From: an uncultured virus (IMG/VR IMGVR_UViG_3300011813_000035)
Taxonomy: Duplodnaviria > Heunggongvirae > Uroviricota > Caudoviricetes
Virus record (IMG/VR): IMGVR_UViG_3300011813_000035
Location: 62,001-126,000 of that record
DNA length: 64,000 bases
Strand: one strand, 5' to 3'
Part shown: positions 1 to 64,000 of the stretch, piece by piece
Layout of the letters: each line of letters begins with the position of its first letter
Position numbering within the stretch: position 1 is the first letter of the stretch
The notes under the pieces: generated by a model
Told to the model about the DNA's origin: nothing
What the model saw: only the letters and a program-made list of their open reading frames with translations
Database searches by the model: none
Made by a program: the position numbers and the translations under genes

Positions 1-546
1 ACGAAATTCCCAAAAACTTAGTTTCAAACAGAGAATTAAACATTGTAACAATTAATGAAACATCTGGCTGATGTGGCACAGATAGGCCGAAAGGCTATAG
101 CGAACTTTGAAAATAGGATAAATCCGCAACGTATGAAATATGTACACGCTATACCGTAAAGGATAGTAGGAAGAAACCAGAAGACGTTAGGCAGGACGAT
201 ACAAACCGCTCAAGACTATAAGCAAGACGGATGCAACTACTTATAGGGGCAGATAAAAAGCGGTATATAAATATATATGTGTAATATGGATTAGAGGCCG
301 TAAGGTTTGCATCATATAGGAAGTAACACAGTTTTACCAGTTATACAATGCAAACGAAAATACACCATTGCAGCATATTGCAAAAGGATTTTAGGAAGTC
401 GGGCAAAAGTGAAAGGTTTGTACCTGATTAGCAAGTAGTAGACAGAATCAAAATAGATATGCTTTCCCTGTCTGTGATACCGTATAAAAACAAGTTGTTT
501 AAGTAGTGCGCAAGTATGAAATGACAGCTTGTTTTCTCGTTTGTAT
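1..546 (+). ncRNA. Candidate large structured ncRNA, probably truncated at the window start; family unassigned
   Basis: Nested helices that need G-U pairs on the + strand: 205-210/259-264, 216-222/240-246, 348-357/537-546, 487-499/523-535, 440-445/468-473. GNRA-capped hairpins at 85-96, 296-307 and ~506-517. No credible ORF. Confidence 0.65.
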
Positions 547-589
547 GAATATCTGATAAAGATATAAATTAATGTAGGAGGATAAAACA

Positions 590-1480
590 ATGATGAAAGA
601 AACTGATTTGCTAGAAAACAAAGAGTTTAGAAAGAAATTAGTTGTTAAAGTGGAAGTGCTAGAAAAGGTCAAGGAGTTGCTTCTTATTCCTGGCACAGAA
701 TTAGCAACAGCCAGACAAGTAGCTGATTATTATGAGGTTGAGGAGGATACAGTTAAAAAATTGATATTCCGAAACCTTGATGAACTAGAAGAGGACGGGC
801 TTAAATCTTACACTGGAAAGGAAACGAGGGATTTTTTTGATAGAGACAATATGTCCCTTTCAAACTTACGGGGAGGTTTTGAAGTAAATGGTATACGGTT
901 TAGTAATAGGGGGAACAAAGTTATCCCTCGTCGCGCAATTCTCCGCATTGGAATGTTGCTTAGAGATTCTGAGATAGCAAAGGAGATTAGGACTCAACTT
1001 CTTAATATAGAAGAAAAGGCAATTCCTAAAACTAAGATGGCCGACATTACAGAAGAACAAACCCTTGCTTTATCGGTTGGAATGGCATATGCAAGCGGTG
1101 ACCCTACGGCGATTATGTTAGCAACTACAAAAATGATGGACTATAAAAATCGTCATATTTCTAAACTGGAAGAATCTAAAAAAGCGCTTGCAAACGGTAT
1201 TCTTGAATGGGAAGATAGGAGCCGTATTAATTTTGCAGTCCGAAAGATGGCTGCTTTTGCAAATATTCCAGTTGGTCAGGCATGGAATGAACTTTACAAG
1301 CAACTAAAAAACGGCTTCCATATTGATTTACCAAGTAGAGGTAAAAAACCATGGGTGCAACACGTAAGTGAAAGCGAATGGCAATGCGTTGTCAAAACAT
1401 TTTCAGCACTATGCGAATATTACGAGTTGGAACCTAGTAATATGTTTCACGACTTAAAAATTGAAGAAGCAGAAGTTTAA
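590..1480 (+). CDS. Phage antirepressor-like DNA-binding protein
   Basis: Strong AGGAGG RBS. Motifs 'QVADYYEV' and 'RRAILRIGMLLRDSEIAKEIRTQLL' are recalled from SPbeta-type antirepressor N-terminal domains. Confidence 0.7.
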   Translation: MMKETDLLENKEFRKKLVVKVEVLEKVKELLLIPGTELATARQVADYYEVEEDTVKKLIFRNLDELEEDGLKSYTGKETRDFFDRDNMSLSNLRGGFEVNGIRFSNRGNKVIPRRAILRIGMLLRDSEIAKEIRTQLLNIEEKAIPKTKMADITEEQTLALSVGMAYASGDPTAIMLATTKMMDYKNRHISKLEESKKALANGILEWEDRSRINFAVRKMAAFANIPVGQAWNELYKQLKNGFHIDLPSRGKKPWVQHVSESEWQCVVKTFSALCEYYELEPSNMFHDLKIEEAEV

Positions 1481-1547
1481 AATAAGGATTTGTAACGGTC
1501 AAATGTTGCAGATCCATTTTTGATTAAAAGCATAGGGGCATGACAAT

Positions 1548-1796
1548 ATGAAAGTAAACGTATATACGATAGGGAAAAAGCGGTTAATCGGCACATATGA
1601 CGCAAGAAACGCCTATGATTCAAGTTTTTACTTTCGGAATATGCCTACATTGTCAGCGAAGAAATGCAGAGAAATACTTGATACGGTTTCACCAAACTAT
1701 AAAATCAATTCTCAAACTTTGGTTTTTGAGAACATAGAGACGGGATACACGGGAGTACAGGAGGTTCACAGAGGCGGTACTATTCTTAACTTTTAA
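1548..1796 (+). CDS. Hypothetical protein
   Basis: ORF with AGGGG RBS in a co-directional array. Confidence 0.6.
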   Translation: MKVNVYTIGKKRLIGTYDARNAYDSSFYFRNMPTLSAKKCREILDTVSPNYKINSQTLVFENIETGYTGVQEVHRGGTILNF

Positions 1797-1988
1797 ATGG
1801 AGGATATGGAAATGAAGAAAATCAAATATGTAATTATCGTAACCGCACTTACTATGAGTGCTTTTTTATTTGGCAGATTCGGCAACAGAGACATTATTGA
1901 CATGAATCAGGTGGCAGATATCCAGGCAGATACAGACGGCGCACAGATTACACTTCTGGACGGTAACGGCTACTATTGGGAAAGGTAA
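1797..1988 (+). CDS. Small membrane-anchored hypothetical protein (start probably ~1812)
   Basis: GGAGG RBS, N-terminal hydrophobic helix. Confidence 0.6.
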   Translation: MEDMEMKKIKYVIIVTALTMSAFLFGRFGNRDIIDMNQVADIQADTDGAQITLLDGNGYYWER

Positions 1989-2020
1989 CAAGGAAATATC
2001 CATTTTAAAGGAGAAAAAAT

Positions 2021-2221
2021 ATGGAAAGCAAAACATTAAATAGTTTTAAGGGTTTTTCAATTGAAAAAAGCTATGACTTAGACACGAACGAAAGAATAGA
2101 CAAAGAAACAGTTGTATATTCTGCTTATGATAAAGAAGGTGATTTGTTTGATAGCAATACAGATTTAGACATATTAAAAAGACTAATTACAAGTTATATA
2201 TTAGATAAAAGATTACATTGA
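2021..2221 (+). CDS. Hypothetical protein
   Basis: AAGGAG RBS directly after a boundary palindrome. Confidence 0.6.
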   Translation: MESKTLNSFKGFSIEKSYDLDTNERIDKETVVYSAYDKEGDLFDSNTDLDILKRLITSYILDKRLH

Positions 2222-2298
2222 TTATTTGAATGGAAAATGTATTAGAGATGGATGGACTAAAAGTAAATAAAACCGAATTTTATAGGGAGGACTTAACC

Positions 2299-2478
2299 AT
2301 GAAAAAATATTTAGTATCATTTATGAAAAAAGGAGAACTTTTTGAAGTAGTAAAAAATGCTTATGATTCCTACGAAGCAAGAAAAATTGTGTCAATTGAA
2401 AACAATATACCAATGAATTTTGAAATTGGTAAATGTGAGGACGAAGATAATCACGTAGGTGCGGTAATAGAGTTATAG
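2299..2478 (+). CDS. Hypothetical protein (start moved to ATG 2299)
   Basis: GGGAGG RBS before 2299. Confidence 0.6.
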   Translation: MKKYLVSFMKKGELFEVVKNAYDSYEARKIVSIENNIPMNFEIGKCEDEDNHVGAVIEL

Positions 2479-2485
2479 AAGTATT

Positions 2486-2555
2486 AGCAGAGTGGAGCGG
2501 CTGACACATAGCCGTTTTAATGCACCTGATATAAGTCAGGCGGTCACAAGTCCGC
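2486..2555 (+). ncRNA. Twister self-cleaving ribozyme, permuted (P5-type) form, copy 1
   Basis: GCAGAGUG - P1 hairpin - UAA UGC AC - P3 hairpin - CGGUCACAAGUCCG. P2 is GCA/UGC; the pseudoknots are GUG/CAC and AC/GU. Predicted cut U2518/A2519. Confidence 0.85.
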
Positions 2556-2576
2556 AAAGTGTAGAATGGAGGGAGA

Positions 2577-2789
2577 ATGGTGACATATTGTGTTAAAGAA
2601 GCCTATACAAACACGGCTTGCTTAAAATTAAAAGAAGAACTTCTTGACAGCGTGGGAGGAAGCTATACTTCTAATTGCATTTATATCACAAAAGGTCAAG
2701 AATGGTATATAAATCAAAGGGGTTATGTACATTTTATTAAAGGAGTGAACGATGTTCTTTTGACTAATGATTTTACATTAAAATATTAA
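2577..2789 (+). CDS. Hypothetical protein
   Basis: GGAGGG RBS downstream of the ribozyme. Confidence 0.55.
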   Translation: MVTYCVKEAYTNTACLKLKEELLDSVGGSYTSNCIYITKGQEWYINQRGYVHFIKGVNDVLLTNDFTLKY

Positions 2790-3050
2790 TACCAATCAAA
2801 CGATTATTTGATGGATATTTAAGATGTCCATATGGTAGGGAGGTAGAAAGGCATGATTGTGAAACAGGTAAACATTGATATAGAGGTAGATAATTCTGAT
2901 ATTAATATGGAAACAATTATAAAAGAGCTTTTAGAAAAACAAGGTTTTAACGTATTGGGAACTGAACAAACGGATATCAGCTATGCGTATTCTAAACATT
3001 GTAACAAACAACCATAACATAAAAACGATTGATTAATTGGAGGAATAAAG

Positions 3051-3383
3051 ATGTCTGATATAGTAAAAACAATCTGTGAATTAAGTAATGGTGAATATTG
3101 GAGTAATACACAGTCCTTCAAAGAAGAGTTTATAAGCCGATTTTATAACGGCTCTGATATCTTTAATAAACTCGATTTAAACGAGTGTACACAATTCTAT
3201 GACAGAGGAAGTAATGCGGAATTGCTCATTTATAATGGTAGACAATGTGTTTATTCATGCTGTTATACGGGATATTACAACCAGAAAATAATTACTTGCA
3301 TCTACGAAAAGAACGGTCTTGTATATAACTATAACATTGATTATGACAAATTGGAGAAGGAGTTTAGCAAGAAGAAGATCTAA
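3051..3383 (+). CDS. Hypothetical protein
   Basis: GGAGG RBS, 110 aa. Confidence 0.65.
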   Translation: MSDIVKTICELSNGEYWSNTQSFKEEFISRFYNGSDIFNKLDLNECTQFYDRGSNAELLIYNGRQCVYSCCYTGYYNQKIITCIYEKNGLVYNYNIDYDKLEKEFSKKKI

Positions 3384-3414
3384 TAAAAACCGAATTTTAA
3401 GGGAGGAAAACCGA

Positions 3415-3609
3415 ATGTATATAAAACAAGGACAGATATTACAGATCAGAGAAGCAGTTGAGGAAATTAAAAAACTCACAACACTGGAGACTTGTGGACT
3501 GGATAACGAAACAAAAGAGAAAATGAAGTTGTGGGTAATGTGGTTTGATGTTTACGCTAATCAAATAGAATGTGCGTTAAATGGAGAATTAGACGAAAGG
3601 TTTAGATAA
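3415..3609 (+). CDS. Hypothetical protein (start moved to ATG 3415)
   Basis: GGGAGG RBS after the palindrome at 3384. Confidence 0.6.
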   Translation: MYIKQGQILQIREAVEEIKKLTTLETCGLDNETKEKMKLWVMWFDVYANQIECALNGELDERFR

Positions 3610-3611
3610 TC

Positions 3612-3681
3612 AGCAGAGTGGAACGGCTCCCACATAGCCGTTTTAATGCACCTGACACACGTCAGGCGGTCACAAGTCCGC
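3612..3681 (+). ncRNA. Twister self-cleaving ribozyme, copy 2
   Basis: Same core as copy 1. Differences are confined to loops and pairing-compatible stem positions. Predicted cut U3644/A3645. Confidence 0.85.
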
Positions 3682-3705
3682 AAGCATATAGAAGGAGATT
3701 AAAAG

Positions 3706-3891
3706 ATGGATATTAAAGAAAAGCTTTTTCAATATTTATTATCTTTTTGTGACGAAGTCGAAAGCCATTTTTATGGAATTATGGCTTTTAAAAATCAATA
3801 CAAAATCGAATATTATGAAAGAATAAAAAGGGTTGATATTTACGATCTTAATACAGGGAATTTGGTCAAAAGGTATACGTTTAATCGGTAA
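3706..3891 (+). CDS. Hypothetical protein
   Basis: AAGGAG RBS downstream of the ribozyme. Confidence 0.55.
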   Translation: MDIKEKLFQYLLSFCDEVESHFYGIMAFKNQYKIEYYERIKRVDIYDLNTGNLVKRYTFNR

Positions 3892-3929
3892 ATAAACAAT
3901 TAAAATTCTTATTTGATGGAGGAAAGAAA

Positions 3930-4184
3930 ATGGAAAATATTAAATATTATGAAGTAGAAATGAGCAGTAAAACAAAAGTAAAAGAAATGGGAACTTATTC
4001 AATTTGTATTAAAGGATTAAAAAAGCCAACAAGAAAAGAAGCAGAACAATTCATCAAAAAGGATTTAAAGTCAAACGGTTATGACTATGTCAGTTTTGTA
4101 AATGAAATAGATCTTGAAGAAGCAAAGTGTTTCTATGACATGGAAAATGAAACGAACTTTCCGGTATTTGGAAAATTGCAATGA
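3930..4184 (+). CDS. Hypothetical protein
   Basis: GGAGG RBS; bounded by palindromes at 3901 and 4182. Confidence 0.65.
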   Translation: MENIKYYEVEMSSKTKVKEMGTYSICIKGLKKPTRKEAEQFIKKDLKSNGYDYVSFVNEIDLEEAKCFYDMENETNFPVFGKLQ

Positions 4185-4218
4185 ATCTATTCTTTTAAAG
4201 CAAAAGGGAGGTTATAAA

Positions 4219-4410
4219 ATGAATTACGAAATACAATTAACTCACAAAGAAAATATAAGAATAGGTGATACGGTTCTTTGCAACGATGAAAAATTAAGAA
4301 CGGTATGCCGAAATAATATAACAAGAGGATTCATGGGATTATGTCTTTTTGGCGATTCCTACCAATTAGGACGTGAAAAAGTAAAAAAAGTAATTAATTT
4401 AAAATTTTAG
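4219..4410 (+). CDS. Hypothetical protein (start moved to ATG 4219)
   Basis: GGGAGGT RBS. Confidence 0.6.
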   Translation: MNYEIQLTHKENIRIGDTVLCNDEKLRTVCRNNITRGFMGLCLFGDSYQLGREKVKKVINLKF

Positions 4411-4441
4411 TAAATAAGTAGTATAGTATTTGTTTTCAGTC

Positions 4442-4479
4442 AGAAGCCATTGGACAGCGTTCCGGTGGCTTTTATAGTG
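4442..4479 (+). terminator. Terminator-like hairpin; related copies at 12306-12338 and 15468-15508
   Basis: AAGCCATTGGA...TCCGGTGGCTT followed by TT. Confidence 0.55.
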
Positions 4480-4512
4480 AAAATAAATAAAAAATAAATG
4501 GAGGTAATTAAA

Positions 4513-5088
4513 ATGAAGAAGGAATATACGGTAGAGCAATCAGCAGAAAAGGTGTGGTGGTATAAATTTACAGAACCAAACGCAAAAGGCGAAACATTTA
4601 CAATTGAATTATCATTATGTACTAATTGGGGTGGAAGTCATGCACTTCCTGTTTTATGGAAACAACATGGATATATGGACAGAGTTTTAGAAACTTACTG
4701 GTGTATTTCAACATATATGACAGATACAGAAGGAAGAGGTTGGGGAGCATATAACCCACAAAGCAAGCGAAGCGAAGACGGAAAACGTGCAGTTATCAAC
4801 TTTGATTGGATGTTTGAAGGTACAGAAGAAAACAAAGAAAGGTTGATTGATGAAGCATTCAGACTGTTTTCGATAGCTACGGGCGAAACGGCTACAGAAG
4901 AAAAGTACAGGAAAGTTAGAGAATATGCAGAAGAACGCAACATTGAAGTATTAACAGAAATGCCGGAAGGTTGGGTTAATTTGGGTTATTGTACTGCACC
5001 AACTGGATCAACTTATATTGGAAACATGAAGCCTAACTTTCATAATCTCAAAGACGTAAATAGAAGAGAAGCATTATTATTAGTTTAA
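4513..5088 (+). CDS. Hypothetical protein
   Basis: GGAGGT RBS, ~190 aa. Confidence 0.7.
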   Translation: MKKEYTVEQSAEKVWWYKFTEPNAKGETFTIELSLCTNWGGSHALPVLWKQHGYMDRVLETYWCISTYMTDTEGRGWGAYNPQSKRSEDGKRAVINFDWMFEGTEENKERLIDEAFRLFSIATGETATEEKYRKVREYAEERNIEVLTEMPEGWVNLGYCTAPTGSTYIGNMKPNFHNLKDVNRREALLLV

Positions 5089-5105
5089 ATTGGAGGTATA
5101 AAATT

Positions 5106-5576
5106 ATGAATATGGATATTTTAGCGGTAGATATTAAACATTTGTCAACCTATGATTTTCTTCAGGACGGAGAGACAGAAGAAGAACTTTTAAACCGTGC
5201 CAATGAATACAAGCAAAGGGATATTGATACATGGAGTAAGAATTGTAAAGAGTATCCATGCGAACAATTTGAACAGTATTTAAAAGCAGCCTTAAATAAA
5301 GAGTATAAGGTTATGTCATGGAATGAGCTTGAAAAGTTGCAAAGAAATTCATACATTAATCAGCCATTAGAGGAAACTACGGAAGAATGTTTCGAAGATG
5401 CGCTTAATGTGCTTCCGCCTCTTAAGTGGTGCACGATTGACGGAGTAGAAATGTTTTGTATGTCTGAAATGTACACAGGCGCATATACGAGTCAGTACGC
5501 TAAGTACAACGGTAAATATTATATAAAAATGGTTGATGCTACAGACAAAAGTACATGGATTAATAACTATTTATAA
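5106..5576 (+). CDS. Hypothetical protein, possibly DUF1419-like
   Basis: GGAGGT RBS; 'ALNVLPP...FCMSE' motif (recall only). Confidence 0.6.
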   Translation: MNMDILAVDIKHLSTYDFLQDGETEEELLNRANEYKQRDIDTWSKNCKEYPCEQFEQYLKAALNKEYKVMSWNELEKLQRNSYINQPLEETTEECFEDALNVLPPLKWCTIDGVEMFCMSEMYTGAYTSQYAKYNGKYYIKMVDATDKSTWINNYL

Positions 5577-5689
5577 AGGAGGCTACATAATGCCAGAAAT
5601 TAAATTAGATCTTGATTGGGAAGTCATAGTGAAATGTAACGATTAAAAGCATATGAAAAGTATGTTTTATGGTTAGATTGGAGGAATAA

Positions 5690-6022
5690 ATGGGAAGTAT
5701 AACATATCAAAAGGCTTTTAGAAGACAACAAAAAAAGACTTACAAAGGATTAACAAAAGAACAAAAAGAATATGTCAAAGTAAAGGAAGCTTTTGAGCAA
5801 TACGGTAAGGATCTAAATGATTTTTTTAGAACTGCAAAAAGAAAAGAAAGTGGGGCGGTTGATTTTGAAAATCTCGAATCATCTGAACTTGATTATTTTG
5901 AGCATATTTATAAATCAAAGGAAAAAGCAGCTAAAAAAATGAATAAATTGGAAAGTGTGATTGATGTAGATAGTACTTTAAATATATTTCTACAACTCAA
6001 CACACACAGTATGTCTTTTTAA
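5690..6022 (+). CDS. Hypothetical protein
   Basis: GGAGG RBS; bounded by palindromes at 5654 and 6027. Confidence 0.65.
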   Translation: MGSITYQKAFRRQQKKTYKGLTKEQKEYVKVKEAFEQYGKDLNDFFRTAKRKESGAVDFENLESSELDYFEHIYKSKEKAAKKMNKLESVIDVDSTLNIFLQLNTHSMSF

Positions 6023-6639
6023 ACAATAGAATGTAATTTTCAACGGTTAATATAGAAAGGAAGGTTGTTACAGCATGGATAAAATGCTTGTAGATATGAA
6101 TAAAAAAGAATTATGTGAAATTTTAATTCAATATGATAAAAAAAGAACGATCAAGCAATTAATGAGATTATCAAAAAACATTATGGTAGGTCAAATAAAC
6201 AGTTATAGAGAATATAATTTTCATGTAGAGAATGGAGGTATTTAACAATGATAGGAGATAGAACAGCAAAGTTAGAAAAGTTCTTTAAGGTAAGTAAGCC
6301 AAAAGATCTAAATGAGATAGAATGGCTTGAAAAATTATATGAAAAGGAGCAGGAATGGGAAGAGGATCACCAAAAAGCATTCCCAATATAAAAGATAATA
6401 GAATTGTAATTTTAAGGAGGAAATTAAAATGAAATTATTTTGGAAAAGATTTATAGAATCAGATAATGGTCAATGTTTGCAATTTATATGTTTTTTATTT
6501 TTTCTTCCAGTACTTATAATAGTCGGATTAATAACTAGACAAATAAAGTTAAAAGACTTGTTGTAAATGTTTTAGCATTTTTTTTTTAAGATGAAAGACA
6601 GGATTCACGTCTCATTGAAGCGGAAAGAGAGGGATTGGA

Positions 6640-6828
6640 ATGAAAAGACTAGGTATGTTTAGTGGTAAGATATATGAAGATCATGAAGTAAGCGGTATGA
6701 ATGAGTGTGGACTGTGTATTACTGATAACCAGGCAGAAGATAGTGAATATATCAATAAAATGAAAATAGAAAATTTAGCGAAATGTGGCGGTTGCTTTAG
6801 TTGTCCCATGGCTGAAACGATGTTATAA
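6640..6828 (+). CDS. Small Cys-rich hypothetical protein
   Basis: CxxC and CxxCxxC; bounded by palindromes at 6592 and 6836. Confidence 0.55.
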   Translation: MKRLGMFSGKIYEDHEVSGMNECGLCITDNQAEDSEYINKMKIENLAKCGGCFSCPMAETML

Positions 6829-7046
6829 GCACACATGAAAAGCACATTTCATGAATGAAATACTATTGTAATGCAAAAATTGGAACTCAACATGTACAAA
6901 ACTGGCACTTGGGTTGAGCTGATCTAAGATATATGTTATAAGAGAGTATACTAAATTATTAGTCACTATTATATAAAGAAAGGGGTGATATCTTAAAGAT
7001 TAGATAAGTAACTGTAGGCGTATAATAAAACATTAGGAGGGTATTT

Positions 7047-7886
7047 ATGAAAACTTTATTTAAAAAAGTAACTTCTGCTTTATTAGTATTATCAATTATG
7101 TTCACATCGACAATTAGTTCATTTGCGCAAACCGCTTCTGATAACATTGTAAGAAAAAACATTGTATACGAAAAAGGTAGTATAGAAGAATTGCTTGAAT
7201 CAAGTAATTCGAACAGTGTTGCAAGTAGACAGACTACAGACAGATCAAAAAAGCTAGTTTATACTTATGATGAAAATGGCATGAAGTACAAAGTATATGG
7301 AGAAGCCAATAATGATCTTACTTACGCAAATTCACAAATTTATAATATAAAAGCTGGTAAAGAGACATTAGTTCGTACTGAAACTGTTGTTGTAAAAAAT
7401 AATGTTGTTACAACGACAATTAACGAAAATGGAAAAACTACTGTTGATAAACTAGATTTGAATGAGGATAAAATAGAAGAATCCTCAAATCGGTTAATAC
7501 AACTGAATGGTACGTGGAGCGGATATCCTGTTAGTAATACTTTTGTTGAATGGGCAACATTTAAAAGAACAAAAGCTATAACCGGAACAACCTCTACTTC
7601 GGTCACGGCTGTAATTAATGCTATTGTTAAGTTTTCAAATATTGATAAAAGGGCAAAAATAGCAGTAACCGCAATATCAGTTATTGTCAATTATATTGTT
7701 CAAATAAACGCAAAAAAGACATATTACAATGAGGTGGTTAGTTTCAGATGGACTGAAATACCTAATGTAGCAGTGCAACAAAAAGCAGTAGAGCGAACAG
7801 AAAGAACCTTTTATACAGATAGTAATCGAGCCACAGCTGTTCAGATTGTTACAACAACTTCCTATGCACAGGATTATAAGAATTAA
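7047..7886 (+). CDS. Secreted protein; candidate bacteriocin/toxin
   Basis: AGGAGG RBS, Sec signal peptide ending S-F-A, amphipathic helical pair in the C-terminal half. Function is inference. Confidence 0.7.
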   Translation: MKTLFKKVTSALLVLSIMFTSTISSFAQTASDNIVRKNIVYEKGSIEELLESSNSNSVASRQTTDRSKKLVYTYDENGMKYKVYGEANNDLTYANSQIYNIKAGKETLVRTETVVVKNNVVTTTINENGKTTVDKLDLNEDKIEESSNRLIQLNGTWSGYPVSNTFVEWATFKRTKAITGTTSTSVTAVINAIVKFSNIDKRAKIAVTAISVIVNYIVQINAKKTYYNEVVSFRWTEIPNVAVQQKAVERTERTFYTDSNRATAVQIVTTTSYAQDYKN

Positions 7887-8083
7887 TGAAAACATTATTA
7901 AATAAGATTATTTCAAACTTAGGCTATATTTTAATTATTTGCGGAATGTTAATAGCAGATAAAGTTACTACACATGCTAAATGGGTAAATATTATTAAAG
8001 ATAATACTTGGCGAATTATATTTGTGTTAATTGTAATTGTAGTTTCAGAATTAATTATAAAGTATATTAAGGATAATAAATAA
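7886..8083 (+). CDS. Two-TM small membrane protein; candidate immunity protein
   Basis: Coupled to the upstream gene (TAATG overlap), two hydrophobic segments. Confidence 0.65.
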   Translation: MKTLLNKIISNLGYILIICGMLIADKVTTHAKWVNIIKDNTWRIIFVLIVIVVSELIIKYIKDNK

Positions 8084-8137
8084 ATCCATTTTTCTGTAAT
8101 TATTAATTATACTGTACTAATTTAATATAGCAGAATA

Positions 8138-8172
8138 ATAAGAGCGTTGTCTTATAGATAACGCTTTTTATT
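8138..8172 (+). terminator. Intrinsic terminator
   Basis: AAGAGCGTTGTC-loop-GATAACGCTTTTT. Confidence 0.7.
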
Positions 8173-8371
8173 ATGCAATGGGAAGGATAAAAAGTACATC
8201 TTAAGAACAAAGAACAAGCGGAGGAATAAAGAATATGGATGATAGTAGCAAGAAAAACAAGCGAGGTAAGGAAATATACATCTACGATACAGAAGGGCAT
8301 TATACGTGGCACAGTAGCTTTAGGGAGGCACTTGAGGACGTTAGAAAGTCTATCACAAGAAAGGAATAGCT

Positions 8372-8599
8372 ATGGTAAACACGGTCAGGAATTATGATGA
8401 TTCGTATAGTTACGGTTCTGTTGAGCACAAACAAAAATCAAAACAACTTAATAAATACTACAAACTCATGGGAAGCGTTTTAATCGGGCTTTCTTTTTTT
8501 GTACCATATTTTCTATCAGATCAGGACGGAAACGGCGCTATAACGGCTATTATGTGGGTTGTGAGCGTTGTTTTGTTCATGAGTATCAAACACAAATAG
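8372..8599 (+). CDS. Two-TM membrane protein
   Basis: AAAGGA RBS, two hydrophobic segments. Confidence 0.6.
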   Translation: MVNTVRNYDDSYSYGSVEHKQKSKQLNKYYKLMGSVLIGLSFFVPYFLSDQDGNGAITAIMWVVSVVLFMSIKHK

Positions 8600-8934
8600 A
8601 ATGGAGGTTTTTACTGTGAGATTTTCTATTACAACATATATATATGGTTACAGAATCATAGATACATCAACAGGTAGGCAGATATTTTGTGGACTTGGAG
8701 AATTAAACGAAACTATTAATCGACTCGTGGGAGAGTAAAACAAGATTTAAACAATCGGAACGGGAGAGATCAGATATGGAGAATGCAAAACTAGAAACAT
8801 TTATGTCAAGAGGAACTACCTATGTAATATATAGAACAGCAACGACAGCCTGTATTATGACGAAGGCAGAGTATATGGAAACGTTTGGATAATGTTTGAA
8901 AGATAGAACAGCTTAACAGGGGAGACGTGCTAAA

Positions 8935-9123
8935 ATGGGATATGGAGAATTAGAACGGTGTAACGATTTTAATAGACTAACGGAAGTATTTGATGATGAT
9001 ATGCTTAAGTACTTCCAGAAGCAATTAGAAGACTATTTAAACGGATCAGAGGAGCGTCCTGCGGCTGTGTGTTGGTATACAGATTTGATGGATACTGATG
9101 AATTGATAAGCCAGTGCTTGTAA
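8935..9123 (+). CDS. Hypothetical protein
   Basis: GGGGAG RBS. Confidence 0.5.
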   Translation: MGYGELERCNDFNRLTEVFDDDMLKYFQKQLEDYLNGSEERPAAVCWYTDLMDTDELISQCL

Positions 9124-9169
9124 AGAAAATTAAAATATAATATAATTATAAAAATGGAGGGATTAAGCT

Positions 9170-9430
9170 ATGAGTAAATTAAGATTAACCATTGAAATAG
9201 ATCTGGACGAAAAAGACTTAAGCATTATCGACGATTACACTAATGACTACAAAAAGGGAATGAGTATTGACGAGTACATTAAAAGAATCGAAGTTAGAAA
9301 TTCAGAGAATAAAGATTCCGGAGCAGTAGAAATATTCAATGACATAGAAGATTATTACCAAATGAACCTGGGAGACGGCACCGCTGTAATGAAGAATCCT
9401 AAAATAATAAATATTGAGAAAATAGAGTAA
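9170..9430 (+). CDS. Hypothetical protein
   Basis: GGAGGG RBS; followed by a terminator hairpin at ~9437-9464. Confidence 0.65.
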   Translation: MSKLRLTIEIDLDEKDLSIIDDYTNDYKKGMSIDEYIKRIEVRNSENKDSGAVEIFNDIEDYYQMNLGDGTAVMKNPKIINIEKIE

Positions 9431-9695
9431 ATAACTAACAGCCTTGAATATCGGGCTGTTTTTTAATGCATAAATGTGTGCTTTCATTAAAAAATGGATA
9501 GTAAGAAAGGAAATGATGAGAATGTGTAAAGAAAGAAATAAACTAGAGAAGATTAAGGCAAAAGTTATGAAAAGTACAAACGACAAATGTTTTTTTTCAG
9601 AAAGAAGTTTGACATATCCAGAAAGAATACGACTTAAAGAAATGGTTTATAGGGATGTATTTAGTAAATAAAATGATGATTTGAAAGGAGTTAGA

Positions 9696-9902
9696 ATGAA
9701 AACAACTGAAGAGTTAAAAGAAATTATTTTGGATTTGAGACTAAAAATAATAAAACTAAATGTCCCAAAAGGACATTGCCCATATGCTTACTACAACGAA
9801 TTTGATAATCCTTTGGGAGATTGTAGTGATTGCAGTGAATGCAAAGAGGTTTTTATGAATAAATGGGAAGAAATTATAATCAAGGATTTAGAGACGCTTT
9901 AG
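9696..9902 (+). CDS. Small Cys-rich hypothetical protein
   Basis: AAGGAG RBS; bounded by palindromes at 9669 and 9908. Confidence 0.6.
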   Translation: MKTTEELKEIILDLRLKIIKLNVPKGHCPYAYYNEFDNPLGDCSDCSECKEVFMNKWEEIIIKDLETL

Positions 9903-10101
9903 GGAAATAAATGAGATATTTTATGGTGAAGTATGAGGGGATTTATAATAATTATATGATAGAATATCATTATAATATATGATATACTCAATTACGCAAT
10001 ATATTATGTGATGGCTGACAGATAAAATTTTGTCGACGAGGAAAATAAACTTCTGAATGTCAGAGAAACATATAAATTATAAATTTATAGGAGTATGTAT
10101 A

Positions 10102-10833
10102 ATGAAGAAATTAGTAACATTTATTATAACTAGCTTATTGACTTGTGGTCTTACTAGCTGCTCTACAAAAGATTCGCAACAAAGTGTTCCGGATATCTCA
10201 ACCAGCGAAGTATCTTTGTCGACTACTTCAGCAAATGAGCCTAGTATCTCAATAGAAACATCAGATGAATCCCTCCAGAATCCACTAAAGGCATACAATG
10301 ATGTTTTACAAAATAAAGCTAAATTTAATACTACATTTTACGCAGAAGATGCGACAAAAACATTATTTTTGAATCAACTTCTAAGTAATGGATCAGAAAC
10401 ATTCAAGATTCTGAATTTTTCTGTCTTGGATATGGACGGAGATGAGACACCAGAAGTAGTTGTACAATATTGCTTATCTGCCGATTCTCCGTACCCTGAT
10501 TACGTAGAAGTACTGCATTACAACAACGGTACCATGTATGGTTATAATTTCAGTTACAGGGGTTTGTATGGATTGAAGGATGATGGAACGTTTTGTTGGT
10601 CAAATGGTTCAGATGATAATGGGTGTGCTAAATTACGATTTACGTCTAATGCTTATGAATATGATAACATGGGATTTACCAAACCAGACGTTTCTACTTC
10701 CTATTTTGTAAATAATCAACCGGTTAATAAGAACGAATACAATGATTTTATAGATAATCAAAATAATAAGAAAGATGTAACTTGGCTTGATTTTACCGAT
10801 GAAAATATTCACAATCAACTTTCTGCGAATTAA
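10102..10833 (+). CDS. Lipoprotein
   Basis: Signal peptide with lipobox LTSC, Ser/Thr-rich linker, 'DMDGDETPE' Ca-binding-like loop; terminator at ~10888-10928. Confidence 0.75.
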   Translation: MKKLVTFIITSLLTCGLTSCSTKDSQQSVPDISTSEVSLSTTSANEPSISIETSDESLQNPLKAYNDVLQNKAKFNTTFYAEDATKTLFLNQLLSNGSETFKILNFSVLDMDGDETPEVVVQYCLSADSPYPDYVEVLHYNNGTMYGYNFSYRGLYGLKDDGTFCWSNGSDDNGCAKLRFTSNAYEYDNMGFTKPDVSTSYFVNNQPVNKNEYNDFIDNQNNKKDVTWLDFTDENIHNQLSAN

Positions 10834-10965
10834 TAATTGGGTCAGGTAAACAAAATACTTATAATGCGAAGTCAATAAATTGTAAAGAAAACTACTAGCT
10901 AATTAATAATTAAGTTAGTAGTTTTTTTATTGCAATAAATACAAGATTTAATCGGAGGAAGGTAT

Positions 10966-11166
10966 ATGGAAGAGGTAACACTTGAATATGGGTTGTATCT
11001 GGTAGAAACAGAACATATAAAATTAAAGTCTGATGGATTAGAATCAAATGAATATATAGAATGGATAAATGGAAAAGGAATTTGTTATGAAGATGGTTGT
11101 TTAATTGGTGAAAATCATCGTAGTGCGTTTATTAGGTTAAATAGCCTAGAATGGACTCACAAATGA
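10966..11166 (+). CDS. Hypothetical protein
   Basis: GGAGG RBS after the palindrome at 10936. Confidence 0.55.
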   Translation: MEEVTLEYGLYLVETEHIKLKSDGLESNEYIEWINGKGICYEDGCLIGENHRSAFIRLNSLEWTHK

Positions 11167-11468
11167 AGGAGTGGTAGAGATCCACGCCATGGAAGGAACA
11201 CAGGATAGTGTTATATGCGATTTAGGGGCCGCTTGTGTAAAGACGGTGTTACTGGTGGCAAATGATGGGGCTAAATCAAAAGAAGAAGTATTAATCAGAA
11301 ATGGTATGTTGATGCGCCAACTCGTAGAATATTTGGACAGATCGATAGAAATGTCGAATCAGGTAGGTAATGAAAACTGATATTTGGAAGATAAGTAAAT
11401 AGTACATTGACAATCGAATATGATAGTTGGATAATAGGTGTATATTACATAGTATATGGAGGATTTTC

Positions 11469-11990
11469 ATGCCTGAAATAATTATAGCTATTGTTACTGC
11501 GGTTTTGTCTTTTCTTTTTGGAATAGTAACAAATGAATTTAAACATAAAAAAAATTTAAGTTTAGAGATATCCCGAAAAAGATACGAATTATACATGGAG
11601 ATTTATAGACTCATAGATTATAGCATTAAGGAGCCTAAACTTGTATTCGAGGACTCTTACCTCAAGAAATTTGAAGACTATAATCCGAGAATGAAACTTA
11701 TTGCATCAAAAAATGCAAACCTTGAATATATAATATTTTTGGATTATTTAAGCTATAAAATACAAGAGTTTAAAAATTTTAGCTATGACAACAACCCGCT
11801 AAAAGGTAAAATAGAAGAGGAATTTACTGGTATTGATCCTCAAGAGTTAGAAGATTATGAAAATATGAAATTTAATTTCCCGTTAAACAATGCTCCTGAA
11901 AGTGATAAAATACAAGATCTTGCAAACAGTCTATTAGTGGAAATGCAAGTAGATATCGGAGCGACTAGTAGATTAAAAAAAATTATGTGA
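11469..11990 (+). CDS. N-terminally membrane-anchored hypothetical protein (moron)
   Basis: Own TTGACA-N17-GATAAT promoter (~11407-11435), GGAGG RBS, terminator at ~12026-12063. Confidence 0.7.
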   Translation: MPEIIIAIVTAVLSFLFGIVTNEFKHKKNLSLEISRKRYELYMEIYRLIDYSIKEPKLVFEDSYLKKFEDYNPRMKLIASKNANLEYIIFLDYLSYKIQEFKNFSYDNNPLKGKIEEEFTGIDPQELEDYENMKFNFPLNNAPESDKIQDLANSLLVEMQVDIGATSRLKKIM

Positions 11991-12592
11991 ATGGCTTGAA
12001 AAATTATTTATAAGATGATTAACAAAAAACCAACTATCAATATTCGGTAGTTGGTTTTATTTTACCATAAGACAAATGAATTAGATTGATAAAAGAACTA
12101 TTTTAAGGAGAATAATATTATGGGATTTTTAACAAATTTATTGATATCGACAGGATTCACTACAGGGGTTTTAGAACCATCAAGTAAACCAAAGGATTTA
12201 GATGCTCTGACAAGAGATAACTTGAGCGGGGAATACACAAAGGCAGAGATGAGAAGAAGATTAAATATGGGTTATTATGATAAAAAAGACTAATTGTAAC
12301 TATGTGAGCCACTGGATGATAAAAATCTGGTGGCTTTTGTATTATCCAAATAGTATAATGGAGGAAGATAAAAATGAATGGCTTAGATGGATATAAGATG
12401 GTTGGAACATTTGTTTGTGGTGATATATTAATGGTAATTATCGAAGCAATACACGGGACTCATGTAATGACGTCTGATGAATGGGAGAAAAAGCTTAGAA
12501 TGGGAACAGACTCCTACAGGAGTGCAGTACTTTCGAAAAGAGAATAATGTAGCGTAGAGTTGAAAGGATTGTTTTATTGATGGGGGGTAAAT

Positions 12593-12859
12593 ATGGGAGA
12601 TATAAGAGAAGACGGAGAATTGTTAAAACTAGTTCACAATGAAAAGGTGAAGAAGACACCAGACAGGATCGAATATGCTATTAAACAGTTTGAAGAAAAT
12701 GGCATTGAGTACCGGTTGCTTAATGAGTCAACAGGACACTTTCATTGTTGGGGGAAGCGTGATAGAAGTCTGTATCAGTTTTGGGCTGGAACTGGAAAAA
12801 TAATGGGTCATGATAATATCAGAGGTATTAGCTCAATTATCGAAGAACTGTTGAAATGA
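12593..12859 (+). CDS. Conserved phage hypothetical protein
   Basis: Bounded by palindromes at 12561 and 12852. Confidence 0.65.
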   Translation: MGDIREDGELLKLVHNEKVKKTPDRIEYAIKQFEENGIEYRLLNESTGHFHCWGKRDRSLYQFWAGTGKIMGHDNIRGISSIIEELLK

Positions 12860-12878
12860 TTATTTTAAGTGGGGGATT

Positions 12879-13751
12879 ATGGGAACGAAAAAACAACATT
12901 ATGTGCCGCAGGCTTATCTTGAGAATTTTACAGTCACTGAGCAAATTTGGGTTTATAATAGAGTAAATAGAAAAATATATAAAAGTAATATTAGAGACAC
13001 ATGTGAAAAGAATCATTTATATGAAACAGAGTGGGAAAATAGCCCTAACGATAATAAATTTGTGCAGTATAATGCGATAGAAAATACATTTTCAGACGCA
13101 GAGGGCAGATATGCGGATATACTTAAAAAAGTTATATCTATTTGTAATAATAATGATAATCGGAATGCAATAATACTAAGATCTTCTGAGAAAAAAGCCC
13201 TGGCTAATTTAATAAGTAATTTGTTTGTTAGGAATCCAGTTATTTTAGATGTGTTTATGGATGGGATTGGTGATACGAAAGAGATTTCTGAATTAATGCC
13301 ATATAAGGAATTATTTAATGCACTGGGTGTTTCAGAGTCTGAACCTTTTTTTTTAGCGGCATATAAGAATACAATTACTTTTGAAGAAATTGAAGGATCG
13401 TGGCCTAATATTATCAAAAACTGCATACTTGACATGTACGTATATATATTAAAGTGTCCAGATGGGTTGGAATTTGTGACTGCGTCATTTCCTATCAGAT
13501 ACACAACAAAAGACTTGCAGAGGGATGAATTTATTCTAAATTCCTTGTATGTACCAATAACGCCCTGTTTTGCACTATTGTATTTAGATAAAAAAGTGCC
13601 TGGACGAACAAATAAAATATTTGAAATACAAGAGAAAATGGTAAATAACTTAAATCTTGATTATTTGAAATTTGATTTAAACCGCTCTTATTTAATCTTA
13701 TCTCATAATAAGGAACTCTTAGAGGAGTTAAAAAATAAAGAGCTTGAGTAG
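12879..13751 (+). CDS. DUF4238-family protein
   Basis: N-terminal 'QHYVPQAYL' signature; 'F.T..FP' and 'PITP' motifs. Confidence 0.75.
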   Translation: MGTKKQHYVPQAYLENFTVTEQIWVYNRVNRKIYKSNIRDTCEKNHLYETEWENSPNDNKFVQYNAIENTFSDAEGRYADILKKVISICNNNDNRNAIILRSSEKKALANLISNLFVRNPVILDVFMDGIGDTKEISELMPYKELFNALGVSESEPFFLAAYKNTITFEEIEGSWPNIIKNCILDMYVYILKCPDGLEFVTASFPIRYTTKDLQRDEFILNSLYVPITPCFALLYLDKKVPGRTNKIFEIQEKMVNNLNLDYLKFDLNRSYLILSHNKELLEELKNKELE

Positions 13752-13874
13752 TAGAAATAAATAGTCAAAACATATTATATTAATGATACGGAAAACGAAT
13801 TCCAGTGCGTGTTTAACGAAATGCACGGGAATGTTATTGAGATAAGAATAGAATAAGAGCGAGGGGTAATCCAT

Positions 13875-14297
13875 ATGGATGAAGAAATAATTGAAAATTA
13901 TATTCCTTCTTATAATGACTTCTGTTTTAATTTTAGTCGCGGTGATTGCTACTTTGAGAAAAATGGAATATGTCCAGTTGAAGAAAATAAGGAAAAGTTA
14001 TTGAATAGTGTTATATATGACACAAGTTGTAAGTGCGAAAGTTTAATGCAGAACATAATAGAGAATGGATTCCATGAACGTACTAAAGAATGCGAGATAC
14101 TGGTTATAAGAACTGAACCGTGTGGGAAATATTCTTTTAATAATGGAAGACATAGAACGTGCGCCGCGTCTAAATTAAATGTACCAATAAAAATCCACAT
14201 CGCCAATGATGAATGTCGTTGCGTGTGCGACCAAGCTTCTGATATTGAAGCGGTTGAAATCGAAATTAGTAGGGGAATAAGTATAGATGAAATTTGA
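13875..14297 (+). CDS. Cys-rich protein with a ParB/Srx-like motif
   Basis: 'YSFNNGRHRTCAA' resembles the ParB DG.HR motif. Confidence 0.55.
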   Translation: MDEEIIENYIPSYNDFCFNFSRGDCYFEKNGICPVEENKEKLLNSVIYDTSCKCESLMQNIIENGFHERTKECEILVIRTEPCGKYSFNNGRHRTCAASKLNVPIKIHIANDECRCVCDQASDIEAVEIEISRGISIDEI

Positions 14298-14856
14298 GTT
14301 TGATTGGAGTATGATGGAAGAAAAAATAATTCAATTATTTTTCCCCAAATTTTATGGGCGCTATTTAATATATAAAGAACTAAAAAGACCAATAAATGTT
14401 AATCCAATACGTAATTATGAGAAAGTCTTTAATGCGATAAAAAAGGATGAAGTTGATGTATTAGGTATAGAGATGAATAGAGCTGATGAGTACGTAATCG
14501 TTACTAAACGATACATTGATAATGTACTATATATAATGCTATATGGCCCATCTTACATAAATAACCATCCACGAATTATGGCAGAAGTCTGTACGTTAAA
14601 AACAGAAAAATTTATTAAAATTTCGGATATTAATATGATAGATAATGAAATTGGAAATGGTTCAATATGTATGGAATATTTTCTTAAAGAAGCTAGAAAT
14701 ACCTCTGTAAATCATATCGATGGATATTTATCGCTAGGTGATATTGACCATTTTGACAGATTGGAACATTTCTATCTTAAGTATGGATTTTTGGTGAAAT
14801 TTAGTCCAAACAGATCATCTGGTGATTTAAAGTTAAGTTTTATTGATAAAATCTAA
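14287..14856 (+). CDS. GNAT-like acetyltransferase
   Basis: 'EIGNGS' acetyl-CoA loop-like motif and 'HFYLKYGF'. Confidence 0.6.
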   Translation: MKFEFDWSMMEEKIIQLFFPKFYGRYLIYKELKRPINVNPIRNYEKVFNAIKKDEVDVLGIEMNRADEYVIVTKRYIDNVLYIMLYGPSYINNHPRIMAEVCTLKTEKFIKISDINMIDNEIGNGSICMEYFLKEARNTSVNHIDGYLSLGDIDHFDRLEHFYLKYGFLVKFSPNRSSGDLKLSFIDKI

Positions 14857-14875
14857 GTTTGAAGGAGGATTGTAT

Positions 14876-15124
14876 ATGGAGATTACAAGCATAATGCCTG
14901 CAATTAAGGTAACCAAAGAAAATAATATGATGGGTAGCGAAGAGTATTTTTCTTTGGGGAGTCGAATTAAAGTCACAGACTTGGAGGGTGAGGAATTTAT
15001 AGGAGTTCTTATATGTATGGATTTAGCAGAGGGTGAAGAAGACGATATTCTTTTATTAGATGTGGCTGGTGAAAATGTTGAGATACAATGCGTTAATATA
15101 AAAAATATAGAGTATAGCAGATAA
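14876..15124 (+). CDS. Acidic hypothetical protein (Sm-like/beta-rich)
   Basis: AAGGAGG RBS; bounded by palindromes at 14847 and 15122. Confidence 0.6.
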   Translation: MEITSIMPAIKVTKENNMMGSEEYFSLGSRIKVTDLEGEEFIGVLICMDLAEGEEDDILLLDVAGENVEIQCVNIKNIEYSR

Positions 15125-15159
15125 AATCATCGTTTTATTACATAAGAAAGGAAGATATA

Positions 15160-15417
15160 ATGGAATTTTATTTTAATACAATAGGGGCAGAGCTGCACCT
15201 ATATAGAGAAGACGGATTCTTTGACCAGGATTTAGGAAAAATTACAGAGACGTTTACCGGAAAACTTAAAACCAATAATTTTTTAGGAGAAAATTTTGAG
15301 CTGGAGGATATATCTGGTCTCTTTTCAAAAGGTGAGAAATATTCAATCAAGAGCTCAAATGGATTTGAGGGTGTTATTGTAAAAAGAGGACTTAGTGATA
15401 GGTATGTATTAAAATAA
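15160..15417 (+). CDS. Hypothetical protein
   Basis: AAAGGA RBS. Confidence 0.6.
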   Translation: MEFYFNTIGAELHLYREDGFFDQDLGKITETFTGKLKTNNFLGENFELEDISGLFSKGEKYSIKSSNGFEGVIVKRGLSDRYVLK

Positions 15418-15549
15418 AATAAGCTATCAACATGATAAACTATGTGGAAAAAACATTATAGATAGTTAGAAGGCATTGGAGAATTATAGTCCAGTGCCTT
15501 TTATAGTGTCTATAAGGTAGATTGAGTGTCGGGAAAGGACTGAGAATAT

Positions 15550-16335
15550 ATGCAAGCACAAACAATTGAAAATTATCAAGATAATATAGTTCAATTAGAG
15601 GTAGTAAAAAAGTTAAAACAGAATCCTAAATTAAAAACTGACGGCATGGAAAAACAGACTCCTAATAATAATTCGGTTAATCGTTGGGTACATCCAATAA
15701 GAGAATTATCGGATGTGAAAAAGTGTATTGAATACCTACATGATAAAGCATTATCGTCAAAAAGATTAGATACACAAAGAGCTGCATATCGTGATTGGTT
15801 TTTATTCGTGGTTGGAATTAACGTAGGATTGCGTGTATCTGATTTAACTCATCTCAGATGGGATAATGTTTTTGAATCGGACATGAAAACGTTTGTCGAT
15901 GGAAGAAATAAGGAAGAACAGAAAACTGGTAAACTGAAATTGATCTGCCCAAATGAATATATAAAAAAAGTTGTAAAGGAGTACCTATATTTTTCAGATA
16001 CAAATCCGAAAGCCGGTGAACATGTATTTTTAAAAGGACGAAAGAACAAGGATAACACATATTCTCCTATCTCAGATGCAACAGTAGAGAAAATGATTAA
16101 GGAAGTGACAAAGGCTTATGGTATAAAAGGTAACTATAACACACATAGCTTACGAAAAACATACGCCTATCATAAATACATGATGTACGTGAAGAATGGA
16201 GATCCACTTGCCCTGGTTAAAGTTCAGAAGGATTTGAATCATCGGAATAGCAGTGATACGGCTAGGTATCTTGGAATTACGAGAGATGAGCAGATTAAAA
16301 GCAGTATGGAACTTGGAGAATATTGGGATTTATGA
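15550..16335 (+). CDS. Tyrosine recombinase (catalytic-domain-sized)
   Basis: Full catalytic set: R (GLRVSD), K (EQKTG), HxxR (HSLRK), H (LNH), Y (ARYL). Confidence 0.9.
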   Translation: MQAQTIENYQDNIVQLEVVKKLKQNPKLKTDGMEKQTPNNNSVNRWVHPIRELSDVKKCIEYLHDKALSSKRLDTQRAAYRDWFLFVVGINVGLRVSDLTHLRWDNVFESDMKTFVDGRNKEEQKTGKLKLICPNEYIKKVVKEYLYFSDTNPKAGEHVFLKGRKNKDNTYSPISDATVEKMIKEVTKAYGIKGNYNTHSLRKTYAYHKYMMYVKNGDPLALVKVQKDLNHRNSSDTARYLGITRDEQIKSSMELGEYWDL

Positions 16336-16371
16336 TAGAATATAATTAAGCAGTGTGATAAAATATAAGTT

Positions 16372-16575
16372 ATGAATAATGATAAGCAAACAAATGAAAA
16401 GCGAAAAGCGAGGACAGTGGTGGAGAATTTCATTAATAAACCAATTCCACATGAGTGGACACACGACGATATTATTCGGGATTATGAGAAGTGCCAGGAT
16501 AAGAAGAAGGTGGCTGCTATATGGAGGATTAGCGTTAAGGAAGTCAATGAGGTGCTGAAACAGGTTAAAGCCTGA
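16372..16575 (+). CDS. Small HTH-like protein
   Basis: 'KKVAAIWRISVKEV' HTH-like pattern. Confidence 0.5.
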   Translation: MNNDKQTNEKRKARTVVENFINKPIPHEWTHDDIIRDYEKCQDKKKVAAIWRISVKEVNEVLKQVKA

Positions 16576-16604
16576 TCTCACACCGTCAATTATAGGGAGG
16601 GGGA

Positions 16605-17540
16605 ATGAAGATGAAAATGTCAAGGAAAAGTATCTTAGGAATATTAATTGCTTTATTAACAGCGGGTTCAATCACATCTTACGGATATGTGAGTAAAGCC
16701 AGTGATGTTGCAGTTGGCAGCACCAATGCTATTGTTAAAACCAGTAGCGCCGGAGGAAACTCCACACTAACAAATAACGGTGAATCAATAGAATATAATG
16801 GAAATTTATATAAAATTATAAAAGTAGACGGTGGCGACTTATCCGGAAGTAGGCAATCAAACGTAGCTGTTGATATTGGTTTTGGAGACAGAGTATACTG
16901 GGCATTTACAAATGGCTACGGGCAATTGGTATATGTGACGGCAGATAAAATCACTTTACAAAACAATTCCACCGAACCAGTTAATAGAGACGGGAGATAT
17001 TATCCTGACGAAGCCAAGGTTCCAGGGACAGAACAGAAAGATCTAGATGAGGGGCATGTTATTGCTGATTCATTGGGAGGGGTTTCAAATGCTTATAATA
17101 TAACGCCTCAAAATAGCACTTTAAACAGACATGGCGATCAAGCGTACATGGAAAAAGTAATCAGAGATGCAGGTGGGTGCGAGAATTTCGTTGCCACTAT
17201 TACATATCCAGATACAACAACACAAATCCCCTCGCATTATCATTATGAATATGTGCTTAATGGGAATAAAATTATAGATGATTTTGATAATGTCAATTCG
17301 GATGAAGTAAATGCAACAATCAATACCCAAGCAGGTATGACCGAATCCACTGCTGTTACGACGACTGAAGCTACAACTACGAATGATCAAAATGATCTTT
17401 CGAAGATTGATACAAATGGAAACGGGAAGGTGACTATCGCCGAAGCAGAAGCCGCTGGTTATGCAATGCCTATTTACTCCGACCACTGGTTATATAAGTA
17501 TATGGACGATAGAGATCATGATGGAATGGTAGGAGAGTAG
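16605..17540 (+). CDS. Secreted DNA/RNA non-specific endonuclease with C-terminal EF-hand/Excalibur-like Ca-binding motifs
   Basis: Signal peptide, 'DEGHVIADSLGG...NITPQ...LN' active site, 'DTNGNGKVT' and 'DRDHDGMVGE'. Confidence 0.85.
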   Translation: MKMKMSRKSILGILIALLTAGSITSYGYVSKASDVAVGSTNAIVKTSSAGGNSTLTNNGESIEYNGNLYKIIKVDGGDLSGSRQSNVAVDIGFGDRVYWAFTNGYGQLVYVTADKITLQNNSTEPVNRDGRYYPDEAKVPGTEQKDLDEGHVIADSLGGVSNAYNITPQNSTLNRHGDQAYMEKVIRDAGGCENFVATITYPDTTTQIPSHYHYEYVLNGNKIIDDFDNVNSDEVNATINTQAGMTESTAVTTTEATTTNDQNDLSKIDTNGNGKVTIAEAEAAGYAMPIYSDHWLYKYMDDRDHDGMVGE

Positions 17541-17579
17541 AATCGATTAAAGAACTGTTTCAATAGAAAAGACGATAGG

Positions 17580-17864
17580 TTATTTACTATCGTCTTTATT
17601 TAATGCTTTATAGTAAGCAAGCAATCGTCTAACTGTCGGGTCTTCAGAAACAATAATGTCATTTGGAGTACAATCTAGTACACAACAGATTGACTCAAGA
17701 ATATCAAAGTTTATACTTGATGTTTCTCCATTGTAAATTTTAAGGGCAGCTATTCTTTCTATCCCAATAGCTTTAGCGAATTGACTTATATTAGCCTGAC
17801 CAGCGAATTTTCCAGTAGTATGTGCAAATTTTTTATCGACCAAACCTTGAATGTTTAACCGCAC
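17580..17864 (-). CDS. XRE/Cro-CI family transcriptional regulator
   Basis: HTH plus 'LESICCVLDCTPNDII'. Confidence 0.85.
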   Translation of the reverse strand: MRLNIQGLVDKKFAHTTGKFAGQANISQFAKAIGIERIAALKIYNGETSSINFDILESICCVLDCTPNDIIVSEDPTVRRLLAYYKALNKDDSK

Positions 17865-17890
17865 GTTATCAACTCCATTCTTTTATATTC

Positions 17891-17981
17891 TTGACAATAC
17901 ATACTGTAACATATAATCTTTGGAAAATAAATATATTTTTGACAATATGTAGTTGACAATACATACCAGAAGATATATAAT
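17891..17981 (+). promoter_or_regulatory. Consensus sigma-A promoter with repeated operator-like TTGACAATA boxes
   Basis: TTGACA(17953)-N17-TATAAT(17976). TTGACAATA occurs at 17891, 17939 and 17953; the 14-bp direct repeat TTGACAATACATAC at 17891 and 17953. Confidence 0.8.
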
Positions 17982-18032
17982 GTGGAATATAGAGGAAAAC
18001 GGTGGTTAAAAGAAAGGAGAATGCGTAATATT

Positions 18033-18389
18033 ATGACACAAGACTTAAAGAGATACGATGTTGTACTTGTGGATTTTGGAAAAGAAACAATTGGCTCTGA
18101 GCAAGGTGGATTACGCCCAGCGGTTATCATACAAAACGACACCGGGAATCTACATAGCGGTACTACCATTGTTTTTCCATTCACAACTCAACTCAAACGC
18201 CTTAATCAGCCGACGCATACTCTTATTGCTAAAGGAAAGCATAAAGGGTTGGTTGAGGATTCTATGGTATTAGGTGAGGCCATTAGACAGATAGATCAGA
18301 AAAGAATACAAGAATATCTTGGTACAATAACCGACATTAATGAAAGGAATGAAATTAAGCGTGTGTATGACGCAAATTTCGGAGAATAG
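18033..18389 (+). CDS. mazF: MazF/PemK-family endoribonuclease (alternative start 18021)
   Basis: 'GSEQGGLRPAVIIQND.GN' signature. Confidence 0.85.
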   Translation: MTQDLKRYDVVLVDFGKETIGSEQGGLRPAVIIQNDTGNLHSGTTIVFPFTTQLKRLNQPTHTLIAKGKHKGLVEDSMVLGEAIRQIDQKRIQEYLGTITDINERNEIKRVYDANFGE

Positions 18390-18397
18390 GTGATTAA

Positions 18398-18679
18398 ATG
18401 CATTATATTGAAATGACCATAGAAGAAGCAAATGAATATTATAGAGGGACAAAAGGAAAGACGGTATTAGTAGCTGTACAGGATTTAGAAAAAGACGATG
18501 TTGTAGAATTTACAAAACGAAACAAAGATGATTGTGTGAATATCATATGTGAAGCTGAAACAATTGCAAGAGTATATGATGATTTCATTAATCAATTGAG
18601 GGTTTTCACTGAAAAGCAATCAGATATAAGGAATATTATGCCACGAGGTAAGTTAAGTACAATATTGTTAAAGGAGTAA
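18398..18679 (+). CDS. Hypothetical protein co-transcribed with the MazF-like gene
   Basis: AGGTGA RBS. Confidence 0.65.
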   Translation: MHYIEMTIEEANEYYRGTKGKTVLVAVQDLEKDDVVEFTKRNKDDCVNIICEAETIARVYDDFINQLRVFTEKQSDIRNIMPRGKLSTILLKE

Positions 18680-18691
18680 TTTTGAAAAAAG

Positions 18692-18752
18692 CAAATATAT
18701 GTTCGAAAAATGTCAAATTTTGCTTGACTAGCACATATGTTCGATGTATAAT
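18692..18752 (+). promoter_or_regulatory. Sigma-A promoter overlapped by LexA/SOS-box-like sites
   Basis: TTGACT(18724)-N17-TATAAT(18747) with TG just upstream. AGCAC-ATAT-GTTCG lies in the spacer (18730-18743) and CAAAT-ATAT-GTTCG at 18692-18705, against the Firmicute consensus CGAAC-N4-GTTCG. Confidence 0.7.
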
Positions 18753-18788
18753 CGAAACAGTTCAGAAGGCAAAGTATTCCAGACATAA

Positions 18789-18877
18789 AAATTGCAGTCT
18801 GTTTAGGATCATAGGTGTTGGCGCACCTCCTCAAAACAGACTGCAATTTACATAATTATACACAATACATAAATTCA
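18789..18877 (+). promoter_or_regulatory. TTGGCG-loop hairpin plus ACACAA..ATAAATTCA element (other copies at 30702-30760 and 52405-52463)
   Basis: Perfect 16-bp stem 18789-18804/18834-18849 with apical TTGGCG; the downstream box is shared by all three loci. Confidence 0.6.
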
Positions 18878-19024
18878 TTTCTTGGTCGAAGTGAATTTAA
18901 GAAATATAGCAGAAAGCTATACTTGATCTTATTTTACATAATTTTTTAGTAATAGTCAAGTATTTTCACTTTTTAGCATGTCTGCTAAGCGTTTCCTAGT
19001 AAAAAAAAGAGAATTTAAAAACAT

Positions 19025-19095
19025 AGCCGATTGGTGTAGTGGTAGCACAAGGCACTTTGACTGTCTTGGGGTGTGTTCGAGTCACGCATCGGTTG
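19025..19095 (+). tRNA. tRNA-Gln (anticodon TTG), CCA not encoded
   Basis: Cloverleaf: acceptor AGCCGAT/ATCGGTT, D-arm GTGT/GCAC, anticodon arm AGGCA-CTTTGAC-TGTCT, T-arm GTGTG-TTCGAGT-CACGC. Confidence 0.9.
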
Positions 19096-19167
19096 TTATT
19101 TTGGTCGGCAAAAAAAGCCAGACCTTAGTTAAAGTCGCTCATTAACAGAATTATAGGAGGATTTTAA

Positions 19168-21216
19168 GTGGAAGAAGAGCAAAAACAGCAAATTCTAGAA
19201 GAATATGCTTCCAATGGCATGGCAAAGTTGCGTAAAGTATCGTATCCATTATTTATAAAATTCGGTGGGATATCTGAAAAAGATCATGATGATTTTTACA
19301 GCAAAGCCAATATGGAATTGTGGAAGGCAACGGAAGCTTTTAATGAAGCTAATGGCGTACCTTTCGAAGCATATTTATTAGGCTGCCTTAAAAGAAAGTT
19401 TATGACTGAGATGACTGGGCTGAATAGAGAGAAACGTAAATCAGACAGATTATCATCATCTCTTGATGCTCCCATTGGGGAAAATGAGGGAGTAACTCTT
19501 GGAGATACGTTACCATCAGATCTTGATGTTGAGAATATTGTTATTGATAAAATAGATCCTTTAGACGATGAAAACATTCAGGTTTATCTAAAATCTCTTT
19601 CGGAAAAGCAAAAACAAATAGCTAGTCTGATAATGGACGGATACAAACCTTTCGAAATTAGAGAACGTTTGAGATTAACAGAGAATCAATATGTAAGTAA
19701 CCTAAAAGATATGAAGATTTTTGAAAAAGCCATGATATTAAAACAGACAAATTTTGTTCAAATAGAGGAGGAAAAATCAATGAACGATAATTTCACACAA
19801 ACACTAGAGAAAAGTAAATCAAACCGGCTGAGTATAGCTTCTATTATGAAGAAAATAGATAATCGAACCATCAGATTCGATCATCCACTTCAAAGAGCAT
19901 CTGAGCAATGGAGTCCAGCCATGAAAGGAAATTTGATTTCTGATATTTTACAGGGCAATCCTATTCCTCCTCTAGTGTTTGCTGAACAAATCATCAATAA
20001 GCTTGCTATAATTTGGGATTTAGATGGTAAGCAACGATGCACTAATGCTCATTCATTTATAAACGGTAATTATAAGATATCAAAAAATATTAGAAGATGG
20101 AACATTATTTATCAGGCTCAAATCATTGACAATGGTAATCCGATACTTGATGATAATGGATTTCCTATGAGTGAATGTAGGCAGTTTGATATAAGAGGAA
20201 AGCGTTTTGCGGATTTGCCAGAAGAGTTACAGGACAAGTTTAATGAGTATAACTTTGAAATTGTGCAGTATTTGAACTGTTCAAGTGAGGACATTGCTTA
20301 CCATATTGCACGATATAACGAAGGTAAACCTATGTCGGCTTCTCAAAAGGGAATAACGCGACTCGGAGAAGAATTCGCCTCTATAGTAAAAAGCATTTCT
20401 GGAATGTCATTCTTCAAAGATCTTGGAGGATATAAAGTTTCAGAGGGGAACAACGGAACAGTGAATCGTGTGGTAATCGAATCTGTAATGGCGGCGAACT
20501 TTTTAGATGACTGGAAAAAGAAGCAAGAGGATATGTGTGAATATATGAAAGATAATGCCAGCGTTGAATGCTTCGATGATTTTGAAGACTTAGTTGGCAG
20601 AATTACAAATGTTGGGAATGAAGAAGTTTTTAATATGTTTGATTCAAAGGATTCCTTTATCTATTTCGGCTTATTCGCAAGGTTTGCAAATTCTGGATTA
20701 GAAGATGATAAGTTTATAGAATTCATGGCTGAGTTTTCTCAGTCATTACATAGTAAAGATATCGACGGCATTACATTTGATGAGTTAAATGGAAAATCTA
20801 CAAAAGACAAAAACATTGTTATTAGCAAGATTAATCACTTAGAGCGGCTAATGAATGATTATTTACATATTGAAGCAAAAGATGAGAGTTTGAGTTTTAA
20901 TAACGAAGTATCAGTAATTGATTTTGTTAAAGATATCGTGAAGTCTGATGTGACAGAAGAAGACATTGATGATTATTACGATATGCTAAACGGATATAAT
21001 GTGGACAAGAAGTCTATGTTATTAAATTGGAAAAATGAGTCTTCCCTTATTGCCTTGGTAGCCTATTCTTTTGAGAATGAAGTTAATCTGGACGATTGGA
21101 TTGTTGAGTATTTTAAGAAAAACAATGACTTCATGGCAGATCAGAAACAGAATTACTTACATATGCTAGATGATTTCAAAAGCTACACACAATTAATAGA
21201 CAACGAGGCGGTATGA
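19168..21216 (+). CDS. Sigma-70-like N-terminal domain fused to a DUF262/ParB-like domain
   Basis: Sigma region-2/4-like motifs ('LWKATEAFN', 'SSLDAPI', 'LSEKQKQI'); then 'LQR...W', 'PIPP' and 'DGKQR' typical of DUF262. Internal in-frame RBS and ATG at 19780. Confidence 0.75.
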   Translation: MEEEQKQQILEEYASNGMAKLRKVSYPLFIKFGGISEKDHDDFYSKANMELWKATEAFNEANGVPFEAYLLGCLKRKFMTEMTGLNREKRKSDRLSSSLDAPIGENEGVTLGDTLPSDLDVENIVIDKIDPLDDENIQVYLKSLSEKQKQIASLIMDGYKPFEIRERLRLTENQYVSNLKDMKIFEKAMILKQTNFVQIEEEKSMNDNFTQTLEKSKSNRLSIASIMKKIDNRTIRFDHPLQRASEQWSPAMKGNLISDILQGNPIPPLVFAEQIINKLAIIWDLDGKQRCTNAHSFINGNYKISKNIRRWNIIYQAQIIDNGNPILDDNGFPMSECRQFDIRGKRFADLPEELQDKFNEYNFEIVQYLNCSSEDIAYHIARYNEGKPMSASQKGITRLGEEFASIVKSISGMSFFKDLGGYKVSEGNNGTVNRVVIESVMAANFLDDWKKKQEDMCEYMKDNASVECFDDFEDLVGRITNVGNEEVFNMFDSKDSFIYFGLFARFANSGLEDDKFIEFMAEFSQSLHSKDIDGITFDELNGKSTKDKNIVISKINHLERLMNDYLHIEAKDESLSFNNEVSVIDFVKDIVKSDVTEEDIDDYYDMLNGYNVDKKSMLLNWKNESSLIALVAYSFENEVNLDDWIVEYFKKNNDFMADQKQNYLHMLDDFKSYTQLIDNEAV

Positions 21217-21245
21217 TACATATAATTGCGGAATGTTAAGGAGGC

Positions 21246-21611
21246 GTGGAGATGGCAGAGTTACAAGTGAAAGATATAAAGAACAGAGAAATAGTTTATG
21301 GATGCGCATTTAATATTGATTTTGACAGGCATAGTTGGTATGGAGGGCAGGTAGTACATAATATATGCAAACCAGTCAAAGGCATGGTTAAGAAGCCTGA
21401 AGATAGCTCTTCATATGGACGATTTTATCTTTTAAAAAGAGATGGGTCGACTAGACAATCAGGTCTGATTTCTACCGAGTCACGACACTTTGCTCAAACA
21501 AATGAGGAGTGTATTGAGATATACAACCAACTCATAAGAGATAAAATTGAAAAATTAAGAAAAATAGCAGATGAATTAGAAAATGAATTGTTAACCTTAC
21601 ATGATGAATAA
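21246..21611 (+). CDS. Hypothetical protein
   Basis: GGAGG RBS. Confidence 0.65.
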   Translation: MEMAELQVKDIKNREIVYGCAFNIDFDRHSWYGGQVVHNICKPVKGMVKKPEDSSSYGRFYLLKRDGSTRQSGLISTESRHFAQTNEECIEIYNQLIRDKIEKLRKIADELENELLTLHDE

Positions 21612-22179
21612 GAAGGAGGTAGTTGTGGTTTTACAAGAATTATATGAGGAGTGCGTTGATTTGTTATCTTCAGTAGGATATGAAACAAATGTATCAAATA
21701 TAACGTTTAACAATAGATTGAGCAGTACATATGGATCGTATTGTGAAGATGATTTTAGTATTGAAATAAACGAGAAGGTGTTTAATTTAGCCAGTAAAGA
21801 CCAAAACATGACCACTATTATACATGAGTTATCCCATAACATAGACCACATGACAAATGGGAGCATAGATAGCTATTTAGAGGGACATGGAGAGAATTGG
21901 ATGAAAATCGCTAATGATATATCAGAAAAACTTGGGTTTCAAATTCAAAGATATACTCCATTTACAATTCATGTTCATTACGATAAAAAATACCACCATA
22001 CATATAAGTGCGAAGACTGTGGAGCAGAAAAAATGGTTATGTCTAAATATAAAGATGAAAGCAAAGTGAGAAGTGGTAGATGTAAATATTGTAATTCAGA
22101 TATAAAGTATCTTTTTAATGGACAGTATGCAATCAGTATGAAAAATGGAGGAAGAACTATACAGCTAGATAATTATTGA
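21601..22179 (+). CDS. SprT-like zinc metallopeptidase
   Basis: HELSH...GHG..W plus C-terminal CxxC...CxxC. Confidence 0.8.
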   Translation: MMNKKEVVVVLQELYEECVDLLSSVGYETNVSNITFNNRLSSTYGSYCEDDFSIEINEKVFNLASKDQNMTTIIHELSHNIDHMTNGSIDSYLEGHGENWMKIANDISEKLGFQIQRYTPFTIHVHYDKKYHHTYKCEDCGAEKMVMSKYKDESKVRSGRCKYCNSDIKYLFNGQYAISMKNGGRTIQLDNY

Positions 22180-22212
22180 ATTGGTTCTTTTATTTGAGTA
22201 AAAGGAGGAGAG

Positions 22213-22848
22213 ATGGATAAATATTTAAGTATTATTACAAATTTTGGTTGTCATGGTAGATGTCCATATTGTGTCGTCAGAGAAACTGGAATTAACGTTC
22301 CTGAAACGACATTACACGGACTAACTAATTTGAAAAATGCCATTAAAGAGACAGGTGTGAATATAGTGTCCGTTTCAGGAGGCGGAGATCCATTACATAA
22401 TTTCGAGGAGCATAAATATTGGTATTCAGAATTGTTTGCATTGCTAAACAATATAGGATTGCCTATTGAAATGCACACCAGTTACATGAATACAAAGTTT
22501 CCTTATGAGAAATGCAAAAGGATTGTCTATCACTTACTGAATTTAGATCAGCTAGACGAGGTGGCAAAATTAGAAAAAGAAATCGTCAGAGTTGTTTATG
22601 TCATAGAAAAATGGATGACAAAAGATCATATTGGTTATATCTATGATTATGTTCAGAGAAGTCGTGATATTGATGAGCTGAGTTTTAGGCAGCTCGTGAA
22701 TGGGAACTTTAAAGAAGAATATCATCTGCATGATCATCTAAAACGGTATCACGGCAAGAAATGGCATTACATAGAACAATGTGATTACAACGATTATTAC
22801 GTTGAGGGGAAATTATATAAGCGGTTTTCAGATATAGGTAAGGAATGA
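22213..22848 (+). CDS. Radical SAM protein
   Basis: CxxxCxxC (CHGRCPYC) and SGGGDPL. Confidence 0.85.
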   Translation: MDKYLSIITNFGCHGRCPYCVVRETGINVPETTLHGLTNLKNAIKETGVNIVSVSGGGDPLHNFEEHKYWYSELFALLNNIGLPIEMHTSYMNTKFPYEKCKRIVYHLLNLDQLDEVAKLEKEIVRVVYVIEKWMTKDHIGYIYDYVQRSRDIDELSFRQLVNGNFKEEYHLHDHLKRYHGKKWHYIEQCDYNDYYVEGKLYKRFSDIGKE

Positions 22849-22920
22849 ATCAATAGAGAATTAAAATAAAAGGCTTTATAAGAAAATAGGTGTATTTTCA
22901 ATTTAAGAAAGGAAAACGAA

Positions 22921-23265
22921 GTGGTATTTGAAAATTATAGTATTAAAAATGTTTCTGTGGAAGATTCTTTTCTAGGTGAACTTATTGAGAAAATGTATTG
23001 GCTAGGATCTAATGATGGTTTTATATTAGGGGAATTATATGGAATTATAAAGAAGATGCAAGGGGAAGATGGTTTAACGCCTGAGGAGTTAGAAGTATTC
23101 TACAAAGGTCTTGAAAGTCTTCTTGGCGAATATTCCGCACTTCATAGTTTTGTAGCGGAAGAATGGAGAAGGAGAGGTAAACCGAAATCATTAAGACAAC
23201 AAGAAAGCGAAACGCGCACTGCCGATGAAGGAAATAGATATAAAGCAGAATATTGTGATAGATAA
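22921..23265 (+). CDS. Hypothetical protein
   Basis: AAAGGA RBS, GTG start. Confidence 0.6.
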   Translation: MVFENYSIKNVSVEDSFLGELIEKMYWLGSNDGFILGELYGIIKKMQGEDGLTPEELEVFYKGLESLLGEYSALHSFVAEEWRRRGKPKSLRQQESETRTADEGNRYKAEYCDR

Positions 23266-23274
23266 AATAAACAT

Positions 23275-25347
23275 ATGAAGGAGAATAAGATTATGGAATT
23301 TATTAAATTCAAGGAAGAATTACAAAAGAGGTTTGCAGAAATAAGCAAGGATTCAACACATTTATTTGAGGTAAACGTGGATAAAGATGAATTATGGAAC
23401 AGGTATCTTGATAGTTTCCCGGTTGGAACAAACAAAATTTTCAGAGAAAGAAGAGAACATGATTGCAGTTGCTGCCGTCAGTTTATCAAGAATATTGGTA
23501 ATGCAGTCGTCATTAAAGACAATGAGGTACATACGATTTGGGAATTAAATCTCGGAGACAAAACATATCAGCCAGTATGTGATGCTTTATCAAACTTTGT
23601 TAAATCGCATATGGTAAATGACGTCTATGTAAGCAAATTCAAAAAGATTGGTACTGACTTCAACTATGAAGATATGAATGGTAAGATGCATAAATGGGAT
23701 CACTTCTTCTTGGAACTCCCAGAAAAGTTTTATGACGGAAGTTTACGGTCTGAAGGTGATATTAAAGGCGGACTTAGAGATACCAGAAACGTTTTTAAAC
23801 GTTCATTAGATGAAATCTCTATGGATTCTCTTGATGTAGTTATAGAACTTATTGACTCCAATACGCTTTATAAAGGGGAAGAATGGAAAACTGCTCTAGG
23901 TGAATTCCGGAAATATAAAAAGGAATATGACAATCTGCAAGCAGAAACAGAGAAAGAGTTATTTGCATGGGAGAAGTCGGTAAAAGCAGGTGTGGCCATA
24001 GGAAGAATTCGTAACCATAGTATTGGTACGCTTCTTATGAATGTTAGTGAAGGAATGAATTTAGATCTGGCGGTTAAGAAATATGAGCAGATTGTAGCAC
24101 CATCGAACTATAAGAGACCAAAGGCAATTTTTACAAAGAAAATGCTTGAGGATGCACAGAGAACTATTACAGAGCTTGGATATATGGAGTCTTTGCAGAG
24201 AAGATTTGCAAACCTAGATGATATTACAGTAAATAACATTCTGTTTTCTAATAAAGATTCTGCAAAACGAATCGGCGGAGTTGATGATATTTTTGGAGAT
24301 ATGGCAAAAGATGTAGCCGTAAGTCCGAAGCGATTCTCGAAGGTTGAAGAAATTTCCGTGAAAGAATTTATTGAAAGAGTTCTCCCAACCGCGAAAGAGG
24401 TTGAAACTTTTGTAGAAAATAAACATGATAAAAACTTTGTGTCTTTAATCGCCCCAATCAACCCTGAAGCTAAGACAATGTTTAAATGGAATAACGGAAC
24501 GAGCTGGGCATATACAGGCAATATCACAGATAGCGATATGAAACAGAACGTGAAAGCGGCTGGAGGTAATGTAGATGGGGTTCTTAGATTTTCTATTCAA
24601 TGGAATGAAGATGGAAAGGATAATTGTGATTTAGATGCTCACTGTTACGAACCTAGTGGTAATGAAATCTACTTTAGTAATTGTAGAAAACCTGACATTT
24701 CAAGAGCTAGTGGTCAGTTAGATGTAGATATAGTAAATCCAAATGGAAGAATTGCTGTTGAGAATATTACTTGGACTGACAAGAGTAAAATGCAGCTAGG
24801 TGCATATAGATTTTTCGTACATCAATTTTCTGGAAGTGTAAGAAAGGGATTTCGGGCAGAAATAGAATTTAACGGAGAGATTTATACATTTGACTATAAG
24901 AAATCATTGAGAAGTGGAGAGCATGTGCAGATCGCAGAGGTCGTACTGAGTTCAGATGGAGAATTTACTATTAAAGAAAAAGTATCTGGAAGTTCAACAA
25001 TTTCAAGTAAAGAAATTTGGGGAGTTAGCACAAATCAGTTTGTTCCTGTATCGGTTATCTGTTATAGTCCTAATTATTTTGACGAGCAGGACGGTATTGG
25101 TCATAGACATTTATTCTTTATGCTGAAAGATTGTAAAAATGGTGAAGAACCAAATGGATATTACAATGAGTTCTTAAAAAATGAACTTGTTGAACACAAA
25201 AGGGTCTTTGAAGCACTGGGAGCAAAATGCCATGTTGAAGATACGGATGACCAGCTTTCAGGAATTGGGTTCAGCATGACAAAACGTGCGGATTTAGTAG
25301 TAAAAATAAAAGGCGCAACCGAGAGAATCATGAAAATTAAATTTTAA
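23275..25347 (+). CDS. Large conserved phage protein with a YfaP/TerD-like beta-domain (start probably 23293)
   Basis: 690 aa; 'W...DLDAH...LDVD...ENI' motifs; N-terminal H.CSCC. Confidence 0.7.
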   Translation: MKENKIMEFIKFKEELQKRFAEISKDSTHLFEVNVDKDELWNRYLDSFPVGTNKIFRERREHDCSCCRQFIKNIGNAVVIKDNEVHTIWELNLGDKTYQPVCDALSNFVKSHMVNDVYVSKFKKIGTDFNYEDMNGKMHKWDHFFLELPEKFYDGSLRSEGDIKGGLRDTRNVFKRSLDEISMDSLDVVIELIDSNTLYKGEEWKTALGEFRKYKKEYDNLQAETEKELFAWEKSVKAGVAIGRIRNHSIGTLLMNVSEGMNLDLAVKKYEQIVAPSNYKRPKAIFTKKMLEDAQRTITELGYMESLQRRFANLDDITVNNILFSNKDSAKRIGGVDDIFGDMAKDVAVSPKRFSKVEEISVKEFIERVLPTAKEVETFVENKHDKNFVSLIAPINPEAKTMFKWNNGTSWAYTGNITDSDMKQNVKAAGGNVDGVLRFSIQWNEDGKDNCDLDAHCYEPSGNEIYFSNCRKPDISRASGQLDVDIVNPNGRIAVENITWTDKSKMQLGAYRFFVHQFSGSVRKGFRAEIEFNGEIYTFDYKKSLRSGEHVQIAEVVLSSDGEFTIKEKVSGSSTISSKEIWGVSTNQFVPVSVICYSPNYFDEQDGIGHRHLFFMLKDCKNGEEPNGYYNEFLKNELVEHKRVFEALGAKCHVEDTDDQLSGIGFSMTKRADLVVKIKGATERIMKIKF

Positions 25348-25367
25348 TATAAAAGGAGAATGTAATT

Positions 25368-25754
25368 ATGAGTAACGTAAAATTATTCGAGGTAGCAACA
25401 AAAAATAAGATGAGATTTCCATATCGAGGTAGCATTTCTGTTGAAGATTTATGGGATCTTTCACTAACAGCACTGGACTCCGTGTTTAAAACCCTGAATG
25501 CCCAAGTTAAGCAGTCAAAGGAAGAAAGCCTTTTAAGCATAAAAACTAAGGAAGATGAGGCTTTAGATATTCAAATTGAGATTGTAAAATATATCGTTTC
25601 AGTGAAATTAGATGAAAAGGCAGCAAGAGAAGATGCGTTAGATAAAAAGGAAAAGAAGCAGAAAATTATGCAGATTATGGCTACTAAACGAGATGAGGCT
25701 TTGCAGAATGCGACCATGGAAGACTTACAGAAGATGTTAAAAGAGTTAGGTTGA
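25368..25754 (+). CDS. Coiled-coil hypothetical protein
   Basis: AAGGAG RBS; adjacent to the 690-aa gene. Confidence 0.7.
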   Translation: MSNVKLFEVATKNKMRFPYRGSISVEDLWDLSLTALDSVFKTLNAQVKQSKEESLLSIKTKEDEALDIQIEIVKYIVSVKLDEKAAREDALDKKEKKQKIMQIMATKRDEALQNATMEDLQKMLKELG

Positions 25755-26040
25755 TAATATTTGGGGAGGTTGTACTCCCCATTTATTATTTTTAGACATG
25801 AAAGAGGGATTTCATGTAAATTAGAATTTGTAGGAGGCGATAATTATGTGTGTAAGTGAATTGCTAGAATATTTGCAGAAGATGCTTATGGATGAACGAA
25901 TAGAAAATGATAGCGAGGTATCTGTATATAACACGGAACAAGAAGTATATCAGTCCCCTATCTTAAGGGTAAATGAGTACAAGGAACTGGAAATATTTGT
26001 TGAATAAGTTGGGATTTTCAGCAGAAAGAGGGTATATATC

Positions 26041-26295
26041 ATGAGAGATATGAAAGAGGGTATTAAGAAAGTCATTGATTTGTTAGAGGAAGACAAAATA
26101 AGGAAGGGTAGATGTCATTTGACCGATGGCCAGAAGGAATTAATCGAATATGGTTATATCCAGTGCTCCTTGCAGATTGGATATGATATCGTTTCGAAGG
26201 GGGAAAGCTTCATAGCAGGTCTTCAAGAGATAGTGTTGGAAAATGATAATTTCCTGAAGAATCTAACTTATGAGGCTGTTGTAAAGATTAGGTAA
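26041..26295 (+). CDS. Hypothetical protein
   Basis: Bounded by palindrome variants at 26005 and 26292. Confidence 0.6.
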   Translation: MRDMKEGIKKVIDLLEEDKIRKGRCHLTDGQKELIEYGYIQCSLQIGYDIVSKGESFIAGLQEIVLENDNFLKNLTYEAVVKIR

Positions 26296-26355
26296 ACTGA
26301 GATTTCAAGGAGTTAAAAATCATATCACAAAACTCCTTGATGTTAATAGACATAA

Positions 26356-26529
26356 CTATTTCTTTAATTTAAGTTTAATTTTGCCATTAGTCGCAACCAT
26401 AACTACTACACTTGCTACGGGAATAAGAACAGTACCAACATTTTTGATTTTTTCTATTCTAAGAGTCCTGCAACGTTCACATAGGTGTCCATTCGTAATG
26501 GGTTTATTACACTTCTTGCAATTTGACAT
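26356..26529 (-). CDS. 57-aa zinc-ribbon plus TM protein (absent from the ORF track)
   Basis: AGGAGG RBS; MSNCKKC...LCERC...VGTVLIPVASVVVMVAT..KIKLKLKK. Confidence 0.75.
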   Translation of the reverse strand: MSNCKKCNKPITNGHLCERCRTLRIEKIKNVGTVLIPVASVVVMVATNGKIKLKLKK

Positions 26530-27553
26530 CTTTATCGCCTCCTACTAAAGAAATAGATGAAAAAGTTTCTAATTTAAGTAATTGTTTTGAAAAATTCGGG
26601 AATTCATTAAGCCAATAATCATTGCCGCTGCCATCGTATGAGTGGAGACGTTCAATAATTGAAGGTGTAAAATTTGAGGTGAGATATTGAGAATAATAAT
26701 TAATACTCTCTAACATTGCCTCATTTTCATTAAGAGCGTGATAACAAGCAGCCTCTATGCATGACAGTTGATTAATTTCCGAGATGTCGATGCGTATTCT
26801 TTGCATACGAGAATCAAGTTCGGTAATATTCGCACCTTTGATGATTTTGAATAATATGTTTTCTGGTTGATCTTGTATAAATTTTATTTCACGAGATAAA
26901 TCTTTCATAATGCGATTTCTGATATCTTCTGAATCCATTATAACTCTAATTAAAATATCTTTTTGAAGATCAATATTTTTAATTCTCATACATTGTTCAA
27001 ATTTTGCTTTGTTGCTATCAGACAAGGCTAACCTATCATCTTTTAAATCAGTCAAAACATTATTAACAGAATTTTGTATTTTTTCTAGGGATTTCATAAT
27101 GTCGGACATTTGTAATTGCATACCGAAATTGGAAATAGCAGCATTTAATTCAGGAGTCAGCTTTTTTGCATCTAATGTCACCTGCGAAACGTATTTCTTC
27201 GTATTTGGATCACGTAAGATAGCAATTATAGATCCATCTGATTTTTTATTTGCAAACTCTAAAGCACCCTCAGCTATTTTTTGTTTTTGTTCATCGGTAA
27301 GAATAACCGTTATCATTTCTTCTGGAATACAGCTTTTAATAAGATTTATAAATTCGGGTGTTCTGTATGCGATATGTTTCAAATTACTTCGAAGTTCGGA
27401 AACTGTATCGAACATCTTGGCAAAAAACGAACTATTTTTGATAACTGTTTCATCAGAGAAAAAGTTATAATCAGATTCTTTGAAAATCTCATAAGGAGAG
27501 GGGCAAATAAAAATCCCATCTACGATTTTTGGAAGATTGTCTGGCTTAGTCAT
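26507..27553 (-). CDS. Helical hypothetical protein in an inverted moron (start moved to ATG 27553)
   Basis: Long ORF opposite to its neighbours, own TGnTATACT promoter, overlaps the start of the 57-aa gene. Confidence 0.75.
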   Translation of the reverse strand: MTKPDNLPKIVDGIFICPSPYEIFKESDYNFFSDETVIKNSSFFAKMFDTVSELRSNLKHIAYRTPEFINLIKSCIPEEMITVILTDEQKQKIAEGALEFANKKSDGSIIAILRDPNTKKYVSQVTLDAKKLTPELNAAISNFGMQLQMSDIMKSLEKIQNSVNNVLTDLKDDRLALSDSNKAKFEQCMRIKNIDLQKDILIRVIMDSEDIRNRIMKDLSREIKFIQDQPENILFKIIKGANITELDSRMQRIRIDISEINQLSCIEAACYHALNENEAMLESINYYSQYLTSNFTPSIIERLHSYDGSGNDYWLNEFPNFSKQLLKLETFSSISLVGGDKDVKLQEV

Positions 27554-27667
27554 GGAAAGCCCCCTAATCATTTGGTATTTCCAGTATATCATTATTCTGA
27601 AATAAGTAAAGATTTTCATACGAAAACATAATTAATAAAAAATCTAAGAAAAGGGAGAAATAATTAT

Positions 27668-27937
27668 ATGAGTAACAGATGGAAATTATTACAGGGAAAA
27701 GAAGTAAAAGATAAGGTGACTGGATTTACTGGTATTTGTACTGGTCAGACCAGATGGTTATATGGCTGCGATCAGTATTGTGTTATACCTAAAATTGACA
27801 AGGATGGTAAAAGTGGGGAAATGCAGTGGTTTGATGATGGACGAATTGAAATTATTGGATCAGGTATCAGCCCTAAAGAAGTCAAAGTGGAAAAGAATGG
27901 TGGTTGTAATGATCACCCGTCTAACAGTAGAAGATAA
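27668..27937 (+). CDS. Conserved phage hypothetical protein
   Basis: GGGAG RBS; 'DKVTGFTG...LYGC'. Confidence 0.7.
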   Translation: MSNRWKLLQGKEVKDKVTGFTGICTGQTRWLYGCDQYCVIPKIDKDGKSGEMQWFDDGRIEIIGSGISPKEVKVEKNGGCNDHPSNSRR

Positions 27938-27950
27938 GGAGAATGTATAA

Positions 27951-28481
27951 ATGAAATTTCCAATTGAGATGTATAGAATTCGAGAGGAAGAAATGAAAAT
28001 TCAAATACCTTGCGAGAGATGTTTAGCTAAAGGAATTATTGACCGTACTTGCTCTAAATGTGGAGGTAAAGGGGTGCATAATAAAACCATTAAAGCTTGG
28101 GAAGTTGCTCCGAAGACAGTAACTGTGGAGAAAATCGACAGAAGCTCCAATGATAACTTCTTCAGAGGCATTCAGACTTCTTATAAGAACGGATTAAGGT
28201 ATTGGACGAGTCATTATGATTTTTATAACGAAGCAGATATGTATTTACATTTTACTATGAATGAAGCGCAAAGAGAGTGTGACAAGAGAAACGAAAGTAT
28301 CAAAGAACTTCTGGTAATCAATAGAAAAAGAAATTTAGCAGATTCATGGGTAAAACCAGATTCGAAAGTAGCTAACGACGATAATCAGAAAGATAGCCTT
28401 GCGACCTTGTTAAACAGCCTTGCAGAGTTAGATCCTAGTTTCGTATATTATTTGAGCTGTAATAACCGTTTGCAGAGCTGA
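27951..28481 (+). CDS. Protein with DnaJ-type CxxCxxxG zinc repeats
   Basis: CERCLAKG and CSKCGGKG. Confidence 0.7.
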   Translation: MKFPIEMYRIREEEMKIQIPCERCLAKGIIDRTCSKCGGKGVHNKTIKAWEVAPKTVTVEKIDRSSNDNFFRGIQTSYKNGLRYWTSHYDFYNEADMYLHFTMNEAQRECDKRNESIKELLVINRKRNLADSWVKPDSKVANDDNQKDSLATLLNSLAELDPSFVYYLSCNNRLQS

Positions 28482-28549
28482 AATATAGCAAATAAAAACA
28501 GTTAAAACTTCGATTTCAACGGAGAACTAAAAGTGGAGGTGAGGGAAAA

Positions 28550-28732
28550 ATCTATACAGAGCGCGAAGCGGAGGAGCTTGCAAGATTAAGTTTGATTTAT
28601 GACGGTATCGGCGATTACGATGCAGTATCAATGAAAACTGCTATGTTGAATGCTTCTAAGGAATATCAAGAATCTTTAAGTAATGAAGAGATCTTTGAAA
28701 TTGTTGATAAGCTTAATGTAGTTTATAAATAA
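28550..28732 (+). CDS. Hypothetical protein, probable ATC start
   Basis: GGAGGTGA RBS, 60 open codons, no canonical start near the RBS. Confidence 0.45.
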   Translation: MYTEREAEELARLSLIYDGIGDYDAVSMKTAMLNASKEYQESLSNEEIFEIVDKLNVVYK

Positions 28733-28748
28733 GAAGGAGAATACGGAA

Positions 28749-29021
28749 ATGAGAAAGAGTGGTCTTGAAGGAGTGGGAGTTGTATCTATTATTTTAGGAT
28801 TCATTGGGTTACTGGTGTTTTCACCGGTACTAACATTTGGATTTGCATATCTTGGCGGAATGATCTTAGATTGGATTGTTGTTGCTAAATTGGTTAATGG
28901 TTTGAATTTGATGTTTGACACAACAAGGTTTACAAGAGATGTGATTCCTTTGACATGTGCGACATTAGCAACCTATGGAAGATATTTTAAATCTTCTCAG
29001 TCAAATACAAATAATAAGTAG
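28749..29021 (+). CDS. Membrane protein
   Basis: AAGGAG RBS, long hydrophobic segments. Confidence 0.7.
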   Translation: MRKSGLEGVGVVSIILGFIGLLVFSPVLTFGFAYLGGMILDWIVVAKLVNGLNLMFDTTRFTRDVIPLTCATLATYGRYFKSSQSNTNNK

Positions 29022-29066
29022 TCTTACATATATTTTTGGAGAATAAGAGAGTGTGGGTGATTAAAA

Positions 29067-30212
29067 ATAAGAGTTTATAAAGAGAAACAGTTTCTCATCT
29101 TTGATTATGAAGATGGAAGAACTGTGAAATATGATTTTGCAACAAAACAATCTATTGGAATTAAAGGTAAGCCAGTAACAAAGCTATGCAATCAGCTAAG
29201 AGGACTTACAATGGAACAACTATGTGAATATTGTGATGACAAGAAATATGCAAAATTTTTAAAGTTTGTCCAGAAGAAGGAATCAAAAACTTATTATGGT
29301 ATTAACAACATTGGTACTATTTTAGATAGAGTCCCGTTGTATTCGAATTATGAGCAATTATTCTCAGCGGGAATTGATGAATTGTTAGATAGTGGTAGAG
29401 ATGCAGGAATGTTTAAATACACAATAAAAGACATTCCAAAAGCCCTCATCAAATTATGTAATGGTCATAGCATAAAGCTTTCAAATAATTTGTTGGATTA
29501 CTACAAATCGAATCCTGATGCGCATTTAATTGCCTATAATTTGGAATACATGAGTCTAAATGATAATGATATTTTTAAGATATGGTCATCGTGTAGCTAT
29601 GATTACGACAGAGAGACAGGGCGGCATTATTGGTCGTATTACAATAAACTGTTAAGCGATTATGGTTATTCAGCAAAAGTTTTATTACTTTATATTGATC
29701 AATTAAAAACATTCGAGGCTTTAGATGACATAGGTTCTATATTGACAGAATTATATGATTACGCAAATATGATGAACACTATAAGTCCAAGGTTTGATAA
29801 ATATCCTAGACACTTTCTAACAACGCATAAGATAGCCAGTCGCAATTATGAAAGATTAAAGAAAAAATTCTCAGAAGATATATTTAAAACGAGAATTGAT
29901 AAATCTCTTGAGTTTGCGTTTAAAGATTACATATTTATATACCCGGAATCAACAGAAGATATCAAAACTGAGGCTGTACGTCAGAATAATTGCGTGGCAT
30001 CGTATATTGATAAGGTTATTGATGGTACGTGCCATATTCTCTTTATGAGGAAAAAGAGTGAACCAGATGAAAGTCTAGTTACTATTGAGATAAGAGATAA
30101 TCACATTGTTCAAGCAAAGAGAAGATTTAACGATCCTGTAACAAAGGAGGATCAAGAAGCTATAGATAAATGGAACAAAAAGTTTTCTAAAAGAGAGGAG
30201 AAAGCAGCATGA
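29067..30212 (+). CDS. PcfJ-like domain protein (probable ATA start at 29067; ORF track starts at 29124)
   Basis: 'EAVRQNNCVASY...ILFMRKK....SLVTIE' PcfJ signature. Confidence 0.8.
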   Translation: MRVYKEKQFLIFDYEDGRTVKYDFATKQSIGIKGKPVTKLCNQLRGLTMEQLCEYCDDKKYAKFLKFVQKKESKTYYGINNIGTILDRVPLYSNYEQLFSAGIDELLDSGRDAGMFKYTIKDIPKALIKLCNGHSIKLSNNLLDYYKSNPDAHLIAYNLEYMSLNDNDIFKIWSSCSYDYDRETGRHYWSYYNKLLSDYGYSAKVLLLYIDQLKTFEALDDIGSILTELYDYANMMNTISPRFDKYPRHFLTTHKIASRNYERLKKKFSEDIFKTRIDKSLEFAFKDYIFIYPESTEDIKTEAVRQNNCVASYIDKVIDGTCHILFMRKKSEPDESLVTIEIRDNHIVQAKRRFNDPVTKEDQEAIDKWNKKFSKREEKAA

Positions 30213-30661
30213 TTAAAGGAGATAAAATTAAACTGGTAAAGCCTATGGGAGCATTTACGAATGTTGGTGAAGTATGCGAGGTCACAGATGTTACGGAAGG
30301 TGGTGTTATTAGTTTCAGATTTGGAGGAGTCCATCTTGGTTGTATGTCATATGATGAATATGAAAAATATTTTGAACCTTATGAAGAGCCTGTAAAGGTT
30401 GAAAGAGAATGGACAGAATGGGAAGAATGCGAAATTGAATATGTTAATGAAAACGGCCTTAGCGATGTAATTATCGAAACCCGTGATAATGGTAAAAAAT
30501 ATCAAGTTAGAACCGTTGATTTCTTTGTCAATTTAAGAGCAGAGTCTACGTGCTCTCCATCTGACGAATTTAATTTTGAAGTCGGATATGATTTGACGGT
30601 TGCAAGATTGAGAGCAAAAATGGCAGCGTGTGATGTAAAGCGACTTGCTTCGTCGATGTAA
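30209..30661 (+). CDS. Hypothetical protein
   Basis: GAGGAG RBS, ATGA overlap with the upstream gene. Confidence 0.7.
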   Translation: MIKGDKIKLVKPMGAFTNVGEVCEVTDVTEGGVISFRFGGVHLGCMSYDEYEKYFEPYEEPVKVEREWTEWEECEIEYVNENGLSDVIIETRDNGKKYQVRTVDFFVNLRAESTCSPSDEFNFEVGYDLTVARLRAKMAACDVKRLASSM

Positions 30662-30971
30662 TTTCACATTAAAATTCCTGTTTCATCAGGAAAATCAACA
30701 CCCATCAAATTGGTTTGGCGGCTAATGAGATGGTCAACACAAGTATATAAATTCAATCAAAAATTTCCCTATATAAATTATAACTGAATAGAGAATATCT
30801 GTACGGGTGCTGAAATAGCTCACCCTTGGGGGAGTTCGCCCATAAATAGCTGTTTTTACATAGATTTTCATATAGAGTGAGTTTCTATGTTCCGTCCGGG
30901 AGGGCGTTCACATATATCAATTTACATTGGTAACATTTAATAATTTTATTACATAAAGGAGATTTAAAAAC

Positions 30972-31889
30972 ATGAGCGACAAGATTAAACAAACAGTAAA
31001 CAATGTGGTACTCACAGGTAAAGTAGCTGAATTTGAGAAAAGAGAAGCTAAGACAAAAGCCGGTATTCCTTATATCAGCGTGAAAGGTGTAATTCAGTTT
31101 GGCGATTCCAAAGCTGAAAGTAGACATTTTGAGAAGTTCTGCCAGGAGTACACTGAAAAAGACGGTAAGAAGAAAGAAAATAAGGCTTATCCAAAGGTTG
31201 TTGAGTGGGCAAACAAGGTTAAATCTGTTGCAGATTCTTCTTACGACGAAGCAACTGAGGTTAGTATTTCAGGAAGTTTCGCTAACAATGACTATGTAAA
31301 TGCAGAAGAGAAGTTAATTGAAGCAACAAAGATTGACGCAGCGTTTTTCAACGATGTTGATGGCGATTATAGGGGAACTGCTGATATTGAAGGATATATC
31401 CAGTCAATTAATCCAGAGACAAAGGGCGAGGATAAAGATGAAACTGGCCGTTTAAGAGTAACAATTCTTACAACAGATTTCTTCGGAAATGTTATTCCAA
31501 TTAAAAGCATTGTTGTGCCTGCTGAATTGAAAGAAGGATTTGAAGATGCATATGAAGTGGGACAGACAGCAAAAGTATATGTCGATTTCAAGCTGAATAA
31601 GGCAGAACCAAAGCCCAAGAAAAAGGGCGGTCTCGGTGTACAGAGAGAAACTGAAGGAAAGTCCTATGTTGAAATGGTTTTGACAGGAGCTGATCCAGCG
31701 ATTGAAGACGATGAAGAAGGTGCTTTATCCAAGGAAGCAGTGAGAATCGCTTTAGCTGAGAGAAAGGCAATGTTGAAAGAACTTGAAGAAAAGGGATATC
31801 AGGGTGGAAACAAGTCTGGTAAAGCAATTGGTGGAACATCATCTAATTCAAGACCAGCACCAGTAGCGGATGAAGAGATGCCTTTCTAG
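30972..31889 (+). CDS. Single-stranded DNA-binding protein (tandem OB-fold type)
   Basis: 'NNVVLTG' start, acidic tail ending EEMPF, first gene of the replication operon. Confidence 0.7.
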   Translation: MSDKIKQTVNNVVLTGKVAEFEKREAKTKAGIPYISVKGVIQFGDSKAESRHFEKFCQEYTEKDGKKKENKAYPKVVEWANKVKSVADSSYDEATEVSISGSFANNDYVNAEEKLIEATKIDAAFFNDVDGDYRGTADIEGYIQSINPETKGEDKDETGRLRVTILTTDFFGNVIPIKSIVVPAELKEGFEDAYEVGQTAKVYVDFKLNKAEPKPKKKGGLGVQRETEGKSYVEMVLTGADPAIEDDEEGALSKEAVRIALAERKAMLKELEEKGYQGGNKSGKAIGGTSSNSRPAPVADEEMPF

Positions 31890-31932
31890 GCACTCTCTTC
31901 GCTATGGACTATAAATAGTAAGGACGCGGCAG

Positions 31933-33111
31933 TTGAAAGCAGAACAGTTTAGGTACGATGTTGGACAGATTATTGGCAATGTTACTATTACGGGACGATT
32001 CAGAGACAGTAAGCGTAATGCCAAGAGATATTATTATTGCTGCAATTTGTGTGGTAATGAAGATGAAACAGTAGAACTTACACTGAAAAGAGTTATAGAT
32101 AATAATGGCGTGGTTTGTAACACTTGTACTGGAATGAAGGTAAAAGCTGGGATTAATGATATCCCAACTACTGCCTCTTGGATGATTTCATATTTTCAAG
32201 GCGGTTATGAAGAAGCAATATTATATAGTCGTTGCAGTCATAAAAAAGTTGCTTTTAAGTGTCCTGACTGTGGAAGAATAAAATCAAAACCTACTATGAT
32301 TAAAGATTTGTATTTCACACATCTTATTCATTGTAGCTGTGGAGACGGGTATAGCTATCCTAACAAGTACATGTATTCAGCACTAGAGCAAATTGGTGTT
32401 GAGTTTATTTCAGAATACACGCCGACATGGATAAAACCTAAAAGATATGATTTCTATATTCCTAGTAAGAGTGTAATTATTGAAATGGACGGTGGCATTG
32501 GACACGGACATACAAATAAACTAAGTAAGCTCAAACCTTCTGAGCACATTCAGAAGGATAAATATAAGGATTTAAAAGCAACTGAAAATGGTATTAAAGT
32601 GATAAGAATTGATTGTCTAGTAAGCGATAGTGGTTACATAAGTAAGAACATAATTGAGAGTAAGGTATTTACAGAAGAAGAACTGGAATTAGTAGATTTT
32701 CACCTATGTGACAAATTTGCAACTAGTAATAAAGCGAAAGAAGTATGCGAATTTTATGAAAATAACAAACCTATTTCTACTTCTAAAATATATGACAAAT
32801 TCAAAATGAGTCCTAGTGCCGTTTGGAAGTATCTCACAATGGGAAATTCCTTTGAGTGGTGCGATTACGAAGGCAAAAGTATTATGAGGAATAATGGATT
32901 AAGTAGGAGAAAACCTGTGTCAATTTTTAAAGATGACATGTTACTCAGAACCTACAATTCTGTTCAGGAATTGTGTAGTAAGAGCGAAGAAGATTTTGGA
33001 ATTCGGTTCACAAAGTCTTGCGTATCAGCAGTAGCACGCAACGAAACAAGCAAATATAAAGAATTTAATTTTAAATATGAAAAGCAAAAGGAGATACAAA
33101 ATGAGTATTGA
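31933..33111 (+). mobile_element. Free-standing homing-endonuclease-like gene (zinc ribbons, PD-(D/E)xK-like core, NUMOD-like tail)
   Basis: CxxC ribbons, 'YDFYIP....IIEMDG..GH', C-terminal 'YNSVQE...VSAVAR'; overlaps the next gene's RBS and start. Confidence 0.7.
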
Positions 33112-34120
33112 TATTTTTAATATTGAGCCTAGCACTATTAGTAGAGACTTAAGCGGTAAATCATTTTTGATTTATGGAGATAAAAAATCAGGAAAGACAA
33201 GTAATGCTGTTAAGTTCCCAAAGCCTATTCTTGTGGCTTTTGAGAAAGGTTACAACATGTTATCTGGCGTAATGGCACAACCAATCAATAAGTGGAAAGA
33301 AGCATTGGATGTTAAGAAGCAGTTGCTGAAGGATGCAAAAGCCGTTGAAGATGGGGAAAAAGATGAAACAGTATTTAAGACGGTAATTGTGGATACCGCG
33401 GACTTAGCATACGACATGTGCGAAGCATACATTCTTGCTAAAGAGGGCGTTGATTACCTTGATGAAACAGAATCTAAGCGTGGTTACAAGGCAGTGGAAA
33501 GAGAATATGACGCTTATTTCCAGGATATCGTAAAGGCTGGATACACATTAGTTGTAATTTCTCATAGTGAAACAAAGCAGATTAAAGAGAATGGCGAAAA
33601 GTATGATAAAACTCAGCCAACAGTAGATAGAAGAGGTTTGAAAGTGCTTGCAAGACTTGTAGATGTTATCGGATATTCTACGTTTGAACCTACTGAAAGT
33701 AGCGAAAATAGAATGGTTCTGTATCTAAGAGGCAGCAAAGAGTTGGAAGCTGGTTCAAGAAACAAGTATATGTCAGCTAAGATTCCATTCACATATACTG
33801 CATTACTTGAAGACATGCAGCAAGCAATTGACAAGCTAGAAAAAGAAGATGGAGCAAAAGTATCTGACAAACCTATTGATGTATATAAAGATCAGACCGA
33901 TGTTGCTGATTTCAAACAAACAGTTGCTAAAATCGGTAAGATTGCAAAGGCATTAAATGAGCAGGGGGCAATGGACAAGTACCAGTCTGTAACGAATAAC
34001 AGACTTGGCAAGGGAAAACTTGTAAGAGATTGTGATGCTACACAGATTGATTTGCTTATGTTAATTCTTGATGATTTACAAGATTTGACTAAAGAGGAAG
34101 GCATGTTAATCGAAGAGTAG
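33101..34120 (+). CDS. AAA ATPase (AAA_24/Sak4-like)
   Basis: Walker A GDKKSGKT, Walker B VIVD. Confidence 0.8.
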   Translation: MSIDIFNIEPSTISRDLSGKSFLIYGDKKSGKTSNAVKFPKPILVAFEKGYNMLSGVMAQPINKWKEALDVKKQLLKDAKAVEDGEKDETVFKTVIVDTADLAYDMCEAYILAKEGVDYLDETESKRGYKAVEREYDAYFQDIVKAGYTLVVISHSETKQIKENGEKYDKTQPTVDRRGLKVLARLVDVIGYSTFEPTESSENRMVLYLRGSKELEAGSRNKYMSAKIPFTYTALLEDMQQAIDKLEKEDGAKVSDKPIDVYKDQTDVADFKQTVAKIGKIAKALNEQGAMDKYQSVTNNRLGKGKLVRDCDATQIDLLMLILDDLQDLTKEEGMLIEE

Positions 34121-34139
34121 AAAGGATTGGTAGTTTTGG

Positions 34140-34634
34140 ATGGCTAGAAATGTAAAGTGTCCTGAATGTGGAACCTTCAATGATAAAGAAAACGCTATAT
34201 ACCACAATTCCAAATACTACTGTAAAGTTTGCTACGACAATAAGATGCGTGAGTCTCAAGACTATAAAGATTTGATTGCCTATATATGCGAATTATATGA
34301 AATAGATGCTCCGACAGGCTGGATGTTGAAACAGATAAAAGACTTCAAAGAGCAGTTTCATTACACATATAGAGGCATGAAGACTACGTTAAATTTCTTC
34401 TATGAAATTCAAGAAGGGCATGATACCGCTGATAGTATGGGAATTGGTATCATCCCTTTTGTATATGATGATGCTAAAAAGTTCTATGTAGACAAGAAAG
34501 CGGTAAAAGACAGTGTTACTGAAGTGAGCCTTGAAAATATAGCATCGAATAAGAGGATTATCAAAGTGAAACGTGGTAAAGAAAGTGAGAATTTATATAA
34601 GGATATAGCATTTATTGACATAGGCAAATTATGA
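34140..34634 (+). CDS. Zinc-finger replication accessory protein
   Basis: CPEC...CKVC; directly upstream of the helicase. Confidence 0.7.
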   Translation: MARNVKCPECGTFNDKENAIYHNSKYYCKVCYDNKMRESQDYKDLIAYICELYEIDAPTGWMLKQIKDFKEQFHYTYRGMKTTLNFFYEIQEGHDTADSMGIGIIPFVYDDAKKFYVDKKAVKDSVTEVSLENIASNKRIIKVKRGKESENLYKDIAFIDIGKL

Positions 34635-34650
34635 AAGGATAAAGTTACAC

Positions 34651-36276
34651 TTGAATAAAAGTAAATTAAACAGTTATCAAAGCAAACAAGCCGTAAGAGA
34701 AATTATCGGGGGATTATTGCAAGAACCTTCTTTGATTAGAGAGTATAAAATTGTACAAAGTGACTTCCCAGAAACCTTTCATAAGCTAATATTTGCGTCC
34801 ATCAACAATCTGTTTAAAAAGGGAGCGGAGGCAGTAGATTCGGTTGCCATTGATGAATATCTTTCGCATTATGAAACACAGTACCAAGTATTTGTGAAGA
34901 ATAATGGAATTGAATTTCTTGAAAAGGTACAAGAAATGGCAATGCAGAATAATTTTAAGTATTATTTCGACCAAATGAAAAAGTTTTCTCTTCTTAGAAG
35001 TTATGTTGAGAATGGTATTGATGTTTCTGACTTTTATGATCCAAACGAGATTGACCCAGTGACCATTGAATCACAGAGGAAAATGCTTGATGAGTATTCC
35101 ATTCAGGATATTATCAATCATTTTAAGAAAAAACAGTCTAAGATTATTGCTCCTTTCCTTAATACAGAAGGTAGGGACTCTAAAAAAGCCGGCGTTGGTG
35201 GTCATGAACAGAAAGAAAAATGGAAGAATGATACAGCATGGGGATTAGGATATTCGAGTGCTTATCTGACAACTATATTACATGGGTTGAGGAAACGAAG
35301 ATTCAACGTAAAGTCAGCAGGAACAGGAGTCGGGAAGACCAGAACGAGTATTGCAGATATTGGTTATGCGTGTGCACCATATTATTATGACAGCAATTTA
35401 GACAAATGGTGTAAGAACCCAAATGGCATAAAGAATGGTGCTTTGTATATCGGTACTGAAATGGAATTGTTGGAAGAAATTGACCCTATTCTATGGGCTT
35501 ATATAGCAGATGTGCCACAAGATCATATTGAATTTAACCTCTATGAAGAGGGAGAAGAAGAAAGAGTAGACAAAGCAATTGATATTTTGGAACACGAAGC
35601 AAACATTTGGTTCGAGTATGTACCAGAATACGATGCAAACACTTTATCAGAAGTAATTGAACATCATAAGCTAGAGCACAATATTGGCCATGTATGGTTT
35701 GACTATATCAGTGCAACTGTAGAACTGAATAGTGAATATGCAGCGGAATCCAAAACAAAAATGGTTGTAAGAGAAGACCAAGTATTATCAAATCTCTCAA
35801 AAAAATTAAAAAATTTTAGTAGGGAATTTGATGTATCTATTGATTCATTCACACAGGTAACGGGAGACTTCAAGAATGAAGCAAATCGTGATCAAACAAT
35901 TGTAAGAGGCGCAAAATCTATCATCGACAAATGTGATGGGGCAATAATTGCAATGCCACCATCGGAGAAGGAATTAAAAAAGATTGAGCCTATTCTCCGT
36001 GAAATGTTGAACAGGCCAACACCTAATTTGGTTTACTCTCTGTATAAAAATAGAGGCGGTAAATGGAATAAGATAAAGATTTGGCTTTACATAGACTATG
36101 GAACCATGAGAACACACGATTTATTTGTCACTGACTATGAATACAAATTGGTCAAAGACATAGAAAAGACATACATAAATGTAGATGATGAAAGCTACGC
36201 TACCGATAAGCCAACAGTCAATCCAGTAGATAACTTAGTGATTGAGGAAAATACAGTTAAAGAAATCGAATTTTAA
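34651..36276 (+). CDS. dnaB: DnaB-like replicative helicase
   Basis: AGTGVGKT, 'TEM', 'FDYI', 'KNRGG'. Confidence 0.85.
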   Translation: MNKSKLNSYQSKQAVREIIGGLLQEPSLIREYKIVQSDFPETFHKLIFASINNLFKKGAEAVDSVAIDEYLSHYETQYQVFVKNNGIEFLEKVQEMAMQNNFKYYFDQMKKFSLLRSYVENGIDVSDFYDPNEIDPVTIESQRKMLDEYSIQDIINHFKKKQSKIIAPFLNTEGRDSKKAGVGGHEQKEKWKNDTAWGLGYSSAYLTTILHGLRKRRFNVKSAGTGVGKTRTSIADIGYACAPYYYDSNLDKWCKNPNGIKNGALYIGTEMELLEEIDPILWAYIADVPQDHIEFNLYEEGEEERVDKAIDILEHEANIWFEYVPEYDANTLSEVIEHHKLEHNIGHVWFDYISATVELNSEYAAESKTKMVVREDQVLSNLSKKLKNFSREFDVSIDSFTQVTGDFKNEANRDQTIVRGAKSIIDKCDGAIIAMPPSEKELKKIEPILREMLNRPTPNLVYSLYKNRGGKWNKIKIWLYIDYGTMRTHDLFVTDYEYKLVKDIEKTYINVDDESYATDKPTVNPVDNLVIEENTVKEIEF

Positions 36277-36287
36277 GAGGTGATACT

Positions 36288-37412
36288 TTGATAGATAAAG
36301 ATTATCTACTGGAACTTATCACTGAAGAACAGATTTTAAGGATGTTGGAAAGGTTTGGTGCAGTTCCTTTCGGAGCAATAAAAGATAAAGAGATATGGTT
36401 TCAAACCATCTGTCACAGTGGTAATAGTCATAAACTCTGTTATTTCAGAGAAAGCAAATCATTTTATTGCTATACAAACTGTGGTCAAATGAGCTTATTT
36501 AACTTCGCTATGAAAGTGAAAAACTGCACATTTCCAGAAGCAATTACATTTGTTGCAAATGAAATAGGAATCAGCAATAGGTACGGATTTAATACAATGT
36601 ATATTTCAAGCAATCAAGAACTTATGAAGATTGATAGATATATTCAGATACGAAGGCATGCCAAAAAGGAAATAAAACAACTACCTAAAATAGAGACAAA
36701 TATCCTTAATTATTTTGAAGATGACGTATTTTATACCGGATGGATTAACGAAGGTATAAGTATTAAAACGATGAAAGAGTTTGGTATTCATTGGTATGAA
36801 TTACAGAAACATATTATCATTCCACATACAAATGTTAACGGTGAATTAGTGGGCATAAGGCGTAGAAGTTTACAGGAGAAGGATGCTAAAAACAAATATA
36901 TGCCCGAAATAATACAGGGTGTTACATACGCCCACTCATTGAATCTGAATCTGTACGGATTAGATATACACCTAAATGGCATTAAAAAGTCAAAGAAAGT
37001 ACTGATTGTAGAGTCCGAAAAATCGGTAATGTTAGCCCAAGATTATTATGGGGAAGACACATTTGTAGTTGCCACATGTGGATTTAATATAAGTAATTGG
37101 CAGAGGGATATGTTGCTTAGCCTCGGAGTTGAGGAGGTGATATTAGGTTACGACAAAGATTTTGATGTGTTGGAATTTGAAGATTATGATCCTGACAGCG
37201 AAGAATACAAGAAGTACGAGCGATTTGTAAATCGAATATATTCCTTAGCACACAAGTTTACGTCTTATTGTAGGACTTATGTGTTGTGGGACAACTTGGG
37301 ATTGTTGCAAAAGAAGGATTCGCCATTTGATAGAGGCAAAGAAGTATTGGAAACTCTTATGAAAAATAAGATTGAGATTAACACTGAAAGAGAGGAAGAA
37401 AATACATATTGA
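36288..37412 (+). CDS. dnaG: DNA primase (zinc finger plus TOPRIM)
   Basis: CH...CYTNC zinc knuckle, 'VESEKSV', 'YDKD'. Confidence 0.85.
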   Translation: MIDKDYLLELITEEQILRMLERFGAVPFGAIKDKEIWFQTICHSGNSHKLCYFRESKSFYCYTNCGQMSLFNFAMKVKNCTFPEAITFVANEIGISNRYGFNTMYISSNQELMKIDRYIQIRRHAKKEIKQLPKIETNILNYFEDDVFYTGWINEGISIKTMKEFGIHWYELQKHIIIPHTNVNGELVGIRRRSLQEKDAKNKYMPEIIQGVTYAHSLNLNLYGLDIHLNGIKKSKKVLIVESEKSVMLAQDYYGEDTFVVATCGFNISNWQRDMLLSLGVEEVILGYDKDFDVLEFEDYDPDSEEYKKYERFVNRIYSLAHKFTSYCRTYVLWDNLGLLQKKDSPFDRGKEVLETLMKNKIEINTEREEENTY

Positions 37413-39250
37413 ATAGATTACTATGGAATACTGCTCATAAAGTTGCTTTCAATAAGGAATGTGATTTTTTGGAAACGATATTAACAGCAAATGGAGTAGA
37501 TGATATATATGGATTTTTACACGTAAACAAAATCAATACATATGACCCATTCTTATTTAGAAATATGAAAGAGGGAATTGAACTTTTACATAAAGTTTTA
37601 GAAAAAGAAAACCCAAAGATTTTTTTAAAACCAGATTGTGATGTTGATGGAATGACAAGTGCCGCCTATATTAAACAATTTATTGAGCAAATTTGCCCTT
37701 TGGTAGAAATCGTATATAAGGTAAATATTAATAAAGAACATGGATTAAAGCCATCTGATTACGCAGGATATGATGATTTGGATTTGATTATTGTACCAGA
37801 TGCTTCATTAACACCAGATAAAAATGAAAAGGGAGAAGATATATATGAGTTTGGTAATGCGCCAATTCTTATTTTAGACCATCACGAAATTGTTCAGGGA
37901 CATTACAATTACGCAACACTTATTAACTGTACAGATGGTAAATATCCCAATCCTACATTATCAGGTGTTGGCGTAGTACACAAATTTTGCTTGGCATATG
38001 CGAAGGAATATGGAATCAAAGAGGAAGTATGTAATTACTATTTAGACATGGTTTCGCTTGGAATGATTGCTGATTCAATGGACATGAGGAATTTCGAGAC
38101 AAGATATTATGCCTTAGAAGGACTCAAGGAAGAGAATCAACACAATCTTCTTATCAAAGAATTAGCAATCCAGAATGAAGAGGAGATGAAAATTGGTCAT
38201 ACATTGACAACGTATGGTTGGGTAATTGCACCAAAACTTAATGGAGCAATCCGTTATGGCAAAGAGGATGAACAAATTGATTTATTTCGTGCTATTTGTG
38301 GAGAAATAGAAGATAGAGAGTATCAACCAAGAAGACCAAGAGGAGCTGACAAGGATAGTCCAAAACCTCCTATTGAAATTCATTCGTTACAGAAAACAAT
38401 GGCTAGAGTATGTACGAACATTAAGTCTCGACAAGATAAAGATGTAAGAACCTTCATGAAAGATATTGACGATGCTATCCAAGAACAGGAACTTTTTAAG
38501 AATAGTGTAATCATAGTAGATGGTACGAATATTCTCACGAAGAAAACAGTAACCGGGTTAGTAGCAAATAAGTTAGCAGAGAAGTATCAACGACCTGTTG
38601 TTATCTTGAAAGACAAAGATTCAGATACTTTTGGCGGTTCTGGTCGAGGATATGACAAGGGTGTGATTGATGATTTCCGTCAGTTCCTTCTAGAAACAAA
38701 TGCTTTTGATGATTGTTTAGGACATGCTGGCGCATTCGGTATCACATTGAAGAAAGAGAACTTGCCAATAGCTATTGCAGAATGTAATAAGAAACTGAAA
38801 CTGGATGATCTTGTAACAATTCATGATGTTGATTATGAAATAGATGGCAATATCCTCACTACACAACAGGTGATGAAAGTAGCTGAATCATATAAGATAT
38901 GGGGAAAAGGCGTAAATGAACCTGTATTTGCTATTACCAATATAGAGATTCCTGCCAAAGAAATTACCGGGTATGGCGATAATAACGGCTTCATTAAATT
39001 CGTATACAATAATGTAGACTATATAAAAAAGTATTGTTGTAAGGGTGAGTTTGAGGCAATGACTTTAAGAGATAGAACTATGTTGGGTGAGAATGCCAAG
39101 ACATTACATATGACGATTATCGGTACATTCACATTAAATGAATGGGAAGGTCAGAGATACCCGCAGGTGAAAATTAAGTATTTTGAGAGTGATGAGTACA
39201 TTCCCACAAGTAAAAATAACATTACACTGGAAGACGATTTTCTATTCTAA
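37409..39250 (+). CDS. recJ: RecJ-like ssDNA exonuclease (DHH family)
   Basis: DCDVDG, DHH, GSGR, GHAGAFG. Confidence 0.9.
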   Translation: MNRLLWNTAHKVAFNKECDFLETILTANGVDDIYGFLHVNKINTYDPFLFRNMKEGIELLHKVLEKENPKIFLKPDCDVDGMTSAAYIKQFIEQICPLVEIVYKVNINKEHGLKPSDYAGYDDLDLIIVPDASLTPDKNEKGEDIYEFGNAPILILDHHEIVQGHYNYATLINCTDGKYPNPTLSGVGVVHKFCLAYAKEYGIKEEVCNYYLDMVSLGMIADSMDMRNFETRYYALEGLKEENQHNLLIKELAIQNEEEMKIGHTLTTYGWVIAPKLNGAIRYGKEDEQIDLFRAICGEIEDREYQPRRPRGADKDSPKPPIEIHSLQKTMARVCTNIKSRQDKDVRTFMKDIDDAIQEQELFKNSVIIVDGTNILTKKTVTGLVANKLAEKYQRPVVILKDKDSDTFGGSGRGYDKGVIDDFRQFLLETNAFDDCLGHAGAFGITLKKENLPIAIAECNKKLKLDDLVTIHDVDYEIDGNILTTQQVMKVAESYKIWGKGVNEPVFAITNIEIPAKEITGYGDNNGFIKFVYNNVDYIKKYCCKGEFEAMTLRDRTMLGENAKTLHMTIIGTFTLNEWEGQRYPQVKIKYFESDEYIPTSKNNITLEDDFLF

Positions 39251-39264
39251 GAAAGAGAGGAAGC

Positions 39265-42200
39265 ATGAATACAATTTACGATTTTATGTCCAACCACAAT
39301 CACTCCGAGGATTCTAATTTTCGATTAAAGGATTGTATTATCAGGGCAGAAGATATAGTAAATCGGGCAGTAGAACTAGGACACAAAGGTGTAAGCATTA
39401 CTGAACATGAAAGTGTTTCCTCTCATATTAGAATAATGCAGAGATTCCAAGAATTGAAACGTCTACAGATTAAATATAAGGAAATGAAAGACCAGAATGA
39501 TGAAAAAGCCATATCTGAAGACAAGGATATTCAAAAGAATCTGAAATATCTTGAGGTAATGGATTGTGATTTCAAGCTGGGATTAGGTAATGAGATTTAT
39601 CTTATCAATGATATGGCAGATGTAAAAGAGAACTATGAATCAGGTATTACAAAGTTTTGGCATTTCATCTTAATAGCAAAGAACGCAAAAGGATATGAGC
39701 AGATTAAGAAAATATCGTCTGAAAGTGCGTGGAAGAATTGGTACAGACAGGGGAAAATGGAACGTGTGCCTACCGTTAAGAGTGAGTTAGAAGAGATAAT
39801 TGGAGATGAGAAAGGTAATATCATTGCCACGACTGCCTGTTTAGGTGGTGAACTTCCTAATTATGTACTGTCGTTCTTTAGAGATGGTAATTTTACAGCT
39901 AAGAGAAAGATACATGAATTCATTACATGGGGAATCAATGTCTTTGGTAAAGAGAATTTCTTCTTAGAGTTACAACCAACATTGGAAATGCCTAAAGAAT
40001 CATTACGAGAAACACATCCTCAAATTATTGTGAACCAGAAGTTGATTATGTTATCTAAAGCATATGGAATTGATTATTCATTCGCTACGGATAGCCATTA
40101 TTTAAAAAAAGAACATAGACCAGTTCACGAAGCATATCTAAAAGCAGACGAAGATAACGTAAGTAATAGAGAATTAGGCGATTTCTACGCAACAACTTAT
40201 ATGATGGATGTACAGGAATTACATGATTTACTGAGTTCACATCTAACAGAAGAAGAAATTGCCACTGGCTTTGCCAACACGATGAAAATGCACCATATGA
40301 TAGAAACTTATGATCTTAGTCATTCGGTCATAGTTCCAAGTGACAAGACAATTCCAGATGTGGAATTGAAACATGCATTTAAAGAATTCTATCCTAAATA
40401 TAAGTACATAAAGAAGTTTGCAGAGAGCGGTGATAAGCAAGAAAAGTATCTGATGTACATGATTGAGCAGTCAATCGTTACAAGAAAACTTCAATATAGA
40501 GAAGCAGTTGTAGCCAGACTGGACGTTGAACTAGGTGAAGTATGGAATATTTCAGAGAAAATTGGTATGAGATTGGCTACATATTATGTCCTCGTACAAC
40601 GAATCATCAACGAAATTATGTGGAAAGTATCTTATGTAGGTGTAGCAAGAGGTTCAGTTACAGGATTTCTTATTGCATATGCAATAGGAATTACACAAAT
40701 GAATCCTATGAAATACGGTCTTCCACATTGGAGACACCTCTCAGCAGAAAGGCCGGAACTTCCTGATATTGATGTAGATTCAGAGTCAGCCAAGAGACAA
40801 GAGATATTTAGTCTGATGAAACAGTACTTTGGTATTGATAATGTCCTTAATACTTTAACGTTACGAACAGAAGGTACGAAGAGTTGTACATTGACAGCCT
40901 GTAAGGGTTGGGGATTAGACAATGACACCGCACAAGCAATTGCAGATATGATTCCATTTGAACGAGGATCTAACTGGACTTTAAAGGATTGCTTTGAAGG
41001 AAATATTGAAAAGAACAGACCACCAGTTACAGAGTTTAAAAATGCAGTTGAAAAATACGAAGGATTGAAAGAGGTAATGTTGATGATAGAAGGTCTTGTT
41101 TGTGGACGCTCCATTCATGCATCAGCAGTATACATCTTCGATAATGGGTATTTAGAGCACAACAGTAAGATGAAAGCCCCAAACGGTACAGACATTACAG
41201 CCTATAATATGCATGACAGCGATTTGTGTGGTGCGTTAAAATTTGACTGCTTAACTATTCTAGGGCTTGATAAAGAGCATAAAGCTGTTGATCTACTTAT
41301 TGAAAAAGGTGTTTTGGAAGACCAAGGAAGTATCAAAGCTACATATGATAAATACATTCATCCCGACGTACTTGATTATGATACAACAGAAATGTGGGAT
41401 ATGGTTGGAAATAATGAAATTATGGATGCATTTCAATTTGATACGCCTATGGGTTCTCAAGCAGCCAAGAAAGTTAAACCGCATACATTACCTGAGTTGG
41501 CAACAGCAAATTCACTTATGAGACTTATGCCAGAACAAGGTGAGGAATCCCCTATTGATACTTACATTAAATATAAGGCGGATATAAATCTTTGGTATAG
41601 GGAAATGAGAGATTATGGATTAACAGAAGAAGAGATAAAAACACTTGAGCCACACTTGTTACTTGTATACGGAGTAGCTGAGACACAGGAAGTTGTCATG
41701 AAATTGTCTATGGACGAGAATATTGCAAACTTTACGGTTGCAGAAGCTAATATGATTAGAAAATCAATCGCCAAAAAGAAAGCTGACGTACTTGAAAAAG
41801 CAAGACTATTATTCTTCAAGAAGGGAGAAGAAATAGGTACAAGTAAAAAAATGCTTGAATATGTGTGGTATGTACAGTTTAAAAAGAGCTTTGGTTATTC
41901 ATTCTCACAGAATCATACGTTCCCTTACTCGGCAATTTGTTTACAGGAAATGAATCTTGCATATCACTATAACAAAATATTTTGGAATACGGCTTGTTTA
42001 ACAATTAATGCCGGTGCAGATGAAAACAATGAGAATAATAAATCTACAAACTATGGCAAAATTGCAAAGGCAATAAGCGAAATACAAAATAGAGGACAGA
42101 AAATAGAGTTACCTAATATCAACAAAGCGAAATTCGGATTTGAACCAGACGTAGAGGAGGATGAAATTGTCTTTGGGTTAATGGGAATATGTGGAGTTGG

Positions 42201-43338
42201 TGAAGATATTGTGAGAGCAATTATTAAGAATCAACCATACGAAAGCTTGGATGACTTTTTGAAAAAGATGAATGCATACAAAAACGAGGATAAGGATAAT
42301 AAGTTCGGTGATAAGGCAGTAATTACTCTGATTAAAGCTGGCTGCTTCGACAGATTAGAGAAGAAAGATAGAGTGGAGATAATGAAAGGTTATATCAAAA
42401 AGATTTCCAATCCACTTTCAAATCTACAGATGGATAGCATTCAGACATTACATGATATTGGAATGCTCACAGAAAAACAAGAGAAGTATGAATATAGACT
42501 CTACAAATTCAGAAAGTATATCTTCTTAAATCGATTTCTCGCTGAAAAAAGAGGTAAATCACCTAATACATATTTTTATAGACTGGATAGACAGTTTTCA
42601 GAACCATTTTTCTTTGAGCATTTTGAAACAAATATGCAGGAAAACAAGGATTACGAGTATGATGAGGAGGGTTTCATATTAGTAAAACGTGGAAGTATAG
42701 ACAGAGAATACGATAAATTGATGGCAGATTTCAAATCAAAGGTACTTAGCAACAAAGAGTTCCTAGAAGTTGTGAATAAGAATCGATTTGAAAGTACATG
42801 GACTGATAAGGCAGAAGGAACGATTTCTAAATGGGAGATGGACTCGTTAAGTTTCTATTACCATGAACACGAATTAGCACACGTAAATAAGCAAGAATAT
42901 ATGATTTCAGATTTTGATTCACTTCCAGAAGTGCCAAAAGTGTCTGAATATTATGTTTGGAGAGGAAAAGAACGTCCTCGGTTTATACTTACAAGAATCT
43001 GTGGAACCGTTCTCGATAAAGATAAAAACAAACATAGCATTACGTTATTAACTCCTAATGGTGTTGTTACAGTAAAATTCTATAAAGGTCAGTTTGGATT
43101 TTATGATAAACAGATTTCGGAAATGGATGAAGAAAGTAATAAAAAGATAGTTTTAGAAAAGTCTTGGTTTGGAAGAGGGAATAAGTTATTAGTGACAGGA
43201 TACAGACGTAATGACCAATTTGTTCCCAAGAAATATATGGACTCCGCTTACAGGCACACGTTGCAGCTTATTACGGAGATAGATGAACAAGGCAATTTAA
43301 AATTGCAGTCGGAAAGGATTGGTGTAGAAGACGAATAA
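39265..43338 (+). CDS. dnaE: DNA polymerase III alpha subunit
   Basis: PHP domain (HNHSE, DSHY), ARGS, PDIDVD, KFDCL, YSFSQNH. Confidence 0.95.
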   Translation: MNTIYDFMSNHNHSEDSNFRLKDCIIRAEDIVNRAVELGHKGVSITEHESVSSHIRIMQRFQELKRLQIKYKEMKDQNDEKAISEDKDIQKNLKYLEVMDCDFKLGLGNEIYLINDMADVKENYESGITKFWHFILIAKNAKGYEQIKKISSESAWKNWYRQGKMERVPTVKSELEEIIGDEKGNIIATTACLGGELPNYVLSFFRDGNFTAKRKIHEFITWGINVFGKENFFLELQPTLEMPKESLRETHPQIIVNQKLIMLSKAYGIDYSFATDSHYLKKEHRPVHEAYLKADEDNVSNRELGDFYATTYMMDVQELHDLLSSHLTEEEIATGFANTMKMHHMIETYDLSHSVIVPSDKTIPDVELKHAFKEFYPKYKYIKKFAESGDKQEKYLMYMIEQSIVTRKLQYREAVVARLDVELGEVWNISEKIGMRLATYYVLVQRIINEIMWKVSYVGVARGSVTGFLIAYAIGITQMNPMKYGLPHWRHLSAERPELPDIDVDSESAKRQEIFSLMKQYFGIDNVLNTLTLRTEGTKSCTLTACKGWGLDNDTAQAIADMIPFERGSNWTLKDCFEGNIEKNRPPVTEFKNAVEKYEGLKEVMLMIEGLVCGRSIHASAVYIFDNGYLEHNSKMKAPNGTDITAYNMHDSDLCGALKFDCLTILGLDKEHKAVDLLIEKGVLEDQGSIKATYDKYIHPDVLDYDTTEMWDMVGNNEIMDAFQFDTPMGSQAAKKVKPHTLPELATANSLMRLMPEQGEESPIDTYIKYKADINLWYREMRDYGLTEEEIKTLEPHLLLVYGVAETQEVVMKLSMDENIANFTVAEANMIRKSIAKKKADVLEKARLLFFKKGEEIGTSKKMLEYVWYVQFKKSFGYSFSQNHTFPYSAICLQEMNLAYHYNKIFWNTACLTINAGADENNENNKSTNYGKIAKAISEIQNRGQKIELPNINKAKFGFEPDVEEDEIVFGLMGICGVGEDIVRAIIKNQPYESLDDFLKKMNAYKNEDKDNKFGDKAVITLIKAGCFDRLEKKDRVEIMKGYIKKISNPLSNLQMDSIQTLHDIGMLTEKQEKYEYRLYKFRKYIFLNRFLAEKRGKSPNTYFYRLDRQFSEPFFFEHFETNMQENKDYEYDEEGFILVKRGSIDREYDKLMADFKSKVLSNKEFLEVVNKNRFESTWTDKAEGTISKWEMDSLSFYYHEHELAHVNKQEYMISDFDSLPEVPKVSEYYVWRGKERPRFILTRICGTVLDKDKNKHSITLLTPNGVVTVKFYKGQFGFYDKQISEMDEESNKKIVLEKSWFGRGNKLLVTGYRRNDQFVPKKYMDSAYRHTLQLITEIDEQGNLKLQSERIGVEDE

Positions 43339-45667
43339 AATTATTAAAATTGAAGGGAAATTAAATCGTGTCTTATTTCCTAAATACCCGACCGTACTTG
43401 GTAAAGGTGAAGACACCTTTGGAATAGTAAGTTGGTATCCAATGTTGGTTCTCGAAGGAGAGCCAGCTACGGATAATTGGGGTGGATTGGTTATTAAAGG
43501 TACATATGAAGAAGAAATTAATCCAGCCAATGATTATACCATCATAGCAAAAGAGGTAGAAGACGAAAAGCGCGGTAAACAGTATGAGTTAATGTTCATC
43601 GGACAGCTAATCAACTTATCTACTGTAAACAATCAGAAAGCATTCTTGAAAACATTTCTTACTGATTTACAGATCTTAGAGATGTTCAAAGTGTTAGAAA
43701 ATCCACTAAAAGTAATCGAAGACCATGATACTGGTAGTCTGAAAAAGGTAAATGGCGTTGGTGATTTTATCGCAAACTGTATTATTGATAGATTTGAAGA
43801 TAACAAAGACAACTGTGAAGTTTATTTGGAACTAGATGAATATGGTTTAACGCCTAAATTCATACAGAAACTAATCAAGAAATATAAGAATCCACATACC
43901 GTTATCGAAATTATAAAGACAAATCCATATAAATTAAGCTTCGATATTGATGGTATTGGGTTTAAAACAGCAGATGCTATCGCATTAAAGAGCGGAATTA
44001 ATGAGACATCACCTGAAAGAATCAAGGGGTATATCCATTTTATTCTCAATGATTTAGGTCAAAGTGGCAATTCCTATATTACATCGGGTGAACTGACGGG
44101 ATACATTTTTGATGAATTTGGCGGTAAAGAGAACATTTTAGAAGTATATACAGACGAAGAAGGAAATATAACAGGAAATAATATTGGTCAAGCTATTGAA
44201 GAACTCACAGAAAAAGAAATTATTGTTCTTGAAGATTCAGAGAATAAGGCTAACAGAAAAGTATACCTCAAGAAGTATTACGATTTAGAGAACGAGATAT
44301 GTAAGCACTTAAGGCGAATTGCTTCAGCAAAGAATGATTTTGAATATAATAATTGGGAGGAAATAGTTGCTACACAAGAGCAAAAGCAAGGCTGGAAGTT
44401 CACAGATGAGCAGAAAAACGGCATCAAATTAGGACTTGATAATCAAATATGCTTCATAACTGGAGGTGCCGGTACAGGTAAATCGTCTTTAGTGTCTGGT
44501 ATATTGGAATCACTAAAGAAATATTCCTTTGCTCAGACAGCTTTAGCGGGCAAAGCAAGCGCAAGATTGCAAGAAGTTACTGGTAAAGAGGGATATACAA
44601 TCCACAGATTATTGGGATTTCTGCCACCAAACGGATTCAATTTCAATGAAGAAAATCCATTAGAATATGACATCATCGTATTAGATGAGATTTCATTAGT
44701 AGGTGGAGAGATATTCTTATCATTGATTAAAGCAATTCCAGATGGTTGCAAACTGATTATTCTTGGTGATATGGGGCAGTTAGAGTCAATCGGATGTATG
44801 AATCTTGCTCATGATATTTACAATAGCGACTATATTACAACGATTGAACTTACAAAAATTCATAGACAGGCGCAAAAGTCCGGTATTATCACAGCTTCAC
44901 AATCAATAAGAAATGGTGAACCTATCTTTGATAAGAAGTTTGTCGGATTTGAAACGATGGGTGAATTACAAGATATGCATTTTGATATTGTAGATACGAG
45001 TTCTGAAACAAGGGAAATGGCAGTGAAACATTTCATAGAGAAATACAACAGTTGCATTGTAAAGAAAGAAATTATGGATATACAGATTCTTGCAACTTGT
45101 AAAGAGAGAGGAAATTCAAGCGTATTCAATCTGAATCAAGACATACAAAAGTATTTGAATCCGCAAGAAGCGTTTAAACAAGAGATTGAGGTACAACTTA
45201 GTAAAGATAAACAGTTCTTCTTGCGTGAGGGCGATAAGGTAATGTGTATCAAGAACAATTATAAGCTCTTTAATATAGAAGGAATTAAGACTCCAGTGTT
45301 CAATGGGTGGGTAGGAATCCTCAAAACAATTAATGTGTATACGAATATGGTCGAGATTTTCTTCCCTATTATAAATGATACAGTTTGTTTTACAATTACA
45401 GAAGTAAGTTCAAGTGTAATTCTTGGATATGCATCAACGACACATAAATACCAGGGATCATCTGCTAAATGTATTATCGGGGTGTTAGACAGTTCGGTTC
45501 CGCCAGATATGCTTACTAAAGAATTGCTATACACGATGATTACAAGAGCAGAAGATGAATGTACCATCGTGGCACAGAATGCAGCTTTATATAAAGCAGT
45601 ATTGCAAAGTGGTATCAGCGATAAAAATACCTTCTTAACTGAATTGTTAGATAAGAAGATAGCATAA
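43331..45667 (+). CDS. recD2: RecD2-like SF1B helicase (frame open from 43328; probable non-canonical start; ORF track starts at 43442)
   Basis: GIGFKTAD, GGAGTGKS, TIHRLL, DE.S, GD..QL, HKYQGS, LYT.ITRA. Confidence 0.9.
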   Translation, partial: TNKIIKIEGKLNRVLFPKYPTVLGKGEDTFGIVSWYPMLVLEGEPATDNWGGLVIKGTYEEEINPANDYTIIAKEVEDEKRGKQYELMFIGQLINLSTVNNQKAFLKTFLTDLQILEMFKVLENPLKVIEDHDTGSLKKVNGVGDFIANCIIDRFEDNKDNCEVYLELDEYGLTPKFIQKLIKKYKNPHTVIEIIKTNPYKLSFDIDGIGFKTADAIALKSGINETSPERIKGYIHFILNDLGQSGNSYITSGELTGYIFDEFGGKENILEVYTDEEGNITGNNIGQAIEELTEKEIIVLEDSENKANRKVYLKKYYDLENEICKHLRRIASAKNDFEYNNWEEIVATQEQKQGWKFTDEQKNGIKLGLDNQICFITGGAGTGKSSLVSGILESLKKYSFAQTALAGKASARLQEVTGKEGYTIHRLLGFLPPNGFNFNEENPLEYDIIVLDEISLVGGEIFLSLIKAIPDGCKLIILGDMGQLESIGCMNLAHDIYNSDYITTIELTKIHRQAQKSGIITASQSIRNGEPIFDKKFVGFETMGELQDMHFDIVDTSSETREMAVKHFIEKYNSCIVKKEIMDIQILATCKERGNSSVFNLNQDIQKYLNPQEAFKQEIEVQLSKDKQFFLREGDKVMCIKNNYKLFNIEGIKTPVFNGWVGILKTINVYTNMVEIFFPIINDTVCFTITEVSSSVILGYASTTHKYQGSSAKCIIGVLDSSVPPDMLTKELLYTMITRAEDECTIVAQNAALYKAVLQSGISDKNTFLTELLDKKIA

Positions 45668-45728
45668 AAGACAGATAGAACAGTGGTTTCATAGAAAAAA
45701 CCTATGAGATAGTCATAGAGTTTAATAA

Positions 45729-46706
45729 CTAACCTATATCTGTCATTCGTTTTGCTTCTAACATAGCATAAAAAGAAAAACCTGATTTTGAGGTCTGTGT
45801 TATCTGACCCATTTCTGCTGAATTGACTTTTTCCATCAGCCCGAAACTAATAAGGATGGGGCAGACATCAAATAATAGGAATTGTGAAAATTCTTTCATG
45901 CTACCTTCCATGCTGATTTTATTAGTTAGTCCAGAGCAAAAAACTTTAAAATTTAGAATAAACAATATGAGAGCAGTAAAAGTTCGATCCGCATCTGACT
46001 CAAGAAACTTTTTAGAAACTAGAATTCTCTTTTTACTTAGAATTTTAACTAATTCGTCATAAGAATAATTCCCTATTTGTTCTTTGCTTATTGTATGAAT
46101 TTGTTCCCTTAATTTAATGGCTTCTTCCTTCAAAGAAAGGTTTTCTTTTAAGAGAGTTTCGTTGATTGATAATAATTTAGCCGTATCATTTTCTTGGGTG
46201 TTGCGAATCCAACCCAGCAAATCATTTTTATCTGCAATATCATTTAGTTGAGAATGAACTATAGTAGAAATTTGATCAATGTTTTTTACAAACTTAACAA
46301 TATTAGATTTAACAATAGTGACGAATGAAATGTATTTATCTGTATTGTATTTTTCGAAAATACTCTCCTTATCTATTTGAATAGCTTTAGTGTAAAGATA
46401 ATTATCTTCTAGTATAACAGCAAAGGTGGGCATTTTTTTAGATAGAGCGTATTCGTATTCCAAATGAGTATAACTTTTACCGGATTCTTCATCAATAGAA
46501 CCATAACGCCCACCCACAATAAGCATGTATACATCGGAGTCGTCAATCCATTTTTTAATTGTTTTCATTTGTGATTCACCAGCCTTAAATAATTCCATAC
46601 CGGCTGGAATGTGACCAGCATCAAGAATAGCTTCGACGGCAGCCTGACGCTCTTCAATAAGATCCGTATATGTAGATGAAACGAAAACCTGCAATTTCTT
46701 ATTCAT
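45729..46706 (-). CDS. DUF4062-domain protein (inverted moron; candidate defence gene)
   Basis: 'VFVSSTYTDL..ER...GME...GGRYGS...SYTHLEY' signature; own promoter and terminator. Confidence 0.85.
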   Translation of the reverse strand: MNKKLQVFVSSTYTDLIEERQAAVEAILDAGHIPAGMELFKAGESQMKTIKKWIDDSDVYMLIVGGRYGSIDEESGKSYTHLEYEYALSKKMPTFAVILEDNYLYTKAIQIDKESIFEKYNTDKYISFVTIVKSNIVKFVKNIDQISTIVHSQLNDIADKNDLLGWIRNTQENDTAKLLSINETLLKENLSLKEEAIKLREQIHTISKEQIGNYSYDELVKILSKKRILVSKKFLESDADRTFTALILFILNFKVFCSGLTNKISMEGSMKEFSQFLLFDVCPILISFGLMEKVNSAEMGQITQTSKSGFSFYAMLEAKRMTDIG

Positions 46707-46802
46707 AGCTAGCAGCACCCCATAATTTTTTTATTATTATAGCACAGAAAGGTGTAAATATAAATAGATGTAATAAAATGAAAGCCCGATTTCTTCGGGA
46801 GA

Positions 46803-47030
46803 ATGGAGAATATGATAGAGGATTATTATTTAAGTAAAATGAAGGAACTCGATGCAGACGGAATTGATTTTATACCTATCTCCAACGCACTTTCAAACAG
46901 GGATTATCAATTTTGTAAAGTTATCGCTTCCTATACTAAAGAGGAATGGATCAAAGGGGTAGGGGCAATACCTAAAACGCCATATCTGTTTTGGAAAGTG
47001 GTTAACGGTAAGAAAGAATATTTAAGATGA
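46803..47030 (+). CDS. Hypothetical protein
   Basis: Bounded by palindromes at 46779 and 47028. Confidence 0.55.
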   Translation: MENMIEDYYLSKMKELDADGIDFIPISNALSNRDYQFCKVIASYTKEEWIKGVGAIPKTPYLFWKVVNGKKEYLR

Positions 47031-47056
47031 ATCGAGTAGTTTAAAGGAGAATTTGA

Positions 47057-49009
47057 TTGAATAAAATAGATAGAATTAGAGAATTAGTAGATGAACTTAA
47101 TAAGGCTGCAAATGCTTATTACAAGCACGATAGCCCCATTATGACAGACAAACAGTATGATGATTTATATGATGAATTGTCCATACTTGAAAACGAGACA
47201 GGATACATATTAATAGGATCTCCAACGCAGGAAGTTCAAGGAGAAGTAGTTAATTTTCTTGAAAAGGTGGAACATAAATATCCAATGCTTTCCTCCAACA
47301 AAACAAAGGAATTGGCTGTGGTTCGCAAATTTATGGGGGATAAAGATGTAATTCAATCATGGAAGCTTGATGGGCTGACTGTAGTAGCGGATTACAGAAA
47401 GGGGGTACTTTACAGGGCTGTTACTAGAGGAGATGGTACAATCGGTGAAGACGTTACTCATGCATTCAAACATTGTAATAATCTCCCGACGAAACTGAGA
47501 ATTCCAGTAGATATTACATTTAGAGGTGAGTGTGTAATTCCTTGGGATACGTTTAAAAGAATTAATTCCGAGTTGGAGGAACCATATTCACATCCACGAA
47601 ATCTTGCAGCGGGCACACTTAGACAATTAGATGCCAATATTGCGATTGAACGAAAATTGGAATACTACGTTTTCGATATTATTGAAGGTTTCGACAGTGG
47701 AAATCTAATTGGTGACTTTGCTTATGCTTCGGGTTTGAATATGCCAGTTGTAGAGAATTGTATGATTAAAGATTTAGTAGGAGATTTCACCAAATTCAAT
47801 CCAGAGAACTTCAGGCTTCCAGTTGACGGATTGATTTATCGCTACGATGATACGAAATATGGAAAATCTCTTGGATACACATCACATCACCCACTCGATA
47901 TGTTGGCTTTAAAATGGCAGGATCAGCTATATGAGACTACGTTAGTAGATATCGAGTGGAACACGTCTAAGACAGGCTTAATAAATCCCGTTGCTATTTT
48001 TAACCCGGTAGACCTTGATGGAGCTATTACCACAAGAGCCACATTACACAACATATCTTATATAGAAGATTTGAAACTTGGTATTGGTGATTCAATTATG
48101 GTTTATCGAGCAAATATGGTCATTCCTAAAGTTCATGAAAATCTAACTAAGAGTAATACATGGAAACTTCCAGATAAATGTCCGTGTTGTGGCGGAAAGG
48201 TAAAAATTCACAACGAAAATGGCAGTAAAACACTTCACTGTTGCAATGAGGGTTGCCTGGCAAAATTGTTATCAAGGCTTACCCATTATGTCAGCAAGAA
48301 CGCTTTGAACATTGATGGATTTTCTGAAGCTACAATCGACAAGTTTATGGAATTAGGTTGGCTGACAAGTCTATCTGATATCTATACTCTTCAAGAACGC
48401 AGAAATGAGATGATGGTTCTTGATGGTTTTGGAAAGAAGTCGGCGGAGAAATTATTGGGTGCCATTGAAAAATCAAAGACAACAACTCTGGAAAGATATT
48501 TATATGGACTCTCTATTCCTCTGATTGGCAGAACTGCAAGTAAGACTATTAGTAAATATTTTAAGGGTGACTATGCAAAATTTATTGAATCATTGGAAGA
48601 CTACTTTGATTTTAGCCGGTTAGATGATTTTGGTAGTACCATGAACAAAAGTATTGGGGATTGGTACAGAAAATATAGCGATACAGAAGATGCTTACATT
48701 CCTATGTTGTTGAATTTTGATATTTCAAAGGTGGAATCAGTCACCGATAATACGATTAATTTAAGAGGGAAAGTATTTGTAGTCACCGGAAGCTTGGAAC
48801 ATTATTCAAATAGAAATGAGCTTGTGGCAGAGATTGAAAGTCTGGGCGGTAAAGTATCCGGATCTGTGAGTGTCAAAACAAGTTATCTTATAAACAATGA
48901 TGGTTTAAGCAACTCATCAAAGAATAAGAAGGCGAAAGAACTAAATGTGCCTATTATCACCGAAGAAGATTTTCTTCAATTAATCGGCAAGCAAAAAGAG
49001 AATTATTAA
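47057..49009 (+). CDS. ligA: NAD-dependent DNA ligase
   Basis: KLDG, TRGDG, RNLAAG, zinc finger, HhH, BRCT. Confidence 0.95.
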   Translation: MNKIDRIRELVDELNKAANAYYKHDSPIMTDKQYDDLYDELSILENETGYILIGSPTQEVQGEVVNFLEKVEHKYPMLSSNKTKELAVVRKFMGDKDVIQSWKLDGLTVVADYRKGVLYRAVTRGDGTIGEDVTHAFKHCNNLPTKLRIPVDITFRGECVIPWDTFKRINSELEEPYSHPRNLAAGTLRQLDANIAIERKLEYYVFDIIEGFDSGNLIGDFAYASGLNMPVVENCMIKDLVGDFTKFNPENFRLPVDGLIYRYDDTKYGKSLGYTSHHPLDMLALKWQDQLYETTLVDIEWNTSKTGLINPVAIFNPVDLDGAITTRATLHNISYIEDLKLGIGDSIMVYRANMVIPKVHENLTKSNTWKLPDKCPCCGGKVKIHNENGSKTLHCCNEGCLAKLLSRLTHYVSKNALNIDGFSEATIDKFMELGWLTSLSDIYTLQERRNEMMVLDGFGKKSAEKLLGAIEKSKTTTLERYLYGLSIPLIGRTASKTISKYFKGDYAKFIESLEDYFDFSRLDDFGSTMNKSIGDWYRKYSDTEDAYIPMLLNFDISKVESVTDNTINLRGKVFVVTGSLEHYSNRNELVAEIESLGGKVSGSVSVKTSYLINNDGLSNSSKNKKAKELNVPIITEEDFLQLIGKQKENY

Positions 49010-49033
49010 ATAGGTAAGGAAATACGAGTTTCA

Positions 49034-49441
49034 TTGGAAGAGAGGGTCTATATGTTGGAAAGAAAAGAGCTATATTCTATTGACGAAATTAAAAAAATAA
49101 CAAAGGATGTTTTATTTGAGAGAGATAAAAAGAATGCAAAAATAATTCTTGATGGAGACGTAATCAATGGAAATAGTCAAAGATACCAAACCTTCCTTTC
49201 AAAAGGGTGCTCGTGTGTAAAGTGTGGGATCGAAGGAAAATATTTTGCAAAAGAAAGAACTAAAGATAGTAGAGACTCGTTTCACCTGAATTTATATGCA
49301 GTTGACAAAAATGGTAATGAGGTACTTATGACAAAAGACCATATTGTTCCAAAATCGAGAGGGGGTAAAAACTATATAGACAATTATCAAACCATGTGTA
49401 CTATATGTAATTACGAAAAAGGAAATCAGGAAATCAATTAG
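49034..49441 (+). CDS. HNH endonuclease
   Basis: CxxC...DHIVPKSRGG.N...N....C..CN..K. Confidence 0.85.
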   Translation: MEERVYMLERKELYSIDEIKKITKDVLFERDKKNAKIILDGDVINGNSQRYQTFLSKGCSCVKCGIEGKYFAKERTKDSRDSFHLNLYAVDKNGNEVLMTKDHIVPKSRGGKNYIDNYQTMCTICNYEKGNQEIN

Positions 49442-49508
49442 AAAATAAGAAAGGATAATTCAAAAGTTCCTATAGGATAAAGGTGCACCTGCTTATGACG
49501 GTAAGCAA

Positions 49509-50678
49509 ATGGAACAGAATGAAAGAGCATTGGCTCATATTGAAAAAATCGAATGGGTAAAACCAATTGAAGGAGCAGACAATATTGAACTCATAGGAGT
49601 TCTTGGATGGGTTTGCGTAGCTAAGAAAGAAGAATTTAAGACAGGCGATAAAGCAGTATATATTGAAATTGATAGCAAATGTCCTGAATCTGATGAACGC
49701 TTTTCTTTTTTGGAAGCAAAACACTATAAAATCAAGACAATGAAATTAGGAAAGTTCAAGGTTATTAGCCAAGGATTAGCCTTGCCCATCACAATATTCC
49801 CTGAGTTAAATGATAAGTCTATAGGTTCAGATGTTACAGGAGATTTGAAAATTACATATTCATCTGAAGAAGATATTAAAAGAAAGTCTGGTAAGGTAGA
49901 TCCGGAAGCAAAATATAAAGCCATGGTAAACAGAAAACCTAATTTATTTAAACATCCGATTCTCAGAAGAATCATGAGATACAAAATTGGACGTAGGTTC
50001 ATGTTTTTGTTATTTGGTAAAAAGAAGGATAGTCCGAGAGAATTTCCCAAATGGATAATTAAGACTGATGAAACAAGAATCGAAAATGCTCCATTTTATT
50101 TAAAGAGCACAGATAAATTCATAAAGACAGAAAAGCTAGATGGTACCAGTTGTACATATGCCGTAGACAGATTAAAAAAGAGTAAGAATAAATTTGATTT
50201 CATTGTTTGTAGTCGTAATGTAAGACAAGCCGATAAGGATCAGACCTGTTATCATGAGTCAAATATTTATTGGGAATTAGCAGAAAAATATGATCTAAAG
50301 AATATTCTTACAAATTTCGCTTCAACCAACGGTTATGGCAAAGTAGTGTTACAAGGCGAGGGAGTTGGCTTCGTGCAAGGTAATCCATATAAGCTGAAAG
50401 AGAATAATCTATATGTGTTTAATCTAATTGCGGATGGTAAACGTTTCGGAACGATAGAAATGGCTGATTTTTGTAAGCAGAACGAACTAAACCATATCCC
50501 TATTATTGATAAAGAATATACGTTTCCTAAAACAATGGAAGAGATGAAGTTAGAAGCCGATGGACACAGTGAGATTAATTCAAAAGTAAAGCGAGAAGGA
50601 TTTGTGTATAGAAGTATTGATGGACAGCAGAGCTTCAAAAATGTTTCAAGAGAATACTTATTGAAACATAATGGATAG
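49509..50678 (+). CDS. ATP-dependent RNA ligase (DRB0094-like)
   Basis: 'PIEGADNIE' N-terminus, EKLDGT, REGFV, SFK. Confidence 0.85.
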   Translation: MEQNERALAHIEKIEWVKPIEGADNIELIGVLGWVCVAKKEEFKTGDKAVYIEIDSKCPESDERFSFLEAKHYKIKTMKLGKFKVISQGLALPITIFPELNDKSIGSDVTGDLKITYSSEEDIKRKSGKVDPEAKYKAMVNRKPNLFKHPILRRIMRYKIGRRFMFLLFGKKKDSPREFPKWIIKTDETRIENAPFYLKSTDKFIKTEKLDGTSCTYAVDRLKKSKNKFDFIVCSRNVRQADKDQTCYHESNIYWELAEKYDLKNILTNFASTNGYGKVVLQGEGVGFVQGNPYKLKENNLYVFNLIADGKRFGTIEMADFCKQNELNHIPIIDKEYTFPKTMEEMKLEADGHSEINSKVKREGFVYRSIDGQQSFKNVSREYLLKHNG

Positions 50679-50688
50679 GGGTGATTAA

Positions 50689-51492
50689 TTGTTCAAAGAA
50701 GAAGTACGGAAGCAGGTACAATATCATTATGACAAACTGATCGAATTAGGTTATAACGTAGTAGGAGTTTTTCTCTATGGCTCACAAAATTATGAGTTGG
50801 ACTATGAAAAATCAGATGTCGATACAAAAGCTATTGTTTTACCAACCTTAAATGATATTGTTCTGAATAGGCAGCCAGTAAGCACAACAGTAGATATGGG
50901 AGATAATTGTCTTTGTGATGTAAAAGATGTTCGTAAAATGTTTGAGTGTTTCAAGAAGCAAAATATTAATTTTATTGAATTACTCTTCACAGAATATATC
51001 GTGTTGAATCCGATTTACAAAAGTAGATATCAACCTATGCTAGACAATGCAGAAATAATTGCAAGATATAACAATTATGCAAGTATAAACTGCATGTCAG
51101 GAATGGCGTTGGAAAAGTATAATGCGTTAACCCATCCATACCCAAGTATTATGTATAAGATTGAAAAATATGGCTGTGATCCAAAACAGTTACATCATAT
51201 TTTACGGATTAAAGATTTTATTGTTAGATACTGTGAAGGAGAAGAATATCGTACACTCTTAATTCCAAAGAACAAAGAAGAACTATTAGACGTTAAGGCA
51301 AATTATCATTATGAATTGGAATATTCTAAATCATTGGCAAAGTCAACGTGTGATTGGATTAAGGAATATAAAGATGAGTATATGAAAAATAATCCTGTTA
51401 AAATTGATGAACGGGCAGAGAATATTATGACAAAGGTAATGACGGATTTGATTACCTTCAGTATAAAACGAGAGGTAAACAACAATGGATAA
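50689..51492 (+). CDS. Pol-beta-superfamily nucleotidyltransferase
   Basis: YGSQNY......SDVD. Confidence 0.8.
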   Translation: MFKEEVRKQVQYHYDKLIELGYNVVGVFLYGSQNYELDYEKSDVDTKAIVLPTLNDIVLNRQPVSTTVDMGDNCLCDVKDVRKMFECFKKQNINFIELLFTEYIVLNPIYKSRYQPMLDNAEIIARYNNYASINCMSGMALEKYNALTHPYPSIMYKIEKYGCDPKQLHHILRIKDFIVRYCEGEEYRTLLIPKNKEELLDVKANYHYELEYSKSLAKSTCDWIKEYKDEYMKNNPVKIDERAENIMTKVMTDLITFSIKREVNNNG

Positions 51493-52378
51493 ACCTATAT
51501 TTAGGATTATGATAGGGCTTTCTGCATCAGGAAAGTCTACCGTTGCAAAAAAGATAGCAAATGAAGATGATTGCGTAATTATATCATCAGATAGTATACG
51601 AGGTGAAATATGCGACGGTGGAGTAATCGACCAAACCCAAAATGATGAAGTGTTTAGGATTTTTCATAAAAGAATTAAGGATAATTTGAGGTCTGGTAAA
51701 AATGTTATTGCAGACGCTACCAATATTAATATGAAGGCAAGGCGTAGCTTGCTTGAAAATGTAAAGAGCGCTGATTGCCATAAAATTGCCTACATAGTAC
51801 CAAAATCAGTTGAGAGGTGTATTGAGGACAATATTTATAAAGAATACCCAGTACCTCATCATGTAATCCAAAAGCAAATGATGAATTTTCAGATCCCTTT
51901 TTTAGAAGAAGGTTTCGATGAAATTCAGATACACAGGTTTAATAAAGAATATGAGTTAGCACTTACTGATCTTCAGATCAAAATGATTGGCTTTAATCAA
52001 AATAATCCTTATCATAATATGACGTTGAGCAATCACTGCACATATACCGGTTTATTATTTGCAGATAACTACGGAAGAGATTATAGGGACGCTGCCTATA
52101 TTCATGACATTGGAAAACTGTTTACACAGAAATTTGATAACAATGGTGTTGCACACTATTATCAACATGAAAATGTAGGTAGTTATTATCTGTTGAGTAA
52201 TTACAATAATCTAGATATTGACGAACAATCAATTTTAAATATGTGTTTTCTGCTAAACTACCATATGATGCCGATGTCGTGGGACAGTAATAAATCAAAA
52301 CTGAAATGGAAGAAAAGGTTTGGAGAATATAAATATCAGATGCTTTTAGACTTTAATGAGTGCGATAAAAGCCGATGA
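51485..52378 (+). CDS. Polynucleotide kinase-like P-loop domain fused to an HD phosphohydrolase
   Basis: GLSASGKST, DATN, HDIGK. Confidence 0.85.
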   Translation: MDKPIFRIMIGLSASGKSTVAKKIANEDDCVIISSDSIRGEICDGGVIDQTQNDEVFRIFHKRIKDNLRSGKNVIADATNINMKARRSLLENVKSADCHKIAYIVPKSVERCIEDNIYKEYPVPHHVIQKQMMNFQIPFLEEGFDEIQIHRFNKEYELALTDLQIKMIGFNQNNPYHNMTLSNHCTYTGLLFADNYGRDYRDAAYIHDIGKLFTQKFDNNGVAHYYQHENVGSYYLLSNYNNLDIDEQSILNMCFLLNYHMMPMSWDSNKSKLKWKKRFGEYKYQMLLDFNECDKSR

Positions 52379-52672
52379 ATTCTGTGTTTCAAAGAACAGT
52401 ACTCCCAGAATAGTAATTTGGCGATTGTTATTCTGGTCAACACAAGCACATAAATTCAGTCAATAAATTCATTGAAAACCTCAGAAATAGTTACTTTATA
52501 AGAGAATATACAGCTATACAACGGTTGAATATCATTATGTTTTACCGTTAAAACTCCGCTTTCATCTGGTGGTCGCGAACACTGGGTTTAAGCGCAACAA
52601 TAAAAAATAAGAAAGGTAAAACAGTAAATTCTAGGATAAAGAGAATGCGCATTCCCTGTATATAGGGAAAAT

Positions 52673-54136
52673 TTGAATACAGAAAATAAATGCGGAGCTT
52701 TAAAGACATGGGAGTTAGTAAACTTCTGTGAGTTTGATAAATATGCGGTAAAGAGTTATTGTGCGATACATAATGAATCAGAAGATAAGAACCTTGGTGA
52801 TATTACCAAAGTTGATGAAACAAAATTGAATACATTCAATATGGTTGTTGGTGGCAGTCCTTGCCAGGACTTTAGTGTTGCCGGTAAGCAGAAGGGATCT
52901 GTTTGGACTTGTAAGGACTGTGGAAGTGAATATAATCCACTAACGGTTCATTGGAGTAAAAGAAATACATGTCCACATTGTAACAGCGAAAATCTTGATA
53001 AATCGCGTTCTTCTTTGCTTGTAGAATGGCTTCGAGTTATTAGGGGGAACAGACCAAACTTTGGTATCTATGAAAATGTAAAGAATATTGTGGGAAAGCA
53101 GTTTAAAGAAACTTTTAAAATGTTTACGGATGAATTAATAGAGTATGACTATGATGTCTATTGGAAAGTTCTTAACGCAAAAGATTATGGTGTTCCACAA
53201 AATAGAGAACGAGTTTACCTCATCATTATTAAAAAAGAATTTGATAATGGAAAGTTTAAATATCCAACTCCTTTTGATAACGGTATAAGATTGAAAGATA
53301 TATTGGAAGATGATGTAGATGAGAAATATTATATTTCAGAAGATAAAGTAAAGAAATTTTTGAATAACTTGACCTTTAATGTTACATCAGATGAAAACAA
53401 TCCGAAATTCTTAGGAAATATCAATAGACCTGACTTTGGAACTGGATATGCTGGTGGTGTCTGGGATATAAAAAATATATCACCAACTCTTACAACCATG
53501 CAAGGCGGAGGTAGACAGCCACATATTATTACATCATTGGTTTCAAATAAGGGTGAGAAATTTGAAAGAGAAACTGAAGTAGCTAACACTTTATTGGCTA
53601 GAGATTACAAAGGTTTTGGTAATCAAGCAATGAATGCGGTAATTGAAAGAAGTAATCATTCAACCATCGCAGTAAAACAAGCTACAAAAAAAGGCTACAT
53701 CGAATGCGAAATCGGAGGAGTTGCGGATTTATCATATCCAGACAGTAAAACAAGACGCGGAAGAGTACAAGATGGTGGCATGATTTCTCCAACAATAACA
53801 GCTACAGAAACCGGAATTTGCAGAATTGAAAGCCAAATTAAAATAAGAAAATTGATTCCTCTTGAATGTTATAGGCTAATGGGATTTTCAGATTCAAATT
53901 TTAAAGCTGCCGAAAAGGTAGTTAGCAACAGCCAATTATACAAACAGGCTGGTAACAGTATCGTCGTAGATGTTTTATATTACATATTAGTCGAACTATA
54001 TAAGGCAATGCCATATTTATTCAATGACTTAAAACTAGGAAGCTATTTTTCGGGAATTGGTGCATTTGAAACCGCTTTAGATAGACTGTTTGAAGGTATT
54101 AACTCTGGAAATTTTACGCAACCACAAGTGGATTAA
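52673..54136 (+). CDS. DNA (cytosine-5) methyltransferase, circularly permuted, with TRD-like repeats
   Basis: PCQ, ENV, QNRER and KQAGNS motifs; motif I FSGIG sits at the C-terminus. Confidence 0.9.
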   Translation: MNTENKCGALKTWELVNFCEFDKYAVKSYCAIHNESEDKNLGDITKVDETKLNTFNMVVGGSPCQDFSVAGKQKGSVWTCKDCGSEYNPLTVHWSKRNTCPHCNSENLDKSRSSLLVEWLRVIRGNRPNFGIYENVKNIVGKQFKETFKMFTDELIEYDYDVYWKVLNAKDYGVPQNRERVYLIIIKKEFDNGKFKYPTPFDNGIRLKDILEDDVDEKYYISEDKVKKFLNNLTFNVTSDENNPKFLGNINRPDFGTGYAGGVWDIKNISPTLTTMQGGGRQPHIITSLVSNKGEKFERETEVANTLLARDYKGFGNQAMNAVIERSNHSTIAVKQATKKGYIECEIGGVADLSYPDSKTRRGRVQDGGMISPTITATETGICRIESQIKIRKLIPLECYRLMGFSDSNFKAAEKVVSNSQLYKQAGNSIVVDVLYYILVELYKAMPYLFNDLKLGSYFSGIGAFETALDRLFEGINSGNFTQPQVD

Positions 54137-54444
54137 ACTCTGCTTGTGGAGATCAACCAGTATTACTAGGTGGAGTTGGAGAAATAAACTTTGGGAAGCA
54201 ATATAGGCAAGGAAATAGGATTTATGATTCAGACCATATTGCAATGTGCCTATTATCTCAGCCGGTGGGGAATACAGGAGGATACAGTTATTTGTACGCA
54301 GTATATGAACCAATTTGTGTAGCTATGAGAGGTAGATACAACGAAGATGGGAAGATTCGGCAACAATTAGAACTAAGACATGATGGTCTGACTAACACGC
54401 TTACCACTGTAACAAAAGATAATCTTGTCTTAGAACATATATGA
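54109..54444 (+). other. Probable programmed -1 frameshift site and TRD-like extension of the methyltransferase
   Basis: In-frame A_AAT_TTT (54109-54115), 6-nt spacer, hairpin 54122-54149; the -1 frame is open to 54444. Confidence 0.7.
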
Positions 54445-54483
54445 AATTAAAGATTTATAGCTAGATAGAATAGGAGAACGAGA

Positions 54484-55068
54484 GTGAAAAGTAGTATAAA
54501 TTATAGCAATTATATTGGAAGATATTTCAAGCAAAACAAAGACATCAACCACCTTGTGTTTAAAATACTTGGCTATGATGGTAGATACTTTAGAGCAGAG
54601 CAGTATTATTTAGCATTGGGCTATAGCGTAAGACAAGAAAATTGTGGCTATCAAGTCTCTTTTTTAGATGCAGATAATTTTGAGGAAATAACAGAGAAAG
54701 AATTTATGGGTATAGTTAGCTTATGTGATCGTCCATATATAGTCAAATATGACGAAAATGATAAACCTACCTTTTATAATGTAGATGGTAAACCTATTTT
54801 TAAACATATGAAAAAGGAGGATTTTAAAGTGACAAAAAAGTATATGCTTGGTGTTTCTAAAAACGGAATTAGCAGTTTTATATACGAAAAGGGTAGTGAG
54901 TATCTAAAGACATTCGAAAATTATAATCAAGCTTTAGAGGAAAAGAAAAAATTAGGTGACTATGATGATGTGTTTATATACTGTACAAAAATCTATATGC
55001 CCAAAAGACTTATTCAAATTTTGTTTAGTATTTTATGCAATCTTAAAAGATTGAATTTGAAAGAATGA
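54484..55068 (+). CDS. Hypothetical protein
   Basis: AGGAG RBS; bounded by palindromes at 54442 and 55058. Confidence 0.6.
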   Translation: MKSSINYSNYIGRYFKQNKDINHLVFKILGYDGRYFRAEQYYLALGYSVRQENCGYQVSFLDADNFEEITEKEFMGIVSLCDRPYIVKYDENDKPTFYNVDGKPIFKHMKKEDFKVTKKYMLGVSKNGISSFIYEKGSEYLKTFENYNQALEEKKKLGDYDDVFIYCTKIYMPKRLIQILFSILCNLKRLNLKE

Positions 55069-55133
55069 TTTCTTTGGTATCTTCAATACATAAAAATAAT
55101 TACACCTATATAATGGTGTAATTATAATCATGA

Positions 55134-55427
55134 TTATTTAATAGTAGATAAAGAATATTGAAAGACAGGCATTAATGTATCGTCCTTATAAAGACCAAGG
55201 CTACTTTTAAAGTTATTCTGATTTTCTTTGCATGAAATAAGTGAGTCCTGAGTAATTTCATTATTGTCGTTTAAAACAATACAAATATGGCCATTTTGAT
55301 AACCATCAAAAGTCCAGGTAAAGAAGTATTTATTATCATCAAGCTTATCAAAGACTAATTCGAACTTTGATAAATTGTCCATGATTTTCTTACCGGTTTT
55401 CACAGAACCGTTTAATCGCATAGGCAT
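55134..55427 (-). CDS. Hypothetical protein in an inverted moron
   Basis: Own TTGACA-N17-TATACT promoter (55479-55451), GAGGTGA RBS, hairpin at ~55098-55122. Confidence 0.75.
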   Translation of the reverse strand: MPMRLNGSVKTGKKIMDNLSKFELVFDKLDDNKYFFTWTFDGYQNGHICIVLNDNNEITQDSLISCKENQNNFKSSLGLYKDDTLMPVFQYSLSTIK

Positions 55428-55647
55428 TTAATCACCTCTTTTTTATTTAAAGTATAAACCCAATATTTGCTCATGTCAATAAAATATGATTTCAGAATAA
55501 AAGGAGAAGATTAAAAAGAGAATACATGATTGAAAACTAAGAATATTAAATTAGGTTTACCAGAGTTAAGATTACAAGTGTTGAGTTATGTTGTGTTGGG
55601 ATAACAAAATAAGCTATTAAATGACGATTTCAAAGGAGGATAAATAA

Positions 55648-56778
55648 GTGAGCGAGTGCTACGAATTAACACTAACACAAAATTACGTTTCAGATTGGAC
55701 GTTTTGCGATGCAATTAGAGAACTTATTCAAAATGGCACAGATCAAGAAATATTAGATAATAGTAATGATTTTTCTATAAACTATGATTACAAAAATGAA
55801 ATATTAAGATTTACTAATTCTAAGTCAAAGCTAAGTATTAATACTTTACTATTGGGTAAAAGCAGTAAGAGTGACAATGACGATACAGTAGGACAATTTG
55901 GCGAAGGTTACAAGATAGCCGCACTTGTTTTGAATAGATTAGGAAAAACTTTTACAGTTTATAATAATGAGAAAAACGAAGTGTGGAAATCAAGTTTTAA
56001 AAACAGTGAAAAGTGGAGAGAAAAAATACTCTCATTTTATATTGAAAAATCTCCTACTAAGGACAAGGGACTAGTCATTGAAATTGGTAATGTGAGTAGT
56101 AGGGAGAATAATGATTTATATGACGTATGGCTTGGCTTCTATGACTTTGATGAATCTGAAAGAATCGAAACCACGTACGGAGACATTCTTTTATCAGAAG
56201 ATTTTAAGGATAGGATATTCGTAAATGGACTATCAATAAATTGTACTGAAGAAATGAAATATGGATATAATTTCAAGCCCAAATATATAAAGCTTGAACG
56301 TGACAGGAAAACGTGTGATAGCTGGCAAGCCAGGGATACAACATCGTTAATGATTGCAGAAGCCATGGTAAGAGGAAAAATGGAAATAGAAACTGTTAAA
56401 AGAATGGTCGAGAGTAATGTAAATGATGTTTACAATATGGATTTTAATGGTTACGAAAATAATGTAGTTGAAGTAAAGAATATGCTTATCTCAGAATTTG
56501 ACAAACAAAATCCTACATTATATTCAATACCTGTACAATCACAAGAGGATATCAATAAGGTTAAGGCGTATGGTGGAAATCCAGTAGTCGTGCCATCAAA
56601 GGTAGCGTCCTTACTAAAGCGAGAGACTGAAAAGAGAATAAATGAATTAGTTTCTCTCCCAGTTGAAAAGACACTTTCCCTAAGAGAAAAATTTCAGAGA
56701 TGGTATGATATTTACGCTAATAAGCTTGATACAACGCCTAAAAGTGAGTTGTCAGGATTGATTAATGAGATCCAGTAA
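55648..56778 (+). CDS. GHKL (HATPase_c) ATPase
   Basis: ELIQN..D, GKSSK, GQFGEGYK. Confidence 0.8.
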   Translation: MSECYELTLTQNYVSDWTFCDAIRELIQNGTDQEILDNSNDFSINYDYKNEILRFTNSKSKLSINTLLLGKSSKSDNDDTVGQFGEGYKIAALVLNRLGKTFTVYNNEKNEVWKSSFKNSEKWREKILSFYIEKSPTKDKGLVIEIGNVSSRENNDLYDVWLGFYDFDESERIETTYGDILLSEDFKDRIFVNGLSINCTEEMKYGYNFKPKYIKLERDRKTCDSWQARDTTSLMIAEAMVRGKMEIETVKRMVESNVNDVYNMDFNGYENNVVEVKNMLISEFDKQNPTLYSIPVQSQEDINKVKAYGGNPVVVPSKVASLLKRETEKRINELVSLPVEKTLSLREKFQRWYDIYANKLDTTPKSELSGLINEIQ

Positions 56779-56799
56779 TATTGTTGATAGGAGAAAATA

Positions 56800-57135
56800 A
56801 TGAAAACATATATTGATAATAACGTAAAAATTAATGGAAATGATTTCACTGACTACGACAGAGCTATTGAATACATAGGTAAAATAATGAAAAGAAATAA
56901 AAGTTATATATATCAATGTGATTACTGTGGCAAAAATTGTAAACATACTCCGGAGTTCATCCTTCCAGTCATTAAGTCAATTGAAACCTGTGCATATGGA
57001 GGACATAGAGGAGCTAAGTTGGCAACTGCTGTAGGAAGTATAATGGATAATGAACAGAGAGATATTTGTCCTAGTTGTCAAAAGAAACTTGCAAGGTTGG
57101 CGAGTTTGATACCTAATGTCATTCTTACGGAATGA
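56800..57135 (+). CDS. Zinc-finger hypothetical protein
   Basis: CDYC...CPSC. Confidence 0.65.
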   Translation: MKTYIDNNVKINGNDFTDYDRAIEYIGKIMKRNKSYIYQCDYCGKNCKHTPEFILPVIKSIETCAYGGHRGAKLATAVGSIMDNEQRDICPSCQKKLARLASLIPNVILTE

Positions 57136-57167
57136 AAGAGAGGTTTCATGACGGAAGGAGGGTATAC

Positions 57168-57449
57168 ATGTTCATTGAATCAGGAGAAGAAAGGGTATTG
57201 AAACCAATAGATATTGCATATATGACAGGAAAATCTAAAACACCGATCGATTATGATTTTAAAACTGAAAAAGAAATCTTGGATAATCTCGTGGCTGCTT
57301 GGAACGCATTTGTGAAACTTCCGGTTACTCACCCGATGGAATTAGGAGATTTTTGTGATGGAATACATAGATGTCAGTACGTGTTAATGGCGAGAGAAGC
57401 TAGGAGAAGCAGACCGGATATTTATCCTTTTAAAGAAAAAAATGAATGA
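57168..57449 (+). CDS. Hypothetical protein (start moved to ATG 57168)
   Basis: AAGGAGG RBS; bounded by palindromes at 57133 and 57458. Confidence 0.65.
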   Translation: MFIESGEERVLKPIDIAYMTGKSKTPIDYDFKTEKEILDNLVAAWNAFVKLPVTHPMELGDFCDGIHRCQYVLMAREARRSRPDIYPFKEKNE

Positions 57450-57491
57450 TTAACAGATAAAAGCGATGTTTCATGACAGAAAGGAGTTTTA

Positions 57492-57935
57492 ATGTTTAAT
57501 AAGTATTACACGGAAAACCACAAAACTACCAATAATACAACAAATATTTTTAATATTCCAGATGAATATATAATACATCATCGAAATCAAAATGATGATA
57601 TTGATAGACTTAAATACTACATCGAAAATGCAAGTGCTGTTGATAGTTGCGCGATATGGCTAGATGTTTTATATCCAATAACAAAGAAAATAAAGGATAG
57701 TGTAACTAATTATATCATGAGGGATTACAAAGGGGAAGAACATACTTTAACGATTTCCGTAAGTGAACCACAATTTGTCACGGCTCTTTCAATCCCAAAA
57801 ACAAGAGATTCGATGAGCGTAATTAGTAATAGTATACGAACACAGTTTAACATGAACAATTACATAATGGTAAATACGGATATATTTAACGGTGATTTTA
57901 AGATTGTAATTAGATTATTAGGTCGGATAGAATAA
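57492..57935 (+). CDS. Hypothetical protein
   Basis: AAGGAG RBS; bounded by palindromes. Confidence 0.65.
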   Translation: MFNKYYTENHKTTNNTTNIFNIPDEYIIHHRNQNDDIDRLKYYIENASAVDSCAIWLDVLYPITKKIKDSVTNYIMRDYKGEEHTLTISVSEPQFVTALSIPKTRDSMSVISNSIRTQFNMNNYIMVNTDIFNGDFKIVIRLLGRIE

Positions 57936-57960
57936 TACATTCAATTAAGAGGGAGATAAA

Positions 57961-58209
57961 ATGTTAAATATTTTTAAAAAAGGTCATGAAACGCTTACAT
58001 CTGATATTGATACATGGGTAGTTAGATGGAATAGGAGATATGGAGATTTTAGTGGAAGTTATGAGAAAACAGCACAATTTTTTACAGATAAAAGTGAAGC
58101 TCTTAGATTTCAAGAAGAATTAAAACGTGCCATTAAATTGTTAGGACATACCGCGTCTCACTTAACAGATGTACGGTGTGAAAGAGTTAAGAAAAACAGT
58201 TGTGAATAA
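57961..58209 (+). CDS. Hypothetical protein
   Basis: GGGAG RBS; bounded by palindromes. Confidence 0.65.
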   Translation: MLNIFKKGHETLTSDIDTWVVRWNRRYGDFSGSYEKTAQFFTDKSEALRFQEELKRAIKLLGHTASHLTDVRCERVKKNSCE

Positions 58210-58244
58210 AACAAACCTTTCAAATAGAATGGAGGTGATTTTAA

Positions 58245-58576
58245 ATAGAAGGAGCGTGTAGTAACCAAGTTGTAAAATGCATTATTTATACTAATGATTT
58301 AGAACTGGGAAGAAGTAAACTGAAAGAAATTGAAAAAGATAAAGGGTCACAGGAATTTATATCATTAAGAAGATCAGATCCCAGTATAACAACGAGACAA
58401 TATTCGATGACGGAGAAGAATGGATCACAGTAAAGCCTAACAATGGAGCAAGGGGATATAGGTGGAGAAAAGCATGGATAGATGTCAAGACCCCTTATGA
58501 ACAGCTTACAACATGTGTGCTACCATATGGAGATTGGTATAGGTGGGAAGATCCAAAGTATTTTAATTGGGATTGA
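58245..58576 (+). pseudogene. Frameshifted hypothetical gene (or sequencing error)
   Basis: GGAGGTGA RBS plus ATA. Two overlapping frames (58245-58433 and 58343-58576) fill one palindrome-bounded unit. Confidence 0.45.
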
Positions 58577-58757
58577 AATCAACATTTGAAAGGAGAAAAT
58601 TACGTGAGCAAAGTTAGGTTGGCTGGTATGAGAGTAGGAACTACCGGAATCCTGGGTGCTGTTTTGAATATGTGTAACAAAGGAAAGAGTGTCTCTGACA
58701 TTAAAACGTTCTGTGAAACATCATTAAATTTAGACGGTATGAAGGAGGATAAATAAT

Positions 58758-59027
58758 ATGGAATTAAATGAATATTGGTCTGCACAAGCAGTGGAGGAAT
58801 ATAAAAGCATGTTGTATGAACAGAAAATGCAACACTATGGTTTAGCCTGTGAATTACAGGCACCACACGTAATTCATAATGCAGAAATAAAACAAGATGG
58901 AGATATGTGGTGTTGTATTTTGGGTGATCTGCCTACGGGTGTCGTCGGATTTGGAAAAACTCCGAAAGAAGCATGTGATGAGTTTGATATAGTTTGGCAC
59001 GAAGGATATAAGACAACCAAACAGTAA
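58758..59027 (+). CDS. Hypothetical protein with a HicB-like C-terminal motif
   Basis: AAGGAGG RBS; 'GVVGFGKTPKEA'. Confidence 0.6.
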   Translation: MELNEYWSAQAVEEYKSMLYEQKMQHYGLACELQAPHVIHNAEIKQDGDMWCCILGDLPTGVVGFGKTPKEACDEFDIVWHEGYKTTKQ

Positions 59028-59045
59028 ATTGAAGGGAGATGCAAA

Positions 59046-59378
59046 GTGGAACAAAGTAGGAATAGGGTTAAAAAATTAAACGATACTTCAGACTACAAGT
59101 ATGCGGCAAGACAATATAAAGATTATTCAATAGCGAAAGAAATTGAGTCGGATCTTAAAGTAATGGTATATGCGATTTTGGGGAGTAAAAAAGATATAGA
59201 CGTTCAAAGCTCAAAGACCCCAAGTTGTTTTGGAGTCGTAGGGAAGGAACCTAAATATTATTGGTTTGCCTATATCAAGCCAGGTGGTTATATGTTCTTA
59301 GCAGAGTCTGAAATCGAATTATATTGTAACATCATTGCTAAAATTGTTGGGAATAGACTGTATATACCATTCAGTTAA
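59046..59378 (+). CDS. Hypothetical protein
   Basis: GGGAG RBS. Confidence 0.6.
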   Translation: MEQSRNRVKKLNDTSDYKYAARQYKDYSIAKEIESDLKVMVYAILGSKKDIDVQSSKTPSCFGVVGKEPKYYWFAYIKPGGYMFLAESEIELYCNIIAKIVGNRLYIPFS

Positions 59379-59424
59379 TAACGTTAAAACGGAAGTTTTA
59401 TAGCTCAACAGGTGACAAGGTAAA

Positions 59425-59446
59425 CAAAAAAGGCGACATGATCGCC
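59425..59446 (-). terminator. Intrinsic terminator of the RT operon
   Basis: GGCGA-loop-TCGCC followed by T6 on the - strand. Confidence 0.7.
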
Positions 59447-59449
59447 CAA

Positions 59450-60400
59450 TTATTTTTCTTTAGAAAACTTATATAAATTCTGATATTGACCAGGATTGAC
59501 TTGACGAATGGCAGTTAGTAATCCTTGAAGACGCTTCTTAGATTTTTCTGGATTTAATTTTAGCTCAGTTAATTCATGTATTACCTTAAGGCGCATTGAG
59601 TTTCGAGGTATGGGATTTCCATTCCTGTCAAGAACAACTCCAGTAATAAGTTTTGGATAATTCTTGGTATACGTTTTAACTTTTGACTTGGAAATCATAT
59701 AATGATATTTTGTTACTATTTTATTAACCATAGTTTTAAATCGATAATTAATTTTATTAGCACAAGAAAATGTTACATCGTCGGCATATATTGTCATAAC
59801 TATATTATTTTTAGAAGATAGATTATATAATTCATCAAACATTGGTCTATTTACTAAGTATGATAAAATTGGGCTGGCTGGAGAACCCGTTGCTAAATGG
59901 TTTGAATTTTTTAATTTCTTTTGCATATAAAAACTTTCAACTTTATCAACATTTTTTAAGGGACACAAAGTTAAATCAACTGTTGTTAAGTTGGTAAGAA
60001 TATTTGCAATATCAGGGGAGGTTTTGAGTTCATTAATAAAAAATAAATAGACATATTCTCGAGGTATACATGGGAAGAAAGCTGTTAAATCAATTTTATA
60101 TACATACTTATTCCCTTTATGGATTAATGCGTTATCATAATATGATTTACCTTTAACACCTGAAAAAACATAGTTTGGAACTTTTATTTGACTTAATTGA
60201 GATTTGAGCGATCTTTGAATTTGTTTGACACTGTAAGATGGCGCTTCAACCAATCTTGGTTTAGCTTTCGTATCAATGTAGATATTGTATTCCATTGCAA
60301 TATCTTTTTGATTAAAACTATTCTTATTTGTAATCTTTAATAAGTACCTTAAAGATTTTTTTGACTTTAAGTTATATATTTTACAGTTTGTATAATTCAT
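59450..60400 (-). CDS. Retron-type reverse transcriptase
   Basis: D...FF, TGSP.SP, YADD; retron region X NAxxH (NALIH) and region Y VTG-like (ITG); 316 aa, no maturase or endonuclease domain. Confidence 0.9.
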   Translation of the reverse strand: MNYTNCKIYNLKSKKSLRYLLKITNKNSFNQKDIAMEYNIYIDTKAKPRLVEAPSYSVKQIQRSLKSQLSQIKVPNYVFSGVKGKSYYDNALIHKGNKYVYKIDLTAFFPCIPREYVYLFFINELKTSPDIANILTNLTTVDLTLCPLKNVDKVESFYMQKKLKNSNHLATGSPASPILSYLVNRPMFDELYNLSSKNNIVMTIYADDVTFSCANKINYRFKTMVNKIVTKYHYMISKSKVKTYTKNYPKLITGVVLDRNGNPIPRNSMRLKVIHELTELKLNPEKSKKRLQGLLTAIRQVNPGQYQNLYKFSKEK

Positions 60401-60430
60401 ACAAACACTCCTTGCTTTTTAGTGCTAGTA

Positions 60431-60655
60431 TCAATCCTTAACAATCTCATATAATAACTGGATGAAACGAGATAGGGTTTTAGGATCAACGTGTGGTGCA
60501 ATCAGTGATACGATAAGTAAAGCAACAATGAAGAGTAGTAGTGCTACTATTAACTGACCCAAATTAATATTGTAATTATTATTAATGGTACAATTGGTCA
60601 AGTTGGTCTGATTGTTGCTAAAAATTTGTGGATTTTTATCATCCGGTTTTTTCAT
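60431..60655 (-). CDS. 74-aa membrane protein; candidate retron effector/toxin
   Basis: AAGGAGGTGA RBS, Asn-rich N-terminus, ~20-aa TM helix, amphipathic tail. Confidence 0.75.
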   Translation of the reverse strand: MKKPDDKNPQIFSNNQTNLTNCTINNNYNINLGQLIVALLLFIVALLIVSLIAPHVDPKTLSRFIQLLYEIVKD

Positions 60656-60659
60656 AATT

Positions 60660-61004
60660 CACCTCCTTGTTATTATTGGCTCCATATGGAGTCTCCCAAT
60701 CCATTAATAACAAAGAGATACATAACCTTGCATCACTATACTAGCACAAAACTTACTCCCTATTTTTTTCTATAGGAGATTAAAATTTCAAAACCAACCG
60801 ATTACCTTTTCATTGATGACATAGTCCTACGAACAAACACTTCGCACCGCACCTTTTCCGATACCCGGGGGAGGTACAATCATCTCGTCTCCACTATTGT
60901 CGTCGAAAGGGATTGGGGTTTTAAAAATACTCAGAAGGCTCTGAGTAGCATTCATGTTGGTAGCATGAACCATATTGGGAGAAATCTGGTTATTATTCAC
61001 TGAC
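60660..61004 (-). ncRNA. Retron msr-msd-like ncRNA
   Basis: 9-bp inverted repeat 60974-60982/60692-60700, two short 5' hairpins (60950-60970, 60928-60947), long stem 60790-60825/60893-60922. Confidence 0.7.
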
Positions 61005-61010
61005 ATGGGC

Positions 61011-61039
61011 ATTATATCATATTTTGGAAAAAACATCAA
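61011..61039 (-). promoter_or_regulatory. Sigma-A promoter of the retron cassette
   Basis: TTGATG-N17-TATAAT with extended -10 TG. Confidence 0.8.
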
Positions 61040-61066
61040 TTAAAATTGGGATTTTAAAGGAGGGTT

Positions 61067-61600
61067 ATGACAGATAAAGAAAGAATATTAATGACAATAA
61101 TTACTAGAATAATTCCAGGCTTGATGTATTGTGGTAATTCATATGAAAAGAGAGAAGAATATGTTAAATCATATATGCTTGATACGGCTGGACTCGAAAG
61201 TGGAGATCTAGTATTTGCGAATACATCAATCTATCCGAATGATTTTATAGTAGGGTTTATTCACGAAATTAAGCCTGATTGTATCGTCATAAGAGAAATC
61301 GGGAGCGATAGATTGTGTAATTACTATAATGAAATGTTTACAAAAATCAACAAAGACAAACTTGGATATGAGATATTGGAAGGAGTTCAATATAAAACAT
61401 ATCATAAGGTATTAAAAGCTTTTAGCGATTATGCAAGTTATGCAACAAAGTTTAAATATATTTCATTTGACGAAAACACGTGCACTGTCCAGTCAAGAAT
61501 AATGTTTTCAGATGAAATCAAGTATGAAATAAAATTTAAATATGATAGTAAAACCACTATTAAGAGTATTGGAAAACTAATTAAAGAAAAGGAGGTTTAA
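61067..61600 (+). CDS. Hypothetical protein
   Basis: AAGGAGG RBS after the palindrome at 61041. Confidence 0.7.
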   Translation: MTDKERILMTIITRIIPGLMYCGNSYEKREEYVKSYMLDTAGLESGDLVFANTSIYPNDFIVGFIHEIKPDCIVIREIGSDRLCNYYNEMFTKINKDKLGYEILEGVQYKTYHKVLKAFSDYASYATKFKYISFDENTCTVQSRIMFSDEIKYEIKFKYDSKTTIKSIGKLIKEKEV

Positions 61601-62227
61601 ATGGGGTATAAGGATATTTTGGGCAGAGAACTCCACGACGGAGATATTTGTGTCGGAAAAGGAACGGGTAGAGATGTATGTGGAATGGACGTTGGTATAT
61701 GGTCTGGCAAATCTATTGCATTTAAGGGCGGAAATAAACGTTCAATGGGAGATGTATTTCTTGTAGTAAATCCAACAGAAGAAGAACTGACAATTAAAAG
61801 TGATATTGAAAAATCTTTAATTGAAAGCGAGAACAAAAGACTAGAAAGAGATTCTGTAAAAACAATACCACTAAGTAAACTTGAAGTTGGTGGAATATAT
61901 GAATGTAACAATAATTACTTGTACCTGTATTTAGGAAAACGCAAAGTCACATTTAAAAATCTACAGTATAAAAATTCTGATCCTAAAGTTCAGGAGGGAC
62001 ATTGCTTTGTTTTTGCTTGCGGATCTGATGACGAAAAAATAAAGAAAGATATCGTTGAAATTGGAACGTATCATGGAAATCATAGAATAGAAGTATTGAA
62101 GGGAAATAAGAAACTCACAAAACTAATTCGCAAGATTGATTTAGAGTTCCCCATGGTTAATGAGGTGCATAGCGAAGGATACCTCAGATATAGTCCAAAT
62201 TATCATTATGAATTAACAGTAGAATAG
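61601..62227 (+). CDS. Hypothetical protein
   Basis: AAGGAGGT RBS. Confidence 0.7.
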   Translation: MGYKDILGRELHDGDICVGKGTGRDVCGMDVGIWSGKSIAFKGGNKRSMGDVFLVVNPTEEELTIKSDIEKSLIESENKRLERDSVKTIPLSKLEVGGIYECNNNYLYLYLGKRKVTFKNLQYKNSDPKVQEGHCFVFACGSDDEKIKKDIVEIGTYHGNHRIEVLKGNKKLTKLIRKIDLEFPMVNEVHSEGYLRYSPNYHYELTVE

Positions 62228-62261
62228 CTTTAAAATTTAACATTCATTCGCGAAGTGGGAG

Positions 62262-62522
62262 GTGACTGTTATTAATTATGAATTATATAGAAGACTAATT
62301 ATGATTGCAATAGACGGGGAAAGGTATGAAATATATCTTTATTGTAACAAATCGGACTTTCATCTGTTTGATGAGATGTTACAGAATTGTAAGTTCTTGT
62401 ATGTAAGGGATTTTGAAATACACTACAAAGATCCAAATTATGTTTATAAAATAAATAACACTTCGGGTGTCGTGCAAATAAATATGAATTGCATAAGAGA
62501 ATATTATTATGAACTGATTTAA
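62262..62522 (+). CDS. Hypothetical protein (start uncertain)
   Basis: Bounded by palindromes at 62231 and 62520. Confidence 0.55.
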   Translation: MTVINYELYRRLIMIAIDGERYEIYLYCNKSDFHLFDEMLQNCKFLYVRDFEIHYKDPNYVYKINNTSGVVQINMNCIREYYYELI

Positions 62523-62552
62523 AAGTGTAGATTCATATGGAAAGGAGTAGCC

Positions 62553-62780
62553 GTGGTAATTGGAAAAATTGTAAATAAGCAGACTAATCAAGATGTATGT
62601 CAGAATTACTTAAATAAAGAATTAAGAGATTTTGAAGCAAATATTGGAGAAGATTTAAAAATCATCTACACAAATGGGTCATTCTTTACTCACGAAAAGG
62701 TGTTAGAGTGTGACCAAGATGATTATGGATTTTGGATTGAGACTACTAATAAATTATGGAGAATTGATAACCATACATAA
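62553..62780 (+). CDS. Hypothetical protein
   Basis: AAGGAG RBS; bounded by palindromes at 62520 and 62778. Confidence 0.6.
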   Translation: MVIGKIVNKQTNQDVCQNYLNKELRDFEANIGEDLKIIYTNGSFFTHEKVLECDQDDYGFWIETTNKLWRIDNHT

Positions 62781-62878
62781 ATGCATTGTTTCATAAATCT
62801 AAGATAAGCATTAATGGCTTGTCGTCTAACAAACAACAATCCCAACAATTTTACAATTAAATATAGGAGGCAAAGAAC

Positions 62879-63079
62879 ATTAAAGGAATTATTTACGCCG
62901 AAGATTTAGCTATGGAATTATTAAAACATCCCAAGGCTCTGGTTTGTGCTGGCAAAATGGGATCAGATACATATAGAAATGACAGGAAAATAGAGAATAT
63001 ATTTTTGAGAGACGGAGATACCCTCGTCTTAAGTATTGATGATTATTGTACCAATGGAGAATTAAAATATTTCAAATAG
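62879..63079 (+). CDS. Hypothetical protein, probable ATT start
   Basis: AGGAGG RBS, 66 open codons. Confidence 0.45.
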   Translation: MKGIIYAEDLAMELLKHPKALVCAGKMGSDTYRNDRKIENIFLRDGDTLVLSIDDYCTNGELKYFK

Positions 63080-63094
63080 AAAGGAAAGTAGTAA

Positions 63095-63679
63095 ATGCAA
63101 ATAAGCAACGTAAATGTTTATGGATTAGAAAATGCCATTAGGGTTAGCAAGTTTCCTATGGCAGTAAACGTTGAAGACTGTACATGTGAAACAATCAAAA
63201 CAACATCAAAATTAGGGTCGTGCAAATCAGGCAGTGGTCATGATAATTATATAAAAGGGATCATCGTACAGTTTGATATGAGATTCAGTAACAAGATGTC
63301 CGTGGAACTTGAAAGATACCACTTCATTGATTTCATATCTAGTCAGTCAACTATGCATCGTATTACAAAATTCATGCTTGAAGATCAATGTAATGAATTT
63401 GTAGATCAGAGAGTTATTGATATTGTCCAGGAAATGATTGATGTCTATAACGGATTAGAAGATAAGGGCACTGAATTTGCCAAGGATCTATATTTAAGAA
63501 TTTTATATAATATCCCTTCAGGATTTGAATTAACCGCTGGATTCACAACAAATTACCAGCAATTGAAAACAATCTATTGGCAGCGTAGAAATCATCGGCT
63601 CCCTGAGTGGCGAGCGTTCTGTAAATGGGTAGAAACTTTGCCAAAGTTTGGAGAATTAGTATTGGGAGGTGAAAAATAA
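63095..63679 (+). CDS. ThyX-like (FAD-dependent thymidylate synthase-related) phage protein
   Basis: 'ELERYHF....SSQSTMHR' and 'QRRNHRLPEW'; the canonical RHRx7S motif is degenerate. Confidence 0.6.
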   Translation: MQISNVNVYGLENAIRVSKFPMAVNVEDCTCETIKTTSKLGSCKSGSGHDNYIKGIIVQFDMRFSNKMSVELERYHFIDFISSQSTMHRITKFMLEDQCNEFVDQRVIDIVQEMIDVYNGLEDKGTEFAKDLYLRILYNIPSGFELTAGFTTNYQQLKTIYWQRRNHRLPEWRAFCKWVETLPKFGELVLGGEK

Positions 63680-64000
63680 TTGATCGTTATTTTAGGAGAG
63701 AGTGCTAGTGGTAAATCCACAGTGCAGGATATCTTATGTAAAAATTATGGATATGTAAGACTAATTACATACACAACAAGAAGCCCAAGAGAAGGCGAAG
63801 AAAACGGAGTAGATTATCATTTTATTTCAGAAGATACGTTTGAAGAAATGAGCAGAAAAGGAGAGTTCTGTGAAACGGCAGAATACAATGGTTGGCACTA
63901 TGCAACTGCGAAAGCTGATTGTACTGATAATAAAGTAGTCGTACTTACACCCCACGGACTAAGGCAGATGAAAAAATTTGATGAACTTACTCTTGATGCT
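63680..64000 (+). CDS. gmk: Guanylate kinase-like protein (runs off the window end)
   Basis: TTG start after GGAGGTGA; GESASGKS, YTTRSPREGE..GVDYHF. Confidence 0.85.
   Translation, partial: MIVILGESASGKSTVQDILCKNYGYVRLITYTTRSPREGEENGVDYHFISEDTFEEMSRKGEFCETAEYNGWHYATAKADCTDNKVVVLTPHGLRQMKKFDELTLDA

Follow-up and report, generated by a model that had tools for sequence, protein, structure and literature searches.

In integrons, small promoterless genes stand in arrays delimited by attC recombination sites, which are 57-141 bp long, travel with the cassette and act as folded single strands. For Xer, Cre, Flp and lambda Int, an identical 6-8-bp overlap in the two partners is the established rule. 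The dif site has a 28-bp layout of inverted arms around a 6-bp centre, pdif modules alternate in XerC/XerD order, and the engineered heterospecific lox/FRT cassette exchange by Cre or Flp uses 13-bp arms and 8-bp spacers, the arms being the same and the centres different, and only like sites recombine. On Acinetobacter plasmids, many copies of pdif "dif modules" are described as flanking adaptive genes (Mindlin et al. 2019, PMC6449649). For the promoter-early stem-loops (PeSLs) of T4-type phages, modular shuffling has been proposed, and these promoter-plus-terminator cassettes are described as recombining by mutual homology and yielding mini-circles (Arbiol et al. 2010, PMC2839356). SPbeta contains a dispersed intergenic repeat, SPBRE, which serves as the operator of MrpR (YopR); this protein adopts the fold of a tyrosine recombinase (Kohm et al. 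2023, PMC10516654).

The window analysed here, a stretch of 64,000 nucleotides, is part of an SPbeta-like prophage, of the large Bacillus type, and carries a dyad that recalls each of these systems in part. The motif, TRAAA-N6-TTTYA, is 16 bp long, with inverted 5-bp A/T arms around an asymmetric 6-bp centre. Like attC, the dyads delimit small promoterless genes in arrays; unlike attC, the site stays while the genes change, and its arms do not covary. They share with dif and pdif the inverted arms around a 6-bp centre and the many copies in accessory regions, and a weak 11-6-11 outline in SPbeta matches the dif layout, but good conservation is limited to 5-6 bp of each arm. Unlike pdif modules, the dyads all have one orientation, each has its own conserved centre tied to map position, and the carrier is a phage rather than a plasmid. 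As in lox/FRT exchange, content between two different sites would be exchanged with order undisturbed, although the dyads would form a naturally occurring set, about 30-45 in number, with a candidate enzyme only. PeSLs are likewise short repeats between small non-essential genes in plastic regions, whereas the dyads hold no promoter or stable stem and differ within a genome while being conserved by position between genomes. SPBRE, also repeated, dispersed and intergenic, was excluded as the identity of the motif; its sequence differs, and its copies are far fewer than the dyads of SPbeta.

The motif in the window is real. There are 18 exact matches against 2.53 +/- 1.63 expected from 100 dinucleotide shuffles (largest value 7), and spacings N0-N5 and N7-N14 give only 0-5 each. 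When one mismatch is allowed, 91 matches are found, compared with 49.9 +/- 6.4 in shuffles and 48-62 at N3-N5 and N7-N9, an excess over background of about 35 copies. The host contigs listed (C2-C12, of 44) hold 0.95-3.3 motifs per 64 kb. All five copies quoted in the sequence-only reading (3384, 6836, 25799, 57133 and 59385) were recovered, and its claims of a fixed spacing and of a spacer that differs from copy to copy hold, all 18 exact copies having different spacers; its starting copy at 1478 resembles the motif only in a two-mismatch form.

Based on our own heuristic gene calls, 16 of the 18 exact copies lie at gene junctions, as do 30 of the 73 one-mismatch copies, against 10.0/73 expected from a junction space of 13.6% of positions. 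The claim of more than 40 punctuated boundaries can thus be sustained with one-mismatch forms included (46 junction copies), but only 16 of these are exact and some degenerate copies are chance. Sites stand between one gene's stop codon and the next gene's ribosome-binding site, 10-22 nt ahead of many starts, and punctuate arrays of one to three small genes, mostly in one orientation. The upstream stop codon falls inside the site in 4 of 18 exact copies, and a fifth site (25331) straddles the stop with its final two bases. Sites in the early region of SPbeta often begin with the stop codon (9/22, by our own comparison). None of the eight internal junctions of the SSB-to-RecD2 operon holds a copy, as had been claimed; one exact copy lies within the polymerase gene and a one-mismatch copy closes the operon. 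The parallel claim that the 15.4-21.2 kb block has none does not fully hold, since it contains the one-mismatch copy at 17547, whose spacer also occurs in two relatives. Copies also stand between convergent (59385) and divergent (61041) genes, and in SPbeta they also occur downstream of a terminator yet upstream of a promoter, and adjoin minus-strand late genes in the same form.

The motif is widespread in the family. SPbeta has 34 TAAAA-N6-TTTTA sites versus 0-3 at other spacings from N2 to N11, and five related prophages have 22, 19, 5, 13 and 19 motifs at N6 versus 0-7 at other spacings, with N6 enrichment in four of the five. In an unbiased scan of a Staphylococcus SPbeta-like phage, the motif (7 at N6 versus 0-3) ranks first among dyads. 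In SPbeta the site extends to a weak 28-bp palindrome whose outer 6 bp are weakly conserved; in the window's group the conserved arms measure only 5-6 bp, and half-sites are 11 bp apart, centre to centre. Arms of this length are short for a tyrosine recombinase and count against a recombinase reading. Self-cleaving twister ribozymes, separate from the motif, also lie between genes of the phage.

Comparison with related genomes points to the six-base centre as an "address" that related phages keep at the same relative position. The window shares seven spacers with G011, six with G025, three each with G015 and G007 and one with G016, all collinear and none reverse-complemented, against about 0.08 expected per genome pair by our own arithmetic, the genomes compared being kin rather than independent. 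With one-mismatch arms, 11 further window copies have spacers found in relatives, and with up to two arm mismatches 30 copies share spacers versus a mean of 8.2 (maximum 19) for letter-shuffled spacers. Among 50 same-spacer pairs, flank homology is present on both sides in 3, on the left only in 13, on the right only in 11 and on neither side in 23. Where the immediate flanks are unrelated (35 pairs), identity reaches 1.0 solely within the site; the R/Y arm positions have 0.63 and 0.57, and values beyond the site range from 0.23 to 0.57. For homologous genes with a same-side site in both genomes (an unbiased set), 8 of 10 have identical spacers, one differs by a single base and another by three bases; there are 60 cases of a homologous gene with an adjacent exact site in one genome only. 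The order CAAACC, TCAACA, CGGAAG, TTGGGA, GCATTG is kept in the window, G011 and G015, and the contents of the intervening slots are unrelated. For example, one slot holds a retron reverse transcriptase in the window (PADLOC RT_VI, E 2.6e-69), whereas in G011 it is occupied by a 56-aa gene and in G015 by two unrelated genes. For the address GGATTG, a control pattern gave one match across the genus (Table 1), and flank homology in 28 pairs of loci is found on the left in 5, on the right in 1 and on both sides in none. These comparisons support in part the view that the sites mark borders of exchangeable gene slots, with centres kept by position.

Table 1. Dyad sites and associated genes in the window (spacers are the six-base centres; G numbers denote related genomes)
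Position	Strand	Feature	Observation
1992..2007		one-mismatch site, TATCCA	spacer also in G025; 65-kb run X1 contig match stops at 1988
3384..3399		exact site, TAAAA-ACCGAA-TTTTA	spacer also in G025, G016, G007
5654..5669		exact site, AGTATG	collinear with AGTAAG (one spacer mismatch) of G025, G015, G007
6399..6414		one-mismatch site, TTGTAA	same spacer in G011, collinear
6836..6851		exact site, AGCACA	spacer also in G025, G011; both flanks unrelated
12090..12105		exact site, GAACTA	BLAST block with G025 begins at 12089
12561..12576		exact site, GGATTG	address in 7/49 genus genomes; flanks differ
12852..12867		exact site, TGATTA	upstream stop in spacer; run X1 contig block ends at 12864
15122..15137		exact site, TCATCG	TAA is upstream stop; run X4 contig block starts at 15124
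15550..16335	+	261-aa Xer-like tyrosine recombinase, candidate enzyme	Pfam Phage_integrase, E 2.7e-15
17547..17562		one-mismatch site, GAACTG, in regulatory block	spacer also in G025, G015
25331..25346		exact site, ATTAAA	straddles end of gene 23293-25347
25799..25814		exact site, GAGGGA	spacer also in G011; both flanks unrelated
28503..28518		exact site, CTTCGA	shared with G025 beside 68%-identical upstream gene
30670..30685		exact site, TTCCTG	11 nt before left edge of replication module
33101..34120	+	Sak4/YorG-like AAA_24 annealing protein	Pfam AAA_24, E 3.9e-33
43140..43155		exact match inside DNA polymerase III alpha gene	spacer in no relative; probably chance
45676..45691		one-mismatch site, TAGAA-CAGTGG-TTTCA, closing RecD2 operon	spacer also in G025, G015, G011
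52549..52564		exact site, CTCCGC	spacer also in G025, G007, G011
55058..55073		one-mismatch site, GAATGA	same spacer in G011, collinear
57133..57148		exact site, GAGAGG	TGA is upstream stop; spacer also in G015
57458..57473		exact site, GCGATG	motif match
58207..58222		exact site, CAAACC	first of five collinear addresses
58574..58589		one-mismatch site, TCAACA	spacer also in G015
59385..59400		exact site, CGGAAG	left border of retron slot
59450..60655	-	contents of slot: type VI retron reverse transcriptase and 74-aa gene	reverse transcriptase at 59450-60400
61041..61056		exact site, TTGGGA	right border of retron slot
62778..62793		one-mismatch site, GCATTG	exact in G015, one-mismatch in G011
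6592, 9908, 52376, 55617		further supported one-mismatch copies	spacer sharing with relatives

Mosaic breakpoints at the motif are enriched in one comparison and not significantly so in another. Between SPbeta and phi3T, one-sided homology is found at 15 of 36 site junctions versus 16 of 130 site-less junctions (odds ratio 5.1, p 2e-4); roughly half of the junctions with one-sided homology lack a site. A block of 99.96% identity ends within the right arm of a site, by our own count only about 10 of the 34 gap edges have a site 14 nt away or closer, and the breakpoints scatter from 8 nt outside a site to inside it. SPbeta also has an extra unit of one site plus two genes. At one difference, the left arm is joined to a different centre (TTGAAG versus AGACTG), which is therefore not the product of a strict same-centre rule. 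In the clade of the window, the ends of BLAST blocks show no significantly greater closeness to exact sites than random gene junctions do (20 of 217, or 9.2%, within 20 bp; null mean 6.9%, maximum 12.9%); the replication block that the window and G025 have in common at 95.6% identity stops 1 nt past the site that closes the RecD2 operon. Gene adjacency is conserved at 4 of 94 site junctions versus 225 of 999 others, a loss that fades among small genes (2/30 versus 32/306, p 0.75). Laboratory phi3Ts-SPbeta hybrids have crossovers within long homologous blocks, with 15 of 16 junctions placed in homology by their authors (bioRxiv 10.1101/2020.05.06.055103).

Could stop codons, A/T-rich linkers and ribosome-binding sites have produced the motif by composition alone? 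TAA or TGA followed by A-rich sequence is common after genes, and chance alone should give about 50 matches with one mismatch, but enrichment at N6 only and spacers shared across genomes refute this explanation, to which we give practically no credence; the low density in host contigs argues against it as well. The motif might instead act in RNA, as a small hairpin or a processing or translation signal between cistrons of long early transcripts, as its distance from many starts and the coincidence of its first bases with stop codons would suggest. However, the arms combine freely: the A/T, G/C, G/T and A/C combinations number 6, 3, 4 and 5 in the 18 window copies and 30, 26, 15 and 25 in 96 sites, and flank complementarity within a site is no better than between sites. 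Because the arms do not covary, the motif is not a hairpin, and the RNA-processing alternative raised earlier is disfavoured. A 5-bp A-U stem would also be marginal, copies between convergent or divergent genes, between a terminator and a promoter, or beside minus-strand late genes fit a transcript signal poorly, the conserved centres are left unexplained, and the phage has its twister ribozymes besides; an RNA role is thus improbable.

A true integron-like system, in which an integrase takes up and releases cassettes, each with its own site, at a platform, would account for the punctuated arrays, the tyrosine recombinase encoded nearby and the extra two-gene unit of SPbeta. But the site is tied to neither neighbouring gene, and the 50 same-spacer pairs show no single travelling neighbour; addresses hold position while contents change, the retron cassette lies on the opposite strand, sites of 16-18 bp with short, non-covarying arms are unlike folded attC, and no attI/Pc-type platform was seen. 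The system is not an integron, and the integron-like label of the sequence-only reading, a very improbable one, does not stand, although its idea of gene shuffling is supported in part, insofar as the sites border exchangeable slots. Its dispersed repressor or nucleoid-protein alternative is a live rival: the dyad could be the docking site of a paired phage regulator or architectural protein, with swapping by ordinary or short-homology recombination, in which an annealing protein such as the Sak4/YorG-like one would use the conserved 16-28 bp as the sole shared sequence. A dimer reading two halves would suit the 11-bp distance between half-sites, the independently varying arms and the weak 28-bp palindrome, the AAA_24/Sak4-like gene of the window is matched by SPbeta YorG (tblastn, E 3e-34), and the hybrids formed in homology, the spread of breakpoints around sites and the many mosaic edges that have none are as ordinary recombination would leave them. 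Against this, a reader of the arms alone gives no reason for identical centres (8/10 in the unbiased set, and the 50 pairs), the R/Y arm positions drift while the centres stay, and a single mismatch among 16 bp should be only a small hindrance to short-homology recombination. We consider this explanation possible but rather unlikely.

The reading we prefer, with a probability of about 0.5, is that the dyads are double-stranded DNA sites marking fixed slot borders and serving as position-specific recombination joints, possibly through a phage tyrosine recombinase. The inverted arms and asymmetric 6-bp centre match the geometry of a tyrosine-recombinase core site, as had been proposed; the activity, the crossover inside the site, the need for centre identity and the acting protein are inferred. 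The most economical enzyme would be a phage tyrosine recombinase that binds the two arms jointly, as a pair, and requires the same centre in each partner. Tyrosine recombinases are encoded in each of the window, G007, G011, G015 and G025: a small one within the early regulatory block, a YomM-like protein in the late region, and a further one of 405-464 aa, read as the putative integrase, whose gene lies elsewhere within the fetched region or next to it. The 261-aa Xer-like protein of the window, which has positional counterparts in these four relatives, aligns to the XerC-like chain 4a8e with identical R, K, HxxR, H and Y positions, and from such homology it may be regarded as a candidate enzyme for the sites. 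When two related genomes meet in one cell, a crossover would occur within a same-address site, and the stretch between two addresses would be swapped as a block, with gene order and genome size preserved.

Inverted TRAAA and TTTYA arms around a six-base centre (TRAAA-N6-TTTYA) occur 18 times in the window, compared with 2.53 +/- 1.63 times in shuffled sequences (largest count, 7), and the five copies quoted in an earlier, sequence-only reading were all found. Only one spacing is involved: N6 gave 18 copies, whereas any other spacing from 0 to 14 gave 0 to 5. The other spacings serve as the null requested in that reading, since N5 and N7 are equally subject to the effects of stop codons, ribosome-binding sites, and A/T content; against it, N6 alone is enriched. 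Allowing one mismatch raises the count to 91, compared with 49.9 +/- 6.4 in shuffles and 48 to 62 at other spacings, and host contigs C2 to C12 (of 44) carry 0.95 to 3.3 copies per 64 kb. The dyad is 16 bp long, has A/T arms, and lies 10 to 22 nt ahead of start codons. By our own heuristic gene calls, 16 of the 18 exact copies and 30 of the 73 one-mismatch copies (10.0 expected) sit at gene junctions. Copy density differs between junction classes: a copy is present at 44 of 83 junctions in the accessory regions but at 2 of 19 in the regulatory block and SSB-to-RecD2 operon (p = 7e-4), or at 16/83 and 0/19 when only exact copies are counted (p = 0.04). The sequence-only reading had seen none at regulatory-block or operon junctions, which holds for exact copies and fails for the two degenerate ones.

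The dyad recurs across the phage family. SPbeta contains 34 copies of TAAAA-N6-TTTTA, compared with 0 to 3 at N2 to N11, and weak outer positions extend its dyad to a 28-bp palindrome. Copies at N6 number 22, 19, 5, 13, and 19 in five related prophages from one genus with the window, those of genomes G007, G011, G015, G016, and G025 (listed by handle, not in the order of the counts), and in a Staphylococcus SPbeta-like phage N6 (7 copies, against 0 to 3) is the top dyad of an unbiased scan. The SPBc2 record of SPbeta, in the version consulted, has no annotated feature for the dyad, a literature search of sources other than the 1999 SPbeta genome paper returned no description of it, and neither did a term search of one review (PMC8270828).

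A hairpin or other RNA reading was dropped, as the arms do not covary. Arm positions 2 and 15 are independent, with A/T, G/C, G/T, and A/C combinations numbering 6, 3, 4, and 5 in the window and 30, 26, 15, and 25 among 96 sites in six genomes. Pairing between flanks is 2.53/6 within a site versus 2.69/6 between sites in SPbeta, and 2.11/6 versus 1.65/6 in the window. Site 59385 lies between convergent genes, site 61041 lies between divergent genes, and one SPbeta copy is downstream of a terminator and upstream of the yorE promoter. Together, the independent arms and these placements point to double-stranded DNA as what is recognized, with half-sites spaced 11 bp from each other. All 62 distinct spacers are nonpalindromic.

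The centres behave as addresses conserved between genomes. The window has 7 spacers in common with G011, 6 with G025, 3 with G015, 3 with G007, and 1 with G016, where we calculate a chance expectation of about 0.08 per genome pair. Their order is kept throughout, none is inverted, and orientation is the same across all six genomes; 11 more window copies with one-mismatch arms also have spacers in common with relatives. The only spacer found by eye in both SPbeta (34 spacers) and the window clade is GAGGGA, which is consistent with chance. The genes beside a conserved spacer are usually not conserved with it: among 50 same-spacer pairs in the six genomes, protein-level homology covers the left flank only in 13, the right only in 11, neither in 23, and both in 3. 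Where the immediate flanks are unrelated (35 pairs), full identity is confined to the site itself; the degenerate arm positions score 0.63 and 0.57, and positions outside the site score 0.23 to 0.57. Since these pairs had been found through their spacers, we also started from pairs of homologous genes that each have a site on the same side, a set picked independently of spacers, and the spacer was identical in 8 of 10. Another 60 homologous-gene cases have an exact site in one genome only.

The genes between two addresses, here called a slot, differ between relatives. For example, the addresses CAAACC, TCAACA, CGGAAG, TTGGGA, and GCATTG follow one another in the window, G011, and G015 with unrelated contents. 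Between CGGAAG and TTGGGA, the window has a type VI retron encoded on the opposite strand, whereas the slot is occupied by one 56-aa gene in G011 and by a pair of unrelated genes in G015. The window retron consists of the reverse transcriptase followed by a 74-aa gene in one slot with a dyad on either side, and some 380 bp lying upstream, in the same orientation, could accommodate its noncoding RNA. Of 49 genomes in the genus, 7 carry the GGATTG address (control pattern, 1 match); across 28 locus pairs, flank homology was on the left in 5, on the right in 1, and on both sides in none. Two SPbeta-like prophages of G007 carry GGATTG with different flanks (C1:1261843, locus L158, and C2:3306068, locus L159), and this pair offers a naturally occurring setting in which to study exchange among prophages of one host. 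A scan of viral contigs for GGATTG was set aside because its matches, at least 114, were mostly due to chance, with at least four dyads at 3 of the 80 loci examined.

Several homology breakpoints coincide with sites. The 95.6% block matching G025 (33107-45692) stops one base past site 45676-45691, and G015 and G011, which agree at about 97% as far as one site, are unrelated past it. In SPbeta versus phi3T, homology is one-sided at 15 of 36 site junctions compared with 16 of 130 other junctions, and among the cases listed, nine block ends lie in a site or no more than 13 nt from one; about half of the one-sided junctions have no site. Within the window clade, block ends were no closer to exact sites than random junctions were (9.2% versus 6.9%; null maximum, 12.9%). 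Gene adjacency is kept at 4 of 94 site junctions versus 225 of 999 others, an effect that disappears when the comparison is limited to small genes. Block ends in contigs from four sequencing runs, each containing at most 0.16 of the sampled words and compared as contigs only, match eight site edges. Three laboratory hybrids (Hyb1 to Hyb3) have junction intervals of 1.4 to 4.9 kb, and 5 of their 6 distinct interval edges are about 8 bp or less from a site; as the intervals fall within long homologous blocks, these hybrids are uninformative on site-specific crossing-over. Counting against exchange at the sites are the block-end result in the window clade, the small-gene comparison, the one-sided junctions that lack a site, one SPbeta/phi3T junction that has a left arm next to a different centre, and the crossing-over of the hybrids in long homology. 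For phi3Ts-SPbeta hybrids, a preprint reports a single nonhomologous junction "following yosA" (bioRxiv 10.1101/2020.05.06.055103).

Candidate enzymes are encoded nearby. The window's small Xer-like protein, aligned to the XerC-like chain 4a8e, is identical at all R, K, HxxR, H, and Y positions, and it has no useful sequence similarity to YopP, YopR, or YomM of SPbeta. A small tyrosine recombinase is encoded within the early regulatory block of the window, G007, G011, G015, and G025, and the window's prophage and the same four relatives each have one YomM-like recombinase in the late region. Some of these small or YomM-like recombinases may act on the dyads. Tyrosine recombinases require the overlap to match between partners. 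Under this rule, distinct centres inside one genome would prevent self-deletion, and same-centre sites of two related phages or prophages in one cell would recombine, swapping the DNA between addresses. Alternatively, the dyad could be a protein docking site that is passively used by short-homology recombination through a Sak4-like protein, which would account for the scatter of breakpoints but not for the conserved centres. Centres that stay identical despite arm drift and replaced flanks are hard to reconcile with a protein reading only the arms, and if the sites dock a regulator only, those private centres remain to be explained; the overlap-identity rule predicts them. We tentatively suggest, at a probability of roughly three in ten, that about 30 to 45 natural heterospecific sites with common arms and private centres serve a dedicated YopP-, YomM-, or Xer-like tyrosine recombinase that swaps slots.

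The sequence-only reading had called the dyads integron-like. That comparison fails because site and neighbouring gene do not travel together: an integron cassette moves with its own attC, whereas the dyad stays while genes change, as seen in the 50 pairs (both flanks homologous in only 3) and in the five addresses kept in order. Furthermore, attC folds in single-stranded form from a long, imperfect inverted repeat, whereas the conserved unit of the dyad is 16 to 18 bp with no excess of complementarity within the site. Integrons also have an integrase gene next to attI and a cassette promoter heading the array; in the window, the recombinase gene at 15550-16332 has dyads to its left and right over 60 kb. 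In Xer/dif, lox, and FRT sites, an asymmetric overlap of 6 to 8 bp separates two inverted binding arms, and the dyad shares this core geometry, namely, inverted arms specific to N6, no palindromic spacer, and orthologous copies that are never inverted. Tyrosine recombinases bind arms of about 11 to 13 bp and cleave at the overlap edges; the putative sites here have 5 to 6 conserved bp per arm in the window clade and 11 weakly conserved bp in SPbeta. The cognate enzyme is a candidate only, known from catalytic positions and counterparts in the four relatives examined, and centres are kept between genomes (8/10), yet at one SPbeta/phi3T junction the left arm is joined with a different centre. 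PeSLs of T4-type phages have a strong early promoter and a terminator stem-loop per element, whereas the dyad has no stable stem, and promoters in window positions 1 to 20 kb were no commoner than in shuffles. In pdif modules, XerC/XerD sites are oppositely oriented, whereas dyad addresses all have the same orientation in the six genomes. Identity with SPBRE, the operator to which the MrpR repressor binds (PMC10516654; PMC4191935), was rejected: the yorE, yorM, yorZ, and yosX promoters share a AAAAAATATGTATAT-like element, unlike the dyad, within TAGACA...TATAAT promoters. By analogy, in its working the system would most resemble exchange between heterospecific lox or FRT sites, or Xer/pdif modules (PMC6449649), and may play the role proposed for PeSLs (PMC2839356). 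The dyad shows the defining features of neither comparison group, nor those of integrons.

The window (G000:C1:179386-243385) lies within a low-G+C stretch of its contig, at about 110 to 250 kb (32 to 35%, versus about 40% for the host). Pfam matches include a DnaB-like helicase, a RecJ-like exonuclease, a 1,357-aa DNA polymerase III alpha, RecD2, an NAD-dependent ligase, a C5 methylase, and an AAA_24 protein. The polymerase shares 45% identity with the YorL proteins of SPbeta, phi3T, and related phages, and SPbeta-type phages match at the protein level only; megablast against the phage collection gave zero DNA-level matches. On this basis, the window represents the half of a distant SPbeta-like prophage that carries its early and accessory genes.

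Features of the window and its prophage, with run-contig ends
Feature	Position	Strand	Evidence or remark
Run-contig ends agreeing with sites	1988, 6839, 6860, 12110, 12563, 12864, 12877, 15124
Run-contig ends away from sites	4506, 5105, 5576, 8271, 8369
Twister ribozymes, type P5	2486-2555, 3612-3681	+	Rfam RF02684, 49.9 and 50.9 bits (gathering score, 37.6)
DUF4238 gene	12879-13751		Pfam; in slot
Xer-like tyrosine recombinase, 261 aa	15550-16332		Sites on both sides, 60-kb range
Xre-type HTH gene	17580-17864	-	Divergent
Tandem 46-nt repeats, two	17884-17991		Each with near-consensus TTGACA...TATAAT promoter
tRNA-Gln	19024-19096
Sigma-70 region 2 (residues 36-82) plus GmrSD_N/NsnA-like nuclease domain, 682 aa	19168-21216	+
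70-nt repeat, two copies	30698-30767, 52401-52470		71% alike; adjoin dyads 30670 and 52549
DUF4062 gene	45729-46706	-	Pfam; in slot
Type VI retron	59450-61040	-	Reverse transcriptase versus PADLOC RT_VI, E = 2.6e-69
YomM-like tyrosine recombinase and HU-like (YonN-like) gene	G000:C1:165076-166550		Outside window; side by side in late region of same prophage

Other features of the region are also of interest. The two twister ribozymes are 91% alike and sit in intergenic gaps of small early genes, and similar stretches are present in G025, G015, and G016; self-cleaving RNAs placed in this way between cistrons may serve to process the early transcript. The 46-nt repeats, flanked by the Xre-type gene and small plus-strand genes, are likely a lysis-lysogeny switch. 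The first 70-nt repeat opens the replication operon and is 80 to 99% conserved in G025, G015, and G011; the repeat is possibly an early promoter/operator, this clade's counterpart of SPBRE. The sigma-70/nuclease protein is an odd fusion with the tRNA gene just upstream, and the DUF4062 gene follows directly past the site closing the RecD2 operon, on the opposite strand. Host-wide short matches at 10861-10940, 12021-12066, and 15455-15527 fold as terminator-like hairpins and are unrelated to the dyad.

SPbeta is a model temperate phage, and whether the sites are exchange joints can be tested directly with existing SPbeta and phi3T strains. If they are, they would explain mechanistically why the accessory and defence genes of these 130-kb phages are so extremely mosaic, and would provide a possible role for the phages' unexplained extra tyrosine recombinases and a ready-made set of orthogonal sites for Bacillus genome engineering. 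Were a dedicated recombinase at work, the phages would possess built-in cassette exchange in which position is kept, corresponding to the "linker" postulated by the modular theory of phage evolution and explaining how defence genes such as the window retron are dealt among relatives.

Follow-up and report, generated by a model that had tools for sequence, protein, structure and literature searches.

The 64,000-nucleotide stretch of DNA analyzed here (the window) raises the question of whether a 1.6-kb cassette on its minus strand is a retron and, if so, of which type and under what kind of control. The cassette has two genes and three parts and presents, in order, a promoter-like site, a leader of ∼350 nt, the gene for a small membrane protein (SP, 74 aa), a reverse transcriptase (RT, 316 aa) gene, and a terminator; all of the features described below lie on the minus strand. 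The promoter-like site (61011..61039) consists of a −35 TTGATG, a 17-nt spacer, and an extended −10 TG-TATAAT (10/12 matches, TG present), and TTGA...TGnTATAAT also occurs, at the same spacing, in the aligned relatives. The predicted transcript start at ∼61004 coincides with the onset of cross-family conservation. SP (60431..60655) lies upstream of the RT (59450..60400), with a gap of 30 nt between the two, and the RT has its own ribosome-binding site (RBS), AAGGAG, at 60413-60408. The RT stop codon is directly followed, after 3 nt, by an intrinsic-terminator-like hairpin and T-run (59431..59447). An earlier note on this DNA, made from its letters alone, had described such a minus-strand unit, and the open reading frames (ORFs) of the RT and SP are located where it had placed them. 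A 70-aa ORF in the leader (61039-60827) was rejected as a gene because its start falls inside the −35 box and it matched no Pfam or PADLOC family. ORFs in the leader are also inconsistent among relatives, with a median longest ORF of 49 aa and ORFs of at least 60 aa in 9/36.

The RT is retron-type. It carries the NALIH, YADD, and ITG motifs that the earlier note had pointed out, and residues N90, A91, H94, Y205, D207, D208, T253, and G254 are invariant among 23 relatives; the NAxxH, YxDD, and xTG motifs were reportedly considered retron-specific by Mestre et al. The best PADLOC model was RT_VI (231.6 bits, 2.6e-69, profile positions 2-276 of 279), which was ahead of the next model (136 bits) by 95 bits. 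The top matches were all retron RT models, and the RTs of three relatives show the same pattern. The RT_VI score (232 bits) is modest, since the genome's other retron RTs reach 429 and 475 bits on their own models. The RT_VI model also matches other retron types at 180 to 207 bits, so its tally in the relatives (26/41 genomes) is not a count of the HTH-less family described here. A retron phylogeny, which had been proposed as a check on the initial reading, united 21 rows of the family and five HTH-linked Type VI RTs of temperate phages in one clade (support 100/99) that excluded the I-A, II-A, III-A, and Ec107-like RTs and a Staphylococcus phage RT. Within that clade, the family is sister to the HTH-linked phage RTs, and the RT is nearest to Type VI among the types represented in the tree; it may belong to Type VI itself or to one of the sister types, IV and V, which the tree did not include. 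All 12 of the PDB matches (12/12) were retron RTs. The identification as a retron RT is therefore borne out by the PADLOC models, the tree, and the PDB matches.

The leader was originally read as a noncoding RNA (ncRNA) followed by a separate effector gene. An alignment of 36 non-redundant relatives revealed instead one conserved RNA of ∼600 nt, which extends from the promoter across the SP gene and includes both a helix that buries the SP RBS and a helix that closes just past the SP stop codon. This hybrid RNA (hyRNA-like; 60400..61004) begins with the 5′ leader, which contains the msr-msd, continues through the SP coding sequence to a 3′ closing arm, and extends to the RT start; leader and SP message would accordingly be carried on a single transcript. 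Nine helices comprising 75 pairs were paired in 95.2% of cells, a percentage inflated by the selection of the helices through scanning of the same alignment, compared to 32 to 50% in slid controls. Changes on both sides were found for 46 pairs, compared to 15 to 19 in the slid controls, and 0/500 shuffles reached the observed values. RNAalifold, run without author input, returned 72 pairs, 49 of which showed compensatory changes. Its consensus includes msr-like hairpins 1 and 2 (H1 and H2), the closing helix, the RBS helix, and the helix between 60735-60729 and 60500-60494. The minimum free energy of the hybrid RNA is −151.5 kcal/mol (z = −2.68, 20 shuffles).

The closing helix is a long-range helix of 10 bp between a 5′ arm, UGUGCUAGUA (60739..60748), and a 3′ arm located directly 3′ of the SP stop codon (60422..60430, read as 60430-60422). 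It was paired in 98.1% of cells, with both sides changed in 8/10 pairs, and 52 of the 53 distinct leaders contain a perfectly complementary stretch of 8 nt or more. The SP ribosome-binding region (60662..60674), which includes GGAGG at 60666-60662, is paired with an anti-RBS strand (60706..60718) in a 13-bp helix (60674-60662 on the RBS side; 96.4% of cells paired). Further helices reach into the SP coding sequence, where 60647-60639 pairs with 60465-60457, 60508-60501 with the RNA 5′ end (61004-60996), and 60500-60494 with 60735-60729; several of the supported helices cross one another. In held-out metagenome sequences (n = 14), pairing was retained in 133/140 cells of the closing helix, 177/182 of the RBS helix, 124/126 of the coding-sequence helix, and 104/112 of the 5′-end helix. 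The RNA matched no known family in Rfam (10 matches, all falling far short of the gathering scores, with E values of 0.54 to 8.2). Alignment to the RNA model failed for distant RT relatives (37 to 46% identity), and when three canonical phage Type VI loci were scanned for inverted repeats, nothing alignable to this hybrid RNA emerged.

The elements expected of a retron ncRNA are present in the leader. An a1-like arm, UCUCCCAAU (60974..60982), has a core, CUCCC, that covaries with two downstream repeat copies. Copy 1 (60754..60763, core GGGAG at 60760-60756) occupies the canonical a2 position, directly 3′ of the msd. Copy 2, AUUGGGAGA (60692..60700), which was initially taken to be the a2, is located in the loop enclosed by the anti-RBS:RBS helix, beside a small variable hairpin (60691-60680). 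The relative's own a1 can form at least 5 Watson-Crick pairs with copy 1 in 33/36 relatives and with copy 2 in 35/36, and the a1/partner sequences fall into the classes GACUUC/GAAGUC (24 of the 36 rows), CUCCC/GGGAG (7 rows), and CUUCC/GGAAG (3 rows). The perfect 9-nt inverted repeat (60982-60974/60700-60692) on which the a1/a2 assignment had been based does exist, but by itself is within chance, as at least one perfect 9-mer inverted repeat was present in 62% of 300 dinucleotide shuffles. Taken over all 606 nt of the region, such repeats are enriched: seven occur, compared to 1.26 ± 1.42 in the shuffles, 2/300 of which reached seven. Helix length discriminates weakly (a1:copy means of 6.8 and 6.3, compared to 6.0 and 5.3 for shuffled a1), and the argument for a1:copy pairing therefore rests on the covariation of sequence classes.

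Between a1 and H1 lies a GG (60970..60971) that is invariant in the 36 relatives. The unpaired G60971 is the best candidate for the branching G, with the invariant G60986 in a CAG motif as an alternative candidate. H1 (60950..60970) has 6 to 7 pairs, of which three changed on both sides, and was paired in 96.7% of cells. H2 (60928..60948) has 10 pairs, nine of them changed on both sides, and is followed by a U-run, giving a terminator-like shape; by alignment columns it spans 60948-60929, and the window's own hairpin is 60947-60928. Both hairpins, which the earlier note had described as msr-like, are thus conserved with compensatory changes, as is the structure of the leader across the 36 relatives, together with its a1-like and partner repeats and its GG. 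A variable long-hairpin region follows (60764..60925; 162 nt here, 68 to 163 nt in relatives), which is presumed to be the msd template and contains the long stem pointed out in the earlier note. That note had proposed an msDNA of roughly 220 nt; because copy 1 is at the canonical a2 position, the template could be ∼160 nt rather than 220 nt. The long stem had also been said to pair better on the plus strand, as would be expected if the cDNA were the folded species. This holds in the window, where the long-stem region folds at −42.2 kcal/mol in the plus (cDNA) sense compared to −35.3 kcal/mol (RNA parameters), or at −14.5 compared to −12.3 kcal/mol (DNA parameters). It is not a trait of the family: the cDNA sense is more stable in only 13/36 relatives with RNA parameters and 16/36 with DNA parameters, and the argument for a folded cDNA fails to generalize. 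As expected of a control, RNA-sense folding was the more stable for the msr hairpins in 35/36.

The a1 and partner repeats, the invariant G, the msr hairpins, and the long msd hairpin give the unit the look of a classic retron. It could on these grounds be a canonical toxin-antitoxin retron that constitutively makes abundant msDNA of ∼160 to 220 nt, in which a complex of RT and msDNA would restrain SP until a phage factor disturbing the msDNA released it. The available text on Retron-Sen3, which is also of Type VI, describes constitutive ssDNA. Against this logic, the conserved 13-bp helix over the SP RBS points to translational control, as does the participation of the SP coding sequence in the RNA fold, and msDNA is described as undetectable at rest in six Type VI retrons, to the extent covered by the source at hand. 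We therefore regard canonical toxin-antitoxin logic as rather unlikely.

SP is a small, conserved membrane protein. Its N terminus is polar and Asn-rich, and a membrane helix (residues 32 to 52) and a C-terminal helix (residues 58 to 73) are predicted; the mean pLDDT of the predicted structure is 64, rising to 75 to 83 over the helices. A small ORF ends no more than 90 nt upstream of the RT in 87/90 loci, and 57 of 88 such small ORFs have an MKKAD-like start. A membrane-protein partner fixed beside the RT, as first suggested, is in line with these counts and with the predicted helix. SP belongs to no Pfam family, and a phage SP of the canonical kind resembles it in layout only.

Several features of the cassette parallel those of Type VI retrons, for which the available text of two recent reports describes a hybrid RNA that has direct repeats and in which the RBS is sequestered; SP is hydrophobic and toxic, is flanked by an inverted repeat, and depends on msDNA for its translation (Zhang et al., bioRxiv 10.1101/2025.10.22.683967; Garcia-Rodriguez et al., bioRxiv 10.64898/2026.04.27.721009). 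As in that type, a small accessory protein is encoded upstream of the RT, and its coding sequence is embedded in the hybrid RNA, where the RBS is paired away, direct repeats occur, and an inverted repeat brackets SP. The more general hallmarks of retrons, namely the RT motifs and an adjacent structured ncRNA with inverted repeats, a conserved G, and msr hairpins, are present as well. The two-transmembrane protein downstream of or overlapping the RT that marks Type IV is absent; SP has one predicted helix and is located upstream. Also absent is the Cro/C1-type HTH (cluster 2_1) upstream of or overlapping the RT by which Type VI is recognized (Mestre et al. 2020). No HTH gene accompanies the unit: there is none in the 30-nt gap between SP and the RT, and among 66 neighbor proteins from 14 loci an HTH_3 gene was found at one locus only, ∼660 nt downstream and on the other strand. 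An HTH is present in ∼78% of Type VI entries, according to the accessible part of the source. Considering these observations together, the cassette is, more likely than not, a two-gene, Type VI-like retron without the HTH, which an SPbeta-like prophage carries as an opposite-strand accessory.

The absence of the HTH bears directly on control. In both Vpa2 and Sen3, a Cro/C1 HTH is required against toxicity, as far as the available text describes (bioRxiv 10.1101/2025.10.22.683967; 10.64898/2026.04.27.721009), and the analogy with Vpa2 may fail at this point. Sen3 is described there as using an HTH-SP toxin-antitoxin pair that is independent of RT and ncRNA. By analogy, SP could be made constantly and neutralized after translation, in this case by the RT itself or by a host or prophage factor, because the HTH antitoxin is absent. 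This form of control appears improbable, as the sequestration of the RBS is conserved and no conserved candidate antitoxin gene was found beside the unit at the 14 loci.

As a Type VI-like retron, the cassette would probably work by analogy with Retron-Vpa2. In an uninfected lysogen, the fold of the RNA would keep SP untranslated, while the RT would be made from its own ribosome site and would bind the msr hairpins. Once another phage infects the cell, the conserved G would prime cDNA, which would accumulate, and the SP ribosome site would be freed either by the cDNA or by a rearrangement that the cDNA brings about in the RNA at a1 and the two repeat copies. SP would then enter the membrane and halt the cell, aborting the infection and protecting the lysogen population. 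Production of msDNA and an anti-phage function are both part of this scheme, and, without an HTH protein, control would rest on RNA alone. A bolder reading, which we propose tentatively as a possibility short of an even chance, is that the cassette is a self-sufficient retron gated by RNA alone and free of protein repressors and antitoxins. Reverse transcription would then be coupled directly to the opening of the toxin RBS by a switch whose three elements covary: a1 could pair with copy 1, where an a2 is expected, or alternatively with copy 2, in the loop that cages the RBS. Pseudoknots joining the 5′ end of the RNA to the coding sequence of the toxin would contribute as well. If this reading is correct, RNA-only gating would be a minimal form of the Type VI mechanism, and the cassette would be a natural, compact, ssDNA-responsive riboregulator that is widespread in gut Clostridia and their phages.

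The unit is an opposite-strand insert among phage genes, as had been noted from the beginning. Its carrier is not the free phage genome initially assumed but an integrated, large SPbeta-like prophage inside a 525-kb chromosomal contig of a gut-type Firmicute, which a homology search with flanking host proteins placed near Lacrimispora; exact-sequence matching of two such proteins had yielded no hit. A blastn search with the cassette returned no match among 50,697 phage records. Part of the stretch is present in three DNA metagenome runs from one study, and no RNA run was among the sequencing runs containing the stretch. The family comprises 376 proteins at an E value of ≤1e-20; relatives were confirmed for 157 of 296 pattern-matched stretches in a scan of species genomes and for 386 of 533 matched stretches in a metagenome scan. 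Its hosts are Lachnospiraceae, other Clostridia, and their prophages.

The location of the insert in a prophage, together with a small hydrophobic SP and a self-folding mRNA in the style of hok, could indicate a module that serves the prophage itself, either as an addiction or stabilization cassette of the type I toxin-antitoxin kind or as a lysis-timing helper, with the RT in a regulatory role. Such a service is highly improbable. Many of the relatives' units are outside prophages and adjoin TIR, SIR2, and restriction genes, and no antisense RNA partner is evident. Moreover, all studied retrons of this RT clade are described as acting in phage defense, within the portion of the literature available.

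The cassette is probably a variant of the recently described Type VI retrons that lacks the usual DNA-binding partner protein, and its RNA architecture matches that already published for Vpa2 and Sen3. Type VI is the sole retron type in which the reverse-transcribed DNA turns the toxin on instead of restraining it, and the presence of an HTH protein in both of the systems studied complicates their interpretation. Because a large family keeps the RNA architecture without the HTH, it offers a simpler system for asking whether RNA alone cages and releases the toxin, and the covariation names explicit base pairs to mutate. Type VI-like retrons are extended here to Lachnospiraceae, other Clostridia, and SPbeta-like prophages, which is relevant to competition among phages in gut and fermentation communities. 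Builders of retron tools may also find the 1.6-kb unit of interest.

Among known systems, type I toxin-antitoxin modules such as hok/sok also combine a small membrane toxin with an mRNA that is rendered untranslatable by long-range 5′-3′ fold-back and pairing of the RBS. In contrast to hok/sok, no antisense RNA is evident here, and an RT and its reverse-transcription template are built into the same RNA. Type IV retrons (Retron-Eco8/Ec48; Mestre et al. 2020, PMC7736814), as described in the available text, share a membrane-protein effector and an RT of the same broad clade 3, but their effector has two membrane helices and is located downstream of or overlapping the RT, whereas SP has one and is upstream, inside the RNA. 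The HTH-RT units of MuM16-1, P2_2H1, Klebsiella ST147-VIM1phi7.1, KS5, and Pasteurella Pmp14, which are Type VI-like, resemble the cassette in being carried by prophages or temperate phages and in having a small ORF upstream, in the portion of the source at hand (PMC8541194). Their RTs are the closest matches in the phage collection (28 to 35% identity) and form the sister clade in the tree. Unlike in the cassette, a transcriptional-regulator gene overlaps the RT start in each of them, and the phages are proteobacterial and P2-like or Mu-like, not an SPbeta-like giant prophage (PMC8541194, same portion).

The closest parallels are the two studied Type VI systems, again within the available text of the reports. 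In the Retron-Sen3/cl2075 lineage (Garcia-Rodriguez et al., bioRxiv 10.64898/2026.04.27.721009), the ncRNA is within ∼280 nt of the SP start, the RBS is sequestered, the candidate for the DNA template is a long internal stem-loop that is variable, and IR1-IR2 pairing flanks SP, whose coding sequence is under RNA structural selection, all as in the cassette. Unlike the cassette, Sen3 has the order SP-HTH-RT, with the HTH as a protein antitoxin, and its IR1-IR2 stem lacks significant covariation, whereas the equivalent helix here is the closing helix with its compensatory changes. Retron-Vpa2 of Vibrio parahaemolyticus (Type VI; 10.1101/2025.10.22.683967) differs in that its Cro/C1 HTH binds the RT and the hyRNA, represses reverse transcription, and averts toxicity, in that there is no evident sequence likeness between the SP families, and in its hosts, which are Proteobacteria rather than Lachnospiraceae and their prophages. 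The likenesses to Retron-Vpa2 concern the RNA and its product: a contiguous hybrid RNA combines the msr-msd with the coding sequence of a small SP, which in Vpa2 depends on a hydrophobic helix; the SP ribosome site is within a stem; the RNA 3′ end pairs back to the leader; and conserved short direct repeats are located in both the template region and the loop of the riboregulator.

The predicted retron cassette is a compact unit on the minus strand (window 61056-59385), surrounded by plus-strand phage genes. A promoter-like site (61039-61011, minus; TTGATG, 17 nt, and TG-TATAAT, 10 of 12 matches) is followed by a leader of ∼350 nt, the gene for the small one-helix membrane protein SP (60655-60431, minus; a 74-aa ORF with GGAGG ahead of it), a 30-nt gap containing AAGGAG, the gene for the reverse transcriptase (RT; 60400-59450, minus; 316 aa), and a terminator-like hairpin with a T-run (59447-59431, minus). 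The RT motifs NALIH, YADD, and ITG listed in the earlier note were all found, and their key residues do not vary among 23 aligned relatives. A 70-aa ORF at 61039-60827 was rejected as a gene: it starts inside the −35 box, belongs to no family, and lacks a conserved counterpart in the relatives.

The RT matched RVT_1 alone in Pfam, and all 12 of its 12 PDB matches are retron RTs. The top PADLOC model was RT_VI (2.6e-69, 231.6 bits, near full length), followed by RT_III-A at 136 bits; relatives P0002, P0007, and P0109 behaved in the same way. Two other retron RTs are encoded in the same genome. One belongs to a complete Type III-A retron (locus L099, G000:C3:4500-10500), which consists of the RT gene (2278-3291), a 99-aa gene (3530-3829), and a 297-aa gene (3829-4722), all on the minus strand, with matches to RT_III-A (429 bits), WH_III-A, and PRTase_III-A (220 bits). 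The other, an Ec107-like RT (475 bits), lies at 2386-3366 (plus) of locus L100 (G000:C22:28000-34000). On RT_VI, these two RTs score 207 and 187 bits, respectively. No other model fits the window RT nearly as well as RT_VI, but the window RT is a divergent relative of it: with their own models, the other two RTs reach 429 and 475 bits. In a maximum likelihood tree of 31 RTs, 21 family members and five HTH-linked RTs (from phages MuM16-1, Pmp14, P2_2H1, ST147-VIM1phi7.1, and KS5) group together in a single clade (100/99), set apart from the I-A, II-A, III-A, Ec107-like, and Staphylococcus phage LY01 RTs; because the tree contains no Type IV or V sequences, which are presented as the sister groups of Type VI in the available text of Garcia-Rodriguez et al. 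(bioRxiv 10.64898/2026.04.27.721009), it cannot separate Type VI from Types IV and V.

The protein search returned 376 proteins at E ≤ 1e-20 out of 2680 candidates. The nearest RT relatives are 98, 82, and 72% identical to the window RT, and the remainder, mainly from Clostridia, are ≤57% identical. A relative was encoded in 157 of 296 pattern-matched stretches of species genomes (80 loci retained), 10 of 47 matched stretches of viral contigs, and 386 of 533 matched stretches of metagenomes (80 loci retained). Across the species-genome and viral-contig sets, a small ORF ends at most 90 nt upstream of the RT gene in 87/90 loci. With the window included, 57 of 88 small ORFs have an MKKAD-like start, and the small ORFs follow a common plan: an Asn-rich polar stretch, then a hydrophobic helix, a proline, and a second helix at the C terminus. 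The window SP is 18 to 32% identical to the small ORFs of relatives, yet collinear with them; AlphaFold, run from the SP alignment, predicted helices at residues 32-52 and 58-73 (block pLDDT of 75 to 83 over the helices) and a disordered N terminus (mean pLDDT, 64.2). In none of these loci is SP separated from RT by an HTH gene. Among 66 adjoining proteins from 14 loci, the neighbors were varied (TIR, SIR2, an MjaI restriction enzyme, methylases, integrases, and phage genes), and an HTH_3 gene was present in only one locus, ∼660 nt downstream on the opposite strand. At loci L001, L003, and L007, the genes downstream of the RT include those for TIR, MjaI-type restriction, and SIR2 proteins, which are defense-island-like settings. 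More distant RT relatives (L060-L069 and L070-L080; 37 to 46% identity) have other classes of small protein upstream of the RT, one with a lysine-rich amphipathic C terminus, like the SP of Klebsiella phage ST147-VIM1phi7.1, and another with an N-terminal hydrophobic helix; the leaders of these two groups gave no alignment to the RNA of the window family.

The non-coding sequence aligns well across relatives, although the proteins are only ∼50% identical. After removal of one locus short of upstream DNA and three duplicates, 53 leaders were left and were thinned to 36 rows (<93% identity). Conservation at the 5′ end covers the promoter, the GUCAGU that marks the predicted start, a CAG that is identical in every row, and the a1-like arm (60982-60974), followed by an invariant UGG (U60972, G60971, and G60970, minus), hairpin 1, and hairpin 2 with a U-run. 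Hairpin 2 and its U-run (60947-60928, minus) have the shape of an intrinsic terminator and might attenuate transcription into msd and SP. A variable long hairpin follows (162 nt in the window; range, 68 to 163 nt), and directly 3′ of it lies the first copy of a repeat that could partner a1 (copy 1, 60763-60754). Downstream of copy 1 are one arm (5′) of a long-range helix, the conserved segment GUGAUAC...GGCUGC, and the anti-RBS strand. The second repeat copy (copy 2, 60700-60692), which has a small variable hairpin next to it, is followed by the RBS and then by the SP coding sequence, whose stop codon directly adjoins the other arm (3′) of the long-range helix. The two arms can pair without a mismatch for 8 nt or more in 52/53 distinct leaders, and paired positions on both arms in the window differ from those of most relatives.

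The structure tested by covariation comprised 75 pairs in nine helices across the 36 rows. Standard pairs occupied 95.2% of cells, versus 32 to 50% when the structure was slid by 1 to 3 columns, and 46 pairs were altered on both sides, versus 15 to 19 when slid; none of 500 shuffles attained any observed measure. Because the helices had been picked by scanning the same alignment, two further checks were added. RNAalifold, run without our input, predicted 72 pairs, of which 49 show compensatory changes. It recovered hairpins 1 and 2, the long-range helix, the helix over the RBS together with the hairpin inside it, and the pairing of 60735-60729 with the SP coding sequence. The second check used the 80 metagenome loci: 72 of them extend at least 640 nt upstream, and 14 of these share <90% identity with every alignment row and with one another. 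In this held-out set, paired cells numbered 133/140 for the long-range helix, 177/182 for the RBS helix, 124/126 for the coding-sequence helix, and 104/112 for the 5′-end helix; the lower values for hairpin 1 (59/84), hairpin 2 (99/140), and helix B (67/84) result from one subgroup being shifted in the fixed-length alignment. Four supported helices (5′ end with SP coding sequence, 60735-60729 with coding sequence, intra-coding-sequence, and long-range) cross one another, so the RNA is predicted to be either pseudoknotted or alternating between folds.

The 9-nt a1/a2 repeat described in the earlier note is present, but a single such repeat is unremarkable, as 62% of shuffles hold one; the region contains seven 9-nt inverted repeats versus 1.26 expected. 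The a1 core and its partner vary jointly in three classes: GACUUC/GAAGUC (24 rows), CUCCC/GGGAG (7 rows, including the window), and CUUCC/GGAAG (3 rows). Two copies of the partner motif form a direct repeat, and copy 2, which is the a2 of the earlier note, lies within the loop that the RBS helix closes. The a1 of each row can form at least 5 Watson-Crick pairs with its own copy 1 in 33/36 rows and with its own copy 2 in 35/36, whereas cross-class pairings are that long in only 33% of 516 cases. The window a1 pairs over 9 bp with copy 2 versus 5 bp with copy 1; in most relatives, a1 and the invariant CAGAU can extend the pairing on copy 1. If copy 1 acts as a2, the template would be at most ∼160 nt, and if copy 2 does, ∼225 nt. 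A further proposal, that the variable region folds better as the cDNA strand, holds for the window but extends to only 13/36 relatives with RNA parameters or 16/36 with DNA parameters, while for the msr hairpins the RNA sense gives the better fold in 35/36. This pattern argues that the msr hairpins are selected as RNA and that the variable region has no consistent strand preference.

The window corresponds to G000:C1:179386-243385, on a contig of 525,237 bases in a 4.93-Mb genome (44 contigs, 99.98% complete). Its gene products include a DnaB-like helicase, a RecJ-like exonuclease, a 1357-aa DNA polymerase, an NAD-dependent DNA ligase, an RNA ligase, and a methyltransferase. At 45% identity, the polymerase aligns over 99% of its length with its counterparts in SPbeta and relatives. 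Ordinary chromosomal genes (penicillin-binding protein, CheW, M32 carboxypeptidase, and LysR regulator) lie ∼19 kb past the window end at a G+C content of 39.4%, versus 33.7% in the window and in a phage-like stretch 47 to 59 kb upstream of it. Based on the polymerase and this flank, the carrier is identified as an SPbeta-like prophage of large size. One host protein from the flank shares 88% identity with its Lacrimispora aerotolerans counterpart. The prophage also encodes, on the opposite strand within its replication module, a DUF4062 protein (45729-46718, minus; phrog_15411, 100 bits), for which the PADLOC search returned no match and which is possibly a second accessory cassette. A DUF4238 protein (12879-13751, plus) and a protein weakly matching the PADLOC candidate PDC-M59A (590-1480, plus; 7.2e-9) are possible additional defense or counter-defense genes. 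A 682-aa protein (19168-21216, plus) joins a sigma-70 region 2 match to a GmrSD_N (DUF262-type) domain, an unusual fusion for a phage, and an HNH/homing-endonuclease-like ORF (31933-33111, plus; phrog_4538 and phrog_559) lies amid the replication genes.

In the available text of Mestre et al. (PMC7736814), Type VI retrons are defined as those whose clade 3 RT is associated with a Cro/C1 HTH protein and with small auxiliary proteins, and the HTH is encoded in ∼78% of 158 Type VI entries according to the accessible part of bioRxiv 10.64898/2026.04.27.721009. HTH-RT units of the HTH-linked phage type were already noted in MuM16-1 and P2-like phages (PMC8541194, in part), and their gene orders were confirmed here. 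In full-text literature searches, we found neither an SP-RT lineage of Clostridia without the HTH nor a retron carried by an SPbeta-like prophage described; the supplementary tables of the papers may list such entries. As described in the available text of Zhang et al. (bioRxiv 10.1101/2025.10.22.683967), Retron-Vpa2 produces a ∼470-nt hybrid RNA of msr-msd and SP message, with the RBS and start codon in stems, the 3′ end annealed to the leader, and 7-nt direct repeats; its msDNA (products of 63 to 86 nt) appears only upon triggering and is required for SP translation. Retron-Sen3 is reported to share this architecture, with constitutive ssDNA (products of ∼112 and 145 nt) and an HTH that acts as an antitoxin (Garcia-Rodriguez et al., bioRxiv 10.64898/2026.04.27.721009, in part). 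From the RNA anatomy and the Vpa2 precedent, we favor a mechanism in which the RNA fold would cage the SP toxin message and infection-triggered reverse transcription would uncage it; the missing HTH is the weakest point of the analogy. Because the HTH defines the type and the window unit lacks one, the unit is filed as a variant rather than a strict-sense Type VI member; it would function as Type VI retrons do and is most likely an offshoot of the Type VI lineage.

Follow-up and report, generated by a model that had tools for sequence, protein, structure and literature searches.

An RNA hairpin over the Shine-Dalgarno sequence of a small protein in an HTH-less, phage-associated Type VI retron lineage of Clostridia

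Described Type VI retrons and the two-gene cassette

Among the closest described systems is Retron-Vpa2 of the Proteobacterium Vibrio parahaemolyticus, which according to the available part of the text of Zhang et al. 2025 (bioRxiv 10.1101/2025.10.22.683967) encodes a small protein (SP) that is toxic on its own and whose ribosome binding site (RBS), together with the start codon, lies in stem-loops. This SP is translationally repressed in the hybrid RNA and needs msDNA, which suffices when given in trans; deletion of the non-coding part is toxic, an HTH protein represses reverse transcription, and a basal low level of reverse transcription proceeds without translation of the SP. The Vpa2 msDNA (86 nt) consists of a 63-nt long stem-loop and a 23-nt 5' stem-loop with a 7-nt repeat that is needed for activation. 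The same authors described conserved 7-nt direct repeats, found in the msd loop at the msDNA's 5' end and in the loop of the riboregulator, proposed that they pair, and stated in their discussion that how the cDNA opens the translation lock of the toxin is an open question. For Retron-Sen3 (Type VI, cl2075 lineage), the accessible portion of Garcia-Rodriguez et al. 2026 (bioRxiv 10.64898/2026.04.27.721009) reports a two-helix SP and ssDNA that are both made constitutively, the SP being restrained by the HTH protein and activation being uncoupled from ssDNA levels; it locates the ncRNA's 3' terminal inverted repeat at the RBS of the SP, and finds the HTH gene in ~78% of Type VI entries. Because the Sen3 SP is constitutive, control at the RNA level is not universal in Type VI, and the Vpa2 logic of cDNA as the trigger cannot be assumed for another lineage.

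The window, i.e. the whole stretch of 64,000 nt that was analysed, carries one compact minus-strand operon, which runs from a promoter through ~350 nt of non-coding RNA and the SP ORF to the reverse transcriptase (RT) gene and an intrinsic terminator, with the following features.

61011..61039, minus strand: promoter (-35 TTGATG, 17-nt spacer, TG-extended -10 TATAAT; transcript start at ~61005)
60974..60982, minus strand: a1, the 5' arm UCUCCCAAU, complementary to DR1 and to DR2 (inverted repeat I15)
60970-60950 (SL1) and 60947-60928 (SL2), minus strand: msr-like stem-loops, the second followed by a U-run (MFE and centroid folds)
60787..60926, minus strand: candidate msd (DNA template), a long imperfect hairpin in the variable stretch of the family alignment (from folds)
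60756..60778, minus strand: small hairpin CUCCUAU/AUAGGGAG, its 3' strand being the direct repeat DR1 (core GGGAG, 60760-60756)
60738..60751, minus strand: IR1, 5' half of the long-range pair on either side of the lock and SP ORF (I2, 14 nt, 93%)
60701..60720, minus strand: anti-SD (blocking) strand, UAUCUCUUUGUUAUUA plus UGG (folds, family alignment)
60692..60700, minus strand: DR2 (a2 of the initial annotation), AUUGGGAGA, unpaired within the lock's internal loop
60680..60691, minus strand: inner hairpin CUCC-AUAU-GGAG, structure kept and sequence variable in relatives
60660..60679, minus strand: SD strand CCAAUAAUAACAAGGAGGUG, with the Shine-Dalgarno sequence (SD) at 60668-60660
60431..60655, minus strand: SP, 74 aa, AUG at 60655
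60418..60431, minus strand: IR2, 3' partner of IR1, beginning at the SP stop codon
59450..60400, minus strand: retron RT, 316 aa, YADD motif, with its own SD at 60413-60408
59431..59447, minus strand: intrinsic terminator ending the operon, a 7-bp stem followed by TTTTTGTTT

The promoter is the top promoter-like site of the region (10/12 with the TG) and its block TTGA...TGATATAAT aligns among relatives, as do the positions of both SL1 and SL2; the long hairpin at ~60926-60787 would be the natural candidate for the DNA template. The Rfam scan of 59000-61500 at a permissive threshold gave nine weak matches only (E 2.5-9.5, all well under the gathering scores). A 70-aa ORF within the ncRNA (60827-61039), with no family match and located in the variable region, was judged spurious.

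The initial annotation took the cassette for a retron, and the profile HMM search, on which alone the type assignment is based, agrees: the RT matches PADLOC RT_VI best (2.6e-69, 231.6 bits), the next model, RT_III-A, scoring 136.3 bits. The Pfam search identified RVT_1 only, the four family members tested also have RT_VI as their first PADLOC match, and the RT_IV model is absent among the best 25 of the 37 PADLOC matches of the RT. Relatives of the RT are plentiful in gut and other metagenomes and sparse in reference genomes: 376 proteins match it at E <= 1e-20, one metagenome scan yielded 356 tblastn-confirmed relatives (best 80 of 356 retained), and others occur in 7 IMG/VR contigs (~50% identity), in 2 Clostridia MAGs and in 3 out of 398 further genomes from the same class. 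Altogether 93 loci with RT identity >=40% were examined, the window included, 7 of which lacked enough upstream DNA, leaving 86 usable.

In the classification of Mestre et al. 2020, the RT falls into the Type VI clade and the SP ORF is located between the ncRNA and the RT, as in that type; a Cro/C1-type HTH gene adjoining or overlapping the RT was not found. That the cassette has no HTH gene had been pointed out in the initial annotation, and it is true of the whole lineage, as none was detected at the window cassette or in 85 related loci. The SP stop codon precedes the RT start by 30 nt in the window, and an SP-like ORF ends 30-38 nt ahead of the RT in 85 of the 86 loci (L010 being the sole exception), a gap which leaves no room for an HTH gene between the two; the 13 neighbouring ORFs gave no Pfam family match and no detectable HTH. 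Thus, the lineage encodes neither the HTH repressor of reverse transcription that belongs to Retron-Vpa2, nor the HTH antitoxin that accompanies the constitutive SP and ssDNA of Retron-Sen3, so that the Sen3 mechanism, as far as its available description goes, cannot apply here as described.

The SP comprises a polar N-terminal part, a hydrophobic helix (aa 32-52) and an amphipathic helix (aa 58-73). The AlphaFold model of the window's SP exhibits the same two helices (mean pLDDT 64, 73-83 over the helices), which agrees with a putative two-helix membrane-active peptide; such a peptide would probably be toxic. Homologous ORFs of 57-75 aa were found in 85 loci, and the 47 distinct SPs share the N-terminal MKKADKP, a polar stretch, ~20 hydrophobic residues in one segment and, at the C terminus, an amphipathic segment resembling CCPELLxDFVRW. 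The SP has no match to any Pfam, PADLOC or PHROG family, and the word-based homology search with its sequence retrieved only itself and one 99% copy, the other relatives having been found via synteny with the RT. The SP of Retron-Sen3 is likewise described, in the available text, as a two-helix protein; unlike the SP of Retron-Vpa2, the one in the window possesses a hydrophobic helix of ~21 residues, with no sequence similarity to other SPs detected. Type IV retrons (Retron-Eco6/Ec48) reportedly couple the RT to a small membrane-spanning effector, which is the combination seen here.

The host, unlike that of Retron-Vpa2, is a Clostridia-class bacterium or its phage. Among sequencing runs, three metagenomic DNA runs of a single study contain the stretch, as contigs, and no RNA run is listed for it. 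The flanking genes are located on the plus strand, and three of them match PHROG families.

55648..56778, plus strand: phrog_6077 match (PHROG)
57132..57449, plus strand: phrog_13916 match, annotated 'DNA ligase' (PHROG)
63095..63679, plus strand: phrog_6721 match (PHROG)

Across 55648-64000 the cassette is the only minus-strand unit amid phage-like plus-strand genes, and the translation of the plus-strand ORF at 63680-64000 starts with a P-loop-like GESASGKST. The cassette looks like an inserted defence unit within phage-like DNA. No third conserved gene was found in the flanks of ~2.5 kb, where no cluster of ORFs is common to more than 5 of 34 loci. Genes for one RNase HI-type protein and one RNase HII-type protein are present in the genome, so that, judging from these, RNase H-dependent steps would be possible. 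Two weak RT-like matches (E 5e-8 to 2e-4, 27-31% identity) occur elsewhere in the same genome (G000:C3:6981-7595 and C22:30568-31164).

The analysis thus adds a two-gene, HTH-less, phage-associated Clostridial lineage of Type VI with a membrane-type SP, and a lock that carries one of two co-varying repeats matching the 5' arm of the retron. In the available texts of Zhang et al. 2025 and Garcia-Rodriguez et al. 2026, no HTH-less Type VI lineage appears, Firmicutes and Clostridia are not mentioned, and RNase H figures as a methods step only. The lock family is common in gut Clostridia and their phages, and the HTH regulator, central to the Vpa2 and Sen3 models, appears dispensable in nature.

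The hairpin and its conservation

The hairpin burying the SD of the 74-aa ORF, which had been read from the window in the initial annotation, is real. Its arms were found by the repeat search as an inverted repeat (60663-60679 with 60701-60717; 17 nt, 88% complementarity; I1), and the 71 nt from 60720 to 60650 fold with -24.5 kcal/mol, versus -11.28 +/- 2.76 kcal/mol for 200 dinucleotide shuffles (z -4.79), none of which was as good. The basal stem of the lock comprises 16 bp (60720-60705 with 60675-60660), and the entire SD AAGGAGGUG (60668-60660) is paired. In the MFE fold DR2 (60700-60692) falls wholly within the internal loop, adjoined by the inner hairpin (60691-60680), and overlaps no pair. 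Any competition between a1:a2 and the lock, as suggested earlier, would therefore be a topological one (crossing pairs, i.e. a pseudoknot) and would not arise from an overlap of a2 with the paired strand, from which it had been deduced.

Conservation in homologs had been set beforehand as a test of the hairpin. The 83 loci with the exact anchor SD word have RTs of 47-56% identity; their leaders reduce to 34 distinct sequences, in every one of which the anti-SD strand folds onto the SD (-21.3 to -38.4 kcal/mol); the same hairpin is present in 2 further loci with the variant SD ACGAGGAGG. The computed unpaired probability of GGAGG in the 34 leaders has a mean of 0.02 (maximum 0.17) in the full leader and a mean of 0.48 (minimum 0.21) with everything 5' of DR2 removed. 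The anti-SD strand is nearly invariant among the leaders although it is non-coding, and the basal stem hardly varies on either strand, the changes being mostly to or from wobble pairs; since most of its pairs never vary, covariation neither proves nor disproves this stem. In L013, L020, L023, L032 and L036 the 5' arm of the lock contains an additional U, with a corresponding additional A in the 3' arm. RNAalifold, run on the MAFFT alignment, recovered the basal stem and mis-registered the inner hairpin because of length variation, and the latter was judged from single-sequence folds: it is represented by 31 distinct segments in the 34 leaders, most of which still fold as a hairpin abutting GCCA. 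Two subfamilies of leaders differ in the layout of the junction.

In the exceptional, more distant locus L010 (G229:C226; 41% RT identity), an open frame of 367 aa covers the RT match and no separate SP ORF was found, yet a similar anti-SD/SD arrangement is visible ~400 nt upstream of the RT; it may be a fused or otherwise organised form.

Repeats that connect the hairpin with the retron RNA

The a1/a2 pair was found by the repeat search as a perfect 9-nt inverted repeat (60692-60700 with 60974-60982; I15). Two more perfect inverted repeats of 9 nt (I12, I13) occur within the same 701 bases, so that the pair is unremarkable on its own and its support stems from the related loci. There, DR2 has a counterpart in DR1, which is located just 5' of IR1, 63 nt upstream of DR2 in the window and 63-71 nt in relatives; in the window's family it occupies the stem of the small hairpin or adjoins it, and is outside the loop. 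The DR1 and DR2 sequences agree over a median of 8 nt (5-10) in relatives, a1 complementing a median of 6 nt only. The two repeats change together among subfamilies (11 distinct strings, e.g. UGGGGAGU, UAGGGAGA, UUGGGAGA and GGGAAGUC), and a1 co-varies with them (ACUCCC versus GACUUC). The internal loop leaves DR2 unpaired in all 34 leaders, at a distance of 6-8 nt from the anti-SD arm. Co-variation extends, in several relatives, to the sequences next to a1 and DR2: the window has AAU 3' of a1 with AUU 5' of DR2, and L022 has GGU with ACC.

In the window, a1 forms the better duplex with DR2 (9 contiguous bp, -14.3 kcal/mol, versus -11.7 kcal/mol for a1:DR1). Among the 34 leaders, the stronger a1 duplex is formed with DR1 in 22, with DR2 in 9, and is a tie in 3; in the GGGAAGUC subfamily, a1:DR1 has as many as 10-12 pairs. 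When upstream partners of the DR2 zone are ranked, the a1 zone comes first in 21 of the 34 leaders and within the top three in all of them. Compared with shuffled a1, the a1:DR2 energy is not significant for most loci, <=7 of 200 shuffles having reached it in only 3 of 34 relatives, and the mean duplex energies of cognate and non-cognate pairs (-10.4 versus -9.6 kcal/mol) differ too little for use. The base of the candidate msd hairpin (60907-60917, CCCAAUCCCUU) is complementary to 60695-60705 (AAUGGAUUGGG), which overlaps DR2 (11 nt, 91%; I9); this third possible partner of DR2 in the window was not seen in L001.

A second long-range element, the IR1/IR2 clamp (60751-60738 with 60431-60418), brackets the lock together with the SP ORF. 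It is kept in 33 of the 34 leaders, with compensatory changes on both sides (e.g. GUGCUGGUG/CACCAGCAC, GUGCUGAGG/CCUCAGCAC and GUGCUAGUAU/AUACUAGCAC). IR2 was also considered as an a1-like arm with a branch site and was ranked low, there being no G within 7 nt after IR2 in the window's family.

The cassette resembles Retron-Vpa2, as described in the available text, in the Type VI RT, in the msr-msd and SP ORF residing on one transcript, in the SP RBS lying in a stem-loop, and in the three-arm fold of the hybrid RNA, reproduced here, in which the SP region folds back with its 3' end onto the first arm. Vpa2 also carries direct repeats, in its msd and its riboregulator, to which DR1 and DR2 of the window might correspond. 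With Retron-Sen3, in the accessible part of its description, the cassette has in common the IR1-IR2 type of pairing around the SP ORF and an SP RBS sequestered in the ncRNA fold. Hence two features of the Vpa2 and Sen3 hybrid RNAs are found in the window, an SP RBS within a leader stem and a long-range inverted repeat that extends from the msd arm past the SP stop.

Thirteen canonical SP-HTH-RT loci were compared with this family (18 RTs of distant IMG/VR loci, covering all 13, have RT_VI as their first PADLOC match). Most of the 13, read by eye, show the order anti-SD, loop repeat, hairpin, SD, and single-sequence folds recover the anti-SD:SD stem in only some of them. In 10 of the 13, according to the script's list or by eye, a GC-rich hairpin whose loop contains the repeat precedes the SP start by ~100-130 nt, and in at least 6 IR1 follows within ~4-22 nt after that hairpin (by eye); a long-range inverted repeat past the SP stop was also seen. 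In four canonical loci checked by hand (L100, L099, L122 and L137) a 5' UCGCC motif is complementary to the GGCGA motif in the loop of the lock. In L099, L100, L104, L116 and L124, directly behind the SP stop, the 3' arm of the long-range repeat ends with a conserved CCCUAG followed by UUUC, a motif absent from the window's family.

How the hairpin might be opened

With moderate confidence, the hairpin can be regarded as a 'riboregulator', a lock on translation within the hybrid RNA of a Type VI retron, for which cDNA from the same retron is the most likely opener. The anti-SD strand keeps the SP RBS in a 16-bp stem, and the SP would thereby not be made. One promoter would give one transcript with a1, two msr-like stem-loops, the variable template hairpin, the lock, the SP, the IR1/IR2 clamp and the RT; by analogy with Retron-Vpa2, the lock would be opened by the product of reverse transcription accumulating during phage infection, and the freed SP would presumably arrest the cell. 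In type I toxin-antitoxin folds and synthetic toehold switches, too, translation of a small toxic membrane peptide is prevented by an anti-SD stem in cis, which a nucleic acid or a processing event then opens; unlike in those cases, the presumed opener here is a DNA product of the RT that the transcript itself encodes. As there is no HTH protein, the RNA lock and cDNA turnover would be the main brake, and for the same reason the restraint on the RT is a weak point of the lock model.

In the canonical retron types, the msDNA is reported to act as the antitoxin, and the effector is said not to be embedded in the retron RNA. The initial annotation regarded the cDNA instead as the trigger, and mentioned a similar logic proposed for Type VI retrons. 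This is correct: cDNA-dependent derepression of a hairpin-locked SP is already known from Retron-Vpa2 (bioRxiv 10.1101/2025.10.22.683967, available text), hence the logic is not new; the trigger role has this published model on its side and the constitutive SP of Retron-Sen3 against it.

The in silico evidence is split between two routes by which the cDNA could act, both of them possible. By one, priming would occur at DR2 inside the lock and the anti-SD strand would be the first template copied; by the other, priming would occur upstream, near DR1/IR1, and the cDNA copy of DR1 would pair with DR2 in the lock, in which case the blocking strand is never copied. The exact mechanism proposed in the initial annotation, namely a1:DR2 priming, copying of the anti-SD strand (60701-60720) first and release of the SD in cis by RNase H, we consider unlikely. 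Copying of the blocking strand first depends on a2 being DR2, and is favoured by the stronger a1:DR2 duplex in the window, by the co-variation of the a1 and DR2 flanks, by the unpaired state of DR2 in every leader and by the rank of the a1 zone among the partners of DR2; the 3' terminal repeat of the Sen3 ncRNA at the SP RBS (bioRxiv 10.64898/2026.04.27.721009, accessible portion), the UCGCC/GGCGA complementarity in the four canonical loci and the host genes for RNase HI-type and HII-type proteins point the same way. However, a1:DR1 is the better duplex in most relatives, a1:DR2 is mostly indistinguishable from shuffled a1, its pairs cross those of anti-SD:SD to form a pseudoknot, and the resulting cDNA would have ~220 nt (60701 to ~60925), compared with 86 nt for the Vpa2 msDNA. 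By position, the latter would rather fit, in an analogous RNA, a cDNA whose synthesis starts directly behind the DR1 hairpin and leaves the anti-SD strand uncopied. Moreover, in the Vpa2 preprint basal reverse transcription proceeds without SP translation and msDNA in trans is enough, which argues against a switch operated purely in cis by RNase H.

Opening in trans, which we put forward tentatively and still regard as somewhat unlikely, would involve priming just 3' of DR1, at the DR1 or the IR1/IR2 duplex, and a free cDNA that carries or adjoins the DR1 complement, pairs with DR2, destabilises the lock and possibly guides RNase H, the anti-SD strand never being copied. The identity of DR1 and DR2 (8 nt), kept at a fixed spacing of 63-71 nt, exceeds what a1 requires (6 nt), as expected if a cDNA copy of DR1 must pair with DR2. 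The pairing of exactly such repeats has been proposed by Zhang et al. (bioRxiv 10.1101/2025.10.22.683967, available text), and the placement of the repeat in the loop of the GC hairpin in 10 of the 13 canonical loci, with IR1 shortly after it in at least 6, fits the same scheme. Yet a loop hybrid of 8-10 bp alone does not melt a stem of 14-16 bp, and DR1 in the window's family is found beside or in the hairpin stem and not in a loop, its identity with the Vpa2 repeat being itself conjectural.

SD-sequestering stems are common ahead of small toxic peptides, and the hairpin could also be a constitutive damper only, keeping SP translation low while activation takes place elsewhere, post-translationally or by RNA processing, independently of the RT. 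The constitutive SP of Retron-Sen3 and the uncoupling of its activation from ssDNA levels, as given in the accessible text, would suit such a damper. On the other hand, the lineage has no antitoxin-like partner gene among its flanking ORF clusters, and the co-variation of DR2 with two distant elements of the retron RNA is needless for a plain damper; we consider this explanation rather improbable. Similarly little probability is given to an RNA that constitutes the whole control circuit, in which a1 would toggle between DR1 and DR2, DR2-primed reverse transcription would unwind the anti-SD stem, the first ~16 nt of cDNA would copy the SD strand, and escaped cDNA would bind the anti-SD arms of other transcripts, which RNase H would destroy catalytically. 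If true, such an RNA-only circuit would be an all-or-none suicide switch without a protein regulator, fed by cDNA that escapes host nucleases during infection.

To return to the hairpin as a lock opened by cDNA, the system, pared to two genes and one RNA, is a minimal setting for testing how this opening occurs, and the clean lock, a 16-bp anti-SD stem with the retron pairing motif in its loop, should make the rival mechanisms separable by a few point mutants.

Some further complementarities and signals were observed within the transcript. SL2 (60928-60947, minus strand), with the UUUUU that follows it to ~60920, has a terminator-like score, and relatives keep a hairpin followed by AUUUUU at this place; such a terminator could stop most transcripts ahead of the template and the SP, as an additional brake. 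The segment just upstream of a1 (60984-60996) has 85% complementarity over 13 nt with 60451-60463, at the 3' end of the SP ORF (I5), which may be a second end-to-end contact or a chance match. The anti-SD strand (60701-60713) has a second possible partner at 60576-60588 inside the SP ORF (13 nt, 92% complementary; I3), located in an AT-rich region.
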